DNA of 64,000 bases from assembly GCA_964195235.1 (NCBI GenBank), contig CAXMOW010000004.1, positions 12,622 through 76,621 of the forward strand. Reading direction: 5' to 3'. Position numbers and translations under genes: made by a program. This DNA comes from an uncultured Acidimicrobiia bacterium (lineage in GTDB: Bacteria > Actinomycetota > Acidimicrobiia > Spongiisociales > ZC4RG35). This document shows positions 1 through 64,000 of this stretch, one piece after another (position 1 is the first letter of the stretch; every line of letters starts with the position of its first letter). Under the pieces are notes generated by a model. It saw only the letters and a program-made list of their open reading frames with translations, was not told the origin of the DNA and did not search any database.

Positions 1-78
1 ACTTGGGGTGGGTTCAGGAGGAACTCACATTGGAGTTGTCGCGTAAACTTTGAGCCCGACGCGCGCGTTCTCGCCGCG

Positions 79-1206
79 ATGTGTAGCTTTCGAGCGGTGC
101 CGGGCGACCCAATCGCGGATCTGAGGAGCCCCTCGGGGTCCCTCATTTCTCTCTTCATCGATCGTCCCAGCCCGGGAGGATTTGGCGCATTGCTGTCCGA
201 TCTTGTCAGACCGTTACGGGAGCAATCCCACGATCTCGGGCGCAACGTTCAGAAGAGCGTGCGCTCAGATGCGGATCGAATCCATCATCTGGCTGAAGAT
301 CTAGAGATCGAGGCAGCTCCGGCATATGCCGTCTTCGCCTCGGATCTCGACGACGTGTTCATTGTTGAGCCACTGACATATCCAACCCACAACGTGTCCA
401 CGCTCGGCCCGCGGCCGTATTTGAGACCCCTGAGAGCGGCTCCTCGTGGTTTGCGGGCGGGGGTCATTGTTGCCGACCGGGCCGAAGCGAAGACCTATGT
501 GAGTTTCGCCGGGTTGATCGATGAAATTGGCGTGCCTCTCGCTCAGGAGATTCGCAAGGCGAATTTCGGAGGATTTTCCGGTTACGACGAGCACACCGTG
601 AGGGGTCATCTCGACGGGGCGTCGCATCGCATCTGGAAAGAGGCCGGAATGACGGTGCTCGAGGAGCACCAGCGCAAGGCGTTCGACTATCTCGCAATCG
701 GAAGTCATGAGGAAACTGTCGAAGAGATTGCCCGCTCGCTTCATCCCTACCTTGCCCGTCTGCAACGCACTTCGTTTGTGGCCAGCCCGGTGGGTCTCTC
801 GGCGCGGGACCTCCGCTCGGAGATGGCGCTTTTGGACGTCGAGGTGCGTCGAGAGCGTCAGAAGGCTCTCGCCGGCAGAGTGTGTGACACGACCTGGAGT
901 GGTGGCAATGGCGTGGTCGGGCTTGGGGCGACTTTGGAGGCTGTCAATACCCGTGCAATTGAAACCCTTGTGGTCGCTGGGCCTTTTACCCGAGACGGCT
1001 CGATGTGCAATGAGTGTGGGCACCTGAGTCGGACCGAGGGCGTTTGTCGTGTATGCAACTCTGCGATGTTCCCGGTTCATGACATTGTGGGTGCCGTGAT
1101 GGATGCCACCGTGACCGCCGGAGGAAATGTGTTTCAGATTGACGTTGCTTCCCCGCTCGACAACCGAGGGATCGGGGCTCTAACTCGCTTTCCGGTCCTG
1201 GTCTGA
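79..1206 (+). CDS. eRF1/Pelota-like (bacterial baeRF-type) protein with a CxxC-X9-CxxC zinc-ribbon insert
   Basis: Long ORF. The C-terminal part (AVNTRAIETLVVAG...CNECGHLSRTEGVCRVCN...VTAGGNVFQI) resembles the eRF1 domain-3-like C-terminus of bacterial archaeo-eukaryotic release-factor-like proteins. The family call is from memory and the start codon is uncertain. Confidence 0.45.
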   Translation: MCSFRAVPGDPIADLRSPSGSLISLFIDRPSPGGFGALLSDLVRPLREQSHDLGRNVQKSVRSDADRIHHLAEDLEIEAAPAYAVFASDLDDVFIVEPLTYPTHNVSTLGPRPYLRPLRAAPRGLRAGVIVADRAEAKTYVSFAGLIDEIGVPLAQEIRKANFGGFSGYDEHTVRGHLDGASHRIWKEAGMTVLEEHQRKAFDYLAIGSHEETVEEIARSLHPYLARLQRTSFVASPVGLSARDLRSEMALLDVEVRRERQKALAGRVCDTTWSGGNGVVGLGATLEAVNTRAIETLVVAGPFTRDGSMCNECGHLSRTEGVCRVCNSAMFPVHDIVGAVMDATVTAGGNVFQIDVASPLDNRGIGALTRFPVLV

Positions 1207-1246
1207 TAGCACCATTGGTGCGACCCGCCACTAGATTCCGTCGCCG

Positions 1247-1843
1247 ATGTCGACTGCCGCTCTTGTTCTCGCCGCCGGTGGCTCACGCCGTTTGGGCCGC
1301 ACGAAACAACTCGAACCCTGGGGTGACACCAACCTCCTAGGTCACGTTCTCGGACGTGTCCAGGGTTTTCCTGTCGACGAAGTGTGGGTTGTGCTCGGGC
1401 ACGAGTCCGCTCTCATCATCGATGAGACGGATCTTGGTGACGCCGGTGTCATTGAGAACCCGGAGTGGGAGGAGGGCATTGCGTCTTCGATCAGAGTGGG
1501 ATTGGACGCTTTGACCAGATTGTCGCAATGTGATCAGGCGCTGATCATGGTTGCGGATCAGCCCGACACGCCTGATGAAGTAATCGAAGGGCTTCTGGCA
1601 TCCCATGCAACCGCCGGACAGCCAGTCACGATCCCGAAATACCGGTACACCCTGGGTAATCCGGTCGTTGTGGATCGCTCCCTTTGGCCAAGGCTGATGT
1701 CGCTGACAGGCGATGAGGGGGCCATGAAACTTTGGAAGACCCACCAGGAATGGCTAAACGAGGTCTGGTTCTCAGAGGCGCCACCCCGGGATGTCGACAC
1801 GGAGACGGACGTGACCGATCTGCAACCCAGACACGGCGTCTGA
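1247..1843 (+). CDS. MobA/MocA-like nucleotidyltransferase (molybdenum cofactor nucleotidyltransferase family)
   Basis: The N-terminus ALVLAAGGSRRLGRTKQL is the typical LAAGxSxRxG NTP-transferase motif. The size (198 aa) fits the family. Confidence 0.7.
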   Translation: MSTAALVLAAGGSRRLGRTKQLEPWGDTNLLGHVLGRVQGFPVDEVWVVLGHESALIIDETDLGDAGVIENPEWEEGIASSIRVGLDALTRLSQCDQALIMVADQPDTPDEVIEGLLASHATAGQPVTIPKYRYTLGNPVVVDRSLWPRLMSLTGDEGAMKLWKTHQEWLNEVWFSEAPPRDVDTETDVTDLQPRHGV

Positions 1844-1900
1844 TCAGGCACATGTTGCGATGTATAGAGTCGAGATGTCGGTAGGGATATACAAGCGGAG

Positions 1901-2314
1901 ATGGGATTGATGGCTCGGATCGATCAAGTTGCGGGTGTTGAGCAGAAAACGGCGACGAAGCTCCGCAAGGTGGGCGTGCGCACCAGCAAAGGTCTAGTCG
2001 AAGAAGCTTCGACCCGACGTGGTCGCACCGAATTGTCAAAAGTCACAGGGGCAACGCCCAAGGATCTTCAATTGTGGGTGCACCACGCCGATCTTCTCAG
2101 GGTGCGTGGTGTTGGCGCCGAATACGCCGATCTTTTGGTTGCCGCCGGGGTGGATACCCTGCGCGATTTGAGACGACGAAATCCCACCGCCCTACTGGCA
2201 AAGATCATTGGACTGAATGGGTCGGAGCGAGTGGTGAGCCGGCTCCCAACCGAATCGATGGTCGAGAACTGGATTGCGGCAGCGGCGGACTTGGAACCCT
2301 CGATCTCGATCTAA
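1901..2314 (+). CDS. DUF4332-like helix-hairpin-helix protein
   Basis: The ORF carries repeated HhH-like segments (IDQVAGVEQKTATKLRKVGV; LLRVRGVGAEYADLLVAAGVDTLRDL). Confidence 0.5.
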   Translation: MGLMARIDQVAGVEQKTATKLRKVGVRTSKGLVEEASTRRGRTELSKVTGATPKDLQLWVHHADLLRVRGVGAEYADLLVAAGVDTLRDLRRRNPTALLAKIIGLNGSERVVSRLPTESMVENWIAAAADLEPSISI

Positions 2315-2336
2315 ATACTCCCTGCACAAGCAAAAG

Positions 2337-2363
2337 AAAAAGGGGCCCGAAGGGCCCCCTTTT
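2337..2363. terminator. bidirectional intrinsic terminator between convergent genes
   Basis: AAAAA-GGGGCCC-GAA-GGGCCCC-CTTTT: a perfect 7-bp GC stem flanked by an A-run and a T-run. Confidence 0.7.
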
Positions 2364-2381
2364 CATTCGAGGAGGGTGAGT

Positions 2382-2900
2382 TCAGGATGCTTTGGTGTCC
2401 GAGGCTTTGGTGGCCGAAGCCTTGGTGGCCGAACCCTTGGTGGCTGTGGTCTTTGCGGTCGAAGTCTTGGCGGTCGTAGTCTTGGTGGCTGTGGTCTTGG
2501 CCGCGGGCTTCTTGGCGGAAGCCTTGGTGGCCGGAGCCTTGACCGTCTCCTTCACTTCCGTCTTTCCTCTGTCTTTCTCGGGACGGAAGGAGGTCTTCCA
2601 GGTGGCGAGCATGTCTTCGAGTTGGTCACGTAGTTTGCTGACCTGCTCCTTGGCCTGGTCGAGGTCGACTTTCGAGGAAAACTCCTCGACAACTTTCTTA
2701 TCGCTGACCTGGGAAACGATCTTCTCACCCTCGACGGCCCAGGCATCGAAGGCCTTCTCAGCTGCCTTCGAGTAGTTGGCCTTCTCTTCGCCAACCTTGC
2801 CCTTGAGGGTGCTGACCTGGTCGCTCACTGCTCCGCTTACCTTGCGGGCAACAACGACAGGGGCGCCTACCGCGGCATACAAAACGTTTTTTGTCTCCAT
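2382..2900 (-). CDS. heparin-binding hemagglutinin (HbhA)-like protein with a Lys/Ala/Thr-rich C-terminal repeat tail
   Basis: ATG at 2900 (METKNVLYAAVGAPVVVARKV...). It has a hydrophobic N-terminus, a coiled-coil-like middle and a K/A/T repeat tail, like mycobacterial HbhA. It sits directly downstream of an XRE regulator, as hbhA does (Rv0475/Rv0474 arrangement, from memory). Confidence 0.6.
   Translation of the reverse strand: METKNVLYAAVGAPVVVARKVSGAVSDQVSTLKGKVGEEKANYSKAAEKAFDAWAVEGEKIVSQVSDKKVVEEFSSKVDLDQAKEQVSKLRDQLEDMLATWKTSFRPEKDRGKTEVKETVKAPATKASAKKPAAKTTATKTTTAKTSTAKTTATKGSATKASATKASDTKAS
2385..2537 (-). repeat. imperfect 15-nt (5-codon) tandem repeat encoding the TKASA/TKTTA-type tail
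   Basis: Repeated gccttggtggccgaa-like units are visible on the plus strand. They translate to KAPATKASAKKPAAKTTATKTTTAKTSTAKTTATKGSATKASATKASDTKAS. Confidence 0.6.
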
Positions 2901-2907
2901 GTCTTTC

Positions 2908-3270
2908 TTACTCCTGTTGTTCGGTGGCCAGAGATCCGTTGGATCGGACCAATGCCCTGTACATATCGAGAAGCACTTTCTTCTGATCACCGTCGAGCTT
3001 GTCGTCGGCGTCGATTGCATCGAACACCGTATGGGGAGGCTCCTCGTCAATCAGGCCGGCCCTCGAATAGAGGCTGTTGGCGCTGATCTCGAGGGCCCGC
3101 GACAAGTTCTTGAGAACCTCCGCTGATGGCCTCCGAAGCTCCCGCTCGATCTGACTCAAGTAGGGATTCGAAATCCCCGCTTTCTCGGCCAGACGTCGGA
3201 GGGAAAGATTCGCACGTTCCCTTTGCTGACGGATGAAGTCTCCGAGATCACTGTGCTTGCTCTCGTTCAC
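2908..3270 (-). CDS. XRE-family helix-turn-helix transcriptional regulator
   Basis: LSLRRLAEKAGISNPYLSQIERELRRPSAEVL is a canonical XRE HTH. The protein is 120 aa. Confidence 0.8.
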   Translation of the reverse strand: MNESKHSDLGDFIRQQRERANLSLRRLAEKAGISNPYLSQIERELRRPSAEVLKNLSRALEISANSLYSRAGLIDEEPPHTVFDAIDADDKLDGDQKKVLLDMYRALVRSNGSLATEQQE

Positions 3271-3276
3271 TTGTTA

Positions 3277-3298
3277 TTAGCATAGAGCAAGCTGCTAA
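3277..3298. promoter_or_regulatory. inverted repeat TTAGCA-N10-TGCTAA upstream of the XRE regulator (candidate operator)
   Basis: Seen directly in the 57-nt spacer upstream of the 3270 start. A further ATGCTA copy lies at 3313-3318. Confidence 0.3.
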
Positions 3299-3327
3299 CT
3301 ATTGCAAGCGTAATGCTAGCTGTCGAG

Positions 3328-4050
3328 CTAGGAAAGAGTTGTTCCAACGGCAGTGCCGATTGCCCATGCAACAACACCACCAACGCCAGCAACGATCAGG
3401 TTCTCCAAACCTGATGTGATTTTCCCGGTTTTGGCGACGGAGGCCTTAACGACACCCACCACAAACAGGCTTCCCATGGCCAGCAGAGAGGCCCATGTCA
3501 AAGCCGTTGCCGTGGTGTCGAACACTGCGAAGGGGACTACCGAGGGCAAGGCTCCAATGAGGAACAGGCCACCTGAAGCCGCCATTGCCAGGAAGGGAGA
3601 GCGAGTCTCCGACTCAACCACCCCGAATTCGAGTGCCGCCATGGCGTTGAGCATCGCATCGTCCGAGCGATCAAAGGCAGAGACCACACCCTCGAGATCT
3701 TCTGATGCAATGCCCATATCGGTGAACATCTCCCGGAGCTGATCCAACTCCAGGTCTCGGTGGTCCCTGAGATGTTCCTTTTCCAAGGTGAGTTCGGCTG
3801 CGAGAACCTCGGTCTGAGATTTGGTAGCCAGGTATTCGCCGGCCGCCATGGAAACTGCCCCCGCAAGGGCACCGGCGATTCCGGTGAGCAGGACGTCGCC
3901 GATTACAAGACCACCGCCAACCACGCCCACCACAAGAAGAAAAGTGGAGACCAGTCCGTCGTTGACTCCGAGAATTATGTCCCGCCAGTACTGGCGAGAT
4001 TCTCCGATGTGGGGTGTGTAAACCGGTGCTTCGGCTTTTTCAACTGCCAT
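3328..4050 (-). CDS. VIT1/CCC1-family iron/manganese transporter
   Basis: The motifs ILGVNDGLVSTFLLVVGV and SMAAGEYLATKSQ, with C-terminal TM helices, are typical of the VIT family. Confidence 0.8.
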   Translation of the reverse strand: MAVEKAEAPVYTPHIGESRQYWRDIILGVNDGLVSTFLLVVGVVGGGLVIGDVLLTGIAGALAGAVSMAAGEYLATKSQTEVLAAELTLEKEHLRDHRDLELDQLREMFTDMGIASEDLEGVVSAFDRSDDAMLNAMAALEFGVVESETRSPFLAMAASGGLFLIGALPSVVPFAVFDTTATALTWASLLAMGSLFVVGVVKASVAKTGKITSGLENLIVAGVGGVVAWAIGTAVGTTLS

Positions 4051-4103
4051 CAGGGCGATAGTACCGGTTGGTGTCGGCGATCCTGATCAGCTACGCCGTT
4101 GAG

Positions 4104-6707
4104 CTATTCATAGAAGAGAATTTCGAATGTGCGTCGGGCCCTTCGGGTGTATCTGCGGTACTGCTCCCTCAGCTCTGCGGTGCGATCGAATCCCAATGAA
4201 ACTGCCAGACGAGCAGTCGAGTCGGGATCGGTTGGGAGGGAGTTGGCTATTCGTCCACTTTGAAGATGGAGACGGAGCCGCACACGCGTGCAGAACAGGT
4301 AGGAGTCGTGCAGGGCGTTGTAGTCGCTGGCTGTTATCACTTCCGCGGTCCGTAGCTCTTTGAGGGCGTGGAACGTCCCTGTGACTCTCATCTGCGGAAT
4401 CTGGTGGCCATGACTCAGCTGAAGCATCTGGGTGAGAAACTCGACGTCGGAGAGGCCACCTGGGCCAAGTTTGAGGTGGAAGTCTGGATCTTCTCCCGGC
4501 GGCAATCGCTCAGACTCAACCCGCGCCTTGATCCTTCGGATTTCATGGACCATCGACTCGGGCATGGTGTGCCTCCAAAGCGTCGAATCCACCAGCTCCT
4601 CAAACGCCGCGCGAAGATTGGCGTCGCCGGAGGTCGGCCTGGCTTTGACCAGGGCGAGCAGCTCCCAGGGCTCGACCCAATCCGAGTAGTAGCGCTCAAA
4701 GCTGTTTAGAGATCGAGCCATCGGTCCTTTTCGACCTTCGGGTCTCAATTCGGCGTCGAGATCATATGCGGGGCCATGACGACTGGGTTGGGAGAGAACT
4801 CGGTCCAGGCCGCTGGCAATGTTGAGCGCAACCGTTCTTGCCAGGCTGTCATCGAACACATACATCACATCGAGGTCCGAGCCATATGAAAGCTCGTGGC
4901 CGCCCCATTTCCCCATGGCGACTACGGCGAAGCCAGCGGTGCCATCATCCATCAACACTTGAAGTCCACCATCCACGGCGGCATCGGCAGTGTCGGACAG
5001 ACCCTGCAATGTTGCTTCCGTGGAGCCCTCCCCGAGCACGTCGCGGGCAGCGATGCGCAGTTTGCGGCGTCTAACGAATCGGCGGATTGTCCCGATCTGA
5101 GCGTCTTCTTCGGGCCTCGAATTGAGGAGCGCCATCAGCCGAGTAGAGACTTCTTCGCCGTTGCGAATCTCACGGATCCGGGTGTCGTCTGCGAGACGTG
5201 GGATGAACTCAGGGATTCGATCCATTAGCTCACCAATCAGTCGGCCGGTTCCCAGCAGAAGACAGAGACGCTCGCCTGCGAGAGGGTTGCTCTGGAGCAG
5301 TCGAACCAGCTCACTGTGATCGGATGTGTGTGCGAGCAAGACTCGAAGCTGGTCGAGCCCAAGATCGGGGTCGGGTGATTGTGAAAGCCAGTCGAGCATC
5401 AGCGGCAACACCTGCTGCATCACGCGAGATCTGCGACTCAGCCCGGCCGTCATGTCCTCGACCGCCTTCGAGGCCGCGGTCACATCTCGAAACCCCAGTG
5501 CTTCGAGACGAAGCGCAGCCTCTTCCCGGTCGAGTTGCGCCGCCGGTAGACCCACAAGCGAGTCGAGGATCGGCCTGAAGTAGAGACGCTGATGAAGATG
5601 TCTCACGTCGCTTCTGATTTCGTTGAGTCGGTTGAGAAGCTCTGCCTCTGGATCTTCGGCGAAGCCGAGACTTCGCCCGATTCGTTGTCTGGCCTCGAGG
5701 GACTTCGGCATGCGATGAGTTTGTTGCAGGTCCCAAAGTTGGATTCGATGTTCAACGTCGCGAAGAAATGTGTACGAGTCGAGGAGTCGGCTCGCTTCGC
5801 GCTCCTCGATGTACCCGTGGCTGCCAAGTTCTCTGATCGCCGCCATCGTCGACGTGACCCTGAGATCAGGATCAAACCGACCATGTACCAGTTGCAGCAA
5901 TTGGATGGTGAACTCGATGTCGCGGATGCCACCCGGCGATCTCTTGATGTCGTCGCGGTCTGCACCCTCCTCGGTCTGGGTCTTTATCTGTCGGATGCTC
6001 CGCAACGCGTCAACGTCGAAGCCGACTTCCCAGATCACTCGCTCGGCGAGTTCACGAAACTTCTGCCCAACGTCACGGTCGCCAGCGGCGGGTCGAGCCT
6101 TGAGCAGCGCCTGTAGCTCCCATGCCTCACCCCACTTTTCGTAATACGTCGCGTAGCTCTCAACGCTCCGACTTAGTGGCCCCATCGCCCCTTCAGGCCG
6201 AAGATCGGTGTCAACCTGCAGCATCGCTCCCTCGATCGTGGGCGATGAGAGGATTGCGACCAGTTTGCTGGCGATTGCCAGGGCGGCCGCTCGACTTCTG
6301 TCCTGTTCTTCGGCCGCCGGCTCGTGAACGAATATGAGATCGATATCCGAGTAGTAGTTGAGTTCGCGGGCGCCCCACTTACCCATCGCCACTACTGCAA
6401 ACGGGAGGGTGAGAGCCATCGGATGCTTCTCGGCAACCGCTTCGATTGCCATTTCGAGGGCATCTGCGACCAATCGGTCGATCGCGTCTGAGTAGCGGGC
6501 GGTCGCCTCCTCCATGTCGATTCGCCCGGTTAAGTCGTCCCCGGCGATGGCTATCAGAGCTGCTCGGAGACGATCGGGGAGAGACTCGAGCTGGTCCGGA
6601 TTGGCAAGCAATGACGGATTGCGTTTTAGAGCGTCGGCAAGCGCACGACTAGAAGCGACAATCGCCTTGACCGTCTCCTGGTCGCTCGCGGCTTGGTTCA
6701 CTCCCAC
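4104..6707 (-). CDS. glnE: bifunctional glutamine synthetase adenylyltransferase/adenylyl-removing enzyme
   Basis: 867 aa with two repeated nucleotidyltransferase halves (GKWGARELNYYSDIDLIF / GKWGGHELSYGSDLDVMYVF) and GGIRDIEF / GGLSDVEF motifs. Confidence 0.85.
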   Translation of the reverse strand: MGVNQAASDQETVKAIVASSRALADALKRNPSLLANPDQLESLPDRLRAALIAIAGDDLTGRIDMEEATARYSDAIDRLVADALEMAIEAVAEKHPMALTLPFAVVAMGKWGARELNYYSDIDLIFVHEPAAEEQDRSRAAALAIASKLVAILSSPTIEGAMLQVDTDLRPEGAMGPLSRSVESYATYYEKWGEAWELQALLKARPAAGDRDVGQKFRELAERVIWEVGFDVDALRSIRQIKTQTEEGADRDDIKRSPGGIRDIEFTIQLLQLVHGRFDPDLRVTSTMAAIRELGSHGYIEEREASRLLDSYTFLRDVEHRIQLWDLQQTHRMPKSLEARQRIGRSLGFAEDPEAELLNRLNEIRSDVRHLHQRLYFRPILDSLVGLPAAQLDREEAALRLEALGFRDVTAASKAVEDMTAGLSRRSRVMQQVLPLMLDWLSQSPDPDLGLDQLRVLLAHTSDHSELVRLLQSNPLAGERLCLLLGTGRLIGELMDRIPEFIPRLADDTRIREIRNGEEVSTRLMALLNSRPEEDAQIGTIRRFVRRRKLRIAARDVLGEGSTEATLQGLSDTADAAVDGGLQVLMDDGTAGFAVVAMGKWGGHELSYGSDLDVMYVFDDSLARTVALNIASGLDRVLSQPSRHGPAYDLDAELRPEGRKGPMARSLNSFERYYSDWVEPWELLALVKARPTSGDANLRAAFEELVDSTLWRHTMPESMVHEIRRIKARVESERLPPGEDPDFHLKLGPGGLSDVEFLTQMLQLSHGHQIPQMRVTGTFHALKELRTAEVITASDYNALHDSYLFCTRVRLRLHLQSGRIANSLPTDPDSTARLAVSLGFDRTAELREQYRRYTRRARRTFEILFYE

Positions 6708-6754
6708 AGGCTATGACAGTCCTTGTGGAGTCGACCACCGGATAACGTATCGCT

Positions 6755-8413
6755 ATGGGAATCCGCGTGGCTGGTGCGCAAGTGAATCTGCGCGTCGGCG
6801 ATATTCCAGGCAATGAGGCAATCATTGCCGATGCGATTGCGAAGGCCGAGAAGGCTGATGCCGATGTGTTAGTCGTGCCAGAACTGGCATTGACCGGATA
6901 CCCACCCGAGGACCTCGTCCATCGGCATGATTTCGTCGAAGCCAACTTGGGCGCGCTCGAGCGGCTTGCCGACCTAGCCACGACGGTCACCGTCATTGTT
7001 GGTTTCGTGGATCGAGCTCAGTCTCAGCCCAGGGGCGGCGCCGACTCGGAGCCTCGCAATGTGGCAAATGCCGCCGCCGTCCTTGGCGATGGCAGAGTCA
7101 TTGGGAGATATCACAAGGTCTTGCTTCCCAATTTCGGAGTGTTCGACGAAGAGCGCTATTTCGATGTCGGGGATGAGCCGGCGAAGGTCTGGGAGATATC
7201 TGGCGAGACCGTCGGCGTATCGGTGTGTGAGGACATCTGGCTCCCTGATGGGCCGCCGGCATCTCAGGCTCGAGCCGGCGCTCGGCTGCTTCTCAATATC
7301 AACGCCTCGCCGTTTCACCGTGGCAAGGCGGTGGAGCGGGAAGCAATGCTGGCCCACCGTGCCCGATCAGCGCGAGCTCCGGTCGTCTATCTGAACCTCG
7401 TCGGTGGGCAGGATGAGTTGGTGTTTGATGGCGCCTCTGTTGTGATCGACTCACACGGAACGGTTCTGCACAGGTCGCCTCAGTTTGAGGAGGACTTCTT
7501 TGTGATAGATGTGCCGACTGGTGATGAACCAGGAATCCCAGGGGATGTGGCTCCACTTCTCGGCCCGACTGAAGAGGTGTATCGGGCGATCACGTTGGGT
7601 CTTCACGACTACGTGGAGAAGAACGGATTCAATCAGGTTCTCATCGGGCTGTCGGGGGGCATCGACTCGGCGTTGACGGCTGCGGTCGCAGTGGACGCAT
7701 TGGGATCAGAATCGGTCTGGGGAGTCGCAATGCCCTCCCGTTTTTCCTCACAGCACTCGATCGATGACGCCACAGCTTTGGCCCAGAGCCTCGGGATACG
7801 GTTCGACCTGATCCCAATCGACGATGTCTACGAGGCCCATCTCGACTCACTTTCCAACCTTTTTGAAGGAACCGAGTTCGGAGTGGCTGAAGAGAACCTC
7901 CAGGCCCGATCGCGCGGTGCGACGTTGATGGCAATCTCCAATAAGTTCGGTCCGATGGTGATAGCAACGGGCAACAAGTCTGAGATGGCGACCGGCTACG
8001 CCACTTTGTATGGGGACATGGTTGGTGGTTTCTCGGTGCTCAAAGACGTCTTCAAAACTCTTGTTTATCAGTTGGCGAGATGGCGTAACGAGGATGTGGG
8101 CATGATTCCTCAGAATTCCATCGACAAGCCGCCTTCAGCCGAGTTGAGACCTGATCAAAAGGATTCCGACTCCTTGCCCCCATACGAGGTCCTAGATGCA
8201 GTTCTCGAGCGATACGTGGAAGACGACCTGGGGGTGGAGGCCATCGTGGCCGCAGGTTACGACCCGCAATTGGTCACAAGGATTGCCCGCATGGTTGATC
8301 GCAACGAGTACAAACGACGTCAGGCGGCACCGGGGGTGAAGATCACGACAAAGGCGTTTGGCAAGGACCGTCGTCTCCCGATCACCAATGCCTATCGATC
8401 GGTCGATCCATGA
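6755..8413 (+). CDS. nadE: glutamine-dependent NAD+ synthetase
   Basis: An N-terminal nitrilase-like domain (VVPELALTGYPPEDL, VCEDIW) is followed by a C-terminal NAD synthase domain (GLSGGIDSAL). Confidence 0.9.
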   Translation: MGIRVAGAQVNLRVGDIPGNEAIIADAIAKAEKADADVLVVPELALTGYPPEDLVHRHDFVEANLGALERLADLATTVTVIVGFVDRAQSQPRGGADSEPRNVANAAAVLGDGRVIGRYHKVLLPNFGVFDEERYFDVGDEPAKVWEISGETVGVSVCEDIWLPDGPPASQARAGARLLLNINASPFHRGKAVEREAMLAHRARSARAPVVYLNLVGGQDELVFDGASVVIDSHGTVLHRSPQFEEDFFVIDVPTGDEPGIPGDVAPLLGPTEEVYRAITLGLHDYVEKNGFNQVLIGLSGGIDSALTAAVAVDALGSESVWGVAMPSRFSSQHSIDDATALAQSLGIRFDLIPIDDVYEAHLDSLSNLFEGTEFGVAEENLQARSRGATLMAISNKFGPMVIATGNKSEMATGYATLYGDMVGGFSVLKDVFKTLVYQLARWRNEDVGMIPQNSIDKPPSAELRPDQKDSDSLPPYEVLDAVLERYVEDDLGVEAIVAAGYDPQLVTRIARMVDRNEYKRRQAAPGVKITTKAFGKDRRLPITNAYRSVDP

Positions 8414-9216
8414 TCGGCGATGTGCTGATCAATGGTGAGTTGTCAGCGGGCACCATCCCGGTGACCGACTCCTCCGTGGTTCGGGGAGACGGCTGCTTCG
8501 AAGTGTTGAAGGTATACGGGGGCCGGCCATTTGGGCTGGAAGAACATCTCGACCGACTGCAACGGAGCGCTGCCGCCCTGGGAATCGACTTGCCGGCACG
8601 CCACGATGTGCGGGATTGGATCGAGACCACTGCGGCTCAGCATGAAGACGGTTTGGTCAGGGTGATGGTCACCCGAGGGTCGAGTGTCCCTGGCGTGGAT
8701 GAACCGTCGAATGTGATCGTTTTTGGACACCCCGGGCCGGTGATTGCTCCTTCCGCTCGTCTCCTCCCGGTGGATGCGCCATGGCACGCTGCTGGGGTTG
8801 AATGGGATTTGGCCGGGGCCAAGATCCTGTCTTACGCACCAAACCTCGCCGCTAGCCGCCGGGCACACGATGGGGGTTTCGATGATGCTCTGCTCACATC
8901 CGTCGAAGGTGTGATTCTTGAAGGTCCGACATTCTCGGTTGCTTGGCTGTTCCAGGGGATTCTGGAGACGCCGACGCTCGAACTGGGAATACTCGACTCG
9001 ATCACCAGACGTGTGGTTCTCGAGGAGGCAGAGCGGATGGGTTTGGAGGTGGTCGAAGATTCTTGGAATCTCGATCGGCTTGCTGAGGCTTCGGAAGTGA
9101 TGGCACTCTCGACGGTGCGGGAGGTGCAGGTGATCTCGGAGGTAGGAGCTCTCAGCTTTGAGGCCGGGCCGGTCACGTCGAGACTTGCTGCCGCCTTCCA
9201 AACCATCGTTGGATGA
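8410..9216 (+). CDS. fold-type IV (class IV) aminotransferase / aminodeoxychorismate lyase-like
   Basis: RGDGCFEVLKVYGGRPFGLEEHLDRLQRSA is typical of class IV aminotransferases. It has an ATGA overlap with nadE. Confidence 0.7.
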   Translation: MIGDVLINGELSAGTIPVTDSSVVRGDGCFEVLKVYGGRPFGLEEHLDRLQRSAAALGIDLPARHDVRDWIETTAAQHEDGLVRVMVTRGSSVPGVDEPSNVIVFGHPGPVIAPSARLLPVDAPWHAAGVEWDLAGAKILSYAPNLAASRRAHDGGFDDALLTSVEGVILEGPTFSVAWLFQGILETPTLELGILDSITRRVVLEEAERMGLEVVEDSWNLDRLAEASEVMALSTVREVQVISEVGALSFEAGPVTSRLAAAFQTIVG

Positions 9217-9262
9217 TTCCAAACCCGGGAACTTGGGCGGTGTCGGGGTACGTTGAGGTGCC

Positions 9263-9784
9263 ATGAAGCGTCGAAACCTGACTGCCGTCGTTCTTGCCTT
9301 CGGTTTGCTGCTTGCAGCATGTGACGACGGGACGGTTGAGCTCTCGACAACTTCTTCTCTTGTCACCGGAACCACCGAAACTCCCGATCTGGTTGGTTCG
9401 ACGACCACGGCCGCTGGTGATGGAGGTGGTGACCAAACGGCGACAACCCTCGTCGGTGAAACGGTCGGGAGCTTTGTGATTGTCGTGCGAATCTCAGGCG
9501 AAAATGGGGAGACGCTTCACATCGTCATCCCGCCCGGGGCTTATACCGAGGTCGACCTGGAGAACTTCATCGGTGATCTCAAAGAGGCCGATCCCGAGTT
9601 GTGGGGCGCTGAGGTCTTTGACGACGAAGACGCCATTCAGGCTTTTGTGATTCCGGAGGATCAGCGGACCGCTGAACAGCAGACACTCGTCGATGAACAC
9701 CACTTTGTCAGCCTCGTAAATGGCGACACCATCCGTTTCCAGGGCCCGTTCTCCGAGTTTGGTGAGGCAATCATCGGGTCCTAA
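9263..9784 (+). CDS. lipoprotein of unknown function
   Basis: The signal peptide has a lipobox: MKRRNLTAVVLAFGLLLAAC-DDG. Confidence 0.55.
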   Translation: MKRRNLTAVVLAFGLLLAACDDGTVELSTTSSLVTGTTETPDLVGSTTTAAGDGGGDQTATTLVGETVGSFVIVVRISGENGETLHIVIPPGAYTEVDLENFIGDLKEADPELWGAEVFDDEDAIQAFVIPEDQRTAEQQTLVDEHHFVSLVNGDTIRFQGPFSEFGEAIIGS

Positions 9785-9803
9785 CAGCGGTAGTGTCGGC
9801 GCT

Positions 9804-10211
9804 ATGGCTGACTTCCCGCAACCAGGCATGGAGCTGACTCACATCCTGGTGGTCAGTGACTTCGAAAGCTCGGTCGCCTGGTATCGAGATGTGCTCGGGG
9901 CGAACCTTCATCGCGAGTACGGGGGGACTTCAGCAGTTTTCGATTTCAACGGTGTCTGGCTCCTGGTGGTTACTGCAGGTGGTCCCACCGAAGACAAACC
10001 TGGCGTTTCGTTTGGCCCTCCGACTGACCGCACGAGGGTGAATCACTCTTTCACGATCAGAGTGGACGACTGTCAGGTCGCATATGAGACTCTCAAGGGG
10101 CGTGGCGCCGAGTTTCTGACGCCTCCTTACGACTGGGGCGCGGAGATTCGTTGCTTCTTCCGCGATCTGGACGGGATCTTGTTCGAGATCAGCGAGATCC
10201 CTGATCAATAG
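9804..10211 (+). CDS. VOC (glyoxalase/bleomycin-resistance/dioxygenase) family protein
   Basis: ATG at 9804. The THILVVSDFESSVAWYRDVLG opening and FRDLDGILFEISE ending are typical of the VOC fold. Confidence 0.7.
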   Translation: MADFPQPGMELTHILVVSDFESSVAWYRDVLGANLHREYGGTSAVFDFNGVWLLVVTAGGPTEDKPGVSFGPPTDRTRVNHSFTIRVDDCQVAYETLKGRGAEFLTPPYDWGAEIRCFFRDLDGILFEISEIPDQ

Positions 10212-10215
10212 GAGG

Positions 10216-10881
10216 GTGGTCACCCTTCCCGGCGTGGAGATTCCGGGGCATGTCCCTTCGGGTCTTGGAAACGAGCGGCATCCGATGAGGTTGATGACAC
10301 GTCGCGCTGCAGGCTTAGACCCTGGCGAGTGGGACGCTTCCACTCAGGAGGAAGTGACAGGTGTGTTCGATGCTCTGGCACCAGAGTGGCACACCCGCAC
10401 TTCCAGCCAACGCACCGAGGTTGTCGCTGATGCCCTCCGACGAGGGTTGGATGGGGTGGGAGCGGAGCGTGGTCTGGCCATCGAAGCTGGTGCCGGAATC
10501 GGTACCTATTCGGCAATGTTGAATACGCGATTCCGATCCGTTCTATCGCTCGACCTGTCGTTTGAGATGATCGCCAGATCTTCGGCTCCGCTGGCACACC
10601 GGATTGTCGCCGATGCCAGCCGGCTACCCGTTGGCGACGAAACTGCAGATGGACTGGTCTTGATCAATGCCTTTGTCTTCCCCGAAGAGGTGAAACGGGT
10701 GCTCAGGAGGGGAGGAACCATCGTCTGGGTCAATTCGAGCGGCGATCAAACTCCTATCCATCTTTCGACAGAAGACCTGGTGAGAGCCCTTCCCTTCCCG
10801 GTACGCGGTGTGGAGAGCAGGGCTGGGGCTGGCTCCTGGTGTGTCCTGATACGAGCCGACGGTTCTACCGCGGTTCACTAG
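10216..10881 (+). CDS. class I SAM-dependent methyltransferase
   Basis: Motif I (AIEAGAGIGTYS) and post-I/II elements (LVLINAFVFPEEVKRVLRRGGTIVWV) are present. The start is uncertain (GTG 10216 or ATG 10285). Confidence 0.7.
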   Translation: MVTLPGVEIPGHVPSGLGNERHPMRLMTRRAAGLDPGEWDASTQEEVTGVFDALAPEWHTRTSSQRTEVVADALRRGLDGVGAERGLAIEAGAGIGTYSAMLNTRFRSVLSLDLSFEMIARSSAPLAHRIVADASRLPVGDETADGLVLINAFVFPEEVKRVLRRGGTIVWVNSSGDQTPIHLSTEDLVRALPFPVRGVESRAGAGSWCVLIRADGSTAVH

Positions 10882-10892
10882 TTGTCTGTGGG

Positions 10893-10985
10893 TCCGAATT
10901 TCTGACACCTCCCCATGACTGGGGCGCAGAGCCTCGGAGCTTCTTTCGCGATCCTGATGAAAATTTTTTGGAGATCAGTGAGTAC
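10893..10985 (+). pseudogene. remnant copy of a VOC-family 3' end
   Basis: SEFLTPPHDWGAEPRSFFRDPDENFLEISEY parallels AEFLTPPYDWGAEIRCFFRDLDGILFEISEI at 10107-10211, and nucleotide similarity is visible. There is no N-terminal part, and it overlaps the 3' end of the minus-strand gene. Confidence 0.6.
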
Positions 10986-11538
10986 CGGGCGTCGTACCAG
11001 TCTCCACACTGCCCCACCACAGATCGCCATACCGACACACCACCCCGTCGGAGGAGACCTCGAGGTCGTAGTCGGCCGTGGCCGAGTGATACCGCCAATG
11101 GGTGTCGGAGACTCTTGTGTACTTCTGGATTGAGGGCGTGAACTCCATCTCAGGGAATCTGAGCCAGGCAGAGCGAGTCTCTGCAGTCCCTCCGACCTCG
11201 AGGGCGAGGCGTCTGATGGCGAGTGTGTTGGTGGATGGCGTCCAACCCAGGTCGACGTCGATGCAACCGGCCAATTCATGATTCTCTTCGCCGTCGATCT
11301 GCCACTTGCCGTCATTCGCGGCGATATTGATGGTCTTTTCGCCCAGGTTGATGGAGCATTCCGTGGTGCGCCAAAGTTCGTCGACCGCGACCTCGTAGCG
11401 AATTTCTCCCGGTTCTCCATCAATGGGGATCATGACTATCCCTCGCAGGAGCCACCCGGTGTCGGTCCTGGCAAGCACGAAATGCTCGACACTTTGGTTG
11501 GGCTCACAGTGCCAGACTGCGTGTATACGAAATCTCAT
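10975..11538 (-). CDS. putative glycolipid-binding domain protein (DUF1089-like)
   Basis: 187-aa ORF. The DVDLGWTPSTNTLAIRRL segment recalls that family. The call is from memory. Confidence 0.45.
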   Translation of the reverse strand: MRFRIHAVWHCEPNQSVEHFVLARTDTGWLLRGIVMIPIDGEPGEIRYEVAVDELWRTTECSINLGEKTINIAANDGKWQIDGEENHELAGCIDVDLGWTPSTNTLAIRRLALEVGGTAETRSAWLRFPEMEFTPSIQKYTRVSDTHWRYHSATADYDLEVSSDGVVCRYGDLWWGSVETGTTPGTH

Positions 11539-11540
11539 AC

Positions 11541-12941
11541 CTAGAGCAGCAGGCTTGCCACCAGCAAGAACCCGCCAAAACCGACAACGTCGCTGATCAG
11601 GGTCACGAAAATCGATGATGCCACCGCCGGGTCGAGCCCCAAGCGCCGGAGGATCAGAGGTATGCCGGCACCCGCCACAGTTGCGATTACCAGGTTGGCC
11701 AGCACGGCGATTCCAACCACGACGGCGACCGTGATCGGTTCTGAGTCACTGTTGAACACATCAGTAGTGAGTAAGACATAGGTCATCGCGCCACCTGCGA
11801 CTGCGAGCACCAGCCCGTTGAGAAGGCCGACGCCGGCCTGTCTTGCCAGAATTCCGGGGACCTGGGCACTCGGAACGTCGTCGGTCGCCAGAGATCGGAT
11901 CATCACAGCCAGACTCTGGTTGCCACCGTTCCCACCAAGGAGGGCAATCACTGGCATGAGTGCAGCAAGCACCGGCTCCTGACTGATGAGGCCGGTTTGT
12001 CGTTCGATCACCCATGCCACGATCAGAGCAAGGAGCAGGTTGAGAAGGAGCCACGGGGATCGCAAGCGGAACGACTCGCCGACGTCGGTGTAGACCGTTT
12101 CCTCGACACCGGCGCCGACGGCCGCCGCGAAGTCCTCCGAAGCCTCATCCTGGACCGCTTCGATGACAGCGTCAGTCGTCACCATTCCCAGGAGCACACC
12201 ATCGCGGTCGGTCACCGGGATCCCAAAGAGGTGATAGCGCTGACAAAGCTCCGCGACCTCCTCTCGATCGGTGAATGCAGTGACGGCAATGGGGTCAACC
12301 ATGACGTCGGCGAGTGGCGAACCGGGTCGTTTGAAAACGAGATCCCGAAACGAGAGGACGCCTTGCAGCTTGCGGTCATCGTCGATCACATAGACGTACG
12401 ACAAGTCTTCGTAGTCGTCGCTCAGTTGACGAACTCGTTCGATCGCTTCACCGGTGGTCAAGCCCATGGGGAGCGACGCGATCTCGGTGATCATCAGACC
12501 ACCGGCTGTGTCAGCCGGATAGACCAGCAGATCTCGAACTTCCTGCTCAGCCTTGTCGGCCATGGCCGTCAGAACGTCTTCGACAACGTCTTCGTCCAGC
12601 TCACCGACCAGGTCGGCAGCTGCCTCCGATGGCATCTCGTTTAGCGCCGCTGCCAAGCTGGTGAGGGGAACTTCGTCGACAAGCTCCGCGGCGAGTTCGG
12701 GTGCTATCTCTTCCAAGACCTCGGCAGCCTCGAGGGGTTCGAGATCCGCTAGCAGTCCGGCGGCCTTCACTTCATCGAGCTGTTCGAGGATGTCAGCGGC
12801 GTCGCCAGGTGTGGCCTCTGCGAGCGCCCCCCACTCTTCGGATTTGGCTTCGAGATACCCCGCGACCTCGGTGTTGTCGCGGCGCGCGGCAGCGAGGAGC
12901 GTTTTGGCAAGTTGGCGTGGGCTTCTGAGTCGAAGTCTCAC
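11541..12941 (-). CDS. mgtE: magnesium transporter MgtE
   Basis: It has an acidic N-domain, tandem CBS region and C-terminal TM domain with GNGGNQS and DVVGF motifs. Confidence 0.9.
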   Translation of the reverse strand: MRLRLRSPRQLAKTLLAAARRDNTEVAGYLEAKSEEWGALAEATPGDAADILEQLDEVKAAGLLADLEPLEAAEVLEEIAPELAAELVDEVPLTSLAAALNEMPSEAAADLVGELDEDVVEDVLTAMADKAEQEVRDLLVYPADTAGGLMITEIASLPMGLTTGEAIERVRQLSDDYEDLSYVYVIDDDRKLQGVLSFRDLVFKRPGSPLADVMVDPIAVTAFTDREEVAELCQRYHLFGIPVTDRDGVLLGMVTTDAVIEAVQDEASEDFAAAVGAGVEETVYTDVGESFRLRSPWLLLNLLLALIVAWVIERQTGLISQEPVLAALMPVIALLGGNGGNQSLAVMIRSLATDDVPSAQVPGILARQAGVGLLNGLVLAVAGGAMTYVLLTTDVFNSDSEPITVAVVVGIAVLANLVIATVAGAGIPLILRRLGLDPAVASSIFVTLISDVVGFGGFLLVASLLL

Positions 12942-12986
12942 AGGTGCCCCCCGGTTCGGTCGGACGGGGTCAGGCTACCGCGAGGG

Positions 12987-13463
12987 TCAGCCGTCGTAGG
13001 GACGCACCGAGACCACTTTCACTTTGAAGGTTCCGGCGGGCGCTTCGTACGCAACCTCATCACCTATGTCGGCGCCGAGCAGTGCAGACCCGAGGGGGCT
13101 GGTTGGAGAAGCTAGGAGTAGTCCGGCGATCTTGTTTTCCTGAGGGGCCACGAAGTATTCCATTTCGTCACCGTCGGAGTCGACGACCGTTACCACACTG
13201 CCTATCTCGACCTTGCCAGTGTCCTTGACCTCGCGGACTTCGGCGGTGTGGATGAGGTGCTCCAATTTCCGAATTCGAGCTTCCATCAAACCCTGCTCGT
13301 TCTTGGCGGCGTCATAGTCGGCGTTCTCGCGAAGGTCGCCATGTGATCGGGCCTCAGCGATGCGCTCTTCGATTTCACGGCGGCCTTCGGTCTTCAGATT
13401 CTCCAGCTCGACCTCAATCTTCTTCAGGGCGTTGGGGGTGAGAAATGTTGTCTGATCTGACAT
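12987..13463 (-). CDS. greA: transcription elongation factor GreA
   Basis: ATG at 13463. ARSHGDLRENADYDAAKNEQG is the GreA hallmark. The longer track ORF (to 13625) is an upstream extension without homology. Confidence 0.9.
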   Translation of the reverse strand: MSDQTTFLTPNALKKIEVELENLKTEGRREIEERIAEARSHGDLRENADYDAAKNEQGLMEARIRKLEHLIHTAEVREVKDTGKVEIGSVVTVVDSDGDEMEYFVAPQENKIAGLLLASPTSPLGSALLGADIGDEVAYEAPAGTFKVKVVSVRPYDG

Positions 13464-13572
13464 GAGCGGAGGAGGGTAATTACGACTGGGCTCTGTGCAA
13501 CAGCTGGGCAAGAGTTTCGGAACGAAACTCTCAAGCTTCCCGGAGGGCGGAGCCGTGCTTAACCTGCCTGTC

Positions 13573-14595
13573 GTGACAGACATTCGACTCACGGGATACA
13601 GCCACGGCGCTGGCTGAGGCTGCAAACTCGGCCCGGCCGAGCTGGCTCAGGTTCTGAGCCCCGTTCAATCACATCCTTCCACCACCCATCCTGATCTCCT
13701 CGTCGGAATCGGCACGGGCGACGACGCCGGCGTGTACTCGCTGGGAGACGGACGCGCCCTGATCCAGACAATCGATGTGTTCGCGCCTGTGGTCGACTCC
13801 GCCCGGGATTGGGGTCGCATCGCCGCCGCCAACGCGTTGAGCGATGTGTACGCGATGGGTGCCGAGCCGCTTACCGCCTTGCAATATCTTGCATGGCCAA
13901 GAGACGAATTGCCGCTCGAATTGGCATCGGAAGTGATTATCGGTGGGATGGATGTCATGGCCGACGCCGGTTGCACGGTTGTCGGCGGTCACTCAATCGA
14001 CGGTCCCGAGCCCCACTACGGGTTTGCGTTGACCGGCCTGGCTCCGGTCAACGGGATTCTCACCAATGCCGGCGGCCGACCTGGAGATATCCTTGTACTG
14101 ACTAAACCTCTAGGCATGGGGATCATCGCCACCGCCATCAAACGAGCTCGTTGCTCTCCCGAATTGGAAGCCGAAGCTGTGCGTTGGATGAGTCGGTTGA
14201 ATCGTGAAGCGGGTGTCGCCGCCGCAGACTTTGGAGCAAACGCTGTGACTGATGTCACCGGTTTTGGCTTGCTGGGGCATCTCCGCGAGATGTGCGAGGC
14301 GTCGGGGGTCGGCGCCGAGATCGACTTCGAGCGGGTGCCGATTCTGTCCGGCACATCTGAATTGCTGGCTGCGGGGATGTGGCCTGGCGGTTCGAGTCGC
14401 AATCTGGTGGCAGTGATAGAAGACGTGGTCAGCGAGCGGGACGTCGAGGAGATCAAACTTCTGGCCGACGCCCAGACAAGTGGGGGATTGCTAGTGGCGT
14501 TGCCCGCTGACGGAGTCGATCGATACGTCGAGATCGTTGACGGTGCTGCGGCTATTGGCTCCCTCACTTCTGAGAAGTCGCTCCAGGTGGTTTAA
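13573..14595 (+). CDS. selD: selenide, water dikinase (selenophosphate synthetase), selenocysteine-containing (TGA at 13615-13617)
   Basis: From GTG 13573 the frame reads VTDIRLTGYSHGAG-TGA-GCKLGPAELAQVL and continues in frame into track ORF 13732-14595. E. coli SelD reads IRLTQYSHGAGCGCK at this site (from memory). Sec/Cys at this position is well known. Confidence 0.85.
13627..13660 (+). promoter_or_regulatory. candidate bacterial SECIS hairpins downstream of the selD UGA
   Basis: CTCGGC-CCG-GCCGAG (13627-13641) and GGCTCAG-GTT-CTGAGCC (13644-13660) are both perfect stems, 12-45 nt after the UGA. Confidence 0.45.
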
Positions 14596-14603
14596 ATGAT
14601 CGG

Positions 14604-15026
14604 ATGAACTCCGATCAGCGTCTCGAAGTCATAGCCGACGCCCTTTCCATACCGGCCGCGCGTAGACACATCTTTCTCTGTGCAGATCAGACCAACCCCA
14701 AATGCGCCTCCCGTGAGATGACCAACGAACTCTGGCGTCATCTCAAGACGAGGCTGAAGACCGCCGAGCTCACTACGGCACCACCCAAGTGGCAAGGAGA
14801 CATGGACTCCAACCCCGATCCGGTCGAAGTGGGTAGTGGGTCAGTGCTCCGTTCAAAAGTCGATTGTCTTCGGATCTGCGAGCAAGGCGCGATCGCCGTG
14901 GTCTACCCGGAAGGCAGCTGGTATGCCGGACTCGACATCGAGAAGCTCGACAGGGTGATCGACGAGCATCTCATCGGAGGGGAACCAGTCGACGAGCTCA
15001 GTTTTGCTACGGGAGACCTTGCGTGA
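14604..15026 (+). CDS. thioredoxin-like [2Fe-2S] ferredoxin domain protein
   Basis: 140 aa with a four-Cys pattern (HIFLCADQTNPKC ... VDCLRIC) and AVVYPEGSWY. It starts 9 nt after selD. Confidence 0.5.
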   Translation: MNSDQRLEVIADALSIPAARRHIFLCADQTNPKCASREMTNELWRHLKTRLKTAELTTAPPKWQGDMDSNPDPVEVGSGSVLRSKVDCLRICEQGAIAVVYPEGSWYAGLDIEKLDRVIDEHLIGGEPVDELSFATGDLA

Positions 15027-15925
15027 TCAAGTGGCTGCGTTTGGCGGTTTGGGGCTTCCTTGGGTGGCGGTTCTTCGCTCCGACGATCCAACCGCAGTTC
15101 AAGCCGCCGCAGGTCCACCCCTGGCCACTCGCCGCGGCGACGGTCTTCGTGGGTGATGAGGAGTTCCTTGTCCGCCAGGCGGGCCCCAAGGCCGGCCGCC
15201 CGATTTTGCTCATTCACGGTCTCGGTGGGTCGTCGCTCGGCGAGTGGTATCTGATTGGTCAGAAGCTGGCTGCGAATCGCAGGGTCATCATGATTGACCA
15301 ACGCAGCCATGGTTTGTCTCCTGTTGCAACCGATCGTTTTGAGATAGAAGCCGTAGCCGACGACCTAGCGGGGGTCCTCGACGAGCTCGGTGTAGGTGCG
15401 GTCGATGTTGTCGGCTATTCGATGGGTGGGACTATCGCCCAGGCCTTTGCCCATCGCTATCGGGGCCGTGTTACCCGGCTTACGCTCATTGCGACCTTTG
15501 CGTTCCATCCGGATGAAATGAAGTGGCTGCGTCGTGTCGGAGCTCTGTTGACACGGGGTTGGGAGCGCATCACAGGCCTGGGAACACCCGAAGCTCGTAG
15601 TGGGTATCTGTTGGGTATGGGCGCAGTGAAGAGGGATCACGCCCGGTGGCTCTGGGAGGAGACCCATCGACGAGATCCTGACGCTGGGGCACAGGCCACA
15701 TTCGCTCTGCTCAGATTCGACTCCCGTTCCTGGATCGGCAGACTCGGCATTCCGACAATGGTGATCATTCCAACCGAAGATGTGTTGGTCCCGCCGGCAT
15801 GGCAGTACCAACTGGCTTCTCTCATTCCAGACACCCGAGTAGTAGAGATTATCGGTGCACGTCATGAAGTGGTGTGGACCCATCCCGACCGGGTACTCGA
15901 CGAACTTGCGTCTTTTCTGGACTAG
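15023..15925 (+). CDS. alpha/beta-fold hydrolase
   Basis: GTG at 15023 (GTGA overlap with the previous gene). It has an N-terminal TM helix, HGLGGS oxyanion region, GYSMGG nucleophile elbow and C-terminal GARHE. Confidence 0.8.
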   Translation: MIKWLRLAVWGFLGWRFFAPTIQPQFKPPQVHPWPLAAATVFVGDEEFLVRQAGPKAGRPILLIHGLGGSSLGEWYLIGQKLAANRRVIMIDQRSHGLSPVATDRFEIEAVADDLAGVLDELGVGAVDVVGYSMGGTIAQAFAHRYRGRVTRLTLIATFAFHPDEMKWLRRVGALLTRGWERITGLGTPEARSGYLLGMGAVKRDHARWLWEETHRRDPDAGAQATFALLRFDSRSWIGRLGIPTMVIIPTEDVLVPPAWQYQLASLIPDTRVVEIIGARHEVVWTHPDRVLDELASFLD

Positions 15926-15953
15926 TAAGCCTGTTCACAGCGGCGCACTGTGT

Positions 15954-17309
15954 ATGCCTCTGTGCACACGCAAGGTCGTGTGGGGTGTGGGCGTCACGGT
16001 CGTGTTTGTCGTCACGGCACCAAGAAGAGCCATGGCCCACGGTATCGGGGGCGGCCCGGATCTCGCAGTCCCCTTTCAGTATGTTGTCTTTGGCGTCGTC
16101 TTGGCCCTGATTGTGTCTTATGTGGCTCTCGCATTGTTGTGGCGCGAGCCGAGGTTGCAGGACGGCCCGCGGTATGAAGGACCGGGTCGTAAGGTCCGCA
16201 CTCGACCGATCCTGGCCGCCGCCGGGATTGTCGCCCTTCTTCTTGTCATCGGTCAGGTCGTCCCGGCGATCTTTGGATTCGACCGAGATCCCACTCGCCC
16301 AACAATCGCTCCAGTCTTGGTCTGGGTGGTGTTCTGGTTGGTGGTGCCCTTCGCTTCGGCTCTTATTGGGAGCTGGTACACCGACCTCAATCCCTGGCGG
16401 ACCCTTGCCAGCAGCGACATGGACAAAACGCACATTCTTCAGCGGTTTGGAGTGTGGCCGGCTGCAATCATTTTCATAGTGTTTGCCTGGTTCGAACTGG
16501 TCAGTCCCAATTCAGGAGACCCGGTCACTCTCGGTGTTGCCGCACTTGCATACACGGTGTTTCTCGCGATGGTGATGGCCGTCGCGGGTAGAGAAGCTGG
16601 TCTGGCTTCCTTCGATGCATTCACGCCATACAACCGTCTATTTTCTGCCATCTCTCCGCTTGGTCGCAGCGGCGAAGGCAGGCTCGTATGGCGGGGGTGG
16701 CTTCGGGCCCTTCCGGTGATCCCGGAGTGGCCAGGTCTCTGGGTATTTGTTGTCGCGATGATCGGCTCCGTCGCGTACGACGGAGCCTCCGGCACCGACT
16801 GGTTTGACAACGTCACCTTCGGTCTGCTGGGAAGCATCGGTGGTCAGACCGCACTTTTGGTCCTTTCGGTCGTCGTAGTGGGCATGGGATTTTGGCTTGC
16901 GTCATTTGTCACAGCAAAGCTCGGCAACAGCAGCGTCACCACGACCAAAGTGACCCAGCGCTTCGCACACACCCTGGTTCCTATTGCCCTTGCCTATGCC
17001 GTTGCTCACTACTTCACGTTGATCATCTTTGAGGGTCAGCAACTCTTTGCTGCGATCTCCGATCCCTTCGGTCTCGGATGGAACCTGTTCGGTACCGCGG
17101 ATCGTCGTGTCGACTTCTTCATTGTCGATAGCGAGCCGGTCTGGTATTTCCAGGTCGCTTCTATCGTTGGTGGAAGTTTGCTCGGGGTCGCCCTCGCCCA
17201 CGACCGGGCCCTCGCTGATTACGGCGGAGATGCGGTTCGCTCCCAGTACGCGATGCTTGTTCTGATGATTGGTCTCGCTGCTCTTGGTTTGACGATCCTG
17301 GCCGGCTGA
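15954..17309 (+). CDS. polytopic integral membrane protein, unknown function
   Basis: ATG at 15954. About 10 hydrophobic segments and a signal-like N-terminus ending AMAHG. It sits upstream of ctaB, where ctaA would be in Bacillus, but it has no COX15-like His pattern. Confidence 0.55.
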   Translation: MPLCTRKVVWGVGVTVVFVVTAPRRAMAHGIGGGPDLAVPFQYVVFGVVLALIVSYVALALLWREPRLQDGPRYEGPGRKVRTRPILAAAGIVALLLVIGQVVPAIFGFDRDPTRPTIAPVLVWVVFWLVVPFASALIGSWYTDLNPWRTLASSDMDKTHILQRFGVWPAAIIFIVFAWFELVSPNSGDPVTLGVAALAYTVFLAMVMAVAGREAGLASFDAFTPYNRLFSAISPLGRSGEGRLVWRGWLRALPVIPEWPGLWVFVVAMIGSVAYDGASGTDWFDNVTFGLLGSIGGQTALLVLSVVVVGMGFWLASFVTAKLGNSSVTTTKVTQRFAHTLVPIALAYAVAHYFTLIIFEGQQLFAAISDPFGLGWNLFGTADRRVDFFIVDSEPVWYFQVASIVGGSLLGVALAHDRALADYGGDAVRSQYAMLVLMIGLAALGLTILAG

Positions 17310-17461
17310 TGGAGGTCTTTGCCCACTATTGGGGAATAGACGAGGTCGGCATCTTCGTGATTCCGGCCGTGCTTGTCGTCGTGCTGCTTCGTGGGATCGA
17401 GAAGAGGGCGAGAGTGAAGAGAAAAGAAGATGAACCTCAAGAGACAAGTCATGCCGACTGA
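17309..17461 (+). CDS. 50-aa single-pass membrane protein (not in the ORF track)
   Basis: The ATG overlaps the stop of the previous gene (TGATG). Sequence: MEVFAHYWGIDEVGIFVIPAVLVVVLLRGIEKRARVKRKEDEPQETSHAD, with a hydrophobic core and a basic tail. Confidence 0.3.
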   Translation: MEVFAHYWGIDEVGIFVIPAVLVVVLLRGIEKRARVKRKEDEPQETSHAD

Positions 17462-18344
17462 GAACACAGTCTCCATTGAGACCACAAGCGCCCGGAGTCG
17501 CCTCGCGGCCTATGTCGCGTTGACAAAGCCACGGATCATCGAGCTTCTCCTGATCACAACCGTTCCGGCCATGGTCCTGGCCGCCGACGGATGGCCTGGC
17601 ACGTGGCTCGTCTTGACCACGCTCATCGGGGGCACGCTGTCGGCTGGCGGAGCCAACACCCTAAATAGCTATGTAGACCGCGACATAGATCAGATGATGA
17701 AGCGAACCCGGGGTCGACCACTCGCTTTGCATGAAGTGGCGCCACAGAGAGCATTGGTGTTCGGCATAGTTCTCGGTTTGGCCGGGTTCGTTTGGCTTTG
17801 GGTCACAACCAATCTTGTGGCAGCTTCGATTTCGACCGCAGCTCTGCTCTTTTACGTTTTCGTCTACACAATCGCCCTGAAGCGCATCACGGTTCAGAAC
17901 ATCGTCATCGGAGGTGCAGCCGGAGCGGCGCCAACGCTGGTTGGCTGGGCTGCGGTCACGGGTACCGTCTCGGTGCCGGCCTGGGTCCTCTTTTTCATCG
18001 TCTTCTATTGGACGCCGCCCCATTTCTGGGCTCTCGCGGTGCGATACAAAGACGACTATGAGACGGCCGGCGTACCCATGCTTCCCGTAGTCGCTGGAGT
18101 CGAGGCAACCACACGACGCATGCTTCTCTACACCGGGTTGATGGTCGGCGTGTCCCTGACGCTCGTCCCGCTCGGCGGGATGTCATGGATTTACCTGGTC
18201 GCCGCGCTTGGTCTCGGTGGCTGGTTCCTCTGGGACACGTGGCGAGTCTTTCGAGAGCCGGAGCGGGCAATGAAGCTGTTCACCACATCGACCGTGTACC
18301 TATCGGTGTTGTTCGCTGCGGTGATGTTGGACGTGTTGCTGTGA
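17451..18344 (+). CDS. ctaB: protoheme IX farnesyltransferase (heme O synthase)
   Basis: YVALTKPRIIELLL, NSYVDRDIDQMMKRTRGRP and WTPPHFWALA are UbiA/CyoE-family hallmarks. The start is probably ATG 17451. Confidence 0.9.
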   Translation: MPTENTVSIETTSARSRLAAYVALTKPRIIELLLITTVPAMVLAADGWPGTWLVLTTLIGGTLSAGGANTLNSYVDRDIDQMMKRTRGRPLALHEVAPQRALVFGIVLGLAGFVWLWVTTNLVAASISTAALLFYVFVYTIALKRITVQNIVIGGAAGAAPTLVGWAAVTGTVSVPAWVLFFIVFYWTPPHFWALAVRYKDDYETAGVPMLPVVAGVEATTRRMLLYTGLMVGVSLTLVPLGGMSWIYLVAALGLGGWFLWDTWRVFREPERAMKLFTTSTVYLSVLFAAVMLDVLL

Positions 18345-19171
18345 AGTGGCTCATCGCGATGTCGGCTCTCGCCGCACTTACTTTCGCCGCGTGTGGAAAT
18401 GACAAGGTCGACGGTTTTGCCCAGATCGCGTCGGCGAATGGCAGCGTTGGTGTGGGAGAACAACGTGTTCTGATCGCGATCATCGACCCGACGATGGATG
18501 AGTATCTAGCCGCTCCCGACGTGGCGGCGACAGCCACTCTCAGGGATCGCATCGGCTCACCGATCGGCGAGTACGAGGGCGATTTCATCTGGATCGTCCC
18601 CGAAGTGCGCGGCCTCTATGCGTTTCACATGGACATCCCGGGCCCTGGAACGTTTCAGATCACCGTTTCCAGTGATGCCTTCAATGACGCAGGTCCGGTC
18701 GGGCTGGTCACTGTGGAGGATCCCGGTGTAATCGTTGTCGGCAACGAAGCTCCTTTATCCGAGACGCGGACCACTGCTGACCACGACATCAACGACATCA
18801 CATCGGACCCGAATCCCGATCCTAAGTTTTATGAGATGAGCGTGGCTGACGCGGTGGTTGGCGGGCCGACCGCCATCGTCTTCGGAACGCCTGCATGGTG
18901 TACTTCTCAGGCCTGTGGTCCCTTGCTTGACCAGGTGAAGGCGCTTTCGACCAGATACGCCGATCTCAACTACGTCCACGTCGAGGTTTACGAAGACATC
19001 CACGTCAGCTCGTATGAGGAATTGACCTTGGTTCCGTCGGTCGTCGAGTGGGGCCTTCCCGCCGAGCCTTGGGTGTTCGTCACTGATGCAAATGGACTGG
19101 TGACGGCCAGTTTTGAAGGTGTCGCAAGTGAGACCGAATTGATCAACGCCTTTGCGGCCGTTTTGCCCTGA
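18341..19171 (+). CDS. two-domain lipoprotein with a C-terminal thioredoxin-fold domain (FGTPAWCTSQACGP)
   Basis: GTG at 18341 (GTGA overlap with ctaB), lipobox LTFAAC, and a C-terminal CxxxxC in a Trx-like context. It sits between ctaB and ctaC. Confidence 0.55.
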   Translation: MKWLIAMSALAALTFAACGNDKVDGFAQIASANGSVGVGEQRVLIAIIDPTMDEYLAAPDVAATATLRDRIGSPIGEYEGDFIWIVPEVRGLYAFHMDIPGPGTFQITVSSDAFNDAGPVGLVTVEDPGVIVVGNEAPLSETRTTADHDINDITSDPNPDPKFYEMSVADAVVGGPTAIVFGTPAWCTSQACGPLLDQVKALSTRYADLNYVHVEVYEDIHVSSYEELTLVPSVVEWGLPAEPWVFVTDANGLVTASFEGVASETELINAFAAVLP

Positions 19172-19231
19172 TCTGTCAGGTTTTGGTCGAAGTTGGTTGG
19201 AGGTTCTCAATCTCCGTATGATGCCGACCCG

Positions 19232-20305
19232 ATGGCCTGGCTCCGCCTCCTTCTAGCGCTACGTTTGTCGCGATTTGTCGCCCTCGCTGGCGTTGCCCTT
19301 CTACTTACGTCGTGCTCGCTCATCGAGGTCGATTCACCCCTGACCACGTTCGATCCAGCGGGTCCCAATGCCGATCGGATTGATGGCCTTTTCTGGATGG
19401 TGTTCTGGATTGCCACGGTTGTTTTCGTTCTGGTCATGGGTGCGCTGGTCGTGATCCTCGTTGTTTTCAGGGACCGCGACAAAGACTCGACCAAAGAACC
19501 AAAGCAACTTCACGGAAACGCCAAACTGGAAGTGATCTGGACAGTGATTCCGGCTCTGATCCTGGCCGCGATCGCAGTGCCCACCACCGCCTCTGTTTTC
19601 GACCTGACTGGGTGTGATCCCGCCTCGATGCGCGTCGAACTGACCGGTCATCAATGGTGGTTCGAATATCACTACCCGGACTACGACATCGATACCGCCA
19701 ACGTTCTGGTGATACCCGTGGATCAGGAGGTCTGTTTGGAGATGACCTCTGATGACGTCATTCACAACTTTTGGATTCCGGCCCTGATGGGGAAGCGCTA
19801 CGTCGTACCCGGTCAGATCACCCTGCTTCGAATGGAGGCGGATGAGACCGGCGAGTTCTGGGGCCACTGCGCTGAGTTCTGTGGCCTTTCTCACTCTCTA
19901 ATGCGGGCGCGGGCCCAAGTGATGGATGTGGGCGACTTCGACGCCTGGATCGAGGCCCAACAAGAGCCCGCGGCTCTCCCCGTTGAGGGCGACCCCGGCT
20001 ATGACGGGTACCAGCTATTCCTCAACAAAGGATGCGTGCAATGTCACACCGTGCGTTTCGACGACCCTGAATCCTCGAACATCATCGCCAGGGAGGCGTT
20101 CAACGGGCCCGATCTGACCCATTTCGCATCACGCAACGTGTTTGCCGGCGCCACCCTCCCCGGGGACGGGCAGTCGTATGCTGCCGCATTGACCGGATGG
20201 CTCGCCGATCCGCCCAACGTCAAGCCCGGGAGTTTCATGCCCAACCTGGCCTTGACCGCCCAGGAAATCGATTCGCTGATCGTCTGGCTGGAGGGCAACA
20301 AATGA
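19232..20305 (+). CDS. ctaC: cytochrome c oxidase subunit II with fused C-terminal cytochrome c domain (caa3 type)
   Basis: The CuA motif HCAEFCGLSHSLM and a C-terminal CVQCH heme-c site are present, with a lipobox-like LLLTSC near the N-terminus. Confidence 0.9.
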   Translation: MAWLRLLLALRLSRFVALAGVALLLTSCSLIEVDSPLTTFDPAGPNADRIDGLFWMVFWIATVVFVLVMGALVVILVVFRDRDKDSTKEPKQLHGNAKLEVIWTVIPALILAAIAVPTTASVFDLTGCDPASMRVELTGHQWWFEYHYPDYDIDTANVLVIPVDQEVCLEMTSDDVIHNFWIPALMGKRYVVPGQITLLRMEADETGEFWGHCAEFCGLSHSLMRARAQVMDVGDFDAWIEAQQEPAALPVEGDPGYDGYQLFLNKGCVQCHTVRFDDPESSNIIAREAFNGPDLTHFASRNVFAGATLPGDGQSYAAALTGWLADPPNVKPGSFMPNLALTAQEIDSLIVWLEGNK

Positions 20306-22326
20306 CCGCAACTGCCGAGCGCCCAGCAAGCACGATCTTCAAACGACCCTCGACGCCGAGCGGTCTGTGGGGGTGGATCACGACCGTCGATCACAAAAAG
20401 GTCGGCATCATGTATGGATACGCCGCATTCACATTCTTCCTGATCGGCGGTGTCGAGGCCCTGCTGCTACGAGTCCAGCTTGCACAGGCCAACTCCGAGT
20501 TCCTCACTGCCGGGGCATACAACGCCTTGTTCACGATGCACGCCACGACGATGATCTTCTTGTTCATCATGCCGGCATCGGCGGCGTTCATGAACTACCT
20601 GATTCCGCTGATGATCGGAGCTCGAGACGTCGCCTTTCCTCGGCTCAACGCCCTGTCCTTTTGGATCTTCTTCTTCGGTGGGATCTTTCTATACAGCACA
20701 TTCATCTTTGGCACTTCGTTGGCGCCGATCAGCCCGGAGGGGATCACAGGCAACATTCCCCTCGGAGGCGGCCCCGGTAGTTTCAATTTCTTAGCCGACT
20801 CGCCGGATGGGGGGTGGTTCGGCTATCAGCCAAATGCGGGGCCGCTCTATTCGCCAGGAACGGCAATGGACTACTGGGCGTTTGGGCTGCAGATCATCGG
20901 TCTCGCTTCGCTGATCTCGTCGGTCAACTTCATCGTGACCGTTTTCAACATGAGGGCAAAAGGAATGCGTCTTCTCCGCATGCCGGTCTTCATCTGGATG
21001 TCCACTGTTGTCGCTTTCTTGCTGCTGTTCTCGCTTCCGATCATCGCTGTTGCGCTGTTCATGGTTGGCTTTGATCGACAATTCGGCACATTGTTCTTTG
21101 CTCCCACAGGCGGTGGGGATCCGATCCTTTGGCAGCATTTGTTCTGGTTGTTTGGCCACCCCGAGGTCTACATCCTGATCCTGCCTGCAATGGGGATTGT
21201 CTCCGAGGTGCTCCCCGTGTTCTCCCGCAAACCTCTCTTTGGATATTCCGCCATTGTCTTTGCCGGCGCCGCGATTGCTTTCCTCGGCTTCGGAGTTTGG
21301 GCGCATCACATGTTTGCTTCTGGGATCACCCCGGTGGCTCAAGCTGCGTTTGGGCTGGCAACGATGACTATCGCCATTCCGACCGGGATCAAGATCTTCA
21401 ACTGGATGGGCACAATGTGGGGAGGGCGATTACGTTTCACCACCCCGATGTTGTTCGCCATCGGCTTCCTGGCCATGTTCGTCATCGGTGGCCTTTCCGG
21501 AGTCACCCACGCCGTAGTCCCGTCCGATTGGCAGCAGACCGACACGTATTACATCGTTGCCCATTTCCACTATGTGTTGTTTGGCGGTTCGGTATTTGGG
21601 CTGTTCGCGGGTCTCTACTACTGGTTCCCAAAACTGACTGGGAAGGTAATGAACCCCCGTTTGGGCAAGATCCACTTCTGGCTCATGTTCATCGGGTTCA
21701 ATCTGACCTTTGCTCCGATGCACTGGCTCGGTCTCCAGGGAATGGTTCGGCGGACCTGGAAGTACGCACCCGAGAACGGGTTCGAGCCATGGAACATCGT
21801 CATCACGATTGGCGCATTCATCATTGCCTCCGGATTTCTTGTCTTCATGTACAACTGGTGGCACAGCCGCCGTAAGGGTGTGGACTCCGGTCTTGACCCG
21901 TGGGACGCCAGGACCATTGAATGGTCGATTCCCAACCCAACGCCTGAGTACAACTACGCCAAGACGCCAGTGATCACACGGCTTGATGAGTTCTGGCACA
22001 TGAAATATGACCAGGACGAAGACGGTCGTGCCGTGCGTAAACCCGATGCCGACGAAATGCTGACTCAACTCGAGTACGAAGGAAACAACCCGGAGTCACC
22101 GATACACCTCCCCGCTCCCTCCTACTTCCCCTTTGTGATGGCGATCGGCCTGCCCCTGGTGTTCTATGGCGTGATCTATCACACCACCCCATGGGGTAAG
22201 GCCTTGATTCTCATCGGGGTTGTAGTGATGTTGTCCTCACTGATCGGATGGAGTCTCGAGCCTCTCGAGGAACCACTCGAGGATCACAATGACGGGATGA
22301 TCGATCCGGAGGGCGCCGTTGTCTGA
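20302..22326 (+). CDS. ctaD: cytochrome c oxidase subunit I with a roughly 100-aa two-helix C-terminal extension
   Basis: ATG at 20302 (ATGA overlap with ctaC). It carries WFFGHPEVYILILP-type motifs (LFWLFGHPEVYILILPAMG), HHMF and HFHYVL. Confidence 0.92.
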   Translation: MTATAERPASTIFKRPSTPSGLWGWITTVDHKKVGIMYGYAAFTFFLIGGVEALLLRVQLAQANSEFLTAGAYNALFTMHATTMIFLFIMPASAAFMNYLIPLMIGARDVAFPRLNALSFWIFFFGGIFLYSTFIFGTSLAPISPEGITGNIPLGGGPGSFNFLADSPDGGWFGYQPNAGPLYSPGTAMDYWAFGLQIIGLASLISSVNFIVTVFNMRAKGMRLLRMPVFIWMSTVVAFLLLFSLPIIAVALFMVGFDRQFGTLFFAPTGGGDPILWQHLFWLFGHPEVYILILPAMGIVSEVLPVFSRKPLFGYSAIVFAGAAIAFLGFGVWAHHMFASGITPVAQAAFGLATMTIAIPTGIKIFNWMGTMWGGRLRFTTPMLFAIGFLAMFVIGGLSGVTHAVVPSDWQQTDTYYIVAHFHYVLFGGSVFGLFAGLYYWFPKLTGKVMNPRLGKIHFWLMFIGFNLTFAPMHWLGLQGMVRRTWKYAPENGFEPWNIVITIGAFIIASGFLVFMYNWWHSRRKGVDSGLDPWDARTIEWSIPNPTPEYNYAKTPVITRLDEFWHMKYDQDEDGRAVRKPDADEMLTQLEYEGNNPESPIHLPAPSYFPFVMAIGLPLVFYGVIYHTTPWGKALILIGVVVMLSSLIGWSLEPLEEPLEDHNDGMIDPEGAVV

Positions 22327-22942
22327 CGTATCCCACGACACAGCGGTCGATACCCACGACGAGCATGAGTCGACCGGGATCGACAACCGCAAGCTGGGGA
22401 TGTGGTTGTTCCTGAGTTCGGAGTTTCTGCTATTCGGCGCACTGATCTCGAATTATCTGCTCTATTCGAATCGTTCCGGCTTCGAAGGGGTCTATCCGGC
22501 TGAGATCTACGACATCCCATTCACTTCGGTCAGCTCGTTTGTCCTGCTGATGAGCTCACTGACGATGGTCCTGGCGCACAATGCGTTGAGTAGTGGCGAC
22601 CAAAACGGCACCCGCACCTGGCTCTTCGCAACGGCGGCATTGGGTGCGGTGTTCTTAGGCGGTCAGGTTTTCGAGTTCACCGAATTCATCGTCCAATTTG
22701 ATATGACCCTTTCGACCAACCCGGCAGCTTCGGCCTTCTACCTGCTTACCGGATTCCACGGCACTCACGTCGCGATAGGTGTGATCATGCTGCTGTCGTT
22801 GTGGGGCATCTCACGTAAACAGGGCGGTCTTTCCGAAAAACACGGTTTGAACCTCGAACTGGTCGGGCTCTATTGGCACTTTGTCGACATCATCTGGATT
22901 GTGATTTTCACCGTCGTCTATCTGCTCTCGGTCCAAACCTGA
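22319..22942 (+). CDS. ctaE: cytochrome c oxidase subunit III
   Basis: GMWLFLSSEFLLFGALI, GFHGTHVAIGV and YWHFVDIIWIVIF are subunit III hallmarks. Confidence 0.85.
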   Translation: MSDVSHDTAVDTHDEHESTGIDNRKLGMWLFLSSEFLLFGALISNYLLYSNRSGFEGVYPAEIYDIPFTSVSSFVLLMSSLTMVLAHNALSSGDQNGTRTWLFATAALGAVFLGGQVFEFTEFIVQFDMTLSTNPAASAFYLLTGFHGTHVAIGVIMLLSLWGISRKQGGLSEKHGLNLELVGLYWHFVDIIWIVIFTVVYLLSVQT

Positions 22943-23259
22943 TGACCGCTGAACAGCATCACGACGAACATCCCACACCGGCCCAATACTGGAAGATTGC
23001 GGCTCTCCTTGCGGTGCTAACCGCGATAGAAGTGGCGCTCTTCTACATCGATCAAGCCCTCGATCTACAGATCTTCAACGCCTTTGCACTGATCGGGCTG
23101 TCGACACTGAAATTCGTAATTGTGGTGGGTTGGTTCATGCATCTCCGTTATGAGAAGCCGATGCTGACTCGTTTCTTCACTGCCGGCTTCGTCCTTGCCG
23201 TCGGCCTTTACCTGGTCGTGCTGTCGGCGTTGGGGGTTGTCGCGATTCGGGGTGGTTAG
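22942..23259 (+). CDS. ctaF: small prokaryotic cytochrome oxidase subunit IV-like protein
   Basis: The ATG overlaps the ctaE stop. It is 105 aa with 3 TM helices and KFVIVVGWFMHLRYE, typical of the prokaryotic COX4 family. Confidence 0.65.
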   Translation: MTAEQHHDEHPTPAQYWKIAALLAVLTAIEVALFYIDQALDLQIFNAFALIGLSTLKFVIVVGWFMHLRYEKPMLTRFFTAGFVLAVGLYLVVLSALGVVAIRGG

Positions 23260-23262
23260 GTC

Positions 23263-24072
23263 GTGTTGCCTACTTGGCATCCCCACTACGACCTCTGGGC
23301 CCTGATCTTCATCCTCGGTGTTGGCTATTGGTATGCCAATGTCCGAATCCGTCCACATCTTGCTCCTGGCGCCCCAGGGCCAACCCGCCGGCAGTGGTGG
23401 CAGTGGTACGTGGGGCTGGCTCTCATGTGGCTGGTGTCTGGCTGGCCGATCCACGACATCGGTGAGGAGTCGCTTTTCACCGTTCACATGTTTGAACACA
23501 TGGTTCTTTCGCTAGCTGTTCCTGCTCTGCTGCTAATGGGAACACCTAGGTGGTTGGCCGACGCCACATTGGGTCATCCCAAGGTGGCTCGATGGCTAAG
23601 ACCGCTTTGCAAAGCTGTACCGGCTTTTGTCATCTTCAACACCGTCTTCATACTGATCCACTGGCCCGAAATGGTGGAGTTGATGCTCACCAGCGAGCTG
23701 GCTCACTTCGGCCTGCACACGCTGCTTTTTCTATCGGCGTTTCTGATGTGGATGCCGGTTTTGTCCCCCACGTTGGCGATTTCCAAACTGGGTCGTCCGA
23801 TGCAGATGCTTTACCTCTTTCTCCAGTCACTGCTACCCACCATCCCAGCATCGTTTCTCACGTTTTCGACAGTCGCGTTGTATCCGATCTATGGCAACGC
23901 CGCCGAGGCATTCGGGCTCACGGCTGTCTCAGACCAGACAATTTCAGGAGTCATGATGAAGCTGGGTGGAGGGTTTCTGATTTGGGCCACGATTGCAGTG
24001 ATTTGGTTTCGTTGGACGTCCGAGGAGCGTGAATGGGAACAGATCGACAAACCGATGCAGGTGCCCCGATGA
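23263..24072 (+). CDS. ctaG: cytochrome c oxidase assembly factor CtaG (caa3-type)
   Basis: A polytopic protein with HMFEHMVLSLAVPALLLMG and MWMPV segments, in the position that follows ctaF in the Bacillus cta operon. Confidence 0.7.
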   Translation: MLPTWHPHYDLWALIFILGVGYWYANVRIRPHLAPGAPGPTRRQWWQWYVGLALMWLVSGWPIHDIGEESLFTVHMFEHMVLSLAVPALLLMGTPRWLADATLGHPKVARWLRPLCKAVPAFVIFNTVFILIHWPEMVELMLTSELAHFGLHTLLFLSAFLMWMPVLSPTLAISKLGRPMQMLYLFLQSLLPTIPASFLTFSTVALYPIYGNAAEAFGLTAVSDQTISGVMMKLGGGFLIWATIAVIWFRWTSEEREWEQIDKPMQVPR

Positions 24073-25160
24073 GCCTCCAACCAGGTCGCTTCTTCCTCCC
24101 GGGTCCGACCGAGGTGCACCCCAAAGTGTTGGCTGCACAAAACGCAGAGATGATTGGCCATAGGGGGCCGGCGATCAGAGAATTGATGGCCAGCATCGAG
24201 GATGGGCTCAAGCCATTATTCGTCACCGATCGACCTGTGATCGTGTCGACTTCGTCAGCAACAGGCTTGATGGAGGCCGCCCTTCGCAACGGTGTGCTTG
24301 ACGGGAAGGTGCTCAGCCTTGTCACCGGAGCGTTCTCCAGTCGCTTTGCCGAGATCGGAATGTCCTGCGATTTCGACGTCGACGTCTGGGAGGTCACTTG
24401 GGGGGAAGTCCAATCACCCGACGAGCTCGCGGAACGGCTGGAAAGAAATCGGTACGACGCGGTCACCTTGTCTCATTCTGAGACTTCCACCGGATCGCTT
24501 CACGACTTGGAGGCAGTTGCCCGAGTTGTTGGTGAGCACGACGACACACTCCTGCTCGTCGATTCCGTTACCGGGATCGGTGGTGTCGAGACCAGACCCG
24601 ATGACTGGGGCATCGACTTCATTCTCACCGGTTCACAGAAGGCGTTGGCCTTACCACCCGGTCTTGCGTTCGGTCTCGCGTCCGACAAGATGATGGAGCG
24701 ATCCCGCCAAGCGCGGGGGCGGGGTTGGTACTTCGCTCTCGATCGTCTGATGGATGAACTCGAAGGGAATCAGACACCCGCAACACCGGCGTTGTCCCTT
24801 CTATATGCCCTCGATCTCCAATTGGACCGTATCGCCGCCGAAGGCATGGCCGCACGCTGGCAACGCCATCTTGACATGCAACAAAGGACTTTTGATTGGG
24901 TTGACGAGTTGAAAGCTGCCGGCGCCGGGATTGATGTGTTCGCAGCCGAGGGTCATCGCTCGCCCACGGTGACGTGTATCGCAATGCCAGGGGGTGATGG
25001 TGCTCCCACTGTCGTGGCTGCGATGGCTGAAAGGGGTTGGGTGATTGGTGGCGGGTACGGCAAGCTCGAAGAGTCAACGATCCGAATCGGCCACATGGGT
25101 GACCACACCGTTGCCGAATTGGACGGCCTTCTCGATGTGCTCGGAGCCGTCATCCGATGA
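24069..25160 (+). CDS. class V aminotransferase (serine-glyoxylate / phosphoserine aminotransferase-like)
   Basis: ATG at 24069 (ATGA overlap). FLPGPTEVHPKVL N-terminus and TGSQKALALPPGLAF PLP-lysine region. Confidence 0.8.
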   Translation: MSLQPGRFFLPGPTEVHPKVLAAQNAEMIGHRGPAIRELMASIEDGLKPLFVTDRPVIVSTSSATGLMEAALRNGVLDGKVLSLVTGAFSSRFAEIGMSCDFDVDVWEVTWGEVQSPDELAERLERNRYDAVTLSHSETSTGSLHDLEAVARVVGEHDDTLLLVDSVTGIGGVETRPDDWGIDFILTGSQKALALPPGLAFGLASDKMMERSRQARGRGWYFALDRLMDELEGNQTPATPALSLLYALDLQLDRIAAEGMAARWQRHLDMQQRTFDWVDELKAAGAGIDVFAAEGHRSPTVTCIAMPGGDGAPTVVAAMAERGWVIGGGYGKLEESTIRIGHMGDHTVAELDGLLDVLGAVIR

Positions 25161-26125
25161 AATACAAGGTGCTGGCGACCGACAAGGTCTCGAGCGATGG
25201 GCTCTCTGCCCTTGCAGAGGATGACCGCTTCGACGTCACTCATATCGATGATTCCTCGAGCGAGGCCTTCCTAGAAATACTAAAGGTTGCCGACGCGTTG
25301 GTCGTGAGAAGCGCCACCAAGATCGGACCTGCGATGATCGGATTGGCTCCTGAATTGAAGGTGATCGGTCGCGCCGGTGTCGGGATCGACAATGTGGATG
25401 TGGATGCGGCGTCTGCCAGCGGAGTTGCCGTCTACAACGCACCGGGTGGAAACACGATTGCAGCCGCCGAAATGACCATGGCACTGATTCTGTCTCTGAT
25501 TCGAAAGATTCCGGCCGCAGAGCGATCTGTGCGCGATGGCCACTGGGATCGCGCTGCTTTCAAAGGCAACGAACTGCGTGGGCGCACACTGGGCCTCATT
25601 GGCGCGGGACGAATCGGGGGAGAGGTGGCGAGACGTTGTCAAACCTTTGGGATGGACTGCATTGTCTACGACCCTTACCTAACCCCGGATCGAGCAGCAT
25701 CGATCAATGTCCGGCTAGTCGATCTCAACAACGTGCTCGACAATGCCGATGTGATCTCCATACATGTCCCCCTCACCGACGAGACGCGCCATCTCGTGGA
25801 TGACGATGCCCTTTCACGGATGAGAAGCGGAGTTCTTGTCATCAACGCTTCCCGTGGCGGCGTAATCGACGAGTCAGCCCTCGCTCATGCCTTGGAGGCC
25901 GGCGCCATCGCCGGTGCGGCTCTTGACGTTTACGAGCGGGAGCCGTTGCCGGATGACAGTCCGCTCCGTGATGCTCCCAATCTGGTTCTGACCCCCCATC
26001 TGGGCGGGTCGACATCGGAAGCACAGGTTGAGGTAGCGCGAGAGGTGGCGGTGCACATTGTGCGTCATCTATGTGATGGGGATGTGAGCGGGGCGGTCAA
26101 TGCCTCTCAGCTAGTTGAGAGGTAA
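25157..26125 (+). CDS. D-3-phosphoglycerate dehydrogenase-like D-2-hydroxyacid dehydrogenase (no ACT domain)
   Basis: GLIGAGRIGGEVARR NAD-binding motif, NASRGGVIDE and LTPHLGGST catalytic region. Confidence 0.75.
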   Translation: MKYKVLATDKVSSDGLSALAEDDRFDVTHIDDSSSEAFLEILKVADALVVRSATKIGPAMIGLAPELKVIGRAGVGIDNVDVDAASASGVAVYNAPGGNTIAAAEMTMALILSLIRKIPAAERSVRDGHWDRAAFKGNELRGRTLGLIGAGRIGGEVARRCQTFGMDCIVYDPYLTPDRAASINVRLVDLNNVLDNADVISIHVPLTDETRHLVDDDALSRMRSGVLVINASRGGVIDESALAHALEAGAIAGAALDVYEREPLPDDSPLRDAPNLVLTPHLGGSTSEAQVEVAREVAVHIVRHLCDGDVSGAVNASQLVER

Positions 26126-26162
26126 GACTCAGCCTCTCAAACAGTTGAGAGGCTGCTGAGTC
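26126..26162. terminator. long hairpin between convergent genes
   Basis: AGCCTCTCAA-ACAG-TTGAGAGGCT (10 bp) is extended by GACTC/GAGTC. There is no clear U-tract. Confidence 0.45.
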
Positions 26163-26166
26163 GTAC

Positions 26167-27336
26167 TCAGATCAGCTGAACTACTGCTGCGTGTTCCTCT
26201 GATCCGCCTTCTTCAGCGTGATCGTCGGCCCCCGCGTAAAAGAGCACGGCAAGGATGACGACAAGAACGGTTCCGAGTCCAACGATGGCCCAGAGAAGGT
26301 CGCCAAACGAGATCTTCATCTGTGGTTTGGTCCCAGCAAGAGCGGCGAAACCGAGGATGCCTGCGGCGGTCAGGATGCCAACAATTGACGCTCCGCCGCT
26401 GGTCAGATGACTGGACTGGATCAGGATGTAGCCAAAAGGCACAACCAGCAAGACCAACAGGATCATCGAGACCATGGGGATGCTTATCGCATTTCCCAGG
26501 CGTCCCCGCACCGCCTCGAGTTCCTTTTCGTCGCCTTCGTCCACTGCAACCGGAGTGCCCAGAAGTTGGGGGACCGCTGAGGTGATCGCGCCGAGGACGG
26601 CTCCACCAATCAGCATGATCGCAAGCGTGGGCAACACGGGGAGTTGGATAAGACCTTCGCTTCCTTCGATTTCAGTTCCCATGCCTATCAAGGCAACGCC
26701 CGCCACAACACCCAAGATCAAGCCAAGAATCGCCCCGATCCAAGCTGTAGAAGATTTCGATCCCGAGAGCTGCATGGCAGGGTTTGACCACGCTGCGGCT
26801 GCTCTGGAGAAGCCAGCCACGACGGCACCAAATAGGATGCTCACCAGGGCGATCCCGATGATGACTCCACGAGACTCGACCTGCACGATCGGTCCTTCAT
26901 CAAGAAGTACCGCAGCGGTATCGGCCCAGAACGCAGATGCGAAGAAGAACGCAATCAATCCGAGGGCTGCCCCCGTCCATGCACCCACTCTCACTGCGGT
27001 CTTGACTCGCTGACCAAGTGAGACCGGTTCGAGCGGCTCGTCTGGTTCTTGCTCGGTGAGGGTCTCGGAGATAACCGGCGCTTCGATGACTGGCGCTTCC
27101 ATCACGGCTACCGCAGCAGCTGGCTCCTCCGGCGCGGGCTCTTCGGGGGTGGGGGCTTCGGAGACTGGCTCCTCGGCCGCCACAGGCGCGGGCGCAACGG
27201 GGGCGCCACCCGTCCAAGCGGAGAGAATGTCGTCGACTGATGCTCCGGTCTCGGCAGCGCGGGCAGCAGCCGAACGCTGGACGAGGTCGGCGGGTGCACC
27301 CAGTGCTGCGGCTGCCGCGTCTAGAAGATCACTCAC
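26167..27336 (-). CDS. membrane protein with a soluble N-terminal domain and a Pro/Ala/Glu-rich linker
   Basis: Probable GTG start at 27336 (VSDLLDAAAAALGAP...), a PAPVAAEEPVSEAPTPEEPAPEEP linker, then about 7 hydrophobic helices. I recognise no family. Confidence 0.5.
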   Translation of the reverse strand: MSDLLDAAAAALGAPADLVQRSAAARAAETGASVDDILSAWTGGAPVAPAPVAAEEPVSEAPTPEEPAPEEPAAAVAVMEAPVIEAPVISETLTEQEPDEPLEPVSLGQRVKTAVRVGAWTGAALGLIAFFFASAFWADTAAVLLDEGPIVQVESRGVIIGIALVSILFGAVVAGFSRAAAAWSNPAMQLSGSKSSTAWIGAILGLILGVVAGVALIGMGTEIEGSEGLIQLPVLPTLAIMLIGGAVLGAITSAVPQLLGTPVAVDEGDEKELEAVRGRLGNAISIPMVSMILLVLLVVPFGYILIQSSHLTSGGASIVGILTAAGILGFAALAGTKPQMKISFGDLLWAIVGLGTVLVVILAVLFYAGADDHAEEGGSEEHAAVVQLI

Positions 27337-27353
27337 GGGGTGGCACTTTAGAG

Positions 27354-27396
27354 GTGCGTGCGCACAGAGGCGTACATGGTGCGCATATGTGCGCAC
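27354..27396. promoter_or_regulatory. three direct GTGCGCA copies in a divergent promoter region
   Basis: The copies start at 27358, 27379 and 27389 (spacings 21 and 10 nt), between the divergent genes at 27336 and 27432. Confidence 0.3.
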
Positions 27397-27431
27397 GCAG
27401 GAGTTGAACGCACACACTCATGGATTGAAGA

Positions 27432-29378
27432 TTGGATAAGCTCCCATTCTTGACCCTAGATACCGACACAGTCGCGGGCCTGGAGGCCTACGAGCGTCAC
27501 GACTGGGAACAGGCATACCGCTTTCTCAGTCCGTTGCTGGACTCTGAGAAAGAGACCCCTCAAATAGCCGAGGCCCTCGGGTCGGCGTCCTGGTGGTTAG
27601 GCGATATCGAAACCACGGTCAATGCCCGGCAAAAGGCATACGCTCTCTACATAGCGGCGGGACGGAAAGTTGATGCCTCCCGTGCCGCGATTCAGCTGGC
27701 AGAGGATCACATGCTGATTCTTCAGCCATCTACTGCCAGCGGTTGGCTGAGCAAGGCTCGCAGTCTCCTCGATGGTGTTCCCGTCGTCGTCGAGCATGGC
27801 CATCTGATGAGGTTGGAGGGGGTGCTTGCCGACAGTCTCAACGATGCCATCGATCTGTCGGTAAAGGTGCACCAAATCGGTGTTGAGCTGGGAGACGTTG
27901 ACCTCGAGATGCTTGGCCTTCATGACCGCGGTCGGTTTCTGGTGGCCTCGGGAGAGGTTGAGAGTGGCATGGCCATGATGGAAGAGGCGATGATCAGCGC
28001 AGTTGCCGGCGAACTCAGCCCGAAGGTGACTGGCCGGATCTTCTGCAACATGATCGAGACCTGCGCGTCGATGGCCGACTACAAACGGGCAATCGAATGG
28101 AGCGACCAGACGATGCGCTGGTGCGAAGGGATGGGCAACGCTGGGGGCTACCCGGGCGTCTGTCGGGTCAGACGTTCAGAGTTCATGAGGCTGCGTGGGG
28201 CATGGTCGGAGGCTGAGAATGAGGCAAAGAGGGCTGTCGACGACCTTGTCAACACTAGGCCCTACATGGGGGAGGCTTTCGACGAGTTGGGCATGGTGAG
28301 ACTCAACATGGGCGATTTCGAAGGGGCCGAGGAGGCGTTCCACAAGGCCCACTCCCTTGGTTCAAGCTCGATGCCCGGGCTTGCATTGATAAAACTTGCT
28401 CAAGGTGCAGCCGCAGAGGGTCTGTCGATGATCCAGTCACGACTTGACTCAACCGAGGGGTTGACAGCACGAATGAAGCTCTTGCCCGCAGCCGTGGAGA
28501 TCGCACTGGGTGCCGCCGACCTGGCAGCAGCTGACGAGCATGCTTCCGAGTTGAAGAGTCTCGTCGACCGTTATGACTCTGATGTCATGAGGGCCTTTTC
28601 TCTCCAGAGTGAGGGACGGGTGGCAGCTGCCAAAAACCAAACCGGCGATGCTGCACCACTCTTCCAGAAGGCCGTGGACCTTTTGTTGGCGAGTGGTCTG
28701 CCCTTTGAGGCAGCTCGGGCGAGGGTTGATCTCGGCAGGGCTTTGACGCTGACAGGCTCGCAGAGTTCGGGCCGGCTGGAGATCGAGGCGGCAAAAGCCG
28801 AATTCGAGTTTCTGGGGGCTCAGGCAGAACTCGATCTCCTCGCGGAAACACCAACCGATCGGGGCGCATCCGGGCGACGAGAAGATGTCGTCACCATGAT
28901 GTTCACCGACATCGTGCGATCGACTGACCTGGTCGGCGTCATCGGCGATGATTCGTGGGCCGACCTGATCGCCTGGCATGACCGGACCATTCGCGTTTTG
29001 ATCGGTGAGCACTCCGGGAGCGAGATCGATCATGCCGGCGATGGGTTCTTCGTCTCGTTCGACTCAGCAGGGAAGGCCGTGGAGTGCGCGGCTCAGATTC
29101 AGAGGGTTTTGCGTCGGCACCGAAAGGAAGAAGGGTTCTCGCCGCGGGTGAGAATCGGGATCCACAGCGGACAGGTGCTCCGATCAGAGGAGGGGCTAGT
29201 GGGTCACCAGGTTCACATCGCAGCGAGGGTGGCGGCGGCGTGCGAAGGTGATGAAGTGCTCGTAACACTGGAGACTATGGAACAGACTCTCGGCTTCGTA
29301 TTGGAAAACGAGCGTTCAATAACAGTTGACGGTTTAGCGGAGCCTTTGGTCGTGGGATCGTTGTCCTGGAACGAATGA
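27432..29378 (+). CDS. class III adenylate/guanylate cyclase with a large N-terminal TPR-like helical domain
   Basis: The C-terminal VVTMMFTDIVRSTDL...HAGDGFFVSF...RIGIHSGQV is the cyclase catalytic domain. TTG start. Confidence 0.8.
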   Translation: MDKLPFLTLDTDTVAGLEAYERHDWEQAYRFLSPLLDSEKETPQIAEALGSASWWLGDIETTVNARQKAYALYIAAGRKVDASRAAIQLAEDHMLILQPSTASGWLSKARSLLDGVPVVVEHGHLMRLEGVLADSLNDAIDLSVKVHQIGVELGDVDLEMLGLHDRGRFLVASGEVESGMAMMEEAMISAVAGELSPKVTGRIFCNMIETCASMADYKRAIEWSDQTMRWCEGMGNAGGYPGVCRVRRSEFMRLRGAWSEAENEAKRAVDDLVNTRPYMGEAFDELGMVRLNMGDFEGAEEAFHKAHSLGSSSMPGLALIKLAQGAAAEGLSMIQSRLDSTEGLTARMKLLPAAVEIALGAADLAAADEHASELKSLVDRYDSDVMRAFSLQSEGRVAAAKNQTGDAAPLFQKAVDLLLASGLPFEAARARVDLGRALTLTGSQSSGRLEIEAAKAEFEFLGAQAELDLLAETPTDRGASGRREDVVTMMFTDIVRSTDLVGVIGDDSWADLIAWHDRTIRVLIGEHSGSEIDHAGDGFFVSFDSAGKAVECAAQIQRVLRRHRKEEGFSPRVRIGIHSGQVLRSEEGLVGHQVHIAARVAAACEGDEVLVTLETMEQTLGFVLENERSITVDGLAEPLVVGSLSWNE

Positions 29379-29439
29379 TTGTTCGGGCGAGGCGCTCCAT
29401 CCCGGGGTAGCCTCAAATGGCTCGAGCTCGAAGTAGGAC

Positions 29440-29835
29440 ATGGATCCAGCACAACTCGAAGATCTGCCCCTGTTTTCCGGGCTCTCTCGCCGACAGAGAA
29501 AGACCATCGCTCAACACGCCGACGAGGTTGAAGTCGCCCGCGGTGTCAAACTTGTCGAACAAGATCGTCTAGCCAACGAGCTTTACGTCATAAAGACAGG
29601 ATCGGCCGACGTGTTCGACGGAGATGACTTGATCAACCGGCTTGGTCCGGGGGACATTGTGGGCGAGATCGGTGTTCTGGAGACACACAAGAGGACCGCC
29701 ACCGTGATCGCTACCAGCAACATCTCGGCTGTTGTGATGTATGGCCCTGAGCTCACTGCACTGAAAGACTCCGTTCCTGGTTTGTTTGCGGATCTCGAGG
29801 AGTTGATCCGGTCACGTCTCCACGGAGACACATAA
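29440..29835 (+). CDS. stand-alone cyclic nucleotide-binding domain protein
   Basis: LYVIKTGSADVF...GDIVGEIGVLETHKRTATVIA is the cNMP-binding signature. 131 aa. Confidence 0.75.
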   Translation: MDPAQLEDLPLFSGLSRRQRKTIAQHADEVEVARGVKLVEQDRLANELYVIKTGSADVFDGDDLINRLGPGDIVGEIGVLETHKRTATVIATSNISAVVMYGPELTALKDSVPGLFADLEELIRSRLHGDT

Positions 29836-29891
29836 GCGCCAGTCAAGACCGAAGTCGCTCAACTCACGTCCACAGTTAGCCTGCAACTCGC

Positions 29892-30803
29892 ATGTTCGGA
29901 GCCATCAGCTACCCGCCCATTCCCATCTGGGATGTCGGGCCATTCGCGTTCTCGCTACATGGAGTGTTCGCCGCGCTCGGGTTTCTTGCCGGTGCACTGT
30001 TGGCCACACGAGAGTTGCGAAAACGGGGCTACGACGTCCTCAAATACCAGTCGGCGCTCACTTGGGGTCTGATCGGCGCCCTTCTCGGTGCGCGGTATCT
30101 CACGGCTCCCGCTGCAATTATGAACGGCACGCCGATTCTCGAGGCTCTCAACCCGATCTCAGGCAATTTCTCGATATTGGGTGGTTTTCTCGGAGGAATC
30201 GCGGCCGGTTCCTGGCGAATGAAACAGGTCGAGTTGTCGGTCTGGCCGACCCTGGATATGTCCGCCTTCGGGTTGGCCCTGGGAACAGTCGTCGGACGAT
30301 TCGGGGATATCGCCATCGTCGAGCACCTTGGTCGGATTACTGATGTCGCGTGGGGTTATGGAGTGAAACCGGGTTACATCCTGGCCCCCCAACACACCAG
30401 ACTCCAGTGCGCTGAGTCGGCCAATCTGGTAGACGGGTTCTGTCCCTACCCCGGAGATGTTGCGGTCGCTGGCATCTACCACCACGTCGCGGTGTACGAC
30501 TTGATCGGCGCAGCCATCCTGCTCGGCGTCCTCTACTTCGTACGCAGCCGCTTCCGGTTGCACTACGGCCAGCTCTTCTTTCTCTGGGTTGCCTGGTATG
30601 GACTCCAGAGGTTTGTTCTCGACTTCATGCGCTTCGGTATGGGTGACGCCGAAATCGGGAGTTTCACCTGGAATCAGATCAGCGGCTTAGGGGCCGGGAT
30701 TGGTGGTCTAGTCCTGGTGTGGCTGATGGGTCGCAGAGAGTCGCTCGTCAGCGATGAGGAAGACGCCCTCAGGGGCGCCGTCCTCGAGTCCGCCCCCGCC
30801 TAG
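29892..30803 (+). CDS. lgt: prolipoprotein diacylglyceryl transferase
   Basis: It has the family topology, the GRFGDIAIVEHLG segment (GRxGN-like motif region) and a conserved N-terminal H/Y region. Confidence 0.8.
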   Translation: MFGAISYPPIPIWDVGPFAFSLHGVFAALGFLAGALLATRELRKRGYDVLKYQSALTWGLIGALLGARYLTAPAAIMNGTPILEALNPISGNFSILGGFLGGIAAGSWRMKQVELSVWPTLDMSAFGLALGTVVGRFGDIAIVEHLGRITDVAWGYGVKPGYILAPQHTRLQCAESANLVDGFCPYPGDVAVAGIYHHVAVYDLIGAAILLGVLYFVRSRFRLHYGQLFFLWVAWYGLQRFVLDFMRFGMGDAEIGSFTWNQISGLGAGIGGLVLVWLMGRRESLVSDEEDALRGAVLESAPA

Positions 30804-30815
30804 TGGTTTAGTGGC

Positions 30816-31598
30816 CTAAACGGCGTTCTTCTCGTCTCGCCAGGCAAGCCATTCGGCAACGGGTGCCAGGTCGTAGTTGGTATCACCATCAAATCCCAGT
30901 GTGATGAAGGTGGCCCCCGCCTCGTATAGATCGTCAGCTGTCTCCGGTTTCGCCGGGGTAGCTCCCGCAGATCGCTCGATCTCCCCTGGCTCGCGTCCAA
31001 TGTCGACACAGTGGTTGTCGAGAACCTGATTCTTGTGGCGGATCACATCGGCGCCGCCAAAGCCATGCCAGATGTGGGCGTATTCGGCGGTGTAGCGAAG
31101 TGTCTTCTTCTCCCCACCACCCCCGATGAGGATCGGGATGTCACGAGTAGGGGCAGGGTTCAGTTTCGACCAGCGATCGGTGATTCGGGGAAGGGCCTGC
31201 CGCAAGTCGGCGAGCCGTGACCCTGGCGTGCCGAAGTCGTAGCCGTATTCGTCGTAGTCCTTCTCGAACCATCCGGCACCGATGCCGAAGATGAGCCTGC
31301 CCTCCGAGGCGTGGTCAACCGTGCGTGCCATGTCAGCCAAGAGCTCAGGGTTGCGGTAAGAGTTGCAAGTGACCAGAGCACCGATTTCGACCCTTTCGGT
31401 GATCTCGGCCCACGAGCCGAGCATGGTCCAGCATTCGAAGTGCCTTCCGTCAGGATTCCCAAAGAGCGGGAAGAAATGATCCCAGTTGAAAATGGCGTCG
31501 ACCCCCATCTCCTCAGCGCGGACGACTGCGGACCTGATGTCGGAATAGTCGGCGTGTTGTGGCGGTAGGCCAACTCCGATGCGAACGGGATGTGTCAT
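30816..31598 (-). CDS. LLM-class (luciferase-like) F420-dependent oxidoreductase
   Basis: FNWDHFFP, SYRNPELLADMARTVDHASEGRLIFGIGAGW and ILIGGGGEKKTLR are typical of this class. Confidence 0.7.
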   Translation of the reverse strand: MTHPVRIGVGLPPQHADYSDIRSAVVRAEEMGVDAIFNWDHFFPLFGNPDGRHFECWTMLGSWAEITERVEIGALVTCNSYRNPELLADMARTVDHASEGRLIFGIGAGWFEKDYDEYGYDFGTPGSRLADLRQALPRITDRWSKLNPAPTRDIPILIGGGGEKKTLRYTAEYAHIWHGFGGADVIRHKNQVLDNHCVDIGREPGEIERSAGATPAKPETADDLYEAGATFITLGFDGDTNYDLAPVAEWLAWRDEKNAV

Positions 31599-31628
31599 AG
31601 GGCTCCTGGCTCGGTGGGGTCGGGAACC

Positions 31629-32765
31629 TTAGACCTCGATCCCGTGCATCGAATCCACAATCAGCGCGTCCACTACGGCTTTCAGGGCTTCAGACTCGGA
31701 AGCCCCTTCTTCGAGAGTGGCCGTGTAGGTGGCGAGTTGACGATGCGCTGATGTCCCATGTTGAACAATGTCTCGGGCGTGCCTAATTTCTTCTCTGACG
31801 TCGAACTGGACGGCGTCCTGGGCCAGGATCTCGATGAATTCTTCGATCAGCTCATTCATCGGGACGAGCTTGCCCTTCCCAAAATCCACGAGGGACCCGT
31901 CGGTGCCATATCGTTGGGCCCGCCATATGTTCTCTTCGATCATGCCCGGCGAGTAGACGCGCCACTTCTGATTGTTGCGGCGGAGCCTGTAGAGGTACCC
32001 GAGAAGACATTGGTAGAGGGCGGCGATGGTCATTGCATCGTCGAGACGTGTGCATACGTCGCTGACACGCATCTCGAGTGTCGGAAATCGAACGGATGGC
32101 CGTATATCCCACCACAACTTTGTGGCGTCCTCGATCAACCCCGCTTCCACCAGGACGTCCACGTAACGCTCGTATTCGCCCCACGAGTCGAATTCCTCGG
32201 GGATGCCCGTCCTCGGCATGTTCTGGAAGATGACCAGCCGATAGGCATGCAGACCAGTAGGGCTTCCATCCCAAAACGGGGAAGACGTGCTCAACGCAAG
32301 CATGTGGGGAAGCATGTATTTGACCTGATTCATCAGATCAATTCGGAGATCTGGGTTCTCGATGCCCACATGCACATGCATCCCACATATGACCAGCTGT
32401 CGCGCCACCTGCTGAAAGTCGGCTGCGAGACGCAAATAGCGGTCATCTTCAGTGGTCTCCTGATGTGCCCAGTTCGCGAACGGATGAGTAGATGCGGCGA
32501 TGATCGCGCCGCCGTACTCGCTGACCACTCCATTCAGGTCACGACGGAGCTGGGCAACCTCATCGCGGGCTTCAGAGATCTTGGTGCAGACACCGGTCCG
32601 AATTTCGATTTGGGCTTTGAGGAACTCGTGAGTGGCCGCCTCGCCCACAACCTCGTTGATTGTCTCCCACATCGCCTGAGGGGGACTCTTGATCAAGTCT
32701 CGAGTCGCCCTGTCGACGACCAGGTATTCCTCTTCGACTCCGACGGTGAATGCGGGACGTTCCAT
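31629..32765 (-). CDS. carboxylate-amine ligase (GCS2 / YbdK family)
   Basis: ATG at 32765 (MERPAFTVGVEEEYLVVD). GMHVHVG and SSPFW motifs are present. Confidence 0.85.
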   Translation of the reverse strand: MERPAFTVGVEEEYLVVDRATRDLIKSPPQAMWETINEVVGEAATHEFLKAQIEIRTGVCTKISEARDEVAQLRRDLNGVVSEYGGAIIAASTHPFANWAHQETTEDDRYLRLAADFQQVARQLVICGMHVHVGIENPDLRIDLMNQVKYMLPHMLALSTSSPFWDGSPTGLHAYRLVIFQNMPRTGIPEEFDSWGEYERYVDVLVEAGLIEDATKLWWDIRPSVRFPTLEMRVSDVCTRLDDAMTIAALYQCLLGYLYRLRRNNQKWRVYSPGMIEENIWRAQRYGTDGSLVDFGKGKLVPMNELIEEFIEILAQDAVQFDVREEIRHARDIVQHGTSAHRQLATYTATLEEGASESEALKAVVDALIVDSMHGIEV

Positions 32766-32775
32766 GGGCGAGAAG

Positions 32776-33375
32776 CTAGTGGTCCATCTGGCCTCGTCGC
32801 TCTTGGGCGCATTCCTCGCGGACGTGGCACCCGTCGAGGTGGTCGTTGACCAGACCCATGGCCTGCATAAAGGCATAGACGGTGGTCGGACCGACAAACG
32901 ACCAGCCCCGCGTCTTCAGGTCCTTGGATAGTGCAGTTGAGGTGGCGGTGATCGCAGGAATCTCGGTTGGGGTTGGTGCCTCGGGTTCGGCCCACGACCA
33001 GAAGTAAGACGACAGTGATCCACATTCCTCGACCAGATCGAGGGCGCATTGCGCGTTGTTGATCGCGGATCGGATTTTCCCTTGATGTCGGACGATGCCG
33101 GCGTCGCCGAGGAGTCGTTTTACATCGCCCTCTCCGAACCTGACCACAACTCCAGGATCAAATTGTGCGAAGCCTGCCCTGAAATTATCGCGTTTTCGCA
33201 AGATGGTGAGCCAAGACAACCCCGCCTGAAAACCCTCCAGACAGATCTTCTCGTAAAGACGGTGGTCGTCGATAACGGGATGACCCCATTCATTGTCGTG
33301 ATAGCTCCGGTAGATCTCAGGTTCCGACCCCCACCAGCAGCGGATGATCCCGTCTTCGTTGGTGACCAACTCCAT
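32776..33375 (-). CDS. tag: DNA-3-methyladenine glycosylase I
   Basis: RCWWG...YHDNEWGHP...LEGFQAGLSWLTILRKR are canonical Tag motifs. Confidence 0.9.
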   Translation of the reverse strand: MELVTNEDGIIRCWWGSEPEIYRSYHDNEWGHPVIDDHRLYEKICLEGFQAGLSWLTILRKRDNFRAGFAQFDPGVVVRFGEGDVKRLLGDAGIVRHQGKIRSAINNAQCALDLVEECGSLSSYFWSWAEPEAPTPTEIPAITATSTALSKDLKTRGWSFVGPTTVYAFMQAMGLVNDHLDGCHVREECAQERRGQMDH

Positions 33376-33433
33376 CGGTTGAGTCTTACACGCTGCGGTT
33401 TACCCGGCGTTAGCAACATTGCTCATAATCTGA

Positions 33434-34993
33434 ATGCTCGTGAATACAACGCGAACTCGTGACGCCTTCTCCGGTGCAGCTGCCGCCGGATTGGCCCTTG
33501 GTGTCTCTGAACTCATCGCCGGATTGGTCAGTGGTCTTTCCTCGCTAATCGAGGGTCTGGGCAACTGGGTCATCGACGTGTCCCCAAAGCCGCTCAAGGA
33601 CTTCGCCATTGAGGTTTTTGGGACCAATGACAAGCTGGTCCTCCTCATTTCGATCGGCGTTGTCACGCTTCTTTTCGGTGCAGTGGTGGGGGTATATGCC
33701 CGCAAACGGTTCGGTATCGCGGTCACTGCCTTTATCGGCTTCGCGGTTGCCTCGGCCTTCGCCGCCGCCCGCGACGCTCAGATCTCCCTGGCACTGGCAA
33801 TCATCCCGGCCGGGGTCGCCGCTATCACCGGTCTCGCGGTGCTCCAGTGGCTCTACGGCCTTGGCATGGGAGCAGGCCAAGCGACCGACACCGAGAGCGA
33901 GTCTGGACGGGTTTGGTCGCGTCGTAACTTCATCATCGGTACTGGCGCCGTTTTTGGCCTTGCGGCGGTGTCGGCAGCGAGCGGCAGATGGCTCTTGGAA
34001 ACGGCCAAGCGCGCCGTTGCCCGTCGCAACGAAGTGGTGTTGCCAAGTGCGGCTGTGACCCTCCCGCCGGTGCCGCCGGCCGCCGAGCTGGGCATCGACG
34101 GCCTGGTGCCGATCATCGTGCCCAACGACGACTTCTATCGGATCGATACCGCCTTTGCAGTTCCGACCATCGTTCTCCAGGACTGGACTCTCACGGTGAG
34201 GGGGCGAGTCGACCGTCCTTACACCATCACTTATGCCGATATTCTCGACATGCGCATGGTCGAGATGGATGTAACTCTCTCGTGTGTCTCCAACAGGGTC
34301 GGTGGCACTCTCGTGGGCAATGCTCGGTGGCGAGGGGTTCCGCTTTCCGAGATTCTCGATCGAGCCGGGGTGAGGGATGACGCCGAGCAGATAGTCGGGC
34401 GTTCCACTGACGAGTTCACCGTTGGATTCCCCTTGGAAACTGCATACGACGGTCGTGATGCGCTAGTCGCAGTAGGAATGAATGGCGATCCTCTTCCCTT
34501 TGAACACGGGTTCCCTGCTCGTCTCGTTGTGGCAGGTTTGTACGGATATGTGTCCGCTACCAAGTGGCTGACGGAGATCGAATTGACTGGTTGGGACAAC
34601 TTTGATGCCTACTGGGTCCCCAGGGGCTGGTCAAAAGAAGGGCCGATCAAGACGCAAAGCCGGGTCGACACTCCACATAACGCGGAACGGATCACAACTG
34701 AGCCGCGCACTGTTGCTGGAGTTGCATGGGCACCCGATCGCGGAATCTCCAATGTCGAGGTTCAGTTGGGTGAAGGTGAACCGTGGAGGGAGGCCGAGTT
34801 GTCAGAACCGCTGTCGGTCAGCAGTTGGGTTCAGTGGCAAATCCCATGGGCCCCGTCTGTAGTTGGCCGGAATGTGATCACATGTCGAGCGACCGATGGC
34901 GACGGTGTGCTTCAGGACGAGATGGTGCGCCCACCCGCTCCCAATGGCGCCACGGGTTGGCACGCCCAACCTGTCCTCGTCGAAGAGGCTTAA
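33434..34993 (+). CDS. membrane-anchored molybdopterin-dependent oxidoreductase (sulfite-oxidase fold)
   Basis: N-terminal TM helices are followed by TLSCVSNRVGG (Mo-ligand Cys region), GFPARLVVAGLYGYVSATKWL and a C-terminal Ig-like dimerisation domain. Confidence 0.8.
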   Translation: MLVNTTRTRDAFSGAAAAGLALGVSELIAGLVSGLSSLIEGLGNWVIDVSPKPLKDFAIEVFGTNDKLVLLISIGVVTLLFGAVVGVYARKRFGIAVTAFIGFAVASAFAAARDAQISLALAIIPAGVAAITGLAVLQWLYGLGMGAGQATDTESESGRVWSRRNFIIGTGAVFGLAAVSAASGRWLLETAKRAVARRNEVVLPSAAVTLPPVPPAAELGIDGLVPIIVPNDDFYRIDTAFAVPTIVLQDWTLTVRGRVDRPYTITYADILDMRMVEMDVTLSCVSNRVGGTLVGNARWRGVPLSEILDRAGVRDDAEQIVGRSTDEFTVGFPLETAYDGRDALVAVGMNGDPLPFEHGFPARLVVAGLYGYVSATKWLTEIELTGWDNFDAYWVPRGWSKEGPIKTQSRVDTPHNAERITTEPRTVAGVAWAPDRGISNVEVQLGEGEPWREAELSEPLSVSSWVQWQIPWAPSVVGRNVITCRATDGDGVLQDEMVRPPAPNGATGWHAQPVLVEEA

Positions 34994-35052
34994 TGAGCTA
35001 GTCGGCGCGTCTAACAAGCCGGACCGGATCATTCGTCGGCCCGATTTGATCG

Positions 35053-36015
35053 TCAGTCGGCAGAGTCAACCGCCGATACCGCCCATGCAAGACCCGAATC
35101 AGGGTCTTCGATGGTAATTCTCAGCTGCCAACCCGTTCCAGGTGCACTGTCGTCGAACCAAAAGAAACCAAGACGACCAACGGCTGCTGCGAATTCGTGA
35201 GGGTCCGGCGGCCAGTCGAGGTCACAGAGCATGGCTACAACCCACCACGCCCCATAGCGACCCGCGGCGGCGCCTCGACGTCTTCCATGAGCGCCACCGG
35301 AGGCGCCCGCCCAGGCCATCCATGCGAAGGCGTCATCGGGGCGTAGCTGCGTCATCCGCGCCCGGCTGAGACCCAGGGCCCTCACCGCGTTGGTTGCGGA
35401 GCCTTCGACTGTGACGGTCTCGCAGCGTCCGTTGGATTCGGTTGTCCATGCCTGGACCAAGTCAGAAAGTGCTGATTCTGAATCGTGGTCGTCGACGATT
35501 ACCGGATCTTCTCCCAAATCGACCGGCTGAGTTTTGGGCGGATTGGGAGACGGCGCCTCGAGCTTGTCCGACTTGTAGGTAGCCAACGCATATGAAGGCT
35601 CCCATTCCTGGAGGCGAGCAGGTAAATCTGCCACCTCGTCGACGTTGAGTTCTCCACGGATAGCTCGCTCGGCGGCGAAAGTTGCCCGTTCGGGCCCATG
35701 CTCGATGTGTGGTTCGAGCTCCCCCCAGGTTTTGGTCGACGAGGCAACCTCAGGTAGCGGACCAAGCGCGAAGCGTGCCGCACCTTCTGCCAAAACCGGG
35801 CCCGCATAGAGGGGCGGGGCCTCGAGCGCCAGTCGGTATCTGATGTGCTCGTCGACACCCCAAAGTTGCTTGCCCCTGGTGACCGCCTCCTGACATCTCA
35901 TGCGCAGCTCGACCAGGTCGTCCCACCCCGCGTTTTCGCAATAGCCGTCGACAACGCGGAGAAGTTCGTCCATGTCGGACACCTCGATGGCCTCGATCGC
36001 TCGCTGGGTGATCAT
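35053..36015 (-). CDS. conserved hypothetical protein
   Basis: Long ORF with coding-like composition. ATG at 36015 overlaps the stop of the rhodanese gene (ATGA). I recognise no family. Confidence 0.45.
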   Translation of the reverse strand: MITQRAIEAIEVSDMDELLRVVDGYCENAGWDDLVELRMRCQEAVTRGKQLWGVDEHIRYRLALEAPPLYAGPVLAEGAARFALGPLPEVASSTKTWGELEPHIEHGPERATFAAERAIRGELNVDEVADLPARLQEWEPSYALATYKSDKLEAPSPNPPKTQPVDLGEDPVIVDDHDSESALSDLVQAWTTESNGRCETVTVEGSATNAVRALGLSRARMTQLRPDDAFAWMAWAGASGGAHGRRRGAAAGRYGAWWVVAMLCDLDWPPDPHEFAAAVGRLGFFWFDDSAPGTGWQLRITIEDPDSGLAWAVSAVDSAD

Positions 36016-36818
36016 GGGTTTTCGCCAATGCTGATTGGCAGATCGAGGTTGGACCACTCCGAGAATGACCCAACGTAGACCTCCGGCATCTCCAGACCGG
36101 CGAGGACCATCGCCAATGCGTTATGACACGCATTTACCCCGCTGCCACACGAGACCACGGTGTTCTCCCCAATACGTTCAAACCGTCGCAGAAGATCGTT
36201 TGAGCCCAGAAACCGACCATCCTCGGCAGTGTTCCCGGTTGCTGGAATGTTGATGGCTGCCGGTATGTGCCCCGCCTTCGGATCGATCGGTTCGTATTCA
36301 CCTCGATAGCGGGCGCTGGCCCGTGCATCGATGTGTGGTCGATCTTCCAACTGGTGACGAGTAGCCACCCCGGTGAACTCCACCTTGGGATATGTGGTGC
36401 CGTTCCTGGTGACGTTTCCAGTGTCGACCGGCCTCCCCTCATCAACCCATCGTTGATAACCGCCGTCGAGGACACGAACCCGTTCGTGACCTATCGATCT
36501 CAACATCCACCACATGCGTGCGGAGACCGTGTTCTTCATGTCGTCGTAGACCACCACTTCGTCCGCTGCACCAATTCCGAGCCGTCCCAAGGTCTCCGCA
36601 AATCCGCTGGGATCGGGCAGAGGGTGCCGTCCCGGACCTGATTCTGAGGCCAGATCGGTGTCGAGGTCGACGAATACGGCACCGGGGACGTGCCCTGTCT
36701 CGTAGGTATGGCGGCCGTAGTTGGGGTCAGTCAGGTCCCATCGAATGTCGTTGAGCACGACCTCGTCGAGACGCTCAGCCAGCTCCGTAGTCGAAATCAG
36801 CGGTTGCATCGTCATCAT
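36012..36818 (-). CDS. thiosulfate/3-mercaptopyruvate sulfurtransferase (tandem rhodanese)
   Basis: Two rhodanese repeats and the active-site loop VSCGSGVNACHN. Confidence 0.85.
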   Translation of the reverse strand: MMTMQPLISTTELAERLDEVVLNDIRWDLTDPNYGRHTYETGHVPGAVFVDLDTDLASESGPGRHPLPDPSGFAETLGRLGIGAADEVVVYDDMKNTVSARMWWMLRSIGHERVRVLDGGYQRWVDEGRPVDTGNVTRNGTTYPKVEFTGVATRHQLEDRPHIDARASARYRGEYEPIDPKAGHIPAAINIPATGNTAEDGRFLGSNDLLRRFERIGENTVVSCGSGVNACHNALAMVLAGLEMPEVYVGSFSEWSNLDLPISIGENP

Positions 36819-36907
36819 TTCAGGACAGCTCGACTCTCTTGTTTTGTGCTATTTGTAGACGCGTTTGGTGGAGGGGGGCCCGGAAGCGAAGACAGGAGTG
36901 GTCTGGC

Positions 36908-37246
36908 TTACTCCTCTTCGGTGAGAGTGCTATCCCTGCGCAACTCGGAGCCGAGGTCGGTGACCGTGGATCCGACCGCGGAAGCGAACGACCCAACCGC
37001 CTCCTTGAGCTGCTCCCTGATTGCAGGGTCTTTCAGTGCGGTTGTGACCGACTCGGCTACCTGATCCCAGGCACCAGCGAGGGTTGCAAAGGCTTGTTTG
37101 ATCTCATCTTCGGAAGGTCCCCGTTCGTCGGCGACCTTTCGATAGGTCTCCTTGAGACGACGACCGATCCCGCTGAACTCGGCTGTCGCCGAATCCCAGG
37201 GGTCGCTGGGTGATTCGGTCGTAGGATCTGAGTCGTGCTTCTCCAC
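36908..37246 (-). CDS. small acidic hypothetical protein
   Basis: 112-aa ORF with no recognisable family. The start codon is uncertain. Confidence 0.35.
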   Translation of the reverse strand: MEKHDSDPTTESPSDPWDSATAEFSGIGRRLKETYRKVADERGPSEDEIKQAFATLAGAWDQVAESVTTALKDPAIREQLKEAVGSFASAVGSTVTDLGSELRRDSTLTEEE

Positions 37247-38107
37247 TTACTCGATGGTACCTATGAACTCTTCCGTGCTCACTTCGGCAGAAAGGACACG
37301 GTCCCTGGCCCCGACGGCGCCGACATCCGGGCGACTCTGGGGATCCTTGAATCGACGTTGGCTCTGCTCCGCGAACCCGGTGTTACTCACCTTGCCGCCA
37401 GTTTCGACACGGTGATCGAGTCGTACCGAAACGACATGTTTCCGGGATACAAATCTTCCGCGGGGATGGATGAGGAGCTTTTGGTCCAGTTTCCTTATGC
37501 AGAGAAGGCTCTAGAGGCAATCGGAGTGGTGGTTTGGCAGGGTATCGAGGTCGAGGCCGATGATCTGCTCGCCGCCGCCGCGATTCGCTGGGTTGAAGAT
37601 GTAGATCAGGTGGTCATCGCAACACCGGACAAGGATTTGAGCCAGGTGGTGGTCGGCGATCGCATAGTCACCTACAACCGACGGCAGGAGAAGATCGTTG
37701 ATGAAGACGGTGTCGTCGCGAAGTTCGGTATCCACCCGGAGTCGATCCCTGACTACCTCGCGCTGGTTGGAGACACGGCCGACGGGGTGCCCGGGTTACC
37801 CGGCTGGGGTGCCAAGTCGGCTTCAACGTTGTTGGCTCGCTACGGGAGACTGGAAATGATCCCGTCTTTGGTCGACGAGTGGGATGTAACGGTGAGGAGC
37901 GCGTCCAAGCTGTCGACGACCTTCAACGAGATGCAGGAGGAGGTCTACTTGTATAGGGAGTTGACGACGTTGCGTTTGGACATTTCGTTCGAAGAGGAGT
38001 TGTCGGACCTCGAGTGGCGAGGCGTCCCAAAAGATCGATTCCTCGCTTTCTGCGACGAACGCCACTTCGACGCGGGGGCGATCAGGGTGCACCGCTGGGC
38101 AGACTGA
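37235..38107 (+). CDS. 5'-3' exonuclease (FEN / Pol I N-terminal-domain-like)
   Basis: LLHLLDGTYELFRAHF (PIN-like N-terminus), ATPDKDLSQVV and an H3TH region (GDTADGVPGLPGWGAKSA). Confidence 0.8.
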   Translation: MLLHLLDGTYELFRAHFGRKDTVPGPDGADIRATLGILESTLALLREPGVTHLAASFDTVIESYRNDMFPGYKSSAGMDEELLVQFPYAEKALEAIGVVVWQGIEVEADDLLAAAAIRWVEDVDQVVIATPDKDLSQVVVGDRIVTYNRRQEKIVDEDGVVAKFGIHPESIPDYLALVGDTADGVPGLPGWGAKSASTLLARYGRLEMIPSLVDEWDVTVRSASKLSTTFNEMQEEVYLYRELTTLRLDISFEEELSDLEWRGVPKDRFLAFCDERHFDAGAIRVHRWAD

Positions 38108-38115
38108 GCGTGTGC

Positions 38116-38286
38116 TCAGTCCTCGTCGCTCACCCAGACGAGATCGAAACGGTCGAGACACTCTGCACATCGGTACGCCACTGGGGTGCCGTCCTCGAGA
38201 GGCTCGTCGTCGGGAGGTAAGAAGCTCAGCAGATGAGCCGTTCCTCCGCACTCGACACAGTTGATCGTGGGAGGCGGACTGTTCAC
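38116..38286 (-). CDS. 56-aa CxxC...CxxC zinc-ribbon protein (not in the ORF track)
   Basis: Hand translation gives VNSPPPTINCVECGGTAHLLSFLPPDDEPLEDGTPVAYRCAECLDRFDLVWVSDED. The GTG overlaps the nhaA stop (GTGA). Confidence 0.4.
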   Translation of the reverse strand: MNSPPPTINCVECGGTAHLLSFLPPDDEPLEDGTPVAYRCAECLDRFDLVWVSDED

Positions 38287-39632
38287 AGCTCGCTGGGAGG
38301 CTTGGCGAGGAGGAGGATCACGACACCGATGACACCTGCTAGAGCAGACCCGGCAAAGATCCCAACTTTGGCAAGGTCGGTGAGGTGGGGGTCGGTGAAG
38401 GCGAGTCCAGCTACGAACAGGGAGACGGTGAACCCGATCCCAGCCACCGCTGCCAATCCGATGACATGCATCCAGCCGGTGCCGGGCGGAAGTTTCCCGA
38501 TGTTCAATCTGACCGCGGCCCAGGTGAATCCAGTGATGCCAACCAGCTTTCCTAAAACAAGACCAGCTGCCACACCCATCGCGACGGTCGACCCCATGGC
38601 TTCACTAAAGCCGATCTCACGGAAGTTCAGTCCGGCATTGGCGAAGGCGAAGATTGGCACGATCAGGAAAGAGCTCCAGGCAACGAGACTCAGTTCCATT
38701 CGATTGAGTGGGGATACCGATTCCCGGGCTATCTCGGCGACCAGAAGTGCCTCATGGTCGGCATGTTCTTGGTCGTGGTAGTTGGTGACCTCGGGCGGAT
38801 ACGCGTCCAAGATCCCTCGCGTTTTCTCATCGAGCTCCTCAGCGGAATAGTGGGGTCGTGCAGGAGTCAAGAAAGCGAGGGCCACGCCGGCCAGGGTGGC
38901 GTGGATCCCTGATTCGAGAGTGAGATACCAAATCACCAGGGCGATAGGCACGTAGAAGGTAAGTGATCTGACGCCGACCTTGTTTGCAATCCAAACTGTC
39001 AGCAGTCCGATAAGGGCAGCGGCGAAGTAACCGGCATTGAGTTCATCGGTGTAGAAAATGGCTATTACCGCGATCGCACCGATGTCATCGGCAATTGCGA
39101 CAGCAAGCAGAAAGAGCTTGGCACCCGAAGGAACTCTGGAACCGAGGAGGGCCACGATTCCGAGCGCAAATGCGATATCCGTCGCCATCGGGATTCCCCA
39201 CCCCCTGATTGCCTCGCCGCTCGCTCCGACATTGAGGAAGATGTAGATCAAGGCGGGGAAGACCATCCCGCCCAAGGCAGCCATCACCGGGAGGGCCGCG
39301 GCGCGTGGGTCCCGAAGGTCGCCCAGAACGAGCTCACGCTTGATCTCGAGGCCGACCACGAAGAAGAAGATCGCCATTAAGCCGTCATTGATTATTTCCA
39401 GCAACGACTCGTCAAGATGAAACCCAGCAATCTCGACACTGACGCGCTCCTCGAGAATGGCGAAATAGGTGTCGGAGAAAGCGCTGTTGGCCCAGAGGAT
39501 TGCCGCGACAGCCGCTAAGAGCAGCACTATCCCCGACGCCGCCTCCACGCGGCTGAAGCGGACGAACGGTCTGACAAACGTCTTGGGCACAAACCGATCA
39601 GATGAGATCCAGGTCTGGTGTCTCGGATCCAT
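38283..39632 (-). CDS. nhaA: Na+/H+ antiporter NhaA
   Basis: IFFFVVGLEIKRE and AIADDIGAIAVIAIFY are NhaA hallmarks. 449 aa. Confidence 0.9.
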   Translation of the reverse strand: MDPRHQTWISSDRFVPKTFVRPFVRFSRVEAASGIVLLLAAVAAILWANSAFSDTYFAILEERVSVEIAGFHLDESLLEIINDGLMAIFFFVVGLEIKRELVLGDLRDPRAAALPVMAALGGMVFPALIYIFLNVGASGEAIRGWGIPMATDIAFALGIVALLGSRVPSGAKLFLLAVAIADDIGAIAVIAIFYTDELNAGYFAAALIGLLTVWIANKVGVRSLTFYVPIALVIWYLTLESGIHATLAGVALAFLTPARPHYSAEELDEKTRGILDAYPPEVTNYHDQEHADHEALLVAEIARESVSPLNRMELSLVAWSSFLIVPIFAFANAGLNFREIGFSEAMGSTVAMGVAAGLVLGKLVGITGFTWAAVRLNIGKLPPGTGWMHVIGLAAVAGIGFTVSLFVAGLAFTDPHLTDLAKVGIFAGSALAGVIGVVILLLAKPPSEL

Positions 39633-39706
39633 CTACTTAGCCGACACTCTTTCCCGCGGACATCAACAACTCGGCCGCCTGCACCACCCTCGAAGCCATT
39701 CCGGTC

Positions 39707-40663
39707 TCAGCACTTCTCATGTACGCGGGGGTCGTAGGCCTTCTTGTCGCCCACTTCCCCGTCGATCTTGAGGACACCGTCGTAGTTGCTCATCATGTGG
39801 TCGACGATCGGGCGTGTGTAGGCGTACTGGGTGTCGGTGTCGACGTTCATCTTGATTACGCCGTAGCCAATGGCCTCATGAACTTCGTCGAGGTTCGATC
39901 CGCTGCCACCGTGGAACACGAGGAAATGCCGGGCATCGTCACCGAAGCGCTCGGCAACTGCGGCTTGTCCGTCCCGGAGAATCTTTGGGTCGAGCTCAAC
40001 CGCTCCAGGTTTGTAGACACCATGGACGTTGCCGAAAACGGCGGCAAGGAGATAGCGACCCCGGTTGAAGGTACCCAGAACCTCGGATACTCGCACCATG
40101 TCTTCGGGTGACGTGTACAGCTTCGACCGATCAACGTCTTCGTGATCAGTTGCGTCCTCGGTACCGCCGACGATCCCGATCTCCAACTCGAGGACGATGT
40201 CCAACTCGGCACATAGATCGAGTAGCTCGTCGGCAATAGCCAGGTTTTCTTCCATCGGAATCGACGAAGCGTCCAGCATGTGGCTCTGGAATATCGGATC
40301 TTGTCCGGCGGCACGCCGTTCGGCGCTCAAGGCGAGAAGAGGGCGGATAAACCCGTCAACTCGGTCTGCCGGGCAGTGGTCGGTGTGAAGGGCGATGTTG
40401 GCGGGATACTGGGGTGCCACTACCGCAGCGAACTCGGCTAAAGCATGGGCACCGAGGGCCATGTCCTTGTTCGATTGGCCTGAGGCGAATTCGCCGCCGC
40501 CATACGACACTTGGACAATCCCATCGGACTCGGCCTCGCTGAAACCCTCGAGCGCGGCGAGCATCGTCGTTGACGAAGTGACGTTGATTGCCGGCAGGGC
40601 GTAACCCTTGCTCCGTGCGGAGTCGAGCATCGCTTTGTATTTGTCAGGTGTGGCGATTGGCAC
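39707..40663 (-). CDS. fba: class II fructose-bisphosphate aldolase
   Basis: Probable GTG at 40663 (VPIATPDKYKAMLD...). ALPAINVTSS, LHTDHC, FGNVHGVYKPG and VFHGGSGS are present. Confidence 0.9.
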   Translation of the reverse strand: MPIATPDKYKAMLDSARSKGYALPAINVTSSTTMLAALEGFSEAESDGIVQVSYGGGEFASGQSNKDMALGAHALAEFAAVVAPQYPANIALHTDHCPADRVDGFIRPLLALSAERRAAGQDPIFQSHMLDASSIPMEENLAIADELLDLCAELDIVLELEIGIVGGTEDATDHEDVDRSKLYTSPEDMVRVSEVLGTFNRGRYLLAAVFGNVHGVYKPGAVELDPKILRDGQAAVAERFGDDARHFLVFHGGSGSNLDEVHEAIGYGVIKMNVDTDTQYAYTRPIVDHMMSNYDGVLKIDGEVGDKKAYDPRVHEKC

Positions 40664-40780
40664 CCGTGGTCTCCAAAATCTGTGAGTTTGAGGCAAGGTA
40701 GTCGGTCGACCTGTAAGCACCTAAGTGTCTGCAGGCTTTGTCGACTGGGTGTCGCCAACGCCCGCCGATAGCTTGAACGT

Positions 40781-41212
40781 GTGGCACAGCCTGTAGACGC
40801 GTCCGCGCCCGGGGTGAGAACCGCCAAGCAGCGGAACCCGATTTTGCGTGGTCTCTTCTTCGTGCTCGGCTTTATTTGCCTTGGCTTGATTCCGTTCAGT
40901 TATCTGCCCGGAATCCCCACATTCGATCTTGTTCTTCTGGCAGCTTTCTTCTTCTCGATGTCATCTGACCGGATGCATGATTGGATGCTCAATCATCGTT
41001 ACTTCGGCAAGATCATCAGGGGATACCGCGAGTATGGGCTCACCATGCGGATGAAGTGGATTGCTGTGGTGGCCATCGCCCTGTCGCTAAGCGTTTCGGG
41101 ATTCTTTCTCACCGACCTAGTGGTGATCCGTCTGATCCTCATTGCAGTTGGTATCTATGCCGTCTGGTTTGTGTTTAGCCGCCCGACCAGACCGGCCGAG
41201 GCCACACTCTGA
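40781..41212 (+). CDS. DUF454 (YbaN) family inner-membrane protein
   Basis: LGFICLGLIPFSYLPGIPTFDLVLLAAFFF...SDRMHDWMLNHRYFGKII matches my recollection of YbaN-like proteins. Confidence 0.65.
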   Translation: MAQPVDASAPGVRTAKQRNPILRGLFFVLGFICLGLIPFSYLPGIPTFDLVLLAAFFFSMSSDRMHDWMLNHRYFGKIIRGYREYGLTMRMKWIAVVAIALSLSVSGFFLTDLVVIRLILIAVGIYAVWFVFSRPTRPAEATL

Positions 41213-41252
41213 ACTCAGACCAGGCCAGTGGTCACTAGCTAACTTGGCGGCG

Positions 41253-42428
41253 ATGCGGTCTTACTCTCGGCCGGTCATTGGCGCGGTCACCGCGGCCACA
41301 ATGGCCATTGCCACCTTTCCAATCATCGTGGTGAGTGTTCTGGCTGCCCAACTGATACTCGAGTTCGACATCACTAGAGCCCAGCTCGGTTTGCTAGTCA
41401 CTGCCACCTCGTTGGTCGGTGCGCTGACGTCACCGTTGCTCGGAAGGGTCACCGACCGTATCGGCGCCGTTGCAGCCACGAGGAATGTACTGATCATCGG
41501 AATGGTGACGCTCACTGCTCTTGCTTTGGCCCCCACTTACGCGGTGCTGTTCTTGGCGGCCCTTGCGACCGGGATTCCGAACGGTTGGAGTAATCCAGCG
41601 ACCAACACCCTGATAGCTGACAACGTCCGGGCTGGCGCTCGCGGCATCGTTACGGGAGTGAAGCAATCAGGTGTCCAGATCGGAACCTTCCTCGGGGGTC
41701 TCCTGGTTCCTGTGTTTGCAGCTCTCTGGAACTGGCGGATTGCCGTACTCGGCTTCCTGGTCATTCCACTGCTCGGTTTGGCGGGCATGAAGGGTCGACA
41801 CAGTGAATCGAAGGAACGAGCGACGGACGAAGACGTCTACGCATCCATCCCCAACGCTGTGCGGTGGATAGCGATCTACGGTTTTCTATCGGGTCTGGCA
41901 ACTTCAGCCATCTTCGCTTTTCTTCCTCTGTTTGCGGAGGAGGACCAGCTCTGGTCTCCTCAAGCCGCCGGCTCGTTGGTTGCGGTTGTCGGGCTGATAG
42001 GGATAGCCGCTCGAATTCTGTGGCCCCGGTTCTCAGAGAGATCCCTCGGGCATGGTCGAACTCTTCGCATAGTTGCGGCTCTCTCCGCGGTGACCGCTCT
42101 GCTGCTCGCAAGGGCAGCTGTCGGTGCTCTCGACTCGTGGGTGCTCGTTCCGGCGGCCGTTCTCTTCGGGGCGGGTGCGATTGCCTGGAACGCGGTCGGA
42201 ATGCTGGCTGTAATGGATCTATCTCCAGCGGGAATGGTTGGCAAAGGCACCGGGACCGTGTTGTTCGGCTTCCTACTGGGTCTTGCCGGAGGTGCTCCTC
42301 TCATGGGGCTCTCAATCGACTCCTTCGGCTCGTATCAGGTGGGTTGGCTTGGTGCGGCAGTCGTCTTGATGACTTGTGTGGTGATCGCTGGCAAAATCCC
42401 AGCCGGAAGTACGGTCCAACAACCGTGA
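41253..42428 (+). CDS. MFS transporter
   Basis: ATG at 41253. 12 predicted helices and GRVTDRIG (MFS loop 2-3 motif). Confidence 0.75.
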
Positions 42429-43093
42429 GACTGGTCATCGCCCGCTGCAGTGTCGATTATTCCGGTCGACTCGACGCACATCTCCCGGAAGCCACCCGTT
42501 TGATAATGGTCAAGGCAGATGGCACTCTCGCAATCCACTCCGACGGGAACGCTTCCAAGCCCCTGAACTGGATGGTTGCCCCAAACGTCTTGGAATTCCA
42601 TGAAGATCGCTGGGTAGTGACCAACAACAAGGGGGAGCAGCTCACGATCTGGATCACCGAGATTTTGGAGGACGTTACCCATGATCTGGGTGAGGATCCC
42701 GGGTTGGAGAAAGACGGCGTCGAAGCCCACCTCCAGGAATTGTTGGCCGCGAACCCGTGGGTGTTGGAAGAGGGTCTCCAGTTGATCCGCCGTGAGTATC
42801 CAACCGACATTGGGCCCGTCGACCTCTTGTGCGCCGACGCCGAGCAGCGGACTGTTGCGGTCGAGATCAAGCGAAAAGGCGACATCGACGGAGTAGAGCA
42901 ATTGGCGCGCTATCTGGAGCGCCTCAACAACGACCCCCGTCTGGCCCCGGTACGCGGAATGTTTGTTGCTCAGTCAATTGCACCTCAGGCCAATGTTCTG
43001 GCAGAGGCCCGCGGAATCGAGTCGATCGAGATCGACTACGACGGTCTTCGTGAAGCCGAGGACACTGAGTTGCGTCTCTTCGACATCCGCTAA
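42425..43093 (+). CDS. nucS: endonuclease NucS (mismatch-specific EndoMS)
   Basis: GTG at 42425 (GTGA overlap). [16 protein letters not shown]..., [23 protein letters not shown]. 222 aa. Confidence 0.9.
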
Positions 43094-43095
43094 CC

Positions 43096-43560
43096 ATGTT
43101 CAACCTGGTCTTTTACAACCCGGAGATCCCACCCAACACCGGCAATGCGATGCGTCTCTGCGCCGTCACCGGTTGTCGGCTCCACCTGATTGAGCCGTTG
43201 GGGTTCGACCTCGACGACTCCAAGTTGCGTCGGGCGGGAATGGATTATCGAGACAGGGCCGCTTTCGAGGTTCACCCCAACCTGGAGGCGTGGCGGGCCG
43301 CAGAGAAGCCAGGTCGGGTGTTCGCTTTCACCGTCGACGGTGAGGGTGTCTATACAGAAACCGCCTATCAACCTGGCGACGTTTTCTTGTTTGGTCCCGA
43401 ATCGGTGGGTTTGCCGGACAGCGTGCAGACCCTTCCGTGGATCGATGCCCGTCTCCGGTTACCGATGGTGCCGGATGTTCGTTCGATCAATCTCTCCAAC
43501 TCGGCGGCCATCGTTGTCTATGAAGCTTGGCGGCAGAACGGTTTCGACGGCAGCCGATAG
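43096..43560 (+). CDS. trmL: tRNA (cytidine/uridine-2'-O-)-methyltransferase TrmL (SpoU/TrmH class)
   Basis: LVFYNPEIPPNTGNAMRLC, FLFGPESVGLP and SINLSNSAAIVVYEAWRQ. Confidence 0.85.
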   Translation: MFNLVFYNPEIPPNTGNAMRLCAVTGCRLHLIEPLGFDLDDSKLRRAGMDYRDRAAFEVHPNLEAWRAAEKPGRVFAFTVDGEGVYTETAYQPGDVFLFGPESVGLPDSVQTLPWIDARLRLPMVPDVRSINLSNSAAIVVYEAWRQNGFDGSR

Positions 43561-43617
43561 CGGTGCTGTCTACGCGAATTCGGTAGGTTCGGTGTGACCG
43601 ATACGAAAGGATGTCTA

Positions 43618-45186
43618 ATGGCGATTTTCTCCAGTCCGTTACCCGATGTGGAGATCCCCACGTCGGCGATAACTCCCATGGTCTTTCGGCACACTGCGGA
43701 GCTGGGGGACAAGCCGGCCATCATCGACGGGACCTCAGGTCGCAGTTACACCTACGCAGAGCTTGCTGGAGCCACCAGCAAGGTCGCCGGTGGTTTGGCG
43801 GCTCGGGGCTTCGGATCAGGCGACGTACTTGCCATCCTTGCCCCCAACCTGCCCGAATACGCCATCGCCTTCCATGCAGCTGCAACAGTCGGCGGAGCGG
43901 TAACGACGATCAATCCGACCTATACGACCGAAGAGGTTCGCTTTCAGCTCGAAGACTCGGGCGCCAAGTTGTTGCTGACGATTCCGATGTTTCTCGACAC
44001 GGCTCGCGAAGCGGCAGCGGGAACGGACGTCGAAGAATTGTTCGTTTTGGGTGATGCAGACGGGGCGACATCCTTCTCCGAGCTATTGGCAGCCGAGCCT
44101 TTCACCGGGAATCCAGACATCAACCCTGATGAGGATGTTGTGGTTCTCCCCTACTCCTCCGGTACAACAGGGTTCCCCAAGGGTGTGATGCTCACGCACG
44201 CGAACCTGGCGGCAAACCTTGCACAATGTGCGCATTTCACTGCCCTCGATGAGGACGAGGTGATCGTGGCGGTTCTTCCTTTTTTTCACATCTACGGGAT
44301 GCAGATCCTCATGAACGGAGTGCTCTACAACGGAGCAACGACGGTGACGATGCCGAGGTTCGATCTGGCCGAGTTCCTGAAGATCGTCGAGGACTACAAG
44401 GTAACTCGTCTGTACGTCGTGCCGCCCATCATCCTGGCCTTGGCCAAGCATCCCATGATTGATCAATATGACCTGTCGAGCGTGAGGCAGATCTTCTCCG
44501 GTGCGGCCCCTCTTGGTGCCGAGGTCGAGGCGGAGGCCGCTGAGCGGGTTGGTGCCGAGGTGGTCCAAGGCTATGGACTCACCGAGACCAGTCCGGTGAC
44601 TCACGCCACACAACCCGGCAAGGCTCGTTCGGGATCCATTGGGTTTGTCATCTCAAACACAGAAGTGCGGGTTGTCGATCCAGAAAGTGGTGCCGACCTC
44701 GATGTTGGAGATGAGGGTGAGATCTGGATCAAGGGCCCACAGGTGATGCAGGGCTACCTGAACAACCCAGAAGCGACACGCTCCACCATCGATGCCGACG
44801 GGTGGCTTCACACTGGCGACCTCGGACGGGTAGACGAAGACGGCTATTGGTACATCACCGATCGGCTCAAGGAGCTGATCAAATACAAATGATTCCAGAT
44901 CGCACCAGCCGAGTGGGAGGCTTTACTCCTGACTCATCAATCGGTTGCAGATTCGGCCGTGATCCCCGTGCAGGACGTGGAGGCTGGGGAGATTCCCAAG
45001 GCTTACGTGGTGCTCAAGCCCGGACAGGAAACCAGCGCGGAAGAGCTCATGGGATACGTCTCGGGACAGGTGGCAACCTACAAACAGATCCGAGAGCTGG
45101 AATTCATCGACGAGATTCCGAGGTCTCTGTCCGGAAAGATCTTGCGAAGGGTGCTGCGTGACCGCGAGGGGGCAGCGGGCTCCTAG
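43618..45186 (+). CDS. AMP-dependent acyl-CoA ligase (4-coumarate-CoA ligase-like) interrupted by an in-frame TGA at 44890-44892 (pseudogene or recoding)
   Basis: Track ORFs 43594-44892 and 44959-45186 are in the same frame. YSSGTTGFPKGV, GYGLTE and [26 protein letters not shown] are followed by TGA and then [13 protein letters not shown]...GKILRR. The TGA sits where the family has Gly (KYKGFQ). Confidence 0.7.
44911..44935 (+). promoter_or_regulatory. hairpin 19 nt downstream of the acyl-CoA ligase in-frame TGA
   Basis: GAGTGGGAG-GCUUUA-CUCC(U)G-ACUC: 9 pairs including one G.U and one bulge. Its significance is not testable by eye. Confidence 0.2.
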
Positions 45187-45213
45187 TCCGCGATCCATGA
45201 CAGGCTCCGAGGG

Positions 45214-45813
45214 ATGAGGGTTCTTGTCTTGACTGTGGTGCTTGTGCTCTTAGTGGTGGCCTGAGCTGATGATGGGTCCTCCGAGCCCACTTCAGAACCA
45301 GGTGAGTTGACCACCGACGCGGTTGACACAATCGAAGCACCGGACACCACCGTTGCCTTGATGGGGCTAGAGGATCTGGGGCCGGCGAAAGGGTTGGCAA
45401 ATCTCGATGGTTTGCTTCAGACCGATATCACCTCCCTCGAAGAGCTCAGGGGCAAGGTTGTCGTGGTCCAGTTTTGGACGTTCGGTTGCATCAACTGCAA
45501 GAACACCCTTGCCAACCTCAGGGATCTTTACGACGAGCACGCTGGAAAGGAATTTGAGGTCGTTGGAGTTCATTCGCCTGAGTTCTCATACGAGGAGGAC
45601 CCGGCAGCAATTGGCGAGGCTGCGGTCGATCTGGGTGTCACTTGGCCAATCGCCCTGGATACGCGCAAGTTCAACTTTTTTCGCTGGCAAGGCGGACGCG
45701 CCTATTGGCCGCGCACATACGTGCTCGATCAGCAGGGTCACATCCGGTTCGATCACATCGGCGAGGGTGCCTATGACGAGCTGAACGAGACGGTCGCCGC
45801 TCTTCTCGGATGA
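45214..45813 (+). CDS. DipZ C-terminal/TlpA-like extracytoplasmic thioredoxin with signal peptide; in-frame TGA at 45262-45264 at the lipobox Cys position
   Basis: The ATG at 45214 gives MRVLVLTVVLVLLVVA-TGA-ADDGSSEPTSEPGE, in frame with track ORF 45307-45813. The Trx motif FWTFGCINC resembles the C-terminal domain of M. tuberculosis DipZ (FWTYSCINC, from memory). Confidence 0.6.
45266..45295 (+). promoter_or_regulatory. hairpin immediately downstream of the lipobox TGA
   Basis: CTGA-tga-TGGG-(tcctccgag)-CCCA-ct-TCAG: two 4-bp stems with an internal loop. Confidence 0.25.
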
Positions 45814-46370
45814 TCGCCCCTCTCTTCGAGGGCATCGCCCAGTCACTTCTTCCATGCTCATGGATCGTTGTCCTGCCAGCAGTTGCGATTGGCAGCACCA
45901 GGCGGATTCGGGTCATGGGTGTGTTCACCATTGCTGTGATGCTGGCGTCATGGATTGCGGTGTCGGGATGGTTCGCACCACCGGTTTGGGTGGCGGGCGT
46001 GGCGCTTCTGGCCGGGGCAGTGGTCTGGTGGCGATCGGGTCCCGCCGTGGTCCAAGCGGGCGCGGTTGGCGTTGGAGCAGCTTGGGCGTGGCAGCCGTGT
46101 GTCGGTGAGGAGCTCGGTCAGGTTCTCAACACTGCACAACACGATCCCTTTTCCGCCCTTCCCGGCCTGGCGGCATTCATTTTGGGTCTGATTTTGGTGG
46201 GCCTCGGTCTCGGTGCTGTTCTCGGCTTGATTATCCGTCGCTTCACAGACGGGAACTTGGACTGCCCGAGCGCGGTGATGGTTGGCTTGCTTGGGATGAT
46301 GATGGTTGTTGGCATTTATCCGTTGATTGCCTCGATCTTCGCCCGCTGGAGCACTGCTCTCTGGAGTTGA
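45810..46370 (+). CDS. CcdA/DsbD-like thiol-disulfide electron-transfer membrane protein (short form)
   Basis: ATGA overlap with the Trx gene. About 5-6 TM helices with two intramembrane PC motifs (SLLPCSW and WQPCVG). Confidence 0.5.
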   Translation: MIAPLFEGIAQSLLPCSWIVVLPAVAIGSTRRIRVMGVFTIAVMLASWIAVSGWFAPPVWVAGVALLAGAVVWWRSGPAVVQAGAVGVGAAWAWQPCVGEELGQVLNTAQHDPFSALPGLAAFILGLILVGLGLGAVLGLIIRRFTDGNLDCPSAVMVGLLGMMMVVGIYPLIASIFARWSTALWS

Positions 46371-46387
46371 GGATTCGAAAGTCGTTG

Positions 46388-46663
46388 TTAACTACGACCT
46401 CGTATCGCATCTGCCGAAACTCTGAGATCCCGCCAATCGGCTACCGCAAGGCGAGCTGCCCGAATCAACCCATCAAGCGTTCCCCCACACACCACGAGCA
46501 TGTCATCGATGACTTCCTCGGAAGGGGAGATCTCTTCATAGACGTCATGCCATGCGAGTTCGGTGAGTTCAATAAGATCGAGGGCTGGCTTCGTTTTCTC
46601 ACCGAAGACCGCGTGAACCCTTGCTTCCCGATGTTCTCTTCGATTGGCACGTCCTACCGGCAC
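46388..46663 (-). CDS. hypothetical protein
   Basis: 91-aa ORF downstream of the M20 peptidase. I recognise no family. Confidence 0.35.
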   Translation of the reverse strand: MPVGRANRREHREARVHAVFGEKTKPALDLIELTELAWHDVYEEISPSEEVIDDMLVVCGGTLDGLIRAARLAVADWRDLRVSADAIRGRS

Positions 46664-46668
46664 GGCTG

Positions 46669-48009
46669 TTAAGCGACTCCCAGCAGCCTGAATGCGATCG
46701 CCTCGCTCAAGGTTGCTTTCTCCAGATCGCCAACGTCCTGGCTCTCATTGGGTGCGTGAATCGAGCTGGTCGGATCTCCACAACCAATAACCAGGATCGG
46801 CGCATCTGGATATAGGTCGTGGAAAGTGGAGATGAAGGGGATCGAGCCACCTGCACCCATCGCCACAGCATCCACGCCGTAGGCCTCCTTGAACGCCTCC
46901 TTCCACGCATCCACGGCGAAATTGGCCGTGTCGAGGGTGGTGGCGTCTCCGCCCTCCTCGTAGAAGAAGTCGATCTGTGCTCCCCAGGGAACGTTGGCCC
47001 GGAGATGATCCTTCAACGCCTGGAGAGCGGTTTCGGCATCCTGACCTGGGGGGATTCTCATGCTGACTTTGGCGCTGGCAACGGGCACCAGCTGATTGAT
47101 CGCCTCCGAAACAGGTGGGGCATCGATGGCAAGAATCGAGATGGAAGGTCGCGACCACAGGCGGGACTTGATTGAGCCTCTACCGATCAAATCGAGAGTG
47201 TCAATGGCCCCCGCCTCCTTCCGGAACTGACTCTCCGGATACTCGAGGTCACTTTCGTACTCCTCGCTGACAAGACCGGGCACTGTCACATTTCCTTGAT
47301 CGTCATGAAGCGTGGCCAACAGCCTTGACAGGGCCATCAACGCGTCGGGGACAACGCCGCCGTATTGACCGGAATGGACTGCCGACTCCAGCGTTCTCAG
47401 CTCGAGCTTCACACCGGTAACTCCCCGGAGACGATCGATGAACCCGGGGATACCCACCTTCCAGTTGCCACCGTCGCCAATGACGATCACATCTGGCTTC
47501 AAGAGACCGGAGTACCTATTGAGGATCTCCTCCAGTCCTTCAGACCCCGCTTCCTCCTCACCCTCGAAGAAGACCTGGACACCGACCGGTAGATCTGTGC
47601 CATGGGCAGCGATTGCACCCATATGCATGACCACCCCGGATTTGTCGTCGCTGGCCCCACGGCCGTAGATACGTCCGTCTTTTTCAAAAGGTTCAAAGGG
47701 CCCGGTCTTCCATTCCTCGATCGGCCCCGGGGGTTGCACGTCGTAGTGGGCGTAGAGAAGGAGGGTTGGTGCGCCATCGGGTGCTGGTAGTTCGGCGAAC
47801 ACCGCTGGATGGCCCTCTGAGCTTTCCAGAAGTTGCGCGTTCTGATAGCCGGCTTCGTCAAGCATCGCGACGATGGCCTCGCCTGCGCTCCGGACGCCGA
47901 CAGGGTCGTATCCGTCAGCACTGACCGATTCCATCCGCACCAAGTCGGCTAGCAGGTTCTTCAGACGGGGCATGTCGGACGAGACCGCCGACCTGAGATC
48001 TTCATGCAT
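46669..48009 (-). CDS. M20-family dipeptidase
   Basis: ATG at 48009 (MHEDLRSAV...). LLLYAHYDVQPPGP, GRGASDDKSG and EGEEEAGS are present. The track extension to 48612 is antisense to the M50 gene. Confidence 0.85.
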   Translation of the reverse strand: MHEDLRSAVSSDMPRLKNLLADLVRMESVSADGYDPVGVRSAGEAIVAMLDEAGYQNAQLLESSEGHPAVFAELPAPDGAPTLLLYAHYDVQPPGPIEEWKTGPFEPFEKDGRIYGRGASDDKSGVVMHMGAIAAHGTDLPVGVQVFFEGEEEAGSEGLEEILNRYSGLLKPDVIVIGDGGNWKVGIPGFIDRLRGVTGVKLELRTLESAVHSGQYGGVVPDALMALSRLLATLHDDQGNVTVPGLVSEEYESDLEYPESQFRKEAGAIDTLDLIGRGSIKSRLWSRPSISILAIDAPPVSEAINQLVPVASAKVSMRIPPGQDAETALQALKDHLRANVPWGAQIDFFYEEGGDATTLDTANFAVDAWKEAFKEAYGVDAVAMGAGGSIPFISTFHDLYPDAPILVIGCGDPTSSIHAPNESQDVGDLEKATLSEAIAFRLLGVA

Positions 48010-48040
48010 CCGACGAGGGTACCGGGGTCCCTGACTACCC

Positions 48041-48781
48041 GTGATTTCGGACTTGCACCAATATGGGCCTGTGCTGAGGTTCAACCTGTTCCGGATTCCG
48101 ATCACCGTCAGGGGTTCGTTCCTGGTGATCGCCGCCCTGCTCGGCTTCAGCGGGATCCGTGATCCGATGCTGATTGCGGCATGGGTGGCGATCGTTTTCG
48201 TCTCGATTCTGATCCATGAGTTCGGGCACGCATTCACAGCTCGTTGGCTCGGAGCTGAGGTGGCCATCGAGCTCAATGGGATCGGCGGTCTGACCAGGTG
48301 GTCCGTGCCGGCCTCGGAGTTCGGTCCTGGGCGCAGAGCGCTGGTCGCTTTCTCAGGTTCAGCTGTTGGTGTTGTCTTTGGGGGGATTGTCTGGGTTGTC
48401 GCGGCCCAATTCGGACCATATTCAGGGCCGACAGCGTTTGTGATCAGCAGGTTGATCTTTGTGAACGTTTTCTGGGGGTTGTTGAATTGGCTGCCAATTC
48501 GACCGCTCGACGGTGGGCATCTTTTTGAGGCGCTGCTGGAGAAGATTGCACCGAATCGCGCTGATTCCGTTGCCCGCGTTGTTTTCACGGTCACCGCGGC
48601 CGCGGCTCTCATTGCGGCGATCCGGTTTCAGTTGATTTTCATCGCGCTGATTTCTGGGTGGCTGCTGCTGTCTGAGTTCAACATCAGGAGGACACCTCAG
48701 CCGAGGGCGCCGATTCCACCCTTGACCTATGACCAATCGGAAGCGGACATCGTGGACGTGGATCCGGAGCCGGACCAGTAG
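48041..48781 (+). CDS. M50 (site-2 protease) family metalloprotease
   Basis: ILIHEFGHAFTARWLG is the HExxH in a TM helix, with NWLPIRPLDGGH as the second motif. Confidence 0.75.
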   Translation: MISDLHQYGPVLRFNLFRIPITVRGSFLVIAALLGFSGIRDPMLIAAWVAIVFVSILIHEFGHAFTARWLGAEVAIELNGIGGLTRWSVPASEFGPGRRALVAFSGSAVGVVFGGIVWVVAAQFGPYSGPTAFVISRLIFVNVFWGLLNWLPIRPLDGGHLFEALLEKIAPNRADSVARVVFTVTAAAALIAAIRFQLIFIALISGWLLLSEFNIRRTPQPRAPIPPLTYDQSEADIVDVDPEPDQ

Positions 48782-48790
48782 ATTCCGATT

Positions 48791-50017
48791 GTGGATTTCG
48801 CATACAGCCAGAAAGTCGAGGAGTTGCGTGGCCGGTTATCCGCCTTTATGGACAGTCACATATATCCAGCCGAGCCGGTATATCGATCCCAGATGGAGGG
48901 GGCCGGCGACCCTCATCACCATCCGCAGGTGCTCGAAGACCTCAAACGAGAGGCACGAAGCCAAGGTCTCTGGAACCTGTTTCTCCCCGATACCGAGCAT
49001 GGGGGCGGTCTCAGTGTTCTCGAATATGCGCCGCTCGCCGAGATCACTGGGCGCAGCCCCGAGCTTGCTCCTGAGGCGATCAACTGCTCGGCGCCCGACA
49101 CCGGGAATATGGAAATTCTCCACATGTTCGGCACCCCAGAACAGAAGGGGCAGTGGCTCGAACCGCTACTCGAAGGTGAGATCCGATCCTGTTTCTCGAT
49201 GACGGAGCCGGACGTGGCAAGTTCTGACGCGACCAACATCCGGACGATGATTCGGCGCGATGGTGACCACTATGTGATCACCGGACGCAAGTGGTTCAGC
49301 TCGGGTGCGGCATCTTCTCGTTGCAAGATGTCAATCGTGATGGGTATCACCAATTCCGCGGCCGACAAACATCGGATGCAGTCGATGATCATCACCCCTC
49401 TCGACGCACCGGGTGTGACGATTGAGAGGGAGCCCGAGGTCTTTGGGTATCAGGACCGCGGTGGGCATCCCCAGATCCACTTTGACCAGGTCCGGGTTCC
49501 GGCGGCAAACATTCTTGGCGAGGAAGGCGGGGGGTTCGCTATCGCCCAGGCCCGTCTTGGTCCAGGGAGAATTCACCACTGCATGAGGGCGATTGGTGCT
49601 GCGGAGCGATGTCTTGACTTGATGATCCAGCGGTCGAAGTCCCGGGTTGCGTTTGGGAAGCCACTCGCAGACCAGGGTGTGATCCAGGAGTGGATCGCCA
49701 ACACAAGGATTGAGATCGAGCAGGCACGCCTTCTCGTCCTGAAGACGGCTTGGATGATCGACAACGTGGGCACCAAGGCCGCACGCACAGAAATTTCTGC
49801 GATCAAAGTGGTGGCCCCCAACCTTCTCACCGGTGTCGCTGATCGTGCGATGCAGCTATTCGGCGCTGCCGGATTCACCGATGATTGGCCTCTTGCCCGG
49901 TTCTACTCGATGGGTCGATGGCTTCGTATGGCCGATGGTCCCGATGAGGTGCATCGTCGCTCGGTGGCTCGTGCCGAGTTGGGGCGTCTAGATGCCGGCG
50001 CCGAGTTCAGGTTCTAG
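48791..50017 (+). CDS. acyl-CoA dehydrogenase
   Basis: [22 protein letters not shown] and a C-terminal ADGPDEVH region. 408 aa. Confidence 0.9.
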
Positions 50018-50027
50018 CGAGCCGACT

Positions 50028-50065
50028 CTCTCGTTGCTATAGCAAGAGGTAGCGTTTTTCGCTAC
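50028..50065 (+). terminator. tandem hairpins after the acyl-CoA dehydrogenase stop
   Basis: The TTGCTATAGCAA palindrome has extended arms and is followed by GTAGCG-TTTTT-CGCTAC. Confidence 0.4.
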
Positions 50066-50196
50066 GCGGTGCACACCAAACTCAGGACAGATGCGTAATC
50101 ACCGAATGCCTCATAGTGAATTCGGGCAAGTTCTGACTGGCAATAAGGGATGGGAACGAAATTCCTTGATTCTGCGTTTACCTGGTTCAACTCATT

Positions 50197-50469
50197 ATGG
50201 CATCAGTGATAGATCTGACAGTTACACCGTGGAGGGAAGCGGCGGCCTGTCTTGAAGTTACAGAGCAGGTCAACTTCTTCCCCAACAGAGAAGATTTCCT
50301 CGGAATCGCCAAGGCAAAGGCCGTGTGCGCCAGTTGCCCAGTCGCCGACGAGTGTCTCAGTTGGGCGATTGAGTCCAATCAGACCGAAGGCATCTGGGGC
50401 GGGCAGACATCAAAAGAGCGCAGACGCATCAGAAGGCATTGGATCGAGGAGATCAAGAAAGCCAGCTAA
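50197..50469 (+). CDS. WhiB-family (Wbl) transcriptional regulator
   Basis: Four-Cys pattern C-X25-CASC-X5-C, a GIWGG turn and a basic tail (KERRRIRR). It follows a long AT-richer leader of about 180 nt. Confidence 0.85.
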   Translation: MASVIDLTVTPWREAAACLEVTEQVNFFPNREDFLGIAKAKAVCASCPVADECLSWAIESNQTEGIWGGQTSKERRRIRRHWIEEIKKAS

Positions 50470-51461
50470 TTCCGTTCGGCCGGTTCGTCCTGATCCGGCC
50501 CGGTTTCGGCCGCGATGTTGACCAGCGCGTCTCCGAGGTTGACCAGCGGACGCAGAGTCCTGGCGATTACCCAGCCGGTTTCGGTTGCCTTCACGCGGGT
50601 CGGTTTTGCTCCAAACGCATCTGAGATCGAAGCAACCGGGTCGCCCTTCTCAACGTAGTCGCCGAGGCGGACGGGGACTTCAGCGAGGCCCCCTCGACGT
50701 GCTCGTACCCATCTGGTCCGCCGGATCACCCGAGTCGGTCTCGCCCGAGGAAGACGGGCTTCGATCATCTTCATTGACCTCAGAGTACGGAGCACTCCAT
50801 TGACTCCGGCTTTGATTGCGCGGTCGTTGAAGCGGTGCGCCTCACCCGCTTCGTACACCAGGACTGTTGCTCCCAGATCGGTCGCCGCTTGTCGCAACGA
50901 TCCACGTCTCTCCCGAGCGTGAATGGTGAATGGCGCGGCAAATGCCTTGGCCAGTCGAAGTGTGCTCTTGTCGTCGACGTCGGCGCGGATCTGTGGGACG
51001 TTGGTGCGGTGATTGGTCGCAGTGTGCAAGTCGATACCGACCGAGCACTGACTCACGACTTCTGAGATGAATAGGTGGGCGAGACGCGATGCGGTCGAGC
51101 CCCGCTTTGAGCCGGGGAACGCACGATTGAGATCCCGGCGGTCTGGCATATATCTCGACTCGATCATGAATCCGAGGGGGTTGACGATGGGCGCGGCGAT
51201 CACCGCACCGCGGAGGTTCTTGGCGTCGAGCTCGCCCAGAACTCGCCGGACGATCTCGATTCCATTGAGTTCGTCGCCATGGATTGCTGCCGATAGCCAG
51301 ACGTGCGGACCCGAAGATCGTCCGTTGATCACGGCGACCGGCATGGTCTCTTCCGAACCCGTGGCAACTTTGGCGAAGGGAAGCTCAATACGCCTCTTTC
51401 GCCCTGGCTGGACTGTTACTCCGCCGACTGTGATGTCCTCGTTCCGCTTTGAATCAGGCAT
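50466..51461 (-). CDS. succinylglutamate desuccinylase/aspartoacylase (AstE/AspA) family zinc hydrolase
   Basis: ATG at 51461. [11 protein letters not shown] (zinc His/Glu motif) and IDLHTA. It overlaps the rimK stop by 8 nt. Confidence 0.75.
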
Positions 51462-52329
51462 CGATGCTGTCCTCGATGTGAGTAATGATCGCCCCAGCGA
51501 TGTCGACTCCGCTGGCGCCTTCGATTCCCTCGAGTCCAGGAGAGGAGTTGATCTCCAGGACCATCGGGCCATCGTGGGATTGGATCAGATCTACACCAGC
51601 GACATTCAGATCCATAGCCTTGGCTGCACGGAGGGCCGTGGCTCGCTGATTTGGTGTCAACTCGATCGTTTCCGCCCTACCGCCCCGGTGCAGATTTGAG
51701 CGAAACTCGCCCGGAGGTCCCTGCCGACGCATCGCAGCCACAACCTCACCACCTACGATGAGCGCCCGAATGTCCGCCCCATCGGCTTCCGCGATGAATT
51801 GCTGGACCAAGAAGTTGGCATCGAGCTGTCGAAAAGCACTGATCACCGATTCGGCAGCCTTTTGTGTTTCGGCAAGAACGACACCGACGCCTTGTGTTCC
51901 TTCAAGGAGTTTGACCACCACTGGTGGACCACCAACCACCTCGAGGATTCCGTTGATGTCCTGGGATTCGTGAGCGAAGCTGGTTGTTGGGAGTCCGACG
52001 CCTGCACGAGACAGCAGTTGCATCGAGCGCAGCTTGTCCCTCGATCGGCTGATTCCGTCGGAGTTGTTCAGGGTGTAGACGTCGGCCATCTCGAATTGTC
52101 TCACCACGGCGGCGCCGTAAAACGTGTAGGTAGCCCCGATCCGGGGGATCACTGCATCGGGCCTGACCTCATCGCCGCGAAACAGAACCTTGGGACGACG
52201 AGCCGTGATGTCCATGTAACAGCGGAGGTAGTCGACCACAGCTACCTCATGGCCGTGATCCAGCGCAGCCTGTTGTAGACGCATCGTTGAGTACAACGCG
52301 GCACTTCTTGAAAGGATGGCGATCTTCAC
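51454..52329 (-). CDS. rimK: RimK-family ATP-grasp alpha-L-glutamate ligase
   Basis: MKIAILSR..., [17 protein letters not shown] and [24 protein letters not shown]. Confidence 0.85.
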
Positions 52330-52420
52330 AAGCGGGTCATTCTGCCAGTTTCTGGTGGGGTTGGTAGCAAAGTCTGCTTTGCTCCCTTCTCCTTGTGGCT
52401 CCCCTCAGTAAATCTGATAT

Positions 52421-52449
52421 TTGACATATCAAGTTTCATCATCAATAAT
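52421..52449 (+). promoter_or_regulatory. near-consensus sigma-70-type promoter for hsp20 (TTGACA-N17-AATAAT)
   Basis: Read directly. The -35 box lies inside the palindrome TGATAT-TTGAC-ATATCA (52415-52431). AGGAG at 52481 precedes the ATG at 52498. Confidence 0.5.
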
Positions 52450-52497
52450 GCTTAGGAAATGACAAATCGCTATCAGAAACAGGAGTGTTCTTCGATC

Positions 52498-52887
52498 ATG
52501 TTGCATCGTTTTGACCCCTTTACCGATTTCTACCGTCCGACCACCCGCCGTTCCAGTCTCGATGCCGATGTCTACCGTGTTGGTGACACCTTCTACGTCG
52601 AGATCGACGCCCCGGGTGTTCAACTCGACGACATCGATCTCGAACTCGAGAAACAGCACCTGACTATCACTGTCGAGCGTCGCGAACTCACCGATGACGA
52701 TCGCACAGACATTGTGCGGGGGCGTGCCACCGGCACCCTGCAACGTCGCTTCTTCCTTGGCGACTCCCTCGATGGTGAACAAGTCGAGGCAACCTATGAC
52801 AATGGCGTTCTCAAACTTGCCATACCAGTTATCGAGCAGGCCAAGTCCCGCAAGATCGCTATCGCAGCCAGCACCGGCAAGAACTAA
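52498..52887 (+). CDS. Hsp20/alpha-crystallin small heat-shock protein
   Basis: FDPFTDF N-terminus, DVYRVGDTFYVEIDAPGV, and the YDNGVLKLAIPV alpha-crystallin motif. Confidence 0.85.
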   Translation: MLHRFDPFTDFYRPTTRRSSLDADVYRVGDTFYVEIDAPGVQLDDIDLELEKQHLTITVERRELTDDDRTDIVRGRATGTLQRRFFLGDSLDGEQVEATYDNGVLKLAIPVIEQAKSRKIAIAASTGKN

Positions 52888-52911
52888 GACCGCCCCACCA
52901 GTCATCCCGAT

Positions 52912-52939
52912 AGAAACCTCGGCCTTTGCCGGGGTTTCT
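52912..52939 (+). terminator. hairpin terminator after hsp20
   Basis: AGAAACCUCGGC-CUUU-GCCGGGGUUUCU forms a stem of about 12 bp. The U-tract is weak. Confidence 0.5.
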
Positions 52940-53028
52940 CTCATGGGCACCGGCTTGGCAGGACCGATCTGACTGACCAACACCCGACTGGTCGGATTAG
53001 TGCTGCTCCCGGGTGTGTTGTTGAGAGA

Positions 53029-54039
53029 GTGAAGACTGCTTACGGGTTGATCGCCATCGCCTTTCTCACACTGGTTGCGTTCTGGCTGGTGGGATCAGAC
53101 GCAGATCAGATTCAGGTCGATGCAGGATCAATTGAGGCTCCTGATGACGCGTATGACCCGGTCAAGGCTGGTGAGCCGACACCCGAGGGTTATCGCCAGC
53201 TGCTCTTCCGAGATGCGATTCTTCCGGTGTACAACCCGACCTTCCGAAGTGTTTCTGCCACCGAATGGTCAGACGACACGCTGGTGATCGGAGTTGAGCT
53301 GGATGATGAGGCCAAGGCGTATCCGGTCCAGTTCCTCAATCGTCGCGAGATGGTCATTGATTGGATCGGAGGTTCGCCGATCTTGGTGAGTTGGTGACCA
53401 CTTTGCGCGACGGCGATGGTCCATCGTCGAGATTTGGGCGGAAAGATACTGGTCTTGGGTAACCAGGGTGCGTTGTGGGGAAACGCTATGACCTGGTGGG
53501 ATCACGACACCGGCTCGGTCTGGAGCCAGCCGCTGGGTGAGGCCATCATCGGACCTCGAAAAGGCGACCGTCTCGAATTGATGGCGTCACAACTGACTTC
53601 TTGGAAAACGTGGAGAACCGATCATCGCGAAACTCTCGCCTTGGACGCACCCGGCGGCGACACGAGGTTCCGGCTCAGCAATATGGCAATTGTCGTTGAC
53701 TTCTCTGACGAGGTAGCCGTCTACCCAGTTCCTGATCTGTCCATCCACGGGCCGGCCAATGACTTTGTCGCCGGTGTCCCGATAGCCGTGGTGCTGGACC
53801 CTGTTACGCCGGATAGGTGGCACGTGTTTCACCGACGTCTCGGAAGTCAGTTGCTCACGCTTGCTGTAGTGGATGGCGCCATCGTCGACAACGAGACGGG
53901 AACCACATGGGATCCAGCCAACGGAAGAGGCCTGAGCGGGCCACTGGAGGGAGAGATTCTCGACACACTCCCCGGTTTCACCTCCTATCAGTCGGATGCC
54001 CGTACGTTCTGGCCTGACGCCAAGTACTGGACGGGCTGA
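53029..54039 (+). CDS. DUF3179-family protein, candidate selenoprotein (TGA at 53395-53397 replaces the first Cys of the CPLC motif)
   Basis: Track ORFs 53029-53397 and 53416-54039 share a frame. Read-through gives ...AKAYPVQFLNRREMVIDWIGGSPILVSW-U-PLCATAMVHRRDLGGKILVLGNQGALWGNAMTWWDHDTGSVWSQ, which matches my recollection of the DUF3179 core (..TYCPLC...F..SG.L....M.D..T.S.W.Q). It has an N-terminal TM/signal helix. Confidence 0.7.
53408..53429 (+). promoter_or_regulatory. candidate SECIS hairpin for the DUF3179 UGA
   Basis: CGAC-ggc-GAU-GGUCC-AUC-GUCG. The apical loop contains GGU about 23 nt after the UGA. Confidence 0.4.
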
Positions 54040-54057
54040 CCTATTTTGGGACCCAAG

Positions 54058-54246
54058 ATGAGCGACAATGTGGCTATGACCAAAGAGACCAAATGGCGTA
54101 GCGCAAGTCGAGGTCTTCCTGCTTGGGCCTTAGGTCTGATGATCGCTGTCGTGCTGTTCGGCATAGGGATCATTGTTTTCCAGGCACTCGGATTTGGTGA
54201 CAACCCGGTCCTTGGTGACACAGCTGCGACACTTCGCTCTCTGTGA
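54058..54246 (+). CDS. small single-pass membrane protein
   Basis: MSDNVAMTKETKWRSASRGLPAWALGLMIAVVLFGIGIIVFQALGF... It lies between the DUF3179 gene and the MFS gene, whose GTG start overlaps its stop (GTGA). Confidence 0.4.
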   Translation: MSDNVAMTKETKWRSASRGLPAWALGLMIAVVLFGIGIIVFQALGFGDNPVLGDTAATLRSL

Positions 54247-55466
54247 CCGAAGCGGAATCCACACGGACCACTAGATCCCCAAATGGCGCCCTCGGCCTCA
54301 TCGCTGTCGGCCAACTACTTGCCCTGAGCCTTTGGTTCTCCGCCTCGGCTGTGGCGCCTCAACTTCGAGATGAGTGGGGGTTGGACACCGGGCAGGTTGC
54401 CGGTCTCACACTGATGGTTCAGATCGGGTTCGTGGTTGGAGCCCTTGCATCGGCGGTGTTCAATCTTGCTGACATCGTCCCAAGTCGTCGCCTCTTTCTC
54501 ATTGGCGCACTGGGTGGAGCGTTGGCCAATCTCGGTTTGCTTTTCATCAACTCGAACGCGGTGGGCGTGGGAATGGGGCTCCGTTTTCTCACGGGACTGT
54601 TCTTGGCCGCTGTCTACCCGGCAGGGCTCAAAGTGATGGCAGGCTGGTTCAAGACGGGAAGAGGCCTGGCACTTGGTTTACTCGTTGGCGCGCTGACGAT
54701 TGGCTCGGCTTCGCCACATTTGGTGCGAGGTATCGGTTTGGGTTGGCGCGGTGTCGTCATATCGGCCTCGGTGCTGGCGGGTATTGCCGCATACATGATG
54801 ACCAGGGTGGGTGATGGCCCTTACGAGACCTCCGGGCAGCCGTTTCGTTGGAGACAGGTCGGTGATGTTCTTGCCAACAGGGGAGTCCGATTGTCGACGT
54901 ATGGCTATTTGGGTCACATGTGGGAGCTCTACGCCATGTGGACTTGGACCGCCGCCTTCCTTGTGGCATCGGCGAACGAGGCCGGGTCGGGCTACGGCTC
55001 GATCTCCATAGTCACTTTCTTTGTCATTGCGGTAGGCGGTCTCGGATCATGGTGGGCGGGTTCGCTCGCGGATCGGCACGGACGGACCACGATTGCAGCA
55101 GGAGCGATGGCGATATCTGGCACTTGCGCCCTCCTCACTCCTTTTGTGTTTGGTTCTCCGGTATGGGTTGTCGTACCCCTGATGTTGCTTTGGGGACTCA
55201 CGGTTGTTGCTGACAGCGCCCAATTCTCCGCGATGGTCACCGAGACCGCTGATGACACTGTCAGAGGAACCGCTCTCACCCTGCAAACGGCAGTGGGGTT
55301 TCTGCTGACGTTGGTGACAATCCGTTGGGTGCCTTCGCTGGCTGAAAGTCTTGGATGGCAGTGGGCATTCCCGGTGCTGGCTTTGGGACCTGCATTTGGC
55401 GTCGTGGCGATGTTTCGGCTCAAGACAAGCTCACACGCCGCGCAGTTGGCCGGTGGGCGCGGATGA
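54243..55466 (+). CDS. MFS transporter
   Basis: 12 hydrophobic helices and GSLADRHGRT (MFS motif A-like). 407 aa. Confidence 0.75.
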   Translation: MTEAESTRTTRSPNGALGLIAVGQLLALSLWFSASAVAPQLRDEWGLDTGQVAGLTLMVQIGFVVGALASAVFNLADIVPSRRLFLIGALGGALANLGLLFINSNAVGVGMGLRFLTGLFLAAVYPAGLKVMAGWFKTGRGLALGLLVGALTIGSASPHLVRGIGLGWRGVVISASVLAGIAAYMMTRVGDGPYETSGQPFRWRQVGDVLANRGVRLSTYGYLGHMWELYAMWTWTAAFLVASANEAGSGYGSISIVTFFVIAVGGLGSWWAGSLADRHGRTTIAAGAMAISGTCALLTPFVFGSPVWVVVPLMLLWGLTVVADSAQFSAMVTETADDTVRGTALTLQTAVGFLLTLVTIRWVPSLAESLGWQWAFPVLALGPAFGVVAMFRLKTSSHAAQLAGGRG

Positions 55467-55700
55467 TATCCGACGTAGCAATACCGACCGTCAGACTGCG
55501 CCTCCGTCAACAGAACCAGTGTCACTGTCTCGGGCCGAAGCGATGGATTCGGATGAGGTTGAGATCGACTTTCTCCTCGATCAATGCCATTGGGCCAAGG
55601 GTTTCGCCTCGGAGGCCGCCACCGCGAGTCTCTGAGTACTTCGGAATAGTGGTTGATCGCTATGTCGTCGTTTCGGCTAACTCTGATTGGGCGCAATGAC
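55463..55700 (+). pseudogene. decayed GNAT (RimJ/RimL-like) acetyltransferase remnant
   Basis: One frame reads IPTVRLRLRQ... and ...EYFGIVVDRYVVVSANS. A second frame reads EIDFLLDQCHWAKGFASEAATASL (compare GY.L....WGKGYATEA..ALL.YAF). That implies frameshifts plus internal deletion. It overlaps the VanW 3' end. Confidence 0.4.
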
Positions 55701-57407
55701 AGGATTGCCGTCGCAGTCGAGCCCTTCCGCAGGCCTGTAGGTGGCTTCGAAGGTATCAGCCACCACTCGACCGTCATCGAAGGTCCTTTGGCGGTCCGTT
55801 TCGACATAGGTGCACTCGCCGCGGCGCGAAACTCGCTGACCAAGTTCGACCACGTCAACGTTTTTGGTTGAGTACATCGTCACGGTGATGTTGCGTGAGT
55901 CGTATGACGTCCAGATCAAAACCGGGTAGTCGGTTGTGTTGGCGATAACGAGGTCCGGGCTTGGGCTGGAGACAGTTGCCTCCCTCCCAAATGGATAGCG
56001 CCTGAAGTAGATCGAGTGGCTCCGGTATTCGTCGAAATCGAGGCCGGCAAAATAGGCGGCATTGAAAATGGTTGTGGCGAATTGAGAAACGCCACCACCC
56101 ACTTCATCGGTCAGCCGCCCAAATCGGATGGCCCCATCAGCAACAAAACCGTTGGCCCGTGTTCGGGGCACCTTGCGATTCAAGGACAACGATTCACCCG
56201 GAACCAGATAGGTGCCCCTCACCAGATCGGCCATACGCTGGATGTTGGAGACACGTGGCTGGCAACAAGAGTGCGAAGTAGTGAACTCACCGACTTTGTC
56301 GACAATGAGAGATCCGTCTGCCCAGGCAGCCAACGTCGAGTCGTCGGTCTCGCGCGACTCCAGACGCCACGGGCCAACGCCTCCCGCGAGGATGCCTTCG
56401 GCAGCGACTCGCACCGAGTCCGCATCACAGCAGAAAGGTGCCGGTTCGCCCGGTTCCACCACGACGATGTCGCCATCAACGATGTCCATTACTGGTTTGT
56501 CGAACCGGCCAACCGGACCATTGATGGCACGCTCCAGTTCGGCGTGGAGGCCAACGATGTCGAAAGCCACCTTGACATCGCCATTGGCCGAGACCGGCTT
56601 GAGATGGCGTCGCAGCTGGGCCGTTGTCAAGGTCGCGTGGCTGAAGCCAACTAGAACCTCCATGCCGCCGTCGGTCAAATCGTTCAGTCGCCTCCCGATT
56701 TCGTCGGCGTAGTCGTTGGTGACCGAAGGCAGGAGGGTGCGAGGCTCACCGAGAATCGTCTGTTCCCCTTCGGTCAGATCGATTTCGGCAAGCTCTTCAA
56801 TCAACGTACCGACGTTGACCCCGACTCCGTCGACGCCCGCCACAAGGTACAGATAGTTGGTTCCAGAGGTAGTCAAGCGTGGTTCGATGGGCAGTGCCAG
56901 AGTCAGCTCTGGAGCGGCCTCCAGCCGGGAGCGTGCCGCCAACCGATCGAACGTAATTTCATCGTCGATCTGGACGCTGGTCAACGGTGAGGTGAGCCAT
57001 TGCACGAATGTGGTCAGCGGCCCACCGTTGTGGCGGGCAAGTCGGACTTCATTGACGACGTCGGATACTGAGTAGTCGAAACCGAGTTCGTCGGCCCGGA
57101 GTATCAACATACTCTCACCGGTATCGATGGTGATAGGAGTAGAGAGCAGAAGACGACTCCGCGCCCTGACGACCCACTCCACCCTCTCCGATGGAGCACC
57201 GGACAAATCTGCCCCGACAAATTTGACGTTGGGAGCAACAAATTCGCCGGCCCCGGCGATGTGGCTCGCCCAAGCGCCAGAGACAAAGATAAATAGGAGG
57301 GCAGCCCCGAATCCCCCCCAGAGCCAGCCGAGTTGAGGAGCTCTGTGTCTGGCCACTTCGTGCGCATGATACGGCTGCTTGGTGTTACGGCCACAGCTTT
57401 GGAACAC
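55677..57407 (-). CDS. VanW-domain protein with N-terminal membrane anchor
   Basis: GGGVSQFATTIFNAAYFAGL...YRSHSIYFRRYPFGREATV...DLVIANTTDYPVLIW is the VanW core. Confidence 0.8.
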   Translation of the reverse strand: MFQSCGRNTKQPYHAHEVARHRAPQLGWLWGGFGAALLFIFVSGAWASHIAGAGEFVAPNVKFVGADLSGAPSERVEWVVRARSRLLLSTPITIDTGESMLILRADELGFDYSVSDVVNEVRLARHNGGPLTTFVQWLTSPLTSVQIDDEITFDRLAARSRLEAAPELTLALPIEPRLTTSGTNYLYLVAGVDGVGVNVGTLIEELAEIDLTEGEQTILGEPRTLLPSVTNDYADEIGRRLNDLTDGGMEVLVGFSHATLTTAQLRRHLKPVSANGDVKVAFDIVGLHAELERAINGPVGRFDKPVMDIVDGDIVVVEPGEPAPFCCDADSVRVAAEGILAGGVGPWRLESRETDDSTLAAWADGSLIVDKVGEFTTSHSCCQPRVSNIQRMADLVRGTYLVPGESLSLNRKVPRTRANGFVADGAIRFGRLTDEVGGGVSQFATTIFNAAYFAGLDFDEYRSHSIYFRRYPFGREATVSSPSPDLVIANTTDYPVLIWTSYDSRNITVTMYSTKNVDVVELGQRVSRRGECTYVETDRQRTFDDGRVVADTFEATYRPAEGLDCDGNPVIAPNQS

Positions 57408-57435
57408 CGTCGGGTAACTGACGGTTGTACACAGG

Positions 57436-58113
57436 ATGCGGCAGGCTGAACAGCAACACCTCGACTGGTTGGCCAGGTCGTTTGGTCGTCCCGACTACGC
57501 CCCTCTGGACAGTGCTGACGTGGAAGTGATTCGGTCGGCCGGCGAGGTCATCTCGAAGTATCCCGGAACACACCTTTTCAAAGAAGGCGCTGCCGCCGAT
57601 GCTGCCTATCTCGTTGAGAGCGGCGAAATTGAGATCTATCGAGGTCAGGGGGCTGGTCGGCGAGTTGTTGCTCGTGTCGGTCCGGGCTCAGTTTTGGGGG
57701 ATATCGCAATGTTCGGCGACACGCCCTACATATCGTCGGCCAAAGCTATCGGCCCGGTTCGAGCCTTCCGTTTCCAGCGGAACAGGCTGTTGCCCGAACT
57801 GCATCGTCACCCCGCAATCTGTCTCCGCTGGCTGGTCGCGGGGCTCCGACAACTAGAAGGGACTCAGCGTCGGGTCATCCGCCTCATGCACAAGACCGTC
57901 CTCGCTCAAGTGGCTGACCTTCTTGTCGAAGAAGCCGAGCGCCGTCGTGACGTGAACCTCTCCCAAGGCACCATCGCGGCATTACTAGGCGTGTCTCGTC
58001 AGTCGGTCAATGAGGCACTCGGTCGACTTCGCGAGGCTGGTGCGGTTGAGACCGGTTATCGCAATATTCGGATTGTCGACGTCGAGAAATTGGTCGAGTT
58101 TGCGGCGTCCTGA
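57436..58113 (+). CDS. Crp/Fnr-family transcriptional regulator
   Basis: A cNMP-binding domain (LFKEGAAADAAYLVESGEIEIY...GDIAMFG) and a C-terminal HTH (SQGTIAALLGVSRQSVNEALGRL). Confidence 0.8.
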   Translation: MRQAEQQHLDWLARSFGRPDYAPLDSADVEVIRSAGEVISKYPGTHLFKEGAAADAAYLVESGEIEIYRGQGAGRRVVARVGPGSVLGDIAMFGDTPYISSAKAIGPVRAFRFQRNRLLPELHRHPAICLRWLVAGLRQLEGTQRRVIRLMHKTVLAQVADLLVEEAERRRDVNLSQGTIAALLGVSRQSVNEALGRLREAGAVETGYRNIRIVDVEKLVEFAAS

Positions 58114-58179
58114 CACGCGGCGTGTCCAGTTGCAGCCGTGAAAGAACACTTACTCATACGGATCTGGGTCCAAATACCC

Positions 58180-58209
58180 TTGACTCGTTTCGCGGGGCTG
58201 CGATAGGAT
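58180..58209 (+). promoter_or_regulatory. possible rpoB promoter (TTGACT-N18-TAGGAT)
   Basis: Read directly in the 250-nt spacer upstream of rpoB. This is a sequence match only. Confidence 0.3.
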
Positions 58210-58364
58210 GAGCATCAACCCCTCGGGGCGTGAACTGGCTTCTGCGGACAACACTGCGGAGGTCTGTTCGACAACTTTAGATTCAATTGGGGACAGGCTG
58301 CCGCGTCTGTTAGCATGTCCTTTCTTGCGTCACTCCCAATTGCACCACCTCAAGGAGGCACCTA

Positions 58365-61300
58365 TTGGCTTCGCGCGTGGCTGAGCGCTTTTCTTTCGGA
58401 AAAATCCCCGACGTACTACCCCTTCCCGACCTACTCGCCGTACAACACGAGTCGTTCAAGTGGTTCCTTGATGAGGGCCTTCGTGAGATCTTCAACGAGA
58501 TCTCTCCCATCGAAGACTTCACAGGCTCACTCGCGCTCGAACTGACCGATCACAGGTTTGGTGAGCCACAAATGAGCCTCGAGGAGGCCAAAGAGCGAGA
58601 CGCCAACTATGCCCAACCGATGTTTGTAACGGCACGGTTCATGAACCGGGGCACTGGCGAGATCAAAGAACAGCAAGTGTTCTTGGGCGACTTCCCGATC
58701 ATGACGGACAAGAGTGTCTTCATCATCAACGGGACAGAGCGGGTCATCGTTTCCCAGCTCGTCCGTTCCCCTGGGATCTATTTCGATGTCAACAAAGACA
58801 AGACGTCCGACAAGATGATCTATTCGGGCAAGGTCATTCCCGGTCGCGGCGCCTGGCTCGAATTCGACACCGACAAGAAGGACACCATCGGGATTCGTGT
58901 CGATCGCAAGCGTCGTCAATATGTGAGCTCATTTCTCAAAGCCCTCGGCATTGTCGAGACTGACGAGGAGATCCTCGAGATGTTCGGGCATTCCGAGTCG
59001 ATCAAGAACACAATTGAGAAAGACACCGTTGCGGACAAGGACGAGGCGCTTCTCGACCTGTATCGCAAGCTCCGCCCAGGTGAACCCACCACTGTCGAGT
59101 CTGCTCGTGGATTGATCCAGACACTGTTTCGCAACCCAAAGCGCTACGACCTCACCCGAGTCGGTCGTTACAAGATGGCTCAGAAGTTCGGCGAAAAGGC
59201 CCCTGAGGACTACAGGGCCGAGGGACTGCAGCTACTGCGCGACGAGGACATCGTCGACGCCATCAAGTATCTGGTTGCCCTTCACGCTGGCGAGTCCACG
59301 ATGACAACCCACACCGGCACCGAAATCCAGATCGGCACAGACGACATAGACCACTTCGGTAATCGTCGCATTCGCACCGTTGGTGAGCTCGTCCAGAACC
59401 AAGTGCGGGTGGGTCTCACCCGCCTCGAGCGTGTCGTCCGCGAGCGGATGACCACTCAAGACCCCGATGCAATCACGCCGCAGAGTCTGATCAACATCCG
59501 TCCTGTCACCGCATCGATCAAGGAATTTTTCGGGACCAGCCAACTCAGCCAGTTCATGGACCAGCCCAATCCGCTCGCCGGGCTGACCCATCGCCGGCGA
59601 CTCTCCGCTCTTGGCCCAGGTGGTCTCTCCCGCGAGCGCGCCGGCTTCGAGGTTCGTGATGTCCACCCTTCTCACTATGGGCGTATGTGTCCGATCGAGA
59701 CGCCTGAGGGACCGAATATCGGTCTCATCGGGTCGCTGGCCTCGTACGCAAGGGTCAACGATTTCGGATTCATCGAAACTCCTTATCGCAAGGTTGCCAA
59801 AGGCGTTGTCTCCAGGAAGGTCGACTACCTGACCGCGACTGAGGAAGAGCGATTTGTCATTGCCCAGGCCAACGCCCCGCTCAAGGACAATGGTGCTTTT
59901 GTCAACAAGAAAGTGCTAGTCCGCCGTGCCGGTGGTGAGGTCGAGTATGTCGATGCCAAAGGTGTCAACTACATGGATGTCTCTCCGAAGCAGATCGTCT
60001 CGGTATCCACTTCTCTGATCCCTTTCCTCGAGCATGACGATGCCAACCGTGCCCTCATGGGCTCCAATATGCAGCGTCAGGCGGTGCCTTTACTGACGGC
60101 TGAATCACCGCTGGTTGGTACGGGTGTCGAACAGCGTGCCGCTCAAGACTCTGGTGACATGGTCGTGTCGCCCGTTGCCGGCGAAGTCGTCGAGGTCAAC
60201 GGCGACGAGATCATTGTCAAAGAGAAGGACGCCAACAAGAAGCACACCTTCGCCCTCAACAAGTTCCGCCGCTCCAACCAGGGCACATGCATGAACCACA
60301 AAGCCATCGTTCGCGAGGGCGACAAGGTCAAGGTTGGCGACGTCCTGGCTGATGGGCCATCGACTGAGGCCGGCGAGTTGGCGCTTGGTCGCAATCTTCT
60401 GGTCGCGTTCATGCCTTGGCAGGGTTACAACTACGAAGACGCCATCATCATTTCCGAGCGTCTTGTCAAGGACGACGTTCTGACGTCCATCCACATCGAG
60501 GAGCATGAGCTCGATGCCCGCGACACCAAGCTCGGGGCTGAGGAGATCACGAGGGACATTCCCAATGTGCCTGAAGAAGTCCTCGCCAACCTCGACGGTG
60601 ACGGGATCATCCGTGTCGGCGCTGAGGTCGGACCCGGCGACTACCTAGTCGGAAAGGTCACACCCAAAGGTGAGACTGAGCTGACACCTGAGGAACGCTT
60701 GCTTCGTGCGATTTTCGGCGAGAAAGCTCGCGAGGTCCGGGACACCTCGCTCAAAGTGCCCCACGGTGAGCAAGGAAAAGTCATCGGTGTAAAAGTCTTC
60801 AAGAGGGCCGATGGCTATGACCTCCCACCCGGTGTCAATGAGCTGGTCCGCATCTACGTCGCTACCCAACGGAAAATCTCGGAAGGCGACAAGCTGGCCG
60901 GTCGGCACGGCAACAAAGGTGTCATCTCCAGGGTTCTGCCCGAAGAGGAGATGCCATTTCTAGCTGACGGAACCCCCGTCGACATCATCTTGTCACCACT
61001 CGGTGTGCCGAGCCGCATGAACCTCGGCCAGATCCTCGAGACTCATCTCGGCTGGGCTGCCGCTCAGGGCTGGGAGCCATTCAAGGGCGACTCACCCGCC
61101 GCGGTTGGCGCCAAGCCTTGGACCAAAACAGCTTCCCCTGTCTTCGACGGTGCGCGTGAGGACGAGATCCTGCAGGTGATCGCCAGCGCCCACCCCAATC
61201 GTGACGGTGATCAGCTTGTCCAGAAGGACGGCAAGGCCATCCTCTATGACGGTCGCACCGGCGAGCCCTTCGATACGGCGATCACGGTTGGCTACATCTA

Positions 61301-61736
61301 CATCCTGAAGCTGGTCCACCTTGTTGACGAGAAGATCCATGCACGTTCGACTGGCCCATACAGCATGATCACCCAGCAGCCGCTTGGTGGTAAAGCTCAG
61401 TTCGGTGGTCAGCGCTTCGGTGAGATGGAGGTCTGGGCCCTCGAGGCGTACGGCGCTGCTTATGCGCTTCAGGAGCTTTTGACGATCAAGTCCGACGATG
61501 TCCAAGGCCGGGTCAAGGTCTACGAGGCAATCGTGAAGGGCGACAACATTCCCGAACCCGGCATCCCTGAGTCATTCAGGGTGCTGATCAAGGAAATGCA
61601 AAGTCTCTGCCTCAACGTCGAGATGCTCTCGGCCGGTGAGGAAGTCGAACTCAAGGAGCTCGAAGAGGAGACATACCGGTCGGTGGAGACACTTGGGATC
61701 GACCTCAGTCGTCCTGAGCGTCCCGATTCTGATTAA
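58365..61736 (+). CDS. rpoB: DNA-directed RNA polymerase subunit beta
   Basis: 1123 aa. TTG start 7 nt after AAGGAGG. Canonical RpoB motifs are present ([43 protein letters not shown]). Confidence 0.97.
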
Positions 61737-61754
61737 GGGTTATTCGAGAGATTT

Positions 61755-64000
61755 ATGGCACAACAGCAACTGTTTGATGAACTAAAGATCGGGCTCGCTT
61801 CGAGCGACCAGATTCGCGCCTGGTCATACGGTGAGGTCAAGAAGCCGGAAACGATCAACTACCGCACCCTTCGCCCGGAGAAGGAAGGCCTCTTCGACGA
61901 GCGGATCTTCGGTCCCCAACGGGACTGGGAGTGTTACTGCGGCAAATACAAGAGGATCCGCTACAAGGGGATCATCTGTGAGCGCTGTGGCGTCGAAGTA
62001 ACCCGTTCCAAGGTGCGTCGTGAGCGCATGGGCCACATTGAGCTCGCAGCTCCTGTGACCCACATCTGGTTCTTCAAGGGTGTTCCCAGTCGTCTCGGCT
62101 ATCTCCTCGACATGTCGCCGAAGGAGTTGGAGAAGGTCATCTACTTCGCCAGCTACATCATCACCTCCGTCAACGATGAGACCCGTCAGAAGGATCTTCC
62201 CGAGCTCGAGGCCGCAATGGGCGATGAGATTGAGGTGGTCAAGGCCGAGTTCGACGAGTGGCACGAGGTTCGCCTTGAAGCGCTCGAAGACGAACTGGCG
62301 CGTATGGAAGAGGGTGGAGCGAAGAGTCAAGAGATCAACGCTCGACGCAAAGAGGTCGAGAAGGAGATCAAGGATCGTCAAGAGCGGAGCGATCGTGAGC
62401 TCGAGTTGATCCAGGAAGCTTTCGACACCTTCCGGACCTTCGGACCCAAGCAGCTTGTCGAGTCAGAGCAGCTCTGGCGTGAGATCTGGTTCCGCTATGC
62501 CGACTACTACGAGGGTGGAATGGGTGCCGAAGCGGTGAAGGCACTGCTTCTCAACCTCGACCTCGATGCCGAGATGGACCGTCTAGAGGAAAACCTCAAC
62601 GGGACTTCTCAGCAGCGACGTCAGCGGGCTACCCAGCGGATGAAGGTCGTCAAGCCCTTCTGGGAGGGAAAGAATCGTCCCGAGGACATGATCCTCGAGA
62701 CCGTTCCTGTCATTCCTCCGGATCTTCGCCCAATGGTCCAGCTCGACGGTGGCCGTTTCGCCACCTCCGACCTCAACGACCTGTACCGGCGAGTGATCAA
62801 CAGGAACAATCGTCTCAAGCGTCTGCTTGACCTCGGTGCCCCCGAGATCATCGTCAACAACGAGAAACGCATGCTCCAGGAGGCCGTCGACGCCCTGTTC
62901 GACAACGGTCGGCGTGGCCGCGCCGTAACCGGGCCGGGCAACCGCGCCCTCAAGTCGCTGTCAGACATGCTCAAGGGCAAGCAAGGTCGTTTCCGCCAGA
63001 ACCTTCTAGGTAAGCGAGTCGACTACTCGGGCCGTTCGGTAATTGTGGTCGGTCCCCAGCTACAGCTGCATCAGTGCGGTCTGCCCAAGATCATGGCTCT
63101 CGAGTTGTTCAAGCCGTTCGTGATGAAGCGTCTCGTCGATCTCGACCTGGCACAGAACATCAAGGCTGCCAAGCGGATGGTTGAGCGTCAGCGTCCCCAG
63201 GTTTGGGACGTGCTGTCCGACGTCATTCAGGAGCACCCGGTGCTTCTCAACCGAGCTCCTACCTTGCATCGTCTCGGGATTCAGGCTTTCGAACCAGTCC
63301 TCGTCGAGGGCAAAGCGATCCAGATTCACCCTCTGGTCTGTGAGGCCTTCAACGCCGATTTTGATGGAGACCAGATGGCTGTCCATCTCCCGCTGTCTGC
63401 CGAGGCTCAGGCCGAGGCCCGGGTGCTGATGTTGTCGATCAACAACGTGTTGTCACCGGCGTCAGGTCGCCCGATCGTGACACCTGCTCAGGACATGGTC
63501 ATCGGCATCTACTATTTGTCTGAGCTGGTCGAAGACGCCGCTGGTGCCGGTCGCTACTTCTCTGATGTAGATGAGGCGCTGATGGCTTACGAACTTGGTG
63601 AGCTTTCTTTACACGCACCGATCAAGATCCGTCTTGAAGAGCGCGCTGGTGACCCCGCGATGCACCGCGACCTCAAACGGACACTGGGCAAACTGCTCAA
63701 CGATGAGCCCTTCCCCCGGGATGGAATCGCGGAGACGACCTTCGGTCGAGCGCTTCTCAACGGCGCCTTCCCCGAAGACTTCCCATTTATCGACTCAGTC
63801 GTCATCAAGAGTGACCTCAAATTGCTCATAGAGAACATCATCGAGCGGTATCCCCGTTCGGCCGTTGCCGACACCCTTGACGCTGTAAAGGACCTCGGAT
63901 TCCGCTTTGGAACCAAATCTGGGCTGTCGATTGGTCTCGACGATGTCCGCACCCCGGACAACAAGGCCGAGATCCTCGCCGAGTATGAGGACCGAGCCGA
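61755..64000 (+). CDS. rpoC: DNA-directed RNA polymerase subunit beta' (5' partial; runs off the window)
   Basis: The ATG at 61755 gives [38 protein letters not shown]...[23 protein letters not shown], and later [12 protein letters not shown]. It is absent from the ORF track because there is no stop in the window. Confidence 0.97.

Follow-up and report, generated by a model that had tools for sequence, protein, structure and literature searches.

In Escherichia coli fdhF, the UGA codon for selenocysteine (Sec) is followed directly on its 3′ side by a stem-loop inside the coding sequence, which carries a G-U in its apical loop, at +22 to +25. The apical loop of this SECIS element lies about 23 nt after the UGA, and the loop distances of bacterial SECIS elements range from 16 to 37 nt. 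Actinomarina has about 5 Sec genes per genome. Two selenoprotein families are of particular relevance here. DUF3179 proteins are listed as a UxxC/T selenoprotein family (PMC9312934; PMC13188914), and SelD is listed in its UxxK form (PMC13188914, Table 1). According to the citing passages of these papers, the DUF3179 selenoprotein was first predicted in a study of Olavius symbionts (ref. 63 of PMC9312934; ref. 60 of PMC13188914). A Sec form of SelD has been reported in Actinomarinales, another order of Acidimicrobiia, and the full Sec machinery is present in a related order (bioRxiv 10.64898/2026.04.03.716425).

We analyzed a stretch of 64 kb from an Acidimicrobiia genome (hereafter the window, meaning the whole stretch) in which four genes contain an in-frame TGA. 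Very probably, two of these codons, in SelD and DUF3179, are true Sec codons, and the other two, in an acyl-CoA ligase and a redoxin lipoprotein, are nonsense lesions.

In-frame TGA codons and stop codon usage

Translation confirmed the in-frame TGAs described in the initial annotation, at 13615 (SelD), 44890 (acyl-CoA ligase), 45262 (redoxin) and 53395 (DUF3179), with clean same-frame homology on both sides in all four genes. The families concerned are AIRS/AIRS_C (SelD), AMP-binding plus AMP-binding_C (ligase), AhpC-TSA/Redoxin and DUF3179. Homologue alignments also agreed with the earlier statement that three of the TGAs fall on Cys positions; the fourth, in the ligase, corresponds to Gly.

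A crude gene map comprised about 65 genes in the 64-kb window, with 35 TGA, 16 TAG and 13 TAA stop codons, the four internal TGAs being included in the first number. TGA is thus the commonest ordinary stop and terminates about half of the genes. Because it is the main stop codon of the window, TGA is not globally reassigned; a reassignment to Gly, Trp or Cys is also contradicted by the sporadic TGAs of the clade, which replace three different residues, namely Gly (ligase), Cys (redoxin) and Trp (redoxin of relative L084). No TAA or TAG interrupting a homology-supported gene was found in the part of the window that was checked by homology.

Scans for further in-frame stops gave little. A codon-usage scan for stops flanked on either side by coding potential was swamped by off-frame and antisense rpoB and rpoC frames and was discarded. 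In a comparative scan of 1.25 Mb (7,620 stop-centred peptides, tblastn plus a codon-position filter), antisense frames passed the filter, and no clean rate of Sec-like TGA versus TAA/TAG was derived. All that could be used from it was one sporadic TAG, which replaces a conserved Trp codon in one of the 80 DUF3179 genes, that of L064. A tRNA scan of the window detected no tRNAs, and searches for selA, selB and tRNA-Sec gave nothing in the 64 kb or in any of the loci fetched. We infer that the source genome encodes Sec machinery beyond selD.

Sec codons and hairpins of SelD and DUF3179

The features assigned to the two putative selenoprotein genes are as follows.

13573..14595, + strand: selD (selenide, water dikinase), predicted Sec-containing form (TIGR00476, NF002098); start codon approximate
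13615..13617, + strand: predicted Sec codon of SelD, HGAG-U-GCK; TGA at the same position in L104, L105 and L106
13644..13660, + strand: putative SECIS apical hairpin of SelD, GGCUCAG-GUU-CUGAGCC; kept in L104, L105 and L106
53029..54039, + strand: predicted DUF3179 selenoprotein gene (PF11376), with N-terminal membrane anchor and W-U-PLC motif
53395..53397, + strand: predicted Sec codon of DUF3179, in the UxxC motif; TGA in 79/80 Acidimicrobiia species genomes
53411..53429, + strand: putative SECIS hairpin of DUF3179, CGGCGAUG-GUC-CAUCGUCG; synonymous-site conservation (n = 78)

When its TGA (...YSHGAG-TGA-GCKLGP) was read as Cys, SelD scored 383.8 bits against TIGR00476 (cut-off 125) and about 361 bits (361.2) against NF002098 (cut-off 299), passing both equivalog cut-offs. 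Among the best 120 SelD homologues, 45 were full length and carried Cys at the TGA position; the remaining 75 represented N-terminally truncated gene calls. TGA and hairpin were kept in all three relatives inspected at the DNA level, L104, L105 and L106, whose SelD proteins are 66–81% identical to that of the window. The hairpin sequence was identical in L104 and L105, while the two changes in L106 retained pairing as U.G and G.U wobbles and replaced Ser by Gly. This conservation points to a genuine Sec codon, and the Sec would replace the catalytic Cys of the N-terminal loop. Compared with the known Sec form of SelD (TIGR00476), nothing substantive differs: family, Sec position in the HGAG-U-GCK loop and a SECIS directly downstream are all alike.

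The DUF3179 gene (...PILVSW-TGA-PLCATAMVH) matched PF11376 with 174.7 bits (gathering threshold 27). Its TGA was present in 79 of the 80 Acidimicrobiia species genomes, at 51–73% amino acid identity, and likewise in the close relative L109, and Cys-form (TGC) paralogues with the motif W/Y-C-P-L-C occur in L013 and L031. The hairpin behind the TGA was almost invariant. Third codon positions within it (nt 16–33) were 87–100% invariant, as opposed to 32–76% in flanking codons (n = 78), and in these 78 sequences variation was limited to the third base of the loop and a C-to-U change giving a G.U pair. Such a pattern indicates selection at the RNA level and argues for a genuine Sec codon. The Sec would complete a UxxC motif, for redox chemistry or metal binding, in a protein that is anchored in the membrane and probably extracytoplasmic. 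Pfam family, UxxC motif (W-U-P-L-C) and Cys-form paralogues are shared with the known DUF3179 selenoprotein; what differs here is the near-universal occurrence in Acidimicrobiia (79/80) together with the almost invariant SECIS.

The initial annotation had also noted a hairpin downstream of each of the four TGAs. Hairpins were indeed found at every site, but none folded significantly better than dinucleotide shuffles (z = –0.70 to –1.24), and therefore the presence of a hairpin alone does not discriminate between the sites. Single-sequence folding z-scores were accordingly rejected as a SECIS test, as they did not separate real from false elements. The hairpins of SelD and DUF3179 nonetheless resemble each other, with short perfect stems and a G-C closing pair around a GUY triloop. 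On both strands of the window (128 kb of sequence), we found only four such G-GUY-C hairpins. Two of them lie directly behind the TGAs of SelD and DUF3179, and none lies behind that of the ligase or the redoxin. The G-GUY-C hairpin is thus a good candidate for the bacterial SECIS of this lineage. An Rfam scan of the window returned zero matches at gathering thresholds, a result that, like the lack of tRNAs, is uninformative about bacterial SECIS elements.

Like the element of E. coli fdhF, the putative SECIS is a stem-loop within the coding sequence, 3′ of the UGA and with a G-U in its apical loop. The DUF3179 loop lies 24 nt past the U of the UGA, with GGUC at +24 to +27 instead of +22 to +25, whereas the SelD loop, at 36 nt past the U, is further from the UGA than the loop in fdhF (~36 versus about 23 nt), within the bacterial range of 16–37 nt. 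Both hairpins differ from the fdhF element in consisting of perfect 7–8 bp helices with a triloop and without a bulged U, and their binding by SelB is a prediction. By analogy with fdhF, the hairpin would recruit SelB with Sec-tRNA(Sec), so that UGA is decoded as Sec.

The TGAs of the ligase and redoxin genes

The two remaining genes have the following features.

43618..45186, + strand: 4-coumarate/acyl-CoA ligase family gene (AMP-binding, AMP-binding_C) with a premature stop
44890..44892, + strand: predicted nonsense codon specific to this strain (GGA to TGA), replacing the invariant Gly of KYKGFQV; GGA in L081
45214..45813, + strand: Redoxin/TlpA-ResA-like lipoprotein gene (AhpC-TSA/Redoxin) with a premature stop at codon 17
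45262..45264, + strand: predicted nonsense codon (TGY to TGA) in place of the lipobox Cys (LLVVA-C); TGC/TGT in relatives

Conservation of the TGA in relatives, which the initial annotation had itself proposed as a check, went against both sites. The twin contig L081, 99.86% identical to the window, has GGA at the ligase site, and its ligase is called as an intact 522-aa protein. Gly occupied this position in 18 of 18 motif-reaching sequences among the 20 closest homologues and is invariant in the solved 4CL and luciferase structures; Cys was found there in none of these homologues or structures. In L109, which is ~90% identical, nearly the whole ligase gene (window positions 43623–45057) is deleted. 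The window allele additionally departs from the consensus in the conserved PAELE motif, with a change of L to W, and this change, a V-to-I change and the TGA were seen in the window alone among all homologues seen. Over 20.5 kb, 27 substitutions separate the window from L081, and 13 of them cluster in 186 bp starting at the ligase TGA; some of the clustered variants match alleles of other relatives. Two of the substitutions (44915 and 44919) give the hairpin that follows the TGA additional base pairs, a gain that we treat as coincidence, although this is unproven. Taken together, these comparisons suggest that the ligase TGA is not a Sec codon but a strain-specific nonsense mutation; a consensus or assembly error instead of a real mutation is also possible.

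The redoxin TGA (MRVLVLTVVLVLLVVA-TGA-ADDG) stands where a bacterial lipoprotein has the +1 Cys for diacylglyceryl attachment. The relatives are lipoproteins of 197–222 aa, and every full-length one examined, from ~90% identity downwards and including those at 82–85%, has the lipobox Cys, encoded by TGC in L109 and by TGT in L108, L107 and L084. Synteny in the 80 DUF3179 loci yielded a single redoxin orthologue (L021), which also has a Cys codon at the lipobox, and only distant ligase paralogues. Short redoxin calls (139–162 aa) were considered as hidden lipobox TGAs and rejected: in the three checked at the DNA level (P0106, P0107 and P0117), the start site was miscalled and a lipobox Cys lies further upstream. 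The TGA was present only in the window and its twin L081, that is, with the same truncation point in two independent assemblies. The hairpin behind it (z = –0.70) has the loop CCUCCGA, whose first positions lack a G, and no GUY triloop. In L084, the sister allele has accumulated three frameshifts and a TGG-to-TGA change between intact neighbouring genes. The window gene is otherwise intact, with a dN/dS of about 0.15–0.18 relative to L084, and the end of its ORF, past the TGA, still shares an ATGA overlap with the start of the membrane-protein gene downstream. With the TGA in two assemblies and no other damage to the gene, either the lesion must be very recent or some form of expression may persist. 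As judged from the codons of the relatives, the lipobox TGA is a nonsense mutation and not a Sec codon.

Both changes, GGA to TGA and TGY to TGA, would be recent single-base substitutions to stop in genes that are dispensable in the clade; the TGAs would terminate translation and represent early pseudogenising lesions. In this respect, they are like common nonsense mutations, pseudogenes in the making and consensus errors of metagenome-assembled genomes: each is a single-base change that puts a stop where a conserved residue was, is limited to one lineage at the strain level and goes with loss or decay of the gene in close relatives. The assembly also contains other lesions: a 2-nt deletion at 39725 truncates the aldolase gene fba, which is intact in the twin. 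What sets the two sites apart from ordinary nonsense mutations is that both are TGA and lie near true Sec genes, which creates the illusion of a pattern.

Competing readings and their meaning for the lineage

The initial annotation favoured an expanded selenoproteome with non-canonical members. On this reading, all four TGAs encode Sec, which would stand for the hinge Gly in an ANL ligase and for the lipid-modified Cys of a lipobox. The otherwise intact genes, the hairpins 15–35 nt downstream of each TGA, the presence of the lipobox TGA in two assemblies and the stronger hairpin of the window ligase allele relative to the GGA allele speak for it. However, conservation in relatives is lacking for the ligase and the lipobox TGA alike, the ligase residue is an invariant Gly and not Cys, the hairpins of both genes lack the G-GUY-C apex and fold no better than shuffles, and one gene is deleted (L109) and the other decayed (L084) in close relatives. 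Non-conservation largely refutes this reading on comparative grounds, and we regard it as highly improbable. That the redoxin lipobox TGA by itself is decoded, either as Sec or, by the Sec machinery or by readthrough, as Cys, is scarcely more credible; if true, a selenoether or thioether formed at the recoded UGA would anchor the protein, which would be a very recent Cys-to-Sec switch caught at the strain level. Partial readthrough of the redoxin UGA, the ligase UGA or both by near-cognate tRNAs (Trp, Cys, Arg), with the genes under selection, fits the intact redoxin ORF, its preserved ATGA overlap and the lesion shared by two assemblies, but TGA is the ordinary terminator of about half of the window genes, no readthrough signal was identified, and replacement of Gly, Cys and Trp by the three sporadic TGAs is as expected of random nonsense mutations. 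We consider readthrough improbable.

A more serious, if still unlikely, alternative is that metagenome assembly from mixed strains produced the ligase TGA, and possibly also the 2-nt deletion in fba, as an error of consensus or assembly. The twin, with its GGA and undamaged fba, is in line with an artefact, and the cluster of 13 of the 27 substitutions, with some variants matching alleles of other relatives, would fit a chimeric consensus of co-occurring alleles. Yet the TGA, the V-to-I and the L-to-W changes are unique to the window among the homologues seen, and real mutations in a decaying allele of a gene that is deleted in L109 would account for them just as well. Random decay or assembly error, which had been offered as the alternative to Sec, explains the ligase and redoxin better, but not SelD and DUF3179.

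Two true Sec codons accompanied by two nonsense lesions therefore remains our preferred reading. UGA decoding as Sec holds for SelD and DUF3179 and fails for the ligase and redoxin, and both real cases belong to families that were already catalogued (PMC9312934; PMC13188914, Table 1). Two ordinary selenoprotein genes happen to share 64 kb with two lesions; the apparent UGA density is therefore a coincidence, and the four TGAs open no new biological question. For the recognition of selenoproteins, it is not enough that a gene looks intact and has a hairpin behind its TGA; TGA conservation in relatives is decisive. A simple lineage-specific hairpin descriptor, with a G-C closed stem of at least 6 bp and a GUN triloop 24–36 nt after the TGA, told the true Sec codons from the sporadic nonsense codons of the window.

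The lineage is thus an ordinary user of Sec with sporadic lesions, in which both real selenoprotein families are known ones; the phyletic breadth of DUF3179 in Acidimicrobiia may be newly described, as an extension of a known family and not a new kind. The expectation that gene calling splits Sec genes was borne out for SelD and DUF3179; public calls also split or truncate the redoxin gene. In Acidimicrobiia assemblies of the public databases, SelD and DUF3179 come out of gene calling in pieces or shortened, and annotations systematically miss these two selenoproteins.

Four in-frame TGA codons in the window

The window has a G+C content of about 58.5%, its genes include rpoB/rpoC, NucS and a cytochrome oxidase cluster, and its nearest relatives are all Acidimicrobiia metagenome-assembled genomes. 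In-frame translation confirmed the four internal TGA codons reported in the initial annotation, and the families of all four genes were borne out by Pfam and NCBIfam:

13615: SelD TGA, YSHGAG-TGA-GCKLGP, homology on both sides in frame
44890: acyl-CoA ligase TGA, homology on both sides in frame
45262: redoxin lipoprotein TGA, MRVLVLTVVLVLLVVA-TGA-ADDG, homology on both sides in frame
53395: DUF3179 TGA, PILVSW-TGA-PLCATAMVH, homology on both sides in frame

In a crude map of about 65 genes, TGA was counted 35 times as a stop (including the four internal TGAs), TAG 16 times and TAA 13 times; TGA is therefore the normal terminator and has not been reassigned. A hairpin was present 3′ of each of the four TGAs, none of which folded significantly better than dinucleotide shuffles (z = –0.70 to –1.24). 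Neither selA, selB nor tRNA-Sec was found within the 64-kb window or the fetched loci.

Probable selenocysteine codons of SelD and DUF3179

Comparison with Cys homologues and relatives, as proposed in the initial annotation, upheld the TGAs of SelD and DUF3179. With Cys at the TGA, SelD scored 383.8 bits against TIGR00476 (cut-off 125). Among its best 120 homologues, 45 were complete and had HGAG-C-ACK; the remaining 75 were N-terminally truncated gene calls. The DNA of three truncated homologues (L104, L105 and L106; 66–81% identical) was inspected, and all three exhibited TGA at the same position as well as greA-selD-ferredoxin-like-hydrolase synteny. The hairpin GGCUCAG-GUU-CUGAGCC was unchanged in two of them, while the two substitutions in L106 retained pairing as wobbles and changed the encoded Ser to Gly. 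The window gene is thus predicted to encode a canonical selenocysteine (Sec) form of SelD. In the window and these three loci, the gene directly 3′ of selD, itself followed by an alpha/beta hydrolase gene, encodes a 140-aa protein (window 14604–15026) with weak similarity to 2Fe-2S ferredoxins and without a Pfam match, which may be functionally linked to selD.

When species-representative genomes were scanned with the DUF3179 protein, 80 Acidimicrobiia loci (51–73% identity) were returned, and the codon aligned to 53395 was TGA in 79 of them, in the context W-TGA-P-[LI]-C. The downstream hairpin of 18 nt (ACG GCG AUG GUC CAU CGC; stem CGGCGAUG/CAUCGCCG, loop GUC) was almost invariant, varying only at the third loop base and by one C-to-U change that yields a G·U pair. 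Across 78 sequences, third codon positions were 87–100% conserved in the hairpin versus 32–76% in flanking codons. This conservation points to selection at the RNA level, i.e., to a SECIS element (Sec insertion sequence); DUF3179 is most probably a conserved selenoprotein. The family is catalogued as a UxxC/T selenoprotein in both recent lists (PMC9312934; PMC13188914, Table 1). In some Acidimicrobiia genomes, a second DUF3179 gene lies within 10 kb of the first: both are Sec forms in L020 (L020:10370, L020:17180), while L013 (L013:9122) and L031 (L031:3308) have one Sec form each and an additional Cys paralogue with TGC at the Sec position.

The SelD and DUF3179 elements have in common a perfectly paired stem of 7 bp or more, a G-C closing pair and a G-U-Y triloop. 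A search of both strands of the window for G-C-closed G-U-Y triloop hairpins with stems of at least 6 bp returned four. Two were the DUF3179 and SelD elements, which follow their TGAs at 24 and 36 nt, respectively; the remaining two had no TGA upstream, and none lay behind the ligase or redoxin TGA. Within the window, one hairpin type sets the true Sec sites apart from the other two TGAs.

Probable nonsense lesions in the ligase and redoxin genes

The initial annotation had also inferred non-canonical selenoproteins, here the ligase and the redoxin lipobox, a reading contradicted by the missing G-U-Y hairpin and by TGAs that are not conserved. The twin contig L081 (ENA ERZ27250139), an independent assembly retrieved through an exact match to the protein of the neighbouring TrmL gene, was 99.86% identical to the window across 20.5 kb. 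It reads G at 44890, so that the codon is GGA (Gly), and the gene call for its ligase is an intact 522-aa protein. Gly occupies this position in solved 4-coumarate-CoA ligases and luciferases and in all 18 motif-reaching sequences among the 20 closest homologues. Of the 27 substitutions between window and L081, 13 fell within the 186 bp from the TGA onward (window 44890–45075, the 3′ end of the ligase gene). Some of these variants are alleles of other relatives; the TGA, a V-to-I and an L-to-W change in the PAELE motif are unique to the window allele. Such a pattern may reflect recombination or a chimeric consensus. Two changes within this cluster make the hairpin 3′ of the TGA stronger; we regard this as coincidence, since that hairpin lacks the lineage apical motif and the TGA occurs in the window alone. 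The relative L109 (about 90% identical) has lost window 43623–45057, nearly the whole ligase gene, which is therefore dispensable in the clade; the deletion is clean (L109:4575–4780), lying between trmL and the redoxin gene and leaving the last approximately 40 codons. The TGA of the ligase is thus either a strain-specific mutation that pseudogenises the gene or an artefact of the consensus.

Comparable lesions occur elsewhere. The fba gene (minus strand, about 39707–40663) has a 2-nt deletion at about 39725 (39720–39730) in the window and not in L081, so that the final approximately 29 residues of the class II fructose-bisphosphate aldolase give way to VHEKC-stop; either the assembly is in error here or an essential gene carries a genuine lesion. 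The DUF3179 gene L064:8575 has TAG where 79 other genomes have TGG (Trp), a sporadic nonsense codon or error that conveys an impression of the background rate. Stops and frameshifts of this sporadic kind thus belong to the background of these assemblies.

The lipobox TGA was common to the window and L081, while every other relative examined had a Cys codon: TGC in L109 (LLVVA-C-ADDG), TGT in L107 and L108 (redoxin protein 81–82% identical) and in L084, and a canonical lipobox Cys in L021 and all more distant full-length relatives examined. Three short gene calls that could have concealed further lipobox TGAs turned out to have miscalled start sites, the lipobox Cys lying upstream. The L084 redoxin gene (L084:1-650; JGI Ga0255056_10045452) contained three 1-nt frameshifts, a TGG-to-TGA change and a 54-nt repeat expansion (EAPDTT), with the neighbouring membrane-protein and M20 peptidase genes intact and free of frameshifts. 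Its truncation point recurred in a second, independent ENA assembly (P0361, P0362); the redoxin was therefore inactivated independently in a sister lineage. Given a dN/dS of about 0.15–0.18 between window and L084, both alleles were inactivated recently. Behind the window TGA, the hairpin has the loop CCUCCGA (z = –0.70). A recoded lipobox is very improbable, and the ligase and redoxin TGAs are most probably recent nonsense lesions.

The redoxin stop overlaps (ATGA) the start of a gene for a 186-aa multi-pass membrane protein (window 45810–46370) that had no match in Pfam or NCBIfam and directly follows the redoxin in all six relatives' gene calls inspected (including L081 and L101–L103); the protein is a possible divergent CcdA/DsbD-like partner of the redoxin. 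A 265-bp stretch (window 46372–46636) missing from L084 spans most of a 91-aa ORF (46388–46663, minus strand) without a Pfam match that is present in the L081 and L109 gene calls.

We found no evidence for the expanded selenoproteome of the initial annotation. What stands of its interpretation is that the lineage uses Sec and that gene callers split its genes. The SelD and DUF3179 Sec genes belong to already known families.

Follow-up and report, generated by a model that had tools for sequence, protein, structure and literature searches.

An in-frame TGA at the lipobox cysteine codon of a DipZ-like thioredoxin gene, best read as a young nonsense mutation in one near-clonal Acidimicrobiia population

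The closest described counterpart of the protein considered here is the C-terminal thioredoxin domain of Mycobacterium tuberculosis DipZ (Rv2874), which works with a membrane protein carrying two Cys. Within the same superfamily, selenocysteine (Sec)-containing thiol-disulfide isomerase-like or TlpA-like selenoproteins are known (cd02966, UxxC; PMC13188914), in which Sec replaces a catalytic Cys of the CxxC motif and a SECIS element follows the TGA codon. DUF3179 is listed as another selenoprotein family, with the motif UxxC/T (PMC13188914, PMC9312934). The published bSECIS consensus calls for an apical loop of 3-9 nt with a G in its first two positions, a stem of 4-16 bp, a distance of 16-37 nt from the UGA, and a minimum free energy of -7.5 kcal/mol or lower (PMC13188914, Fig. 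2), and some real bacterial selenoprotein genes and bSECIS elements are known to depart from it (PMC13188914).

We analysed a 64-kb stretch of Acidimicrobiia DNA, called the window throughout, in which a DipZ/TlpA-like thioredoxin gene is interrupted by a TGA exactly where the Cys codon of a lipobox would be expected. The features of this locus, with the evidence on which each was assigned, are as follows.

45214 to 45261, forward strand: lipoprotein signal peptide, codons 1-16 (n-region MR, hydrophobic core, L-V-V-A), aligning with orthologue signal peptides that end in LLVVA-C or LxAAC.
45262 to 45264, forward strand: TGA, in frame, where the lipobox +1 Cys codon belongs; a TGY-to-TGA nonsense change is the preferred reading (codon alignment with relatives).
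45265 to 45813, forward strand: rest of the ORF, comprising an Asp/Ser/Thr/Pro-rich linker and a DipZ/TlpA-like thioredoxin domain (translation, profile matches, structure match).
45266 to 45295, forward strand: two-stem hairpin with lower stem CUGA/UCAG, upper stem UGGGU/GCCCA and loop CCUCCGA; not a SECIS (folding, consensus, covariance model).
45412 to 45414, forward strand: W67L, TTG (Leu67) in place of TGG (Trp) (orthologue alignment, DipZ comparison).
45810 to 46370, forward strand: 186-aa membrane protein, translationally coupled through an ATGA overlap (ORF, orthologue alignment; no Pfam or NCBIfam match).

The ATG at 45214 opens a run of 16 sense codons, MRVLVLTVVLVLLVVA, and after the TGA the frame continues with ADDGSSEPTSEPGE onward, without a shift, to the TGA stop at 45811-45813. 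Sequence and translation thus agree with the initial annotation, which had described a signal peptide starting at 45214 and a TGA at 45262-45264 in frame with the thioredoxin ORF. The segment 45265-45813 contains no export signal, and the downstream starts TTG 45307 and ATG 45361 would both give a protein devoid of a signal peptide. The AGGTGAG element ahead of TTG 45307 ends just 0-1 nt before that start codon. Bacterial lipoproteins carry the pattern [LVI][ASTVI][GAS]-C, with Cys at +1; here L-V-V-A is in place and the +1 codon is a stop, whereas orthologues of the thioredoxin display the lipobox. TGA is also the commonest ordinary stop in the window, closing 27 of 46 genes, the thioredoxin and its membrane partner among them, and for this reason a genome-wide reassignment of TGA was rejected.

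The active site of the thioredoxin domain, FWTFGCINC, is intact, with the two Cys codons of the CxxC at 45487-45489 and 45496-45498, and the domain scores above the Pfam cut-offs for both PF00578 (AhpC-TSA, 44.3 bits) and PF08534 (Redoxin, 39.9 bits), so that it combines the Redoxin/AhpC-TSA fold and the CxxC that characterise TlpA/ResA/DipZ-like proteins. The best match among solved structures was M. tuberculosis DipZ (2HYX, E = 6e-27), and the DipZ/TlpA-like assignment proposed earlier is thereby upheld. As scores against the NCBIfam ResA and TlpA models fell below their cut-offs, we regard the protein as a member of the superfamily and not as an equivalog of either. It shares with the DipZ domain the motif FW(T/A)(F/Y)xCxNC, a GW motif and a YWP(R/A) motif. 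In contrast to DipZ, the window thioredoxin has the design of a separate lipoprotein, unfused to a membrane domain and lacking a C-terminal carbohydrate-binding domain, and its gene is interrupted at codon 17 and carries W67L.

The membrane partner begins at ATG 45810, which overlaps the thioredoxin stop (45811-45813) in a 4-nt ATGA. In most loci the partner gene adjoins or overlaps the thioredoxin gene, often through the same ATGA, and the arrangement is conserved across Acidimicrobiia; orthologues of the partner occur in loci L002 to L083. Two of its residues, C16 and C97 (the latter in W-x-P-C-V-G), are invariant in 69/69 orthologues, and the window protein keeps both. The partner thus resembles CcdA and DsbD in having two conserved membrane Cys and linkage to an extracytoplasmic thioredoxin. 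Against DsbD/CcdA profiles, however, it gave no Pfam match at E <= 0.01 and no NCBIfam match at E <= 1. The label "CcdA-like" given to it previously therefore holds for the coupling and for the invariant Cys pair but not for any profile match, and we use it by functional analogy; the partner may represent an undescribed family of CcdA-like electron conduits. The window also encodes the lipoprotein-modifying enzyme Lgt at 29892-30803 (PF01790, E = 2.4e-30), as had been annotated. Taken together, an exported lipoprotein, a thioredoxin fold and a coupled membrane partner were the right structural inferences from the DNA.

Searching with the read-through protein brought up 1560 relatives, most of which come from Acidimicrobiia MAGs and have a length near 200 aa. 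When 33 of these orthologues were aligned, the TGA column coincided exactly with the column of the lipobox +1 Cys, as anticipated from L-V-V-A-C. Apart from two distant members without a lipobox, all the aligned sequences show one with Cys; in none is the codon TGA. The closest full-length relatives in this alignment read LLVVA-C-(A/S)-(A/D)-DG, and a still closer relative found by cluster look-up (P0123, about 93 % amino acid identity) reads MRVLVSTLVLALLVVACADDGFSEPTSEPGE. DNA alignments gave the following codons at lipobox +1.

Window, L001 and L103: TGA.
L102, which encodes P0123: TGC.
L085: TGT.
L002 and L003: TGT.

L085 carries indels and frameshifts and served for codon identity alone. 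TGA differs from either Cys codon by one third-position change. The orthologues read straight through this position as a single ORF with Cys; the upstream segment is therefore an ancestral signal peptide rather than an independent leader, and the suggestion that the first 16 codons might form a separate leader peptide that happens to be in frame was rejected.

The wider survey gave the same picture. The 80 Acidimicrobiia loci taken from GTDB representative genomes encode, at the N-terminus, a Cys lipobox or a transmembrane anchor that is not cleaved, and TGA at the lipobox was found in 0/80. An exact-pattern search for the TGA context in GTDB representative genomes returned no match, and none of about 200 other family members outside the TGA-bearing population has TGA at the lipobox. 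Three seemingly truncated proteins (P0083, P0118 and P0119) were considered as further cases and dismissed as mis-called starts with the Cys lipobox intact; this check covered truncated calls other than P0078 and P0084, whose contigs are under 2 kb. Alignment of orthologues, which the initial annotation had named as a check, has thus placed Cys in the relatives and TGA in the window, L001 and L103.

Pairwise identity among the three carriers is about 99.5-99.9 %, and the TGA is known from this one near-clonal population only. The alignment of L001 (assembly ERZ27250139) with the window extends for 20.4 kb and shows 25 SNPs and one 2-bp indel (99.87 % identity); that of L103 (assembly ERZ27250328) extends for 3.1 kb and shows 15 SNPs. 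The three contigs, assembled separately, differ elsewhere but have the same TGA with the same flanks. The next relative beyond this population, at about 90 % DNA identity, has a Cys codon. An in-frame TGA aligned with the Cys of homologues, as expected of a Sec gene, is thus present in the lipobox column; a TGA kept in other lineages, or a mixture of Sec and Cys across diverged taxa, was not found among the loci compared.

The genome offers a positive control. A DUF3179 gene (PF11376, 53031-54039) lies 8 kb downstream of the thioredoxin gene. Its in-frame TGA, at 53395-53397, belongs to the motif W-U-P-L-C, where CxxC has become UxxC, and the same TGA divides the gene in L001 and L102. The motif W-[U/C]-P-x-C was found in 79/80 of the GTDB Acidimicrobiia loci, and TGA occupies the U/C position in 79/79; the sole Cys codon belongs to a second copy in one locus, and one extra TGA match was spurious and out of place. 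Beginning 17 nt from the U of the UGA, or 21 nt after the UGA by another count, a hairpin (53411-53429) of the form CGGCGAUG-GUC-CAUCGCCG has 8 bp, an apical G-U and a GUC/GGUCC apical loop. It is near-invariant, and synonymous third positions (ACG, GCG, CAT) are fixed across 78 sequences, which at the level of sequence is the signature of RNA-level constraint. This TGA had earlier been hinted at as the better Sec candidate of the two, and its conservation together with the near-invariant SECIS supports that hint. The conserved Sec-TGA and SECIS in the window, L001 and L102 indicate that the lineage probably decodes Sec; a tRNA scan of the 64-kb window found no tRNA, tRNA-Sec included.

At the thioredoxin TGA, by contrast, the same tests found no SECIS. 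Within the bSECIS consensus there were 0 qualifying hairpins, as against 7 at the DUF3179 TGA, the canonical one included; the consensus is loose, for 57 % of random window positions pass it. A covariance model built from 78 DUF3179 SECIS sequences, which scored 64 bits on its own site, gave no match at 45262-45320 (E <= 10, filters off); being sequence-heavy, this model asks how far a site resembles the lineage's one known SECIS, and not whether it could act as a SECIS in general. Rfam reported no SECIS family, either at the gathering threshold or, for the two TGA regions, at E <= 10, but it missed the DUF3179 positive control too and so cannot decide the question. The SECIS prediction proposed as a follow-up therefore returned nothing at the thioredoxin codon.

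The hairpin pointed out after the TGA (45266-45295) does exist, but its folding does not stand out from that of dinucleotide shuffles (z = -0.63 and -0.69). It begins 1 nt past the UGA, with its 5' arm at nt 5-16 counted from the U. Judging from ribosome footprints, such an arm would probably sit in the mRNA channel while the UGA is in the A site. The hairpin is kept in L102, which has TGC and in which an A-to-G change retains a wobble pair, and the GGG of the 5' arm is common to L002 and L003. Since a relative with a Cys codon possesses it, the hairpin predates the TGA.

The lineage model had one further match in the window, at 32021-32050 on the forward strand (CGGCGAUGGU-N5-CAUCGUCGAGA; 16.3 bits, E = 0.04), with a stem almost like that of the DUF3179 SECIS. 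Because the opposite strand carries a GCS2 glutamate-cysteine ligase gene here (31629-32897, reverse strand) and no TGA lies upstream, we judged it a chance match. A window-wide scan for open frames joined by TGA yielded 244 candidates and, at 58.5 % GC, was too noisy to be of use by itself; the interpretable cases were DUF3179, the thioredoxin and a nonsense codon in the acyl-CoA synthetase gene described below.

Besides the TGA, the thioredoxin gene carries a second unusual change. Trp67 is present in 84/84 evaluable loci and in M. tuberculosis DipZ, and Leu occurs at this position only in the TGA population; L001 additionally has V83A. On sequence grounds, W67L and V83A point towards relaxed constraint. 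Within the TGA clade the thioredoxin gene has only 2 SNPs, one non-synonymous and one synonymous, and its divergence from L102 is mostly synonymous; any loss of function would thus be very recent. When dN/dS was polarised with L102, L002 and L003, changes on the window branch were too few for a test of relaxation.

Decay is visible in a neighbouring gene as well. In the window alone, a nonsense TGA at 44890-44892 interrupts the upstream acyl-CoA synthetase (AMP-binding) gene, 43594-45186. In L001 and L103 the codon at 44890 is GGA, for the Gly of the conserved KELIKYKG motif, and the gene is intact at 522 aa; in L102 the gene is deleted, and in L003 it is split. The TGA at 44890 opens a stretch of 186 bp (44890-45075) that holds 13 SNPs, compared with roughly 1 SNP per 1-2 kb elsewhere between these contigs; such a density suggests recombination or a strain-chimeric assembly.

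We consider it very probable that the TGA in the thioredoxin gene is a young nonsense mutation, creating a pseudogene or null allele in one near-clonal Acidimicrobiia population. Orthologues are intact, no alternative start restores the architecture of the protein, and the decay next door counts, as far as sequence can speak, on the same side. Against this stand an ORF that is otherwise intact and free of frameshifts, an intact partner and a Sec machinery that is very probable in this organism. The position of the lesion also counts against it: of the 64 single-base nonsense paths in the thioredoxin gene, one falls on the lipobox Cys (~1.6 %) and three on any Cys (4.7 %), although the lower figure must be read knowing that the finding was picked for that very property. 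In a rival reading, SelB would use a non-canonical SECIS (45266-45295 or nearby) to insert Sec at lipobox +1, and Lgt would modify the selenol with diacylglycerol, giving a selenoether-anchored lipoprotein; Sec would have replaced Cys very recently, in a population that uses Sec. The exact alignment of the TGA with the Cys of homologues is the classic signature of a Sec/Cys pair, all three assemblies have the ORF intact apart from the TGA, and an Lgt gene lies within the window. Moreover, DUF3179 gives the lineage at least one genuine selenoprotein gene whose SECIS is conserved (family listed in PMC13188914), and real bSECIS elements that violate the consensus exist (PMC13188914). Nevertheless, we give Sec at the lipidation site, the boldest reading offered by the initial annotation, very little chance. 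The site lacks a consensus structure that most random sites (57 %) would pass, and nothing there resembles the SECIS that this lineage uses for DUF3179, whose stem begins at nt 17; an arm at nt 5-16 would instead lie inside the ribosomal channel. The candidate hairpin is non-significant and older than the TGA, being shared with a Cys-bearing relative, and the TGA is unconserved outside one near-clonal population. No catalytic gain is known for Sec at a thioether lipidation site, the redox CxxC remains Cys, and W67L points towards relaxed constraint. In a full-text literature search for selenocysteine together with lipobox, the titles and abstracts of the papers retrieved revealed nothing on Sec at a lipobox.

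A leaky allele is somewhat easier to envisage and still unlikely. UGA is the leakiest of the bacterial stop codons, and read-through with Trp or Cys, or reinitiation at TTG 45307 or ATG 45361, might yield a little protein. Consistent with such a hypomorph, the downstream ORF is intact, the partner keeps its invariant Cys, and the TGA population persists in at least three samples. Lipidation, however, would be restored by insertion of Cys alone, and the usual level of read-through is under 1 %; proteins made by reinitiation would lack any signal peptide, the AGGTGAG element is too close to TTG 45307, and W67L removes a universally conserved Trp. That the true codon is TGT or TGC, misreported through assembly or sequencing, appears extremely improbable. 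The difference from relatives is indeed one base, and signs of strain mixing (13 SNPs in 186 bp) are seen 370 bp upstream in the window contig. The same TGA and flanks nonetheless recur in the window contig, in ERZ27250139 and in ERZ27250328, and because these separate assemblies differ at other sites a shared sequencing error is very unlikely. Thus, where a nonsense mutation and a sequencing error had previously been offered as a single option, the TGY-to-TGA mutation is supported and the error is unlikely.

On the nonsense-mutation reading, the course of events can be outlined as follows. The ancestral module, conserved across Acidimicrobiia, would have consisted of a DipZ-like thioredoxin held at the outer face of the membrane by a lipid or transmembrane anchor, and of a partner that, by analogy with DipZ and CcdA, presumably sends reducing equivalents outward. 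A single third-position change from TGT or TGC to TGA would have struck the Cys codon of the lipid anchor, and in one near-clonal population the allele is now fixed or at high frequency. A ribosome starting at ATG 45214 would then stop after a 16-residue fragment of the signal peptide. As the thioredoxin domain is left with neither an export signal nor a well-placed ribosome-binding site, it would not be made, or would be made in the wrong compartment, barring low-level read-through of the UGA. The start of the partner overlaps the thioredoxin stop, and its coupled translation is therefore probably reduced as well. The locus would then be a pseudogene of recent origin, or part of a module that is being lost.

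Compared with the known systems, the feature is real but ordinary, most probably a strain-level nonsense mutation. It shares with other strain-level nonsense pseudogenes a single-base stop, a near-clonal limit, intact sister orthologues, an extra damaging substitution and a decaying neighbour, and mechanistically it differs from them in nothing; the sole oddity is that, in an organism that uses Sec, the change struck the lipobox Cys codon. The likeness to TlpA-like selenoproteins extends to the superfamily, the in-frame TGA at a homologue's Cys and the Sec-using host lineage. Unlike them, the window gene has a Cys-Cys CxxC, its TGA lies at the lipidation site instead of the catalytic motif, and no SECIS is detectable. 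With the DUF3179 gene of the same genome it has in common an in-frame TGA at a Cys position, whereas conservation of the TGA across loci and a hairpin invariant at synonymous sites belong to DUF3179 alone. For screening, the lesson is that in a Sec-using genome a Cys-aligned in-frame TGA does not suffice to identify a selenoprotein gene; real ones are told from look-alikes by a TGA that is kept across lineages and by a SECIS that stays constant at synonymous sites. Were the Sec reading true, it would provide the first Sec at a lipidation site and the first lipoprotein with a selenol as its Lgt acylation site and a selenoether-linked diacylglycerol anchor, and the chemistry of Lgt on a selenol would be testable.

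Two smaller observations concern the TGA-bearing population. The 2-bp indel that distinguishes the window (position 39726) from L001 (4364-4365) lies near the 3' end of a fructose-bisphosphate aldolase gene (39707-40720, reverse strand), whose ORF encodes 337 aa in the window and 342 aa in L001, with differing C-termini. In addition, a 632-bp contig of 1x coverage from another study (L187, ENA ERZ23877837) encodes a protein, P0124, whose thioredoxin domain is identical to that of the window and whose N-terminal 31 residues are unrelated to it. This contig is probably a chimeric low-coverage assembly, and its thioredoxin domain suggests that the TGA population or a close relative is present in that data set too.

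Follow-up and report, generated by a model that had tools for sequence, protein, structure and literature searches.

The segment between positions 53029 and 54039 very probably represents a single selenoprotein gene of the DUF3179 family, in which an internal UGA is recoded by means of a SECIS element and whose product would expose a membrane-held, probably redox-active Sec/Cys centre on the outer side of the cell. Within the window, i.e. the entire stretch of 64,000 nucleotides that was analysed, the following features build up this gene:

53029..54039, forward strand: DUF3179 selenoprotein gene, a single frame in which PF11376 spans the internal TGA and tblastn matches extend over residues 1-336
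53038..53094, forward strand: N-terminal hydrophobic segment AYGLIAIAFLTLVAFWLVG (residues 4-22), a putative signal-anchor or transmembrane helix
53395..53397, forward strand: in-frame UGA at the first position of U-P-L-C (53395-53406), located in a Cys column
53398..53415, forward strand: spacer encoding P-L-C-A-T-A, translated and not intergenic, with coding-type variation
53411..53429, forward strand: candidate bacterial SECIS hairpin, 8-bp stem 53411-53418 / 53422-53429 with the loop GUC at 53419-53421

The gene comprises 336 sense codons including the one Sec-UGA and is terminated by TGA 54037-54039. As already stated in the preliminary description, it appears as two open reading frames of the same frame, which are separated by nothing but TGA 53395-53397 and 18 nt; the first (53029-53397) starts with GTG, encodes 122 amino acids and ends with the TGA, while the second (53416-54039) encodes 207 amino acids. 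Translation across the TGA reproduced the read-through peptide quoted there, including W-U-P-L-C. The profile PF11376 matches the read-through product with an E-value of 3.8e-51 and 174.7 bits (cutoff 27), with profile positions 1-64 located before the TGA, positions 66-155 after it and the TGA itself at position 65. Either half alone also exceeds the gathering threshold (46.6 and 104.8 bits), and a scan of the read-through product against NCBIfam matched no family. The hydrophobic segment behind the transmembrane helix proposed earlier is real, with a Kyte-Doolittle mean of 2.19 over the 19 residues 4-22, and a similar N-terminal stretch, often preceded by Arg or Lys, can be observed in every full-length relative. 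With this helix in the membrane, the DUF3179 domain would probably lie on the extracytoplasmic side.

All 41 full-length relatives carry Cys both at the column of the TGA and at the column three residues further on. The TGA is aligned with the first Cys of their invariant W-C-P-L-C and indeed stands in for the leading Cys of CPLC, as the preliminary description had proposed. When TGA-bearing orthologues were sought in related genomes by tblastn, the 80 best-matching loci, which stem from 76 other MAGs, mostly of Acidimicrobiia, and show 53-73 % amino acid identity, displayed TGA at this column without exception; the genome hits numbered 330 in all. Moreover, the same split gene is present in four independent assemblies of the source population, which agree on the TGA and thereby answer the earlier concern about an assembly error. 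Among the best 120 protein clusters, 79 are C-terminal fragments of 195-232 amino acids, because gene callers stopped at the UGA codon.

Both flanks of the TGA evolve as coding sequence. Substitution differences at third codon positions amount to 0.58 versus 0.27 and 0.25 at the other two positions upstream of the TGA, and to 0.45 versus 0.15 and 0.09 downstream of it. No stop occurs in the 60 codons upstream of the TGA in any of the 80 loci, and the median open frame downstream comprises 213 codons, so that the decay of the downstream half considered in the preliminary description is not seen in the orthologues.

The hairpin is formed by the stem arms CGGCGAUG and CAUCGUCG, which pair over 8 bp without interruption, and displays an apical G-GUC-C, 21 nt past the UGA. 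Its folding energy is -10.1 kcal/mol for the hairpin alone and -12.66 kcal/mol for the consensus of the 80 sequences. The published bSECIS model comprises a loop of 3-9 nt with a G among its first two nucleotides, an upper stem of 4-16 bp, a distance of 16-37 nt from the UGA and a minimum free energy of -7.5 kcal/mol or lower (PMC13188914, Fig. 2A). Positions 53411-53429 agree with all four of these constraints, and the apex fits the pattern N1-G-[G/U]-N-N2. A SECIS-like hairpin at the right distance had been recognized before, and this part of the description stands; the register given for it, however, a bulged one at 53408-53429 with CGAC/GUCG and GAU/AUC stems, was set aside because the uninterrupted 8-bp stem is obtained both from the minimum-energy fold and from the consensus of the 80 sequences. 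The outer CGAC arm of that register coincides with columns that vary between species.

By sequence and predicted fold, the hairpin can be likened to the SECIS element of E. coli fdhF, taken here as reference. Both are situated within the coding region just past the UGA, and both have a small apical loop exposing G-U; with numbering that starts at the U of UGA, the fdhF loop reads GGUC and contains G23 and U24, and the apex in the window reads G24-G25-U26-C27-C28. In contrast to fdhF, the upper stem of the window hairpin lacks a bulged U, and the distance between UGA and loop is greater by about 2 nt. Both elements fit the consensus bSECIS model (PMC13188914).

RNA-level constraint acts on the hairpin, as assessed by synonymous-site entropy with Cys-form genes as control. 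The codons within the hairpin are frozen (ACG, GCG and CAT in 80/80 loci each, CGC in 75/79), whereas equally invariant residues outside the hairpin vary freely at synonymous sites (H = 1.3-1.9 bits); the hairpin His is always CAT, whereas another invariant His is CAC in 75 of 78 cases. In the Cys-form gene L085 the same peptide CPLCGTAMVHRREL is encoded by ACC GCA ATG GTC CAC CGC and the hairpin is missing, and the synonymous sites are relaxed in three of the four Cys-form genes checked (L085, L087 and L089). The locus L011:3122 resembles a recent Sec-to-Cys conversion. Since single-sequence folding yields modest z-scores of -1.2 to -2.2, the support for the hairpin is comparative rather than thermodynamic. 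With a stem that is almost invariant, covariation analysis yielded 0 compensatory pairs, and the argument for the structure therefore comes only from the frozen synonymous sites. Rfam, searched over the whole window at gathering thresholds, gave no match; bacterial SECIS elements are poorly represented in this database.

The window harbors a second gene with an in-frame TGA:

13573..14595, forward strand: Sec-form selD (selenide, water dikinase), assigned by TIGR00476, start codon uncertain

The Sec-form SelD noted earlier was found again, with TGA 13615-13617 in the context GAG-U-GCK and a TIGR00476 score of 383.8 bits (cutoff 125). A hairpin at 13644-13660 (GGCUCAG-GUU-CUGAGCC) presents a G-GUU-C apex similar to that of the DUF3179 hairpin, and the region 13625-13660 folds with -19.3 kcal/mol (z = -2.6). 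SelA and SelB were not present among the nine large window ORFs tested, and searches for any tRNA in the window and for tRNA-Sec in 60 related loci both came back empty. For Actinomarinales, a further order within Acidimicrobiia, Sec machinery and a Sec-form SelD have been reported (bioRxiv 10.64898/2026.04.03.716425). A scan of the window for further genes with in-frame TGA, based on open frames and a GC3 filter, returned 42 unconvincing candidates and missed both true cases. TGA is also the commonest ordinary stop codon in the window (20 of 35 long frames) and ends the DUF3179 gene itself, which indicates local recoding and not a reassigned code.

Judged from these comparisons, there is hardly any doubt that the in-frame TGA encodes Sec in a membrane-anchored DUF3179 protein. 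UGA 53395-53397 would be recoded to selenocysteine at residue 123 during translation, with the hairpin, embedded in the codons for T-A-M-V-H-R, acting as the bacterial SECIS. It would recruit SelB loaded with Sec-tRNA(Sec), so that the ribosome inserts Sec where it would otherwise terminate, giving rise to a 336-residue protein with an N-terminal membrane helix and a domain that presumably faces outwards.

Three other readings of the UGA have to be weighed against this one. If it were a true stop, the locus would be a split gene with an anchored 122-residue fragment and a 207-residue protein re-initiated from ATG 53416. Such an ATG, 18 nt past the TGA, is kept in 79 of the 80 loci, and automated gene calling produces just this split. 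However, the Met is likewise kept in uninterrupted Cys-form proteins, where it is part of TAMVH, and the 18-nt spacer is under coding-type selection: across the 80 loci its Pro (CCG 61, CCA 19) and Cys (TGC 58, TGT 22) are 100 % conserved and Leu is written with five codons. Moreover, the split would cut a β-hairpin between both residues of the CxxC motif, leave the 207-residue part devoid of a membrane anchor and offer no explanation for a frozen hairpin that relaxes in three of four Cys forms, and we consider it very unlikely. A read-through of the UGA in which Sec is not used, be it by a near-cognate Trp or Cys tRNA or by a reassigned code, could draw on the fact that UGA is the leakiest stop codon and that selA, selB and selC were not seen in the window ORFs tested, the window tRNA search or the related loci. 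Yet TGA serves as the commonest normal stop of the window and of this very gene, the hairpin fits the SECIS model, the position is Cys in homologues, and the genome maintains a SelD in Sec form, whose synthesis itself requires Sec decoding; this reading appears extremely unlikely. A single in-frame stop in MAG-type sequence is, finally, the usual signature of an artefact, but a sequencing or assembly error would have to recur in four independent assemblies and in all 80 loci of 76 other genomes, and a decaying pseudogene is at odds with purifying selection on both halves and the lack of additional stops, which makes the probability of either practically negligible.

DUF3179 is a selenoprotein family known since 2007 and not a new one. 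The suggestion of a candidate new family has to be withdrawn, since DUF3179 (PF11376) is listed with the motif UxxC/T among the prokaryotic selenoprotein families tabulated in reviews of 2022 (PMC9312934) and 2026 (PMC13188914). The latter review classifies it as 'predicted with high confidence', not experimentally verified, and gives MDJ0986319.1 as representative in its Table 1 (PMC13188914). Both reviews credit Zhang & Gladyshev 2007 (PMC1976440), and elimination among the entries of Table 2 in that paper suggests that the first report is probably 'OS_HP1', from the delta-1 symbiont of Olavius algarvensis. Homologues from Acidimicrobiia MAGs are named "DUF3179 domain-containing (seleno)protein" by NCBI. 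The window protein shares with the known DUF3179 selenoproteins the Pfam family, Sec as the first residue of UxxC (W-U-P-L-C fits the tabulated motif), Cys homologues and a stem-loop 3' of the UGA and, as for the window gene, no function is assigned to the tabulated family. In contrast, the known example belongs to a deltaproteobacterial symbiont, whereas the copy described here belongs to Acidimicrobiia (Actinomycetota), a lineage that differs from the earlier reports in that the Sec form occupies all of the 80 best-matching loci and the SECIS is almost invariant. New aspects are a tandem duplication, a predicted Rieske/NirD-like fold and recurrent CcdA/TlpA-like neighbours; neither this tandem-repeat Rieske-like architecture nor the CcdA/TlpA neighbourhood is described in the literature found on DUF3179.

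Structural comparison relied on a model (pLDDT 91) of P0003, the full-length Cys relative closest to the window protein, with which it shares 57 % identity; in P0003 numbering the motif is C125/C128 and the conserved His/Asp residues are H134, D160 and H161. According to its DSSP string the model is predominantly β; the CxxC motif extends from a strand end into the adjoining hairpin loop, and of two β-hairpins that follow each other one bears CxxC at its tip and the other D-H. The DUF3179 domain is a tandem duplication, of which only the first copy carries U-P-L-C, while the C-terminal copy displays D-P-x-D in place of CPLC. The top ~40 Foldseek matches in the PDB consist exclusively of Rieske ferredoxins, Rieske domains and NirD, with a probability of ~1.0, target-normalised TM-scores of 0.5-0.6 and E-values of 0.013-0.1, none of which reaches 1e-3. 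Each DUF3179 repeat has approximately the size of one such domain. In Rieske proteins, two ligand pairs are located at the tips of two successive β-hairpins, and the DUF3179 CxxC would stand at the first of these ligand loops; a D-x-x-T-G following the second β-finger in both repeats recalls Rieske ferredoxins as well. DUF3179 differs, however, in that it lacks the canonical ligands CxH...CxxH, the conserved residues being C-x-x-C...H...D-H, and in that the likeness stops short of the sequence level: the Rieske Pfam family did not match the protein sequence even at E <= 10, and the best hit of a sequence profile search against the PDB had an E-value of 0.97, with nothing matched. A thioredoxin fold with CxxC at the N-terminus of a helix was considered and rejected, as the predicted fold is mainly β and Rieske/NirD-like, none of the structural matches is a thioredoxin and thioredoxin-family Pfam profiles gave no match. 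The window protein is thus pictured as a tandem duplicate of a Rieske/NirD-like β-module with U-P-L-C predicted at a β-hairpin tip of the first copy only.

Two genes follow directly downstream:

54058..54246, forward strand: ORF of 62 amino acids with one hydrophobic helix, possibly co-transcribed with the DUF3179 gene (tblastn, no Pfam family)
54243..55466, forward strand: MFS_1 transporter gene (PF07690, E 1.2e-24)

The small ORF is kept in the 10 closest loci (tblastn), and its end overlaps the start of the MFS gene by 4 nt. MFS genes are the most frequent neighbours of the Sec-form gene, located within ~4 kb on either strand in 22-23 of the 80 loci. CcdA-like (PF02683, 38.2 bits) and TlpA-like (Redoxin, WCPSC) genes are found at a distance of up to ~4 kb in 11 of the 80 Sec loci and both together in nine, but the pair is not adjacent to the gene in the window. 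The loci with such neighbours (~14 %) may represent one or two related sub-clades. The neighbours of the Cys-form locus L085 comprise a Redoxin gene, a weak DsbD_TM match and MsrA, and MerR and HMA genes lie near Cys-form loci. Pathways of the TlpA/ResA-CcdA type reduce extracytoplasmic disulfides in cytochrome c maturation and in the reduction of Sco and CoxB, and the clients known for them are extracytoplasmic proteins with CxxC or CxxxC motifs. The Sec-form gene resembles such systems in that genes for a membrane protein resembling DsbD_TM/CcdA and for a WCPSC thioredoxin with a membrane anchor stand beside it in 9-11 loci; in contrast to them, DUF3179 is not a known client, and the association concerns a minority of loci and is absent from the window. 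These neighbours suggest an extracytoplasmic redox or metal site.

The proposal that the protein is a membrane-anchored thiol oxidoreductase remains plausible: the recurrence of CcdA/TlpA neighbours speaks for it and the predicted fold, which is not thioredoxin-like, against a classical oxidoreductase. In favour of a redox function counts that UxxC/T, the family motif in the reviews (PMC9312934, PMC13188914), is a CxxC-derived pattern typical of thiol oxidoreductases. Most likely, the Sec/Cys pair would then be a redox-active selenol/thiol centre cycling through a selenenylsulfide, and it could be kept reduced from the cytoplasm by electrons passing through a CcdA-type carrier and a TlpA-type extracytoplasmic thioredoxin. 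Alternatively, Sec may be inserted into a site where U-x-x-C is a ligand of a metal or metal cluster, situated in a Rieske-derived β-finger together with the conserved residues H132, D158 and H159, in a protein that handles a soft metal or metalloid, for instance Cu, Hg, Fe or Se, on the outer side of the membrane. Structural matches confined to Rieske/NirD proteins, CxxC and D-H arranged at successive hairpin tips like Rieske ligand pairs, the ligand-type residues of D-P-x-D in the C-terminal copy and MerR and HMA genes near Cys-form loci are consistent with this role; Foldseek E-values that do not fall below 0.013, the absence of a Rieske sequence signal and of CxH...CxxH, and a motif whose Thr variant fits a redox function better than a metal site argue against it. 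The CcdA/TlpA context does not separate the two, because TlpA systems also reduce metal-binding cysteines. We regard the metal-binding role as possible but doubtful, and redox chemistry at the Sec/Cys pair is preferred.

As a discovery, the selenoprotein carries little weight, since the family has been catalogued since 2007 and NCBI product names already allow for a selenoprotein. Its value lies elsewhere. With 79 of the 120 closest protein clusters shortened at the UGA, the DUF3179 gene is systematically mis-annotated in Acidimicrobiia MAGs, and the frozen 20-nt hairpin ACGGCGAUGGUCCAUCGCCG could mark such calls for repair and serve as an example of a lineage-specific SECIS. The tandem Rieske-like architecture and the CcdA/TlpA neighbours provide the first concrete, testable hypotheses for DUF3179. 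Tentatively, the family might even constitute an uncharacterised class of extracytoplasmic seleno/thiol enzymes, built on a duplicated Rieske-like module in which Sec-x-x-Cys replaces the first cluster-binding loop, reduced by CcdA/TlpA and with Sec nearly fixed across much of Acidimicrobiia. If true, DUF3179 would rank among the most widespread actinobacterial selenoproteins and would offer a tractable entry to its substrate.

The DUF3179 (PF11376) gene at 53029-54039 is interrupted by an in-frame TGA, and the two ORFs separated by this codon and 18 nt, as well as the peptide obtained by reading through it, are exactly as given in the preliminary description. The features considered here are:

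53029-53397, + strand: upstream ORF of the DUF3179 gene, 122 aa, GTG start, ending in TGA 53395-53397
53416-54039, + strand: downstream ORF of the DUF3179 gene, 207 aa, same frame, 18 nt after the TGA
54058-54246, + strand: ORF of 62 aa encoding a single hydrophobic helix; no Pfam family; conserved among the 10 closest loci
13573-14595, + strand: selD, itself a selenoprotein gene (GAG-U-GCK), with TGA 13615-13617 and a hairpin at 13644-13660; TIGR00476 383.8 bits, cutoff 125

The read-through product comprises 336 residues, with GGSPILVSW-[TGA]-PLCATAMVHRR around the stop. With Cys put for the stop it matches PF11376 with E = 3.8e-51 (174.7 bits, cutoff 27), the first half covering profile positions 1-64 and the second half 66-155; the TGA therefore occupies position 65. 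A protein search over about 5.8 billion proteins yielded more than 1000 relatives, and all 41 full-length ones among the best 120, which were examined, carry W-C-P-L-C with both Cys residues invariant, bearing out the earlier claim that the TGA is aligned with the conserved Cys of the CPLC motif. C-terminal fragments of 195-232 aa, which begin with the Met that follows the UGA and mostly have exactly 207 aa, account for 79 of these 120 protein clusters, NCBI records included, as expected of gene callers that stop at the same codon. Annotations of Acidimicrobiia MAGs thus systematically present the gene as two ORFs.

At the DNA level, TGA stands at the motif column in 80 of the 80 best-matching loci (species-representative genomes, 53-73 % aa identity). 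The loci belong to 76 MAGs, nearly all of which bear the label Acidimicrobiia or Acidimicrobiales. The 207-aa product with the same preceding 122-aa ORF recurs in four independent assemblies (two ENA, one JGI, one Logan). Per-site differences, given by codon position (1/2/3), amount to 0.27/0.25/0.58 upstream of the TGA and 0.15/0.09/0.45 downstream, both sides evidently evolving as coding sequence, and no stop occurs within the 60 codons before the TGA in any of the 80 loci. The 18 nt between TGA and ATG encode P-L-C-A-T-A; in the 80-locus alignment the Pro and Cys are 100 % conserved while their codons vary, and the gap is therefore translated. The conserved TGA, the independent assemblies, the coding-type flanks and the translated gap together make an assembly error, a pseudogene or two separate genes very unlikely. 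The interrupted gene is real; neither a misaligned TGA nor decayed orthologues, both named beforehand as evidence against a Sec reading, were found, and the independent assemblies agree on the TGA. Of 35 long frames in the window, 20 end in TGA, more than in any other ordinary stop, and the DUF3179 gene itself terminates with it, so that the recoding is local, which speaks against a reassigned genetic code.

Some contigs with an Acidimicrobiia-type DUF3179 gene are filed under Boseongicola, Kiloniellales, Gammaproteobacteria, Gemmatimonadales or Saprospiraceae MAGs (loci L003, L020, L021, L045, L053, L069), labels that may reflect mis-binning or mislabelling. Four MAGs each contain two TGA-form genes on different contigs (L011/L063, L015/L060, L020/L045, L024/L076), so that one genome (or one bin) can contain more than one Sec-form paralogue.

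The hairpin proposed after the UGA is present as a SECIS-like structure, although its register differs slightly from that first drawn. An 8-bp stem (53411-53418/53422-53429) with the loop GUC emerges both when the window sequence is folded to minimum energy and in the consensus of the 80 sequences. The bSECIS model calls for a stem of 4-16 bp bearing a loop of 3-9 nt, a G within the first two positions of the loop (N1-G-[G|U]-N-N2), a distance of 16-37 nt from the UGA and an MFE <= -7.5 kcal/mol (PMC13188914); with its 8-bp stem, G-GUC-C apex, distance of 21 nt and -10.1 kcal/mol, the hairpin agrees with all four constraints. Covariation in the stem was absent across the 80 sequences because the stem hardly varies, and single-sequence folding z-scores are modest (-1.2 to -2.2). 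Synonymous-site freedom is the informative test. Hairpin codons in Sec-form loci are ACG (80/80), GCG (80/80), CAT (80/80) and CGC (75/79). Elsewhere in the alignment, Thr, Ala and Gly residues that are just as invariant use 3-4 codons each (entropy 1.3-1.9 bits); CAC encodes the other invariant His in 75/78. In the Cys-form gene of locus L085, used as a control, the identical peptide CPLCGTAMVHRREL is written ACC GCA ATG GTC CAC CGC, by which the hairpin is destroyed, and the hairpin codons are relaxed in two further Cys-form genes. Unlike these, the TGC paralogue L011:3122, about 1.1 kb from the TGA copy (4274) on the same contig, keeps the full hairpin (ACG GCG ATG GTC CAT CGT), pointing to a recent conversion from Sec to Cys or a duplication.

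The Sec-containing SelD reported earlier is confirmed by its in-frame TGA in GAG-U-GCK and its TIGR00476 match. Two consecutive hairpins follow its UGA, and the G-GUU-C apex of the second resembles the DUF3179 G-GUC-C, which we consider consistent with one SelB reading both. No selA or selB was found among nine large ORFs of the window, and no tRNA-Sec in the window or in 60 related loci; selA, selB, selC and a Sec-form SelD are reported from Actinomarinales, another order of Acidimicrobiia (bioRxiv 10.64898/2026.04.03.716425). The neighbours of selD look GreA-like and MgtE-like by eye, with no SelA or SelB match in either. On the comparative evidence the Sec interpretation is well supported, and the 53411-53429 hairpin very probably directs SelB-dependent Sec insertion at UGA 53395.

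Residues 4-22 form a hydrophobic anchor, also found in relatives, which suggests a membrane-anchored protein with its domain facing outward. For P0003, the closest full-length Cys-form relative (57 % identity with the window protein), AlphaFold2 gives a confident model (mean pLDDT 91, pTM 0.87) that is mostly beta. Profile-profile comparison matches the two domain halves with 99 % probability (E = 1.4e-17), which marks DUF3179 as an internal tandem duplication; C/U-P-L-C, His and W-W-D-H are kept in the first copy only, the second having D-P-x-D and V-D at matching positions. The top ~40 Foldseek matches in the PDB are all Rieske ferredoxins, oxygenase Rieske domains or NirD, at a probability of about 1.0 and a target-normalised TM of 0.5-0.6 but an E of only 0.013-0.1. 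The predicted fold is clearly not thioredoxin-like and tentatively Rieske/NirD-like; the protein lacks the canonical CxH...CxxH ligands, and the Pfam search gave no Rieske signal by sequence.

The order HSP20, Sec-form DUF3179, 62-aa membrane ORF and MFS transporter is conserved in the 10 closest loci, and the 4-nt overlap (GTGA) of the 62-aa ORF stop with the MFS gene start suggests translational coupling. When all flanking ORFs of the 80 loci were clustered, the recurrent neighbours included the MFS transporter (22 loci), a second, Cys-form DUF3179 paralogue (7-10), a DsbD_TM/CcdA-type membrane protein (PF02683, 38.2 bits; 10) and a membrane-anchored Redoxin/thioredoxin with WCPSC (10). The latter two occur as a CcdA-like/TlpA-like pair in nine loci (L015, L016, L018, L019, L028, L033, L036, L039, L043), about +2 to +4 kb from the TGA on the minus strand, downstream of the Sec-form gene and usually past the MFS gene. 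The CcdA/TlpA association is seen in about 14 % of loci, which possibly belong to related sub-clades, and not in the window. L085, with another layout, carries a Redoxin gene, a weak DsbD_TM match, MsrA and a MerR regulator; at L085:4445-5145 the regulator and a 70-aa ORF adjoin two Cys-form DUF3179 genes. This ORF matches only Pyr_redox_dim, the C-terminal dimerisation domain of pyridine nucleotide-disulfide oxidoreductases (E 5.9e-07), and possibly represents a reductase gene that is truncated or interrupted by a stop. Elsewhere in the window, an AMP-binding enzyme at about 43594-45186 (+) is split into two ORFs in different frames (43594-44892, 44802-45161), where the near-identical contig L081:203-1771 has a single 522-aa call; a frameshift or strain difference may be responsible.

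CcdA with a TlpA/ResA-type thioredoxin is the standard electron route out of the cytoplasm, reducing extracytoplasmic CxxC-type clients. In our preferred reading, the Sec/Cys pair would be a redox centre that receives electrons through CcdA/TlpA and cycles via a selenenylsulfide. Less probably, the pair could bind a soft metal or a cluster as a ligand site within a finger derived from a Rieske domain; the modelled fold fits this reading, the lack of the canonical Rieske ligands does not. The CcdA/TlpA context supports a site that needs to be kept reduced and fits catalysis and metal binding alike, since TlpA systems also reduce copper-binding cysteines.

The gene had been put forward as a candidate new selenoprotein family. 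However, DUF3179 (motif UxxC/T) is covered in two reviews of prokaryotic selenoproteomes (PMC9312934, PMC13188914), both of which credit it to Zhang & Gladyshev 2007, the table of the 2026 review lists it under 'predicted with high confidence' (PMC13188914), and NCBI names Cys-form Acidimicrobiia homologues 'DUF3179 domain-containing (seleno)protein'. The family is therefore not novel, and its detection here is a correct, independent rediscovery. The 2007 paper of Zhang & Gladyshev (PMC1976440) is older than the Pfam name; excluding the other entries of its Table 2, we infer that DUF3179 is probably its 'OS_HP1'. The remaining interest lies in the widespread mis-annotation as two ORFs, the Sec form, which with its invariant SECIS is nearly universal in Acidimicrobiia, and the function, tandem Rieske-like architecture and CcdA/TlpA association of the family.
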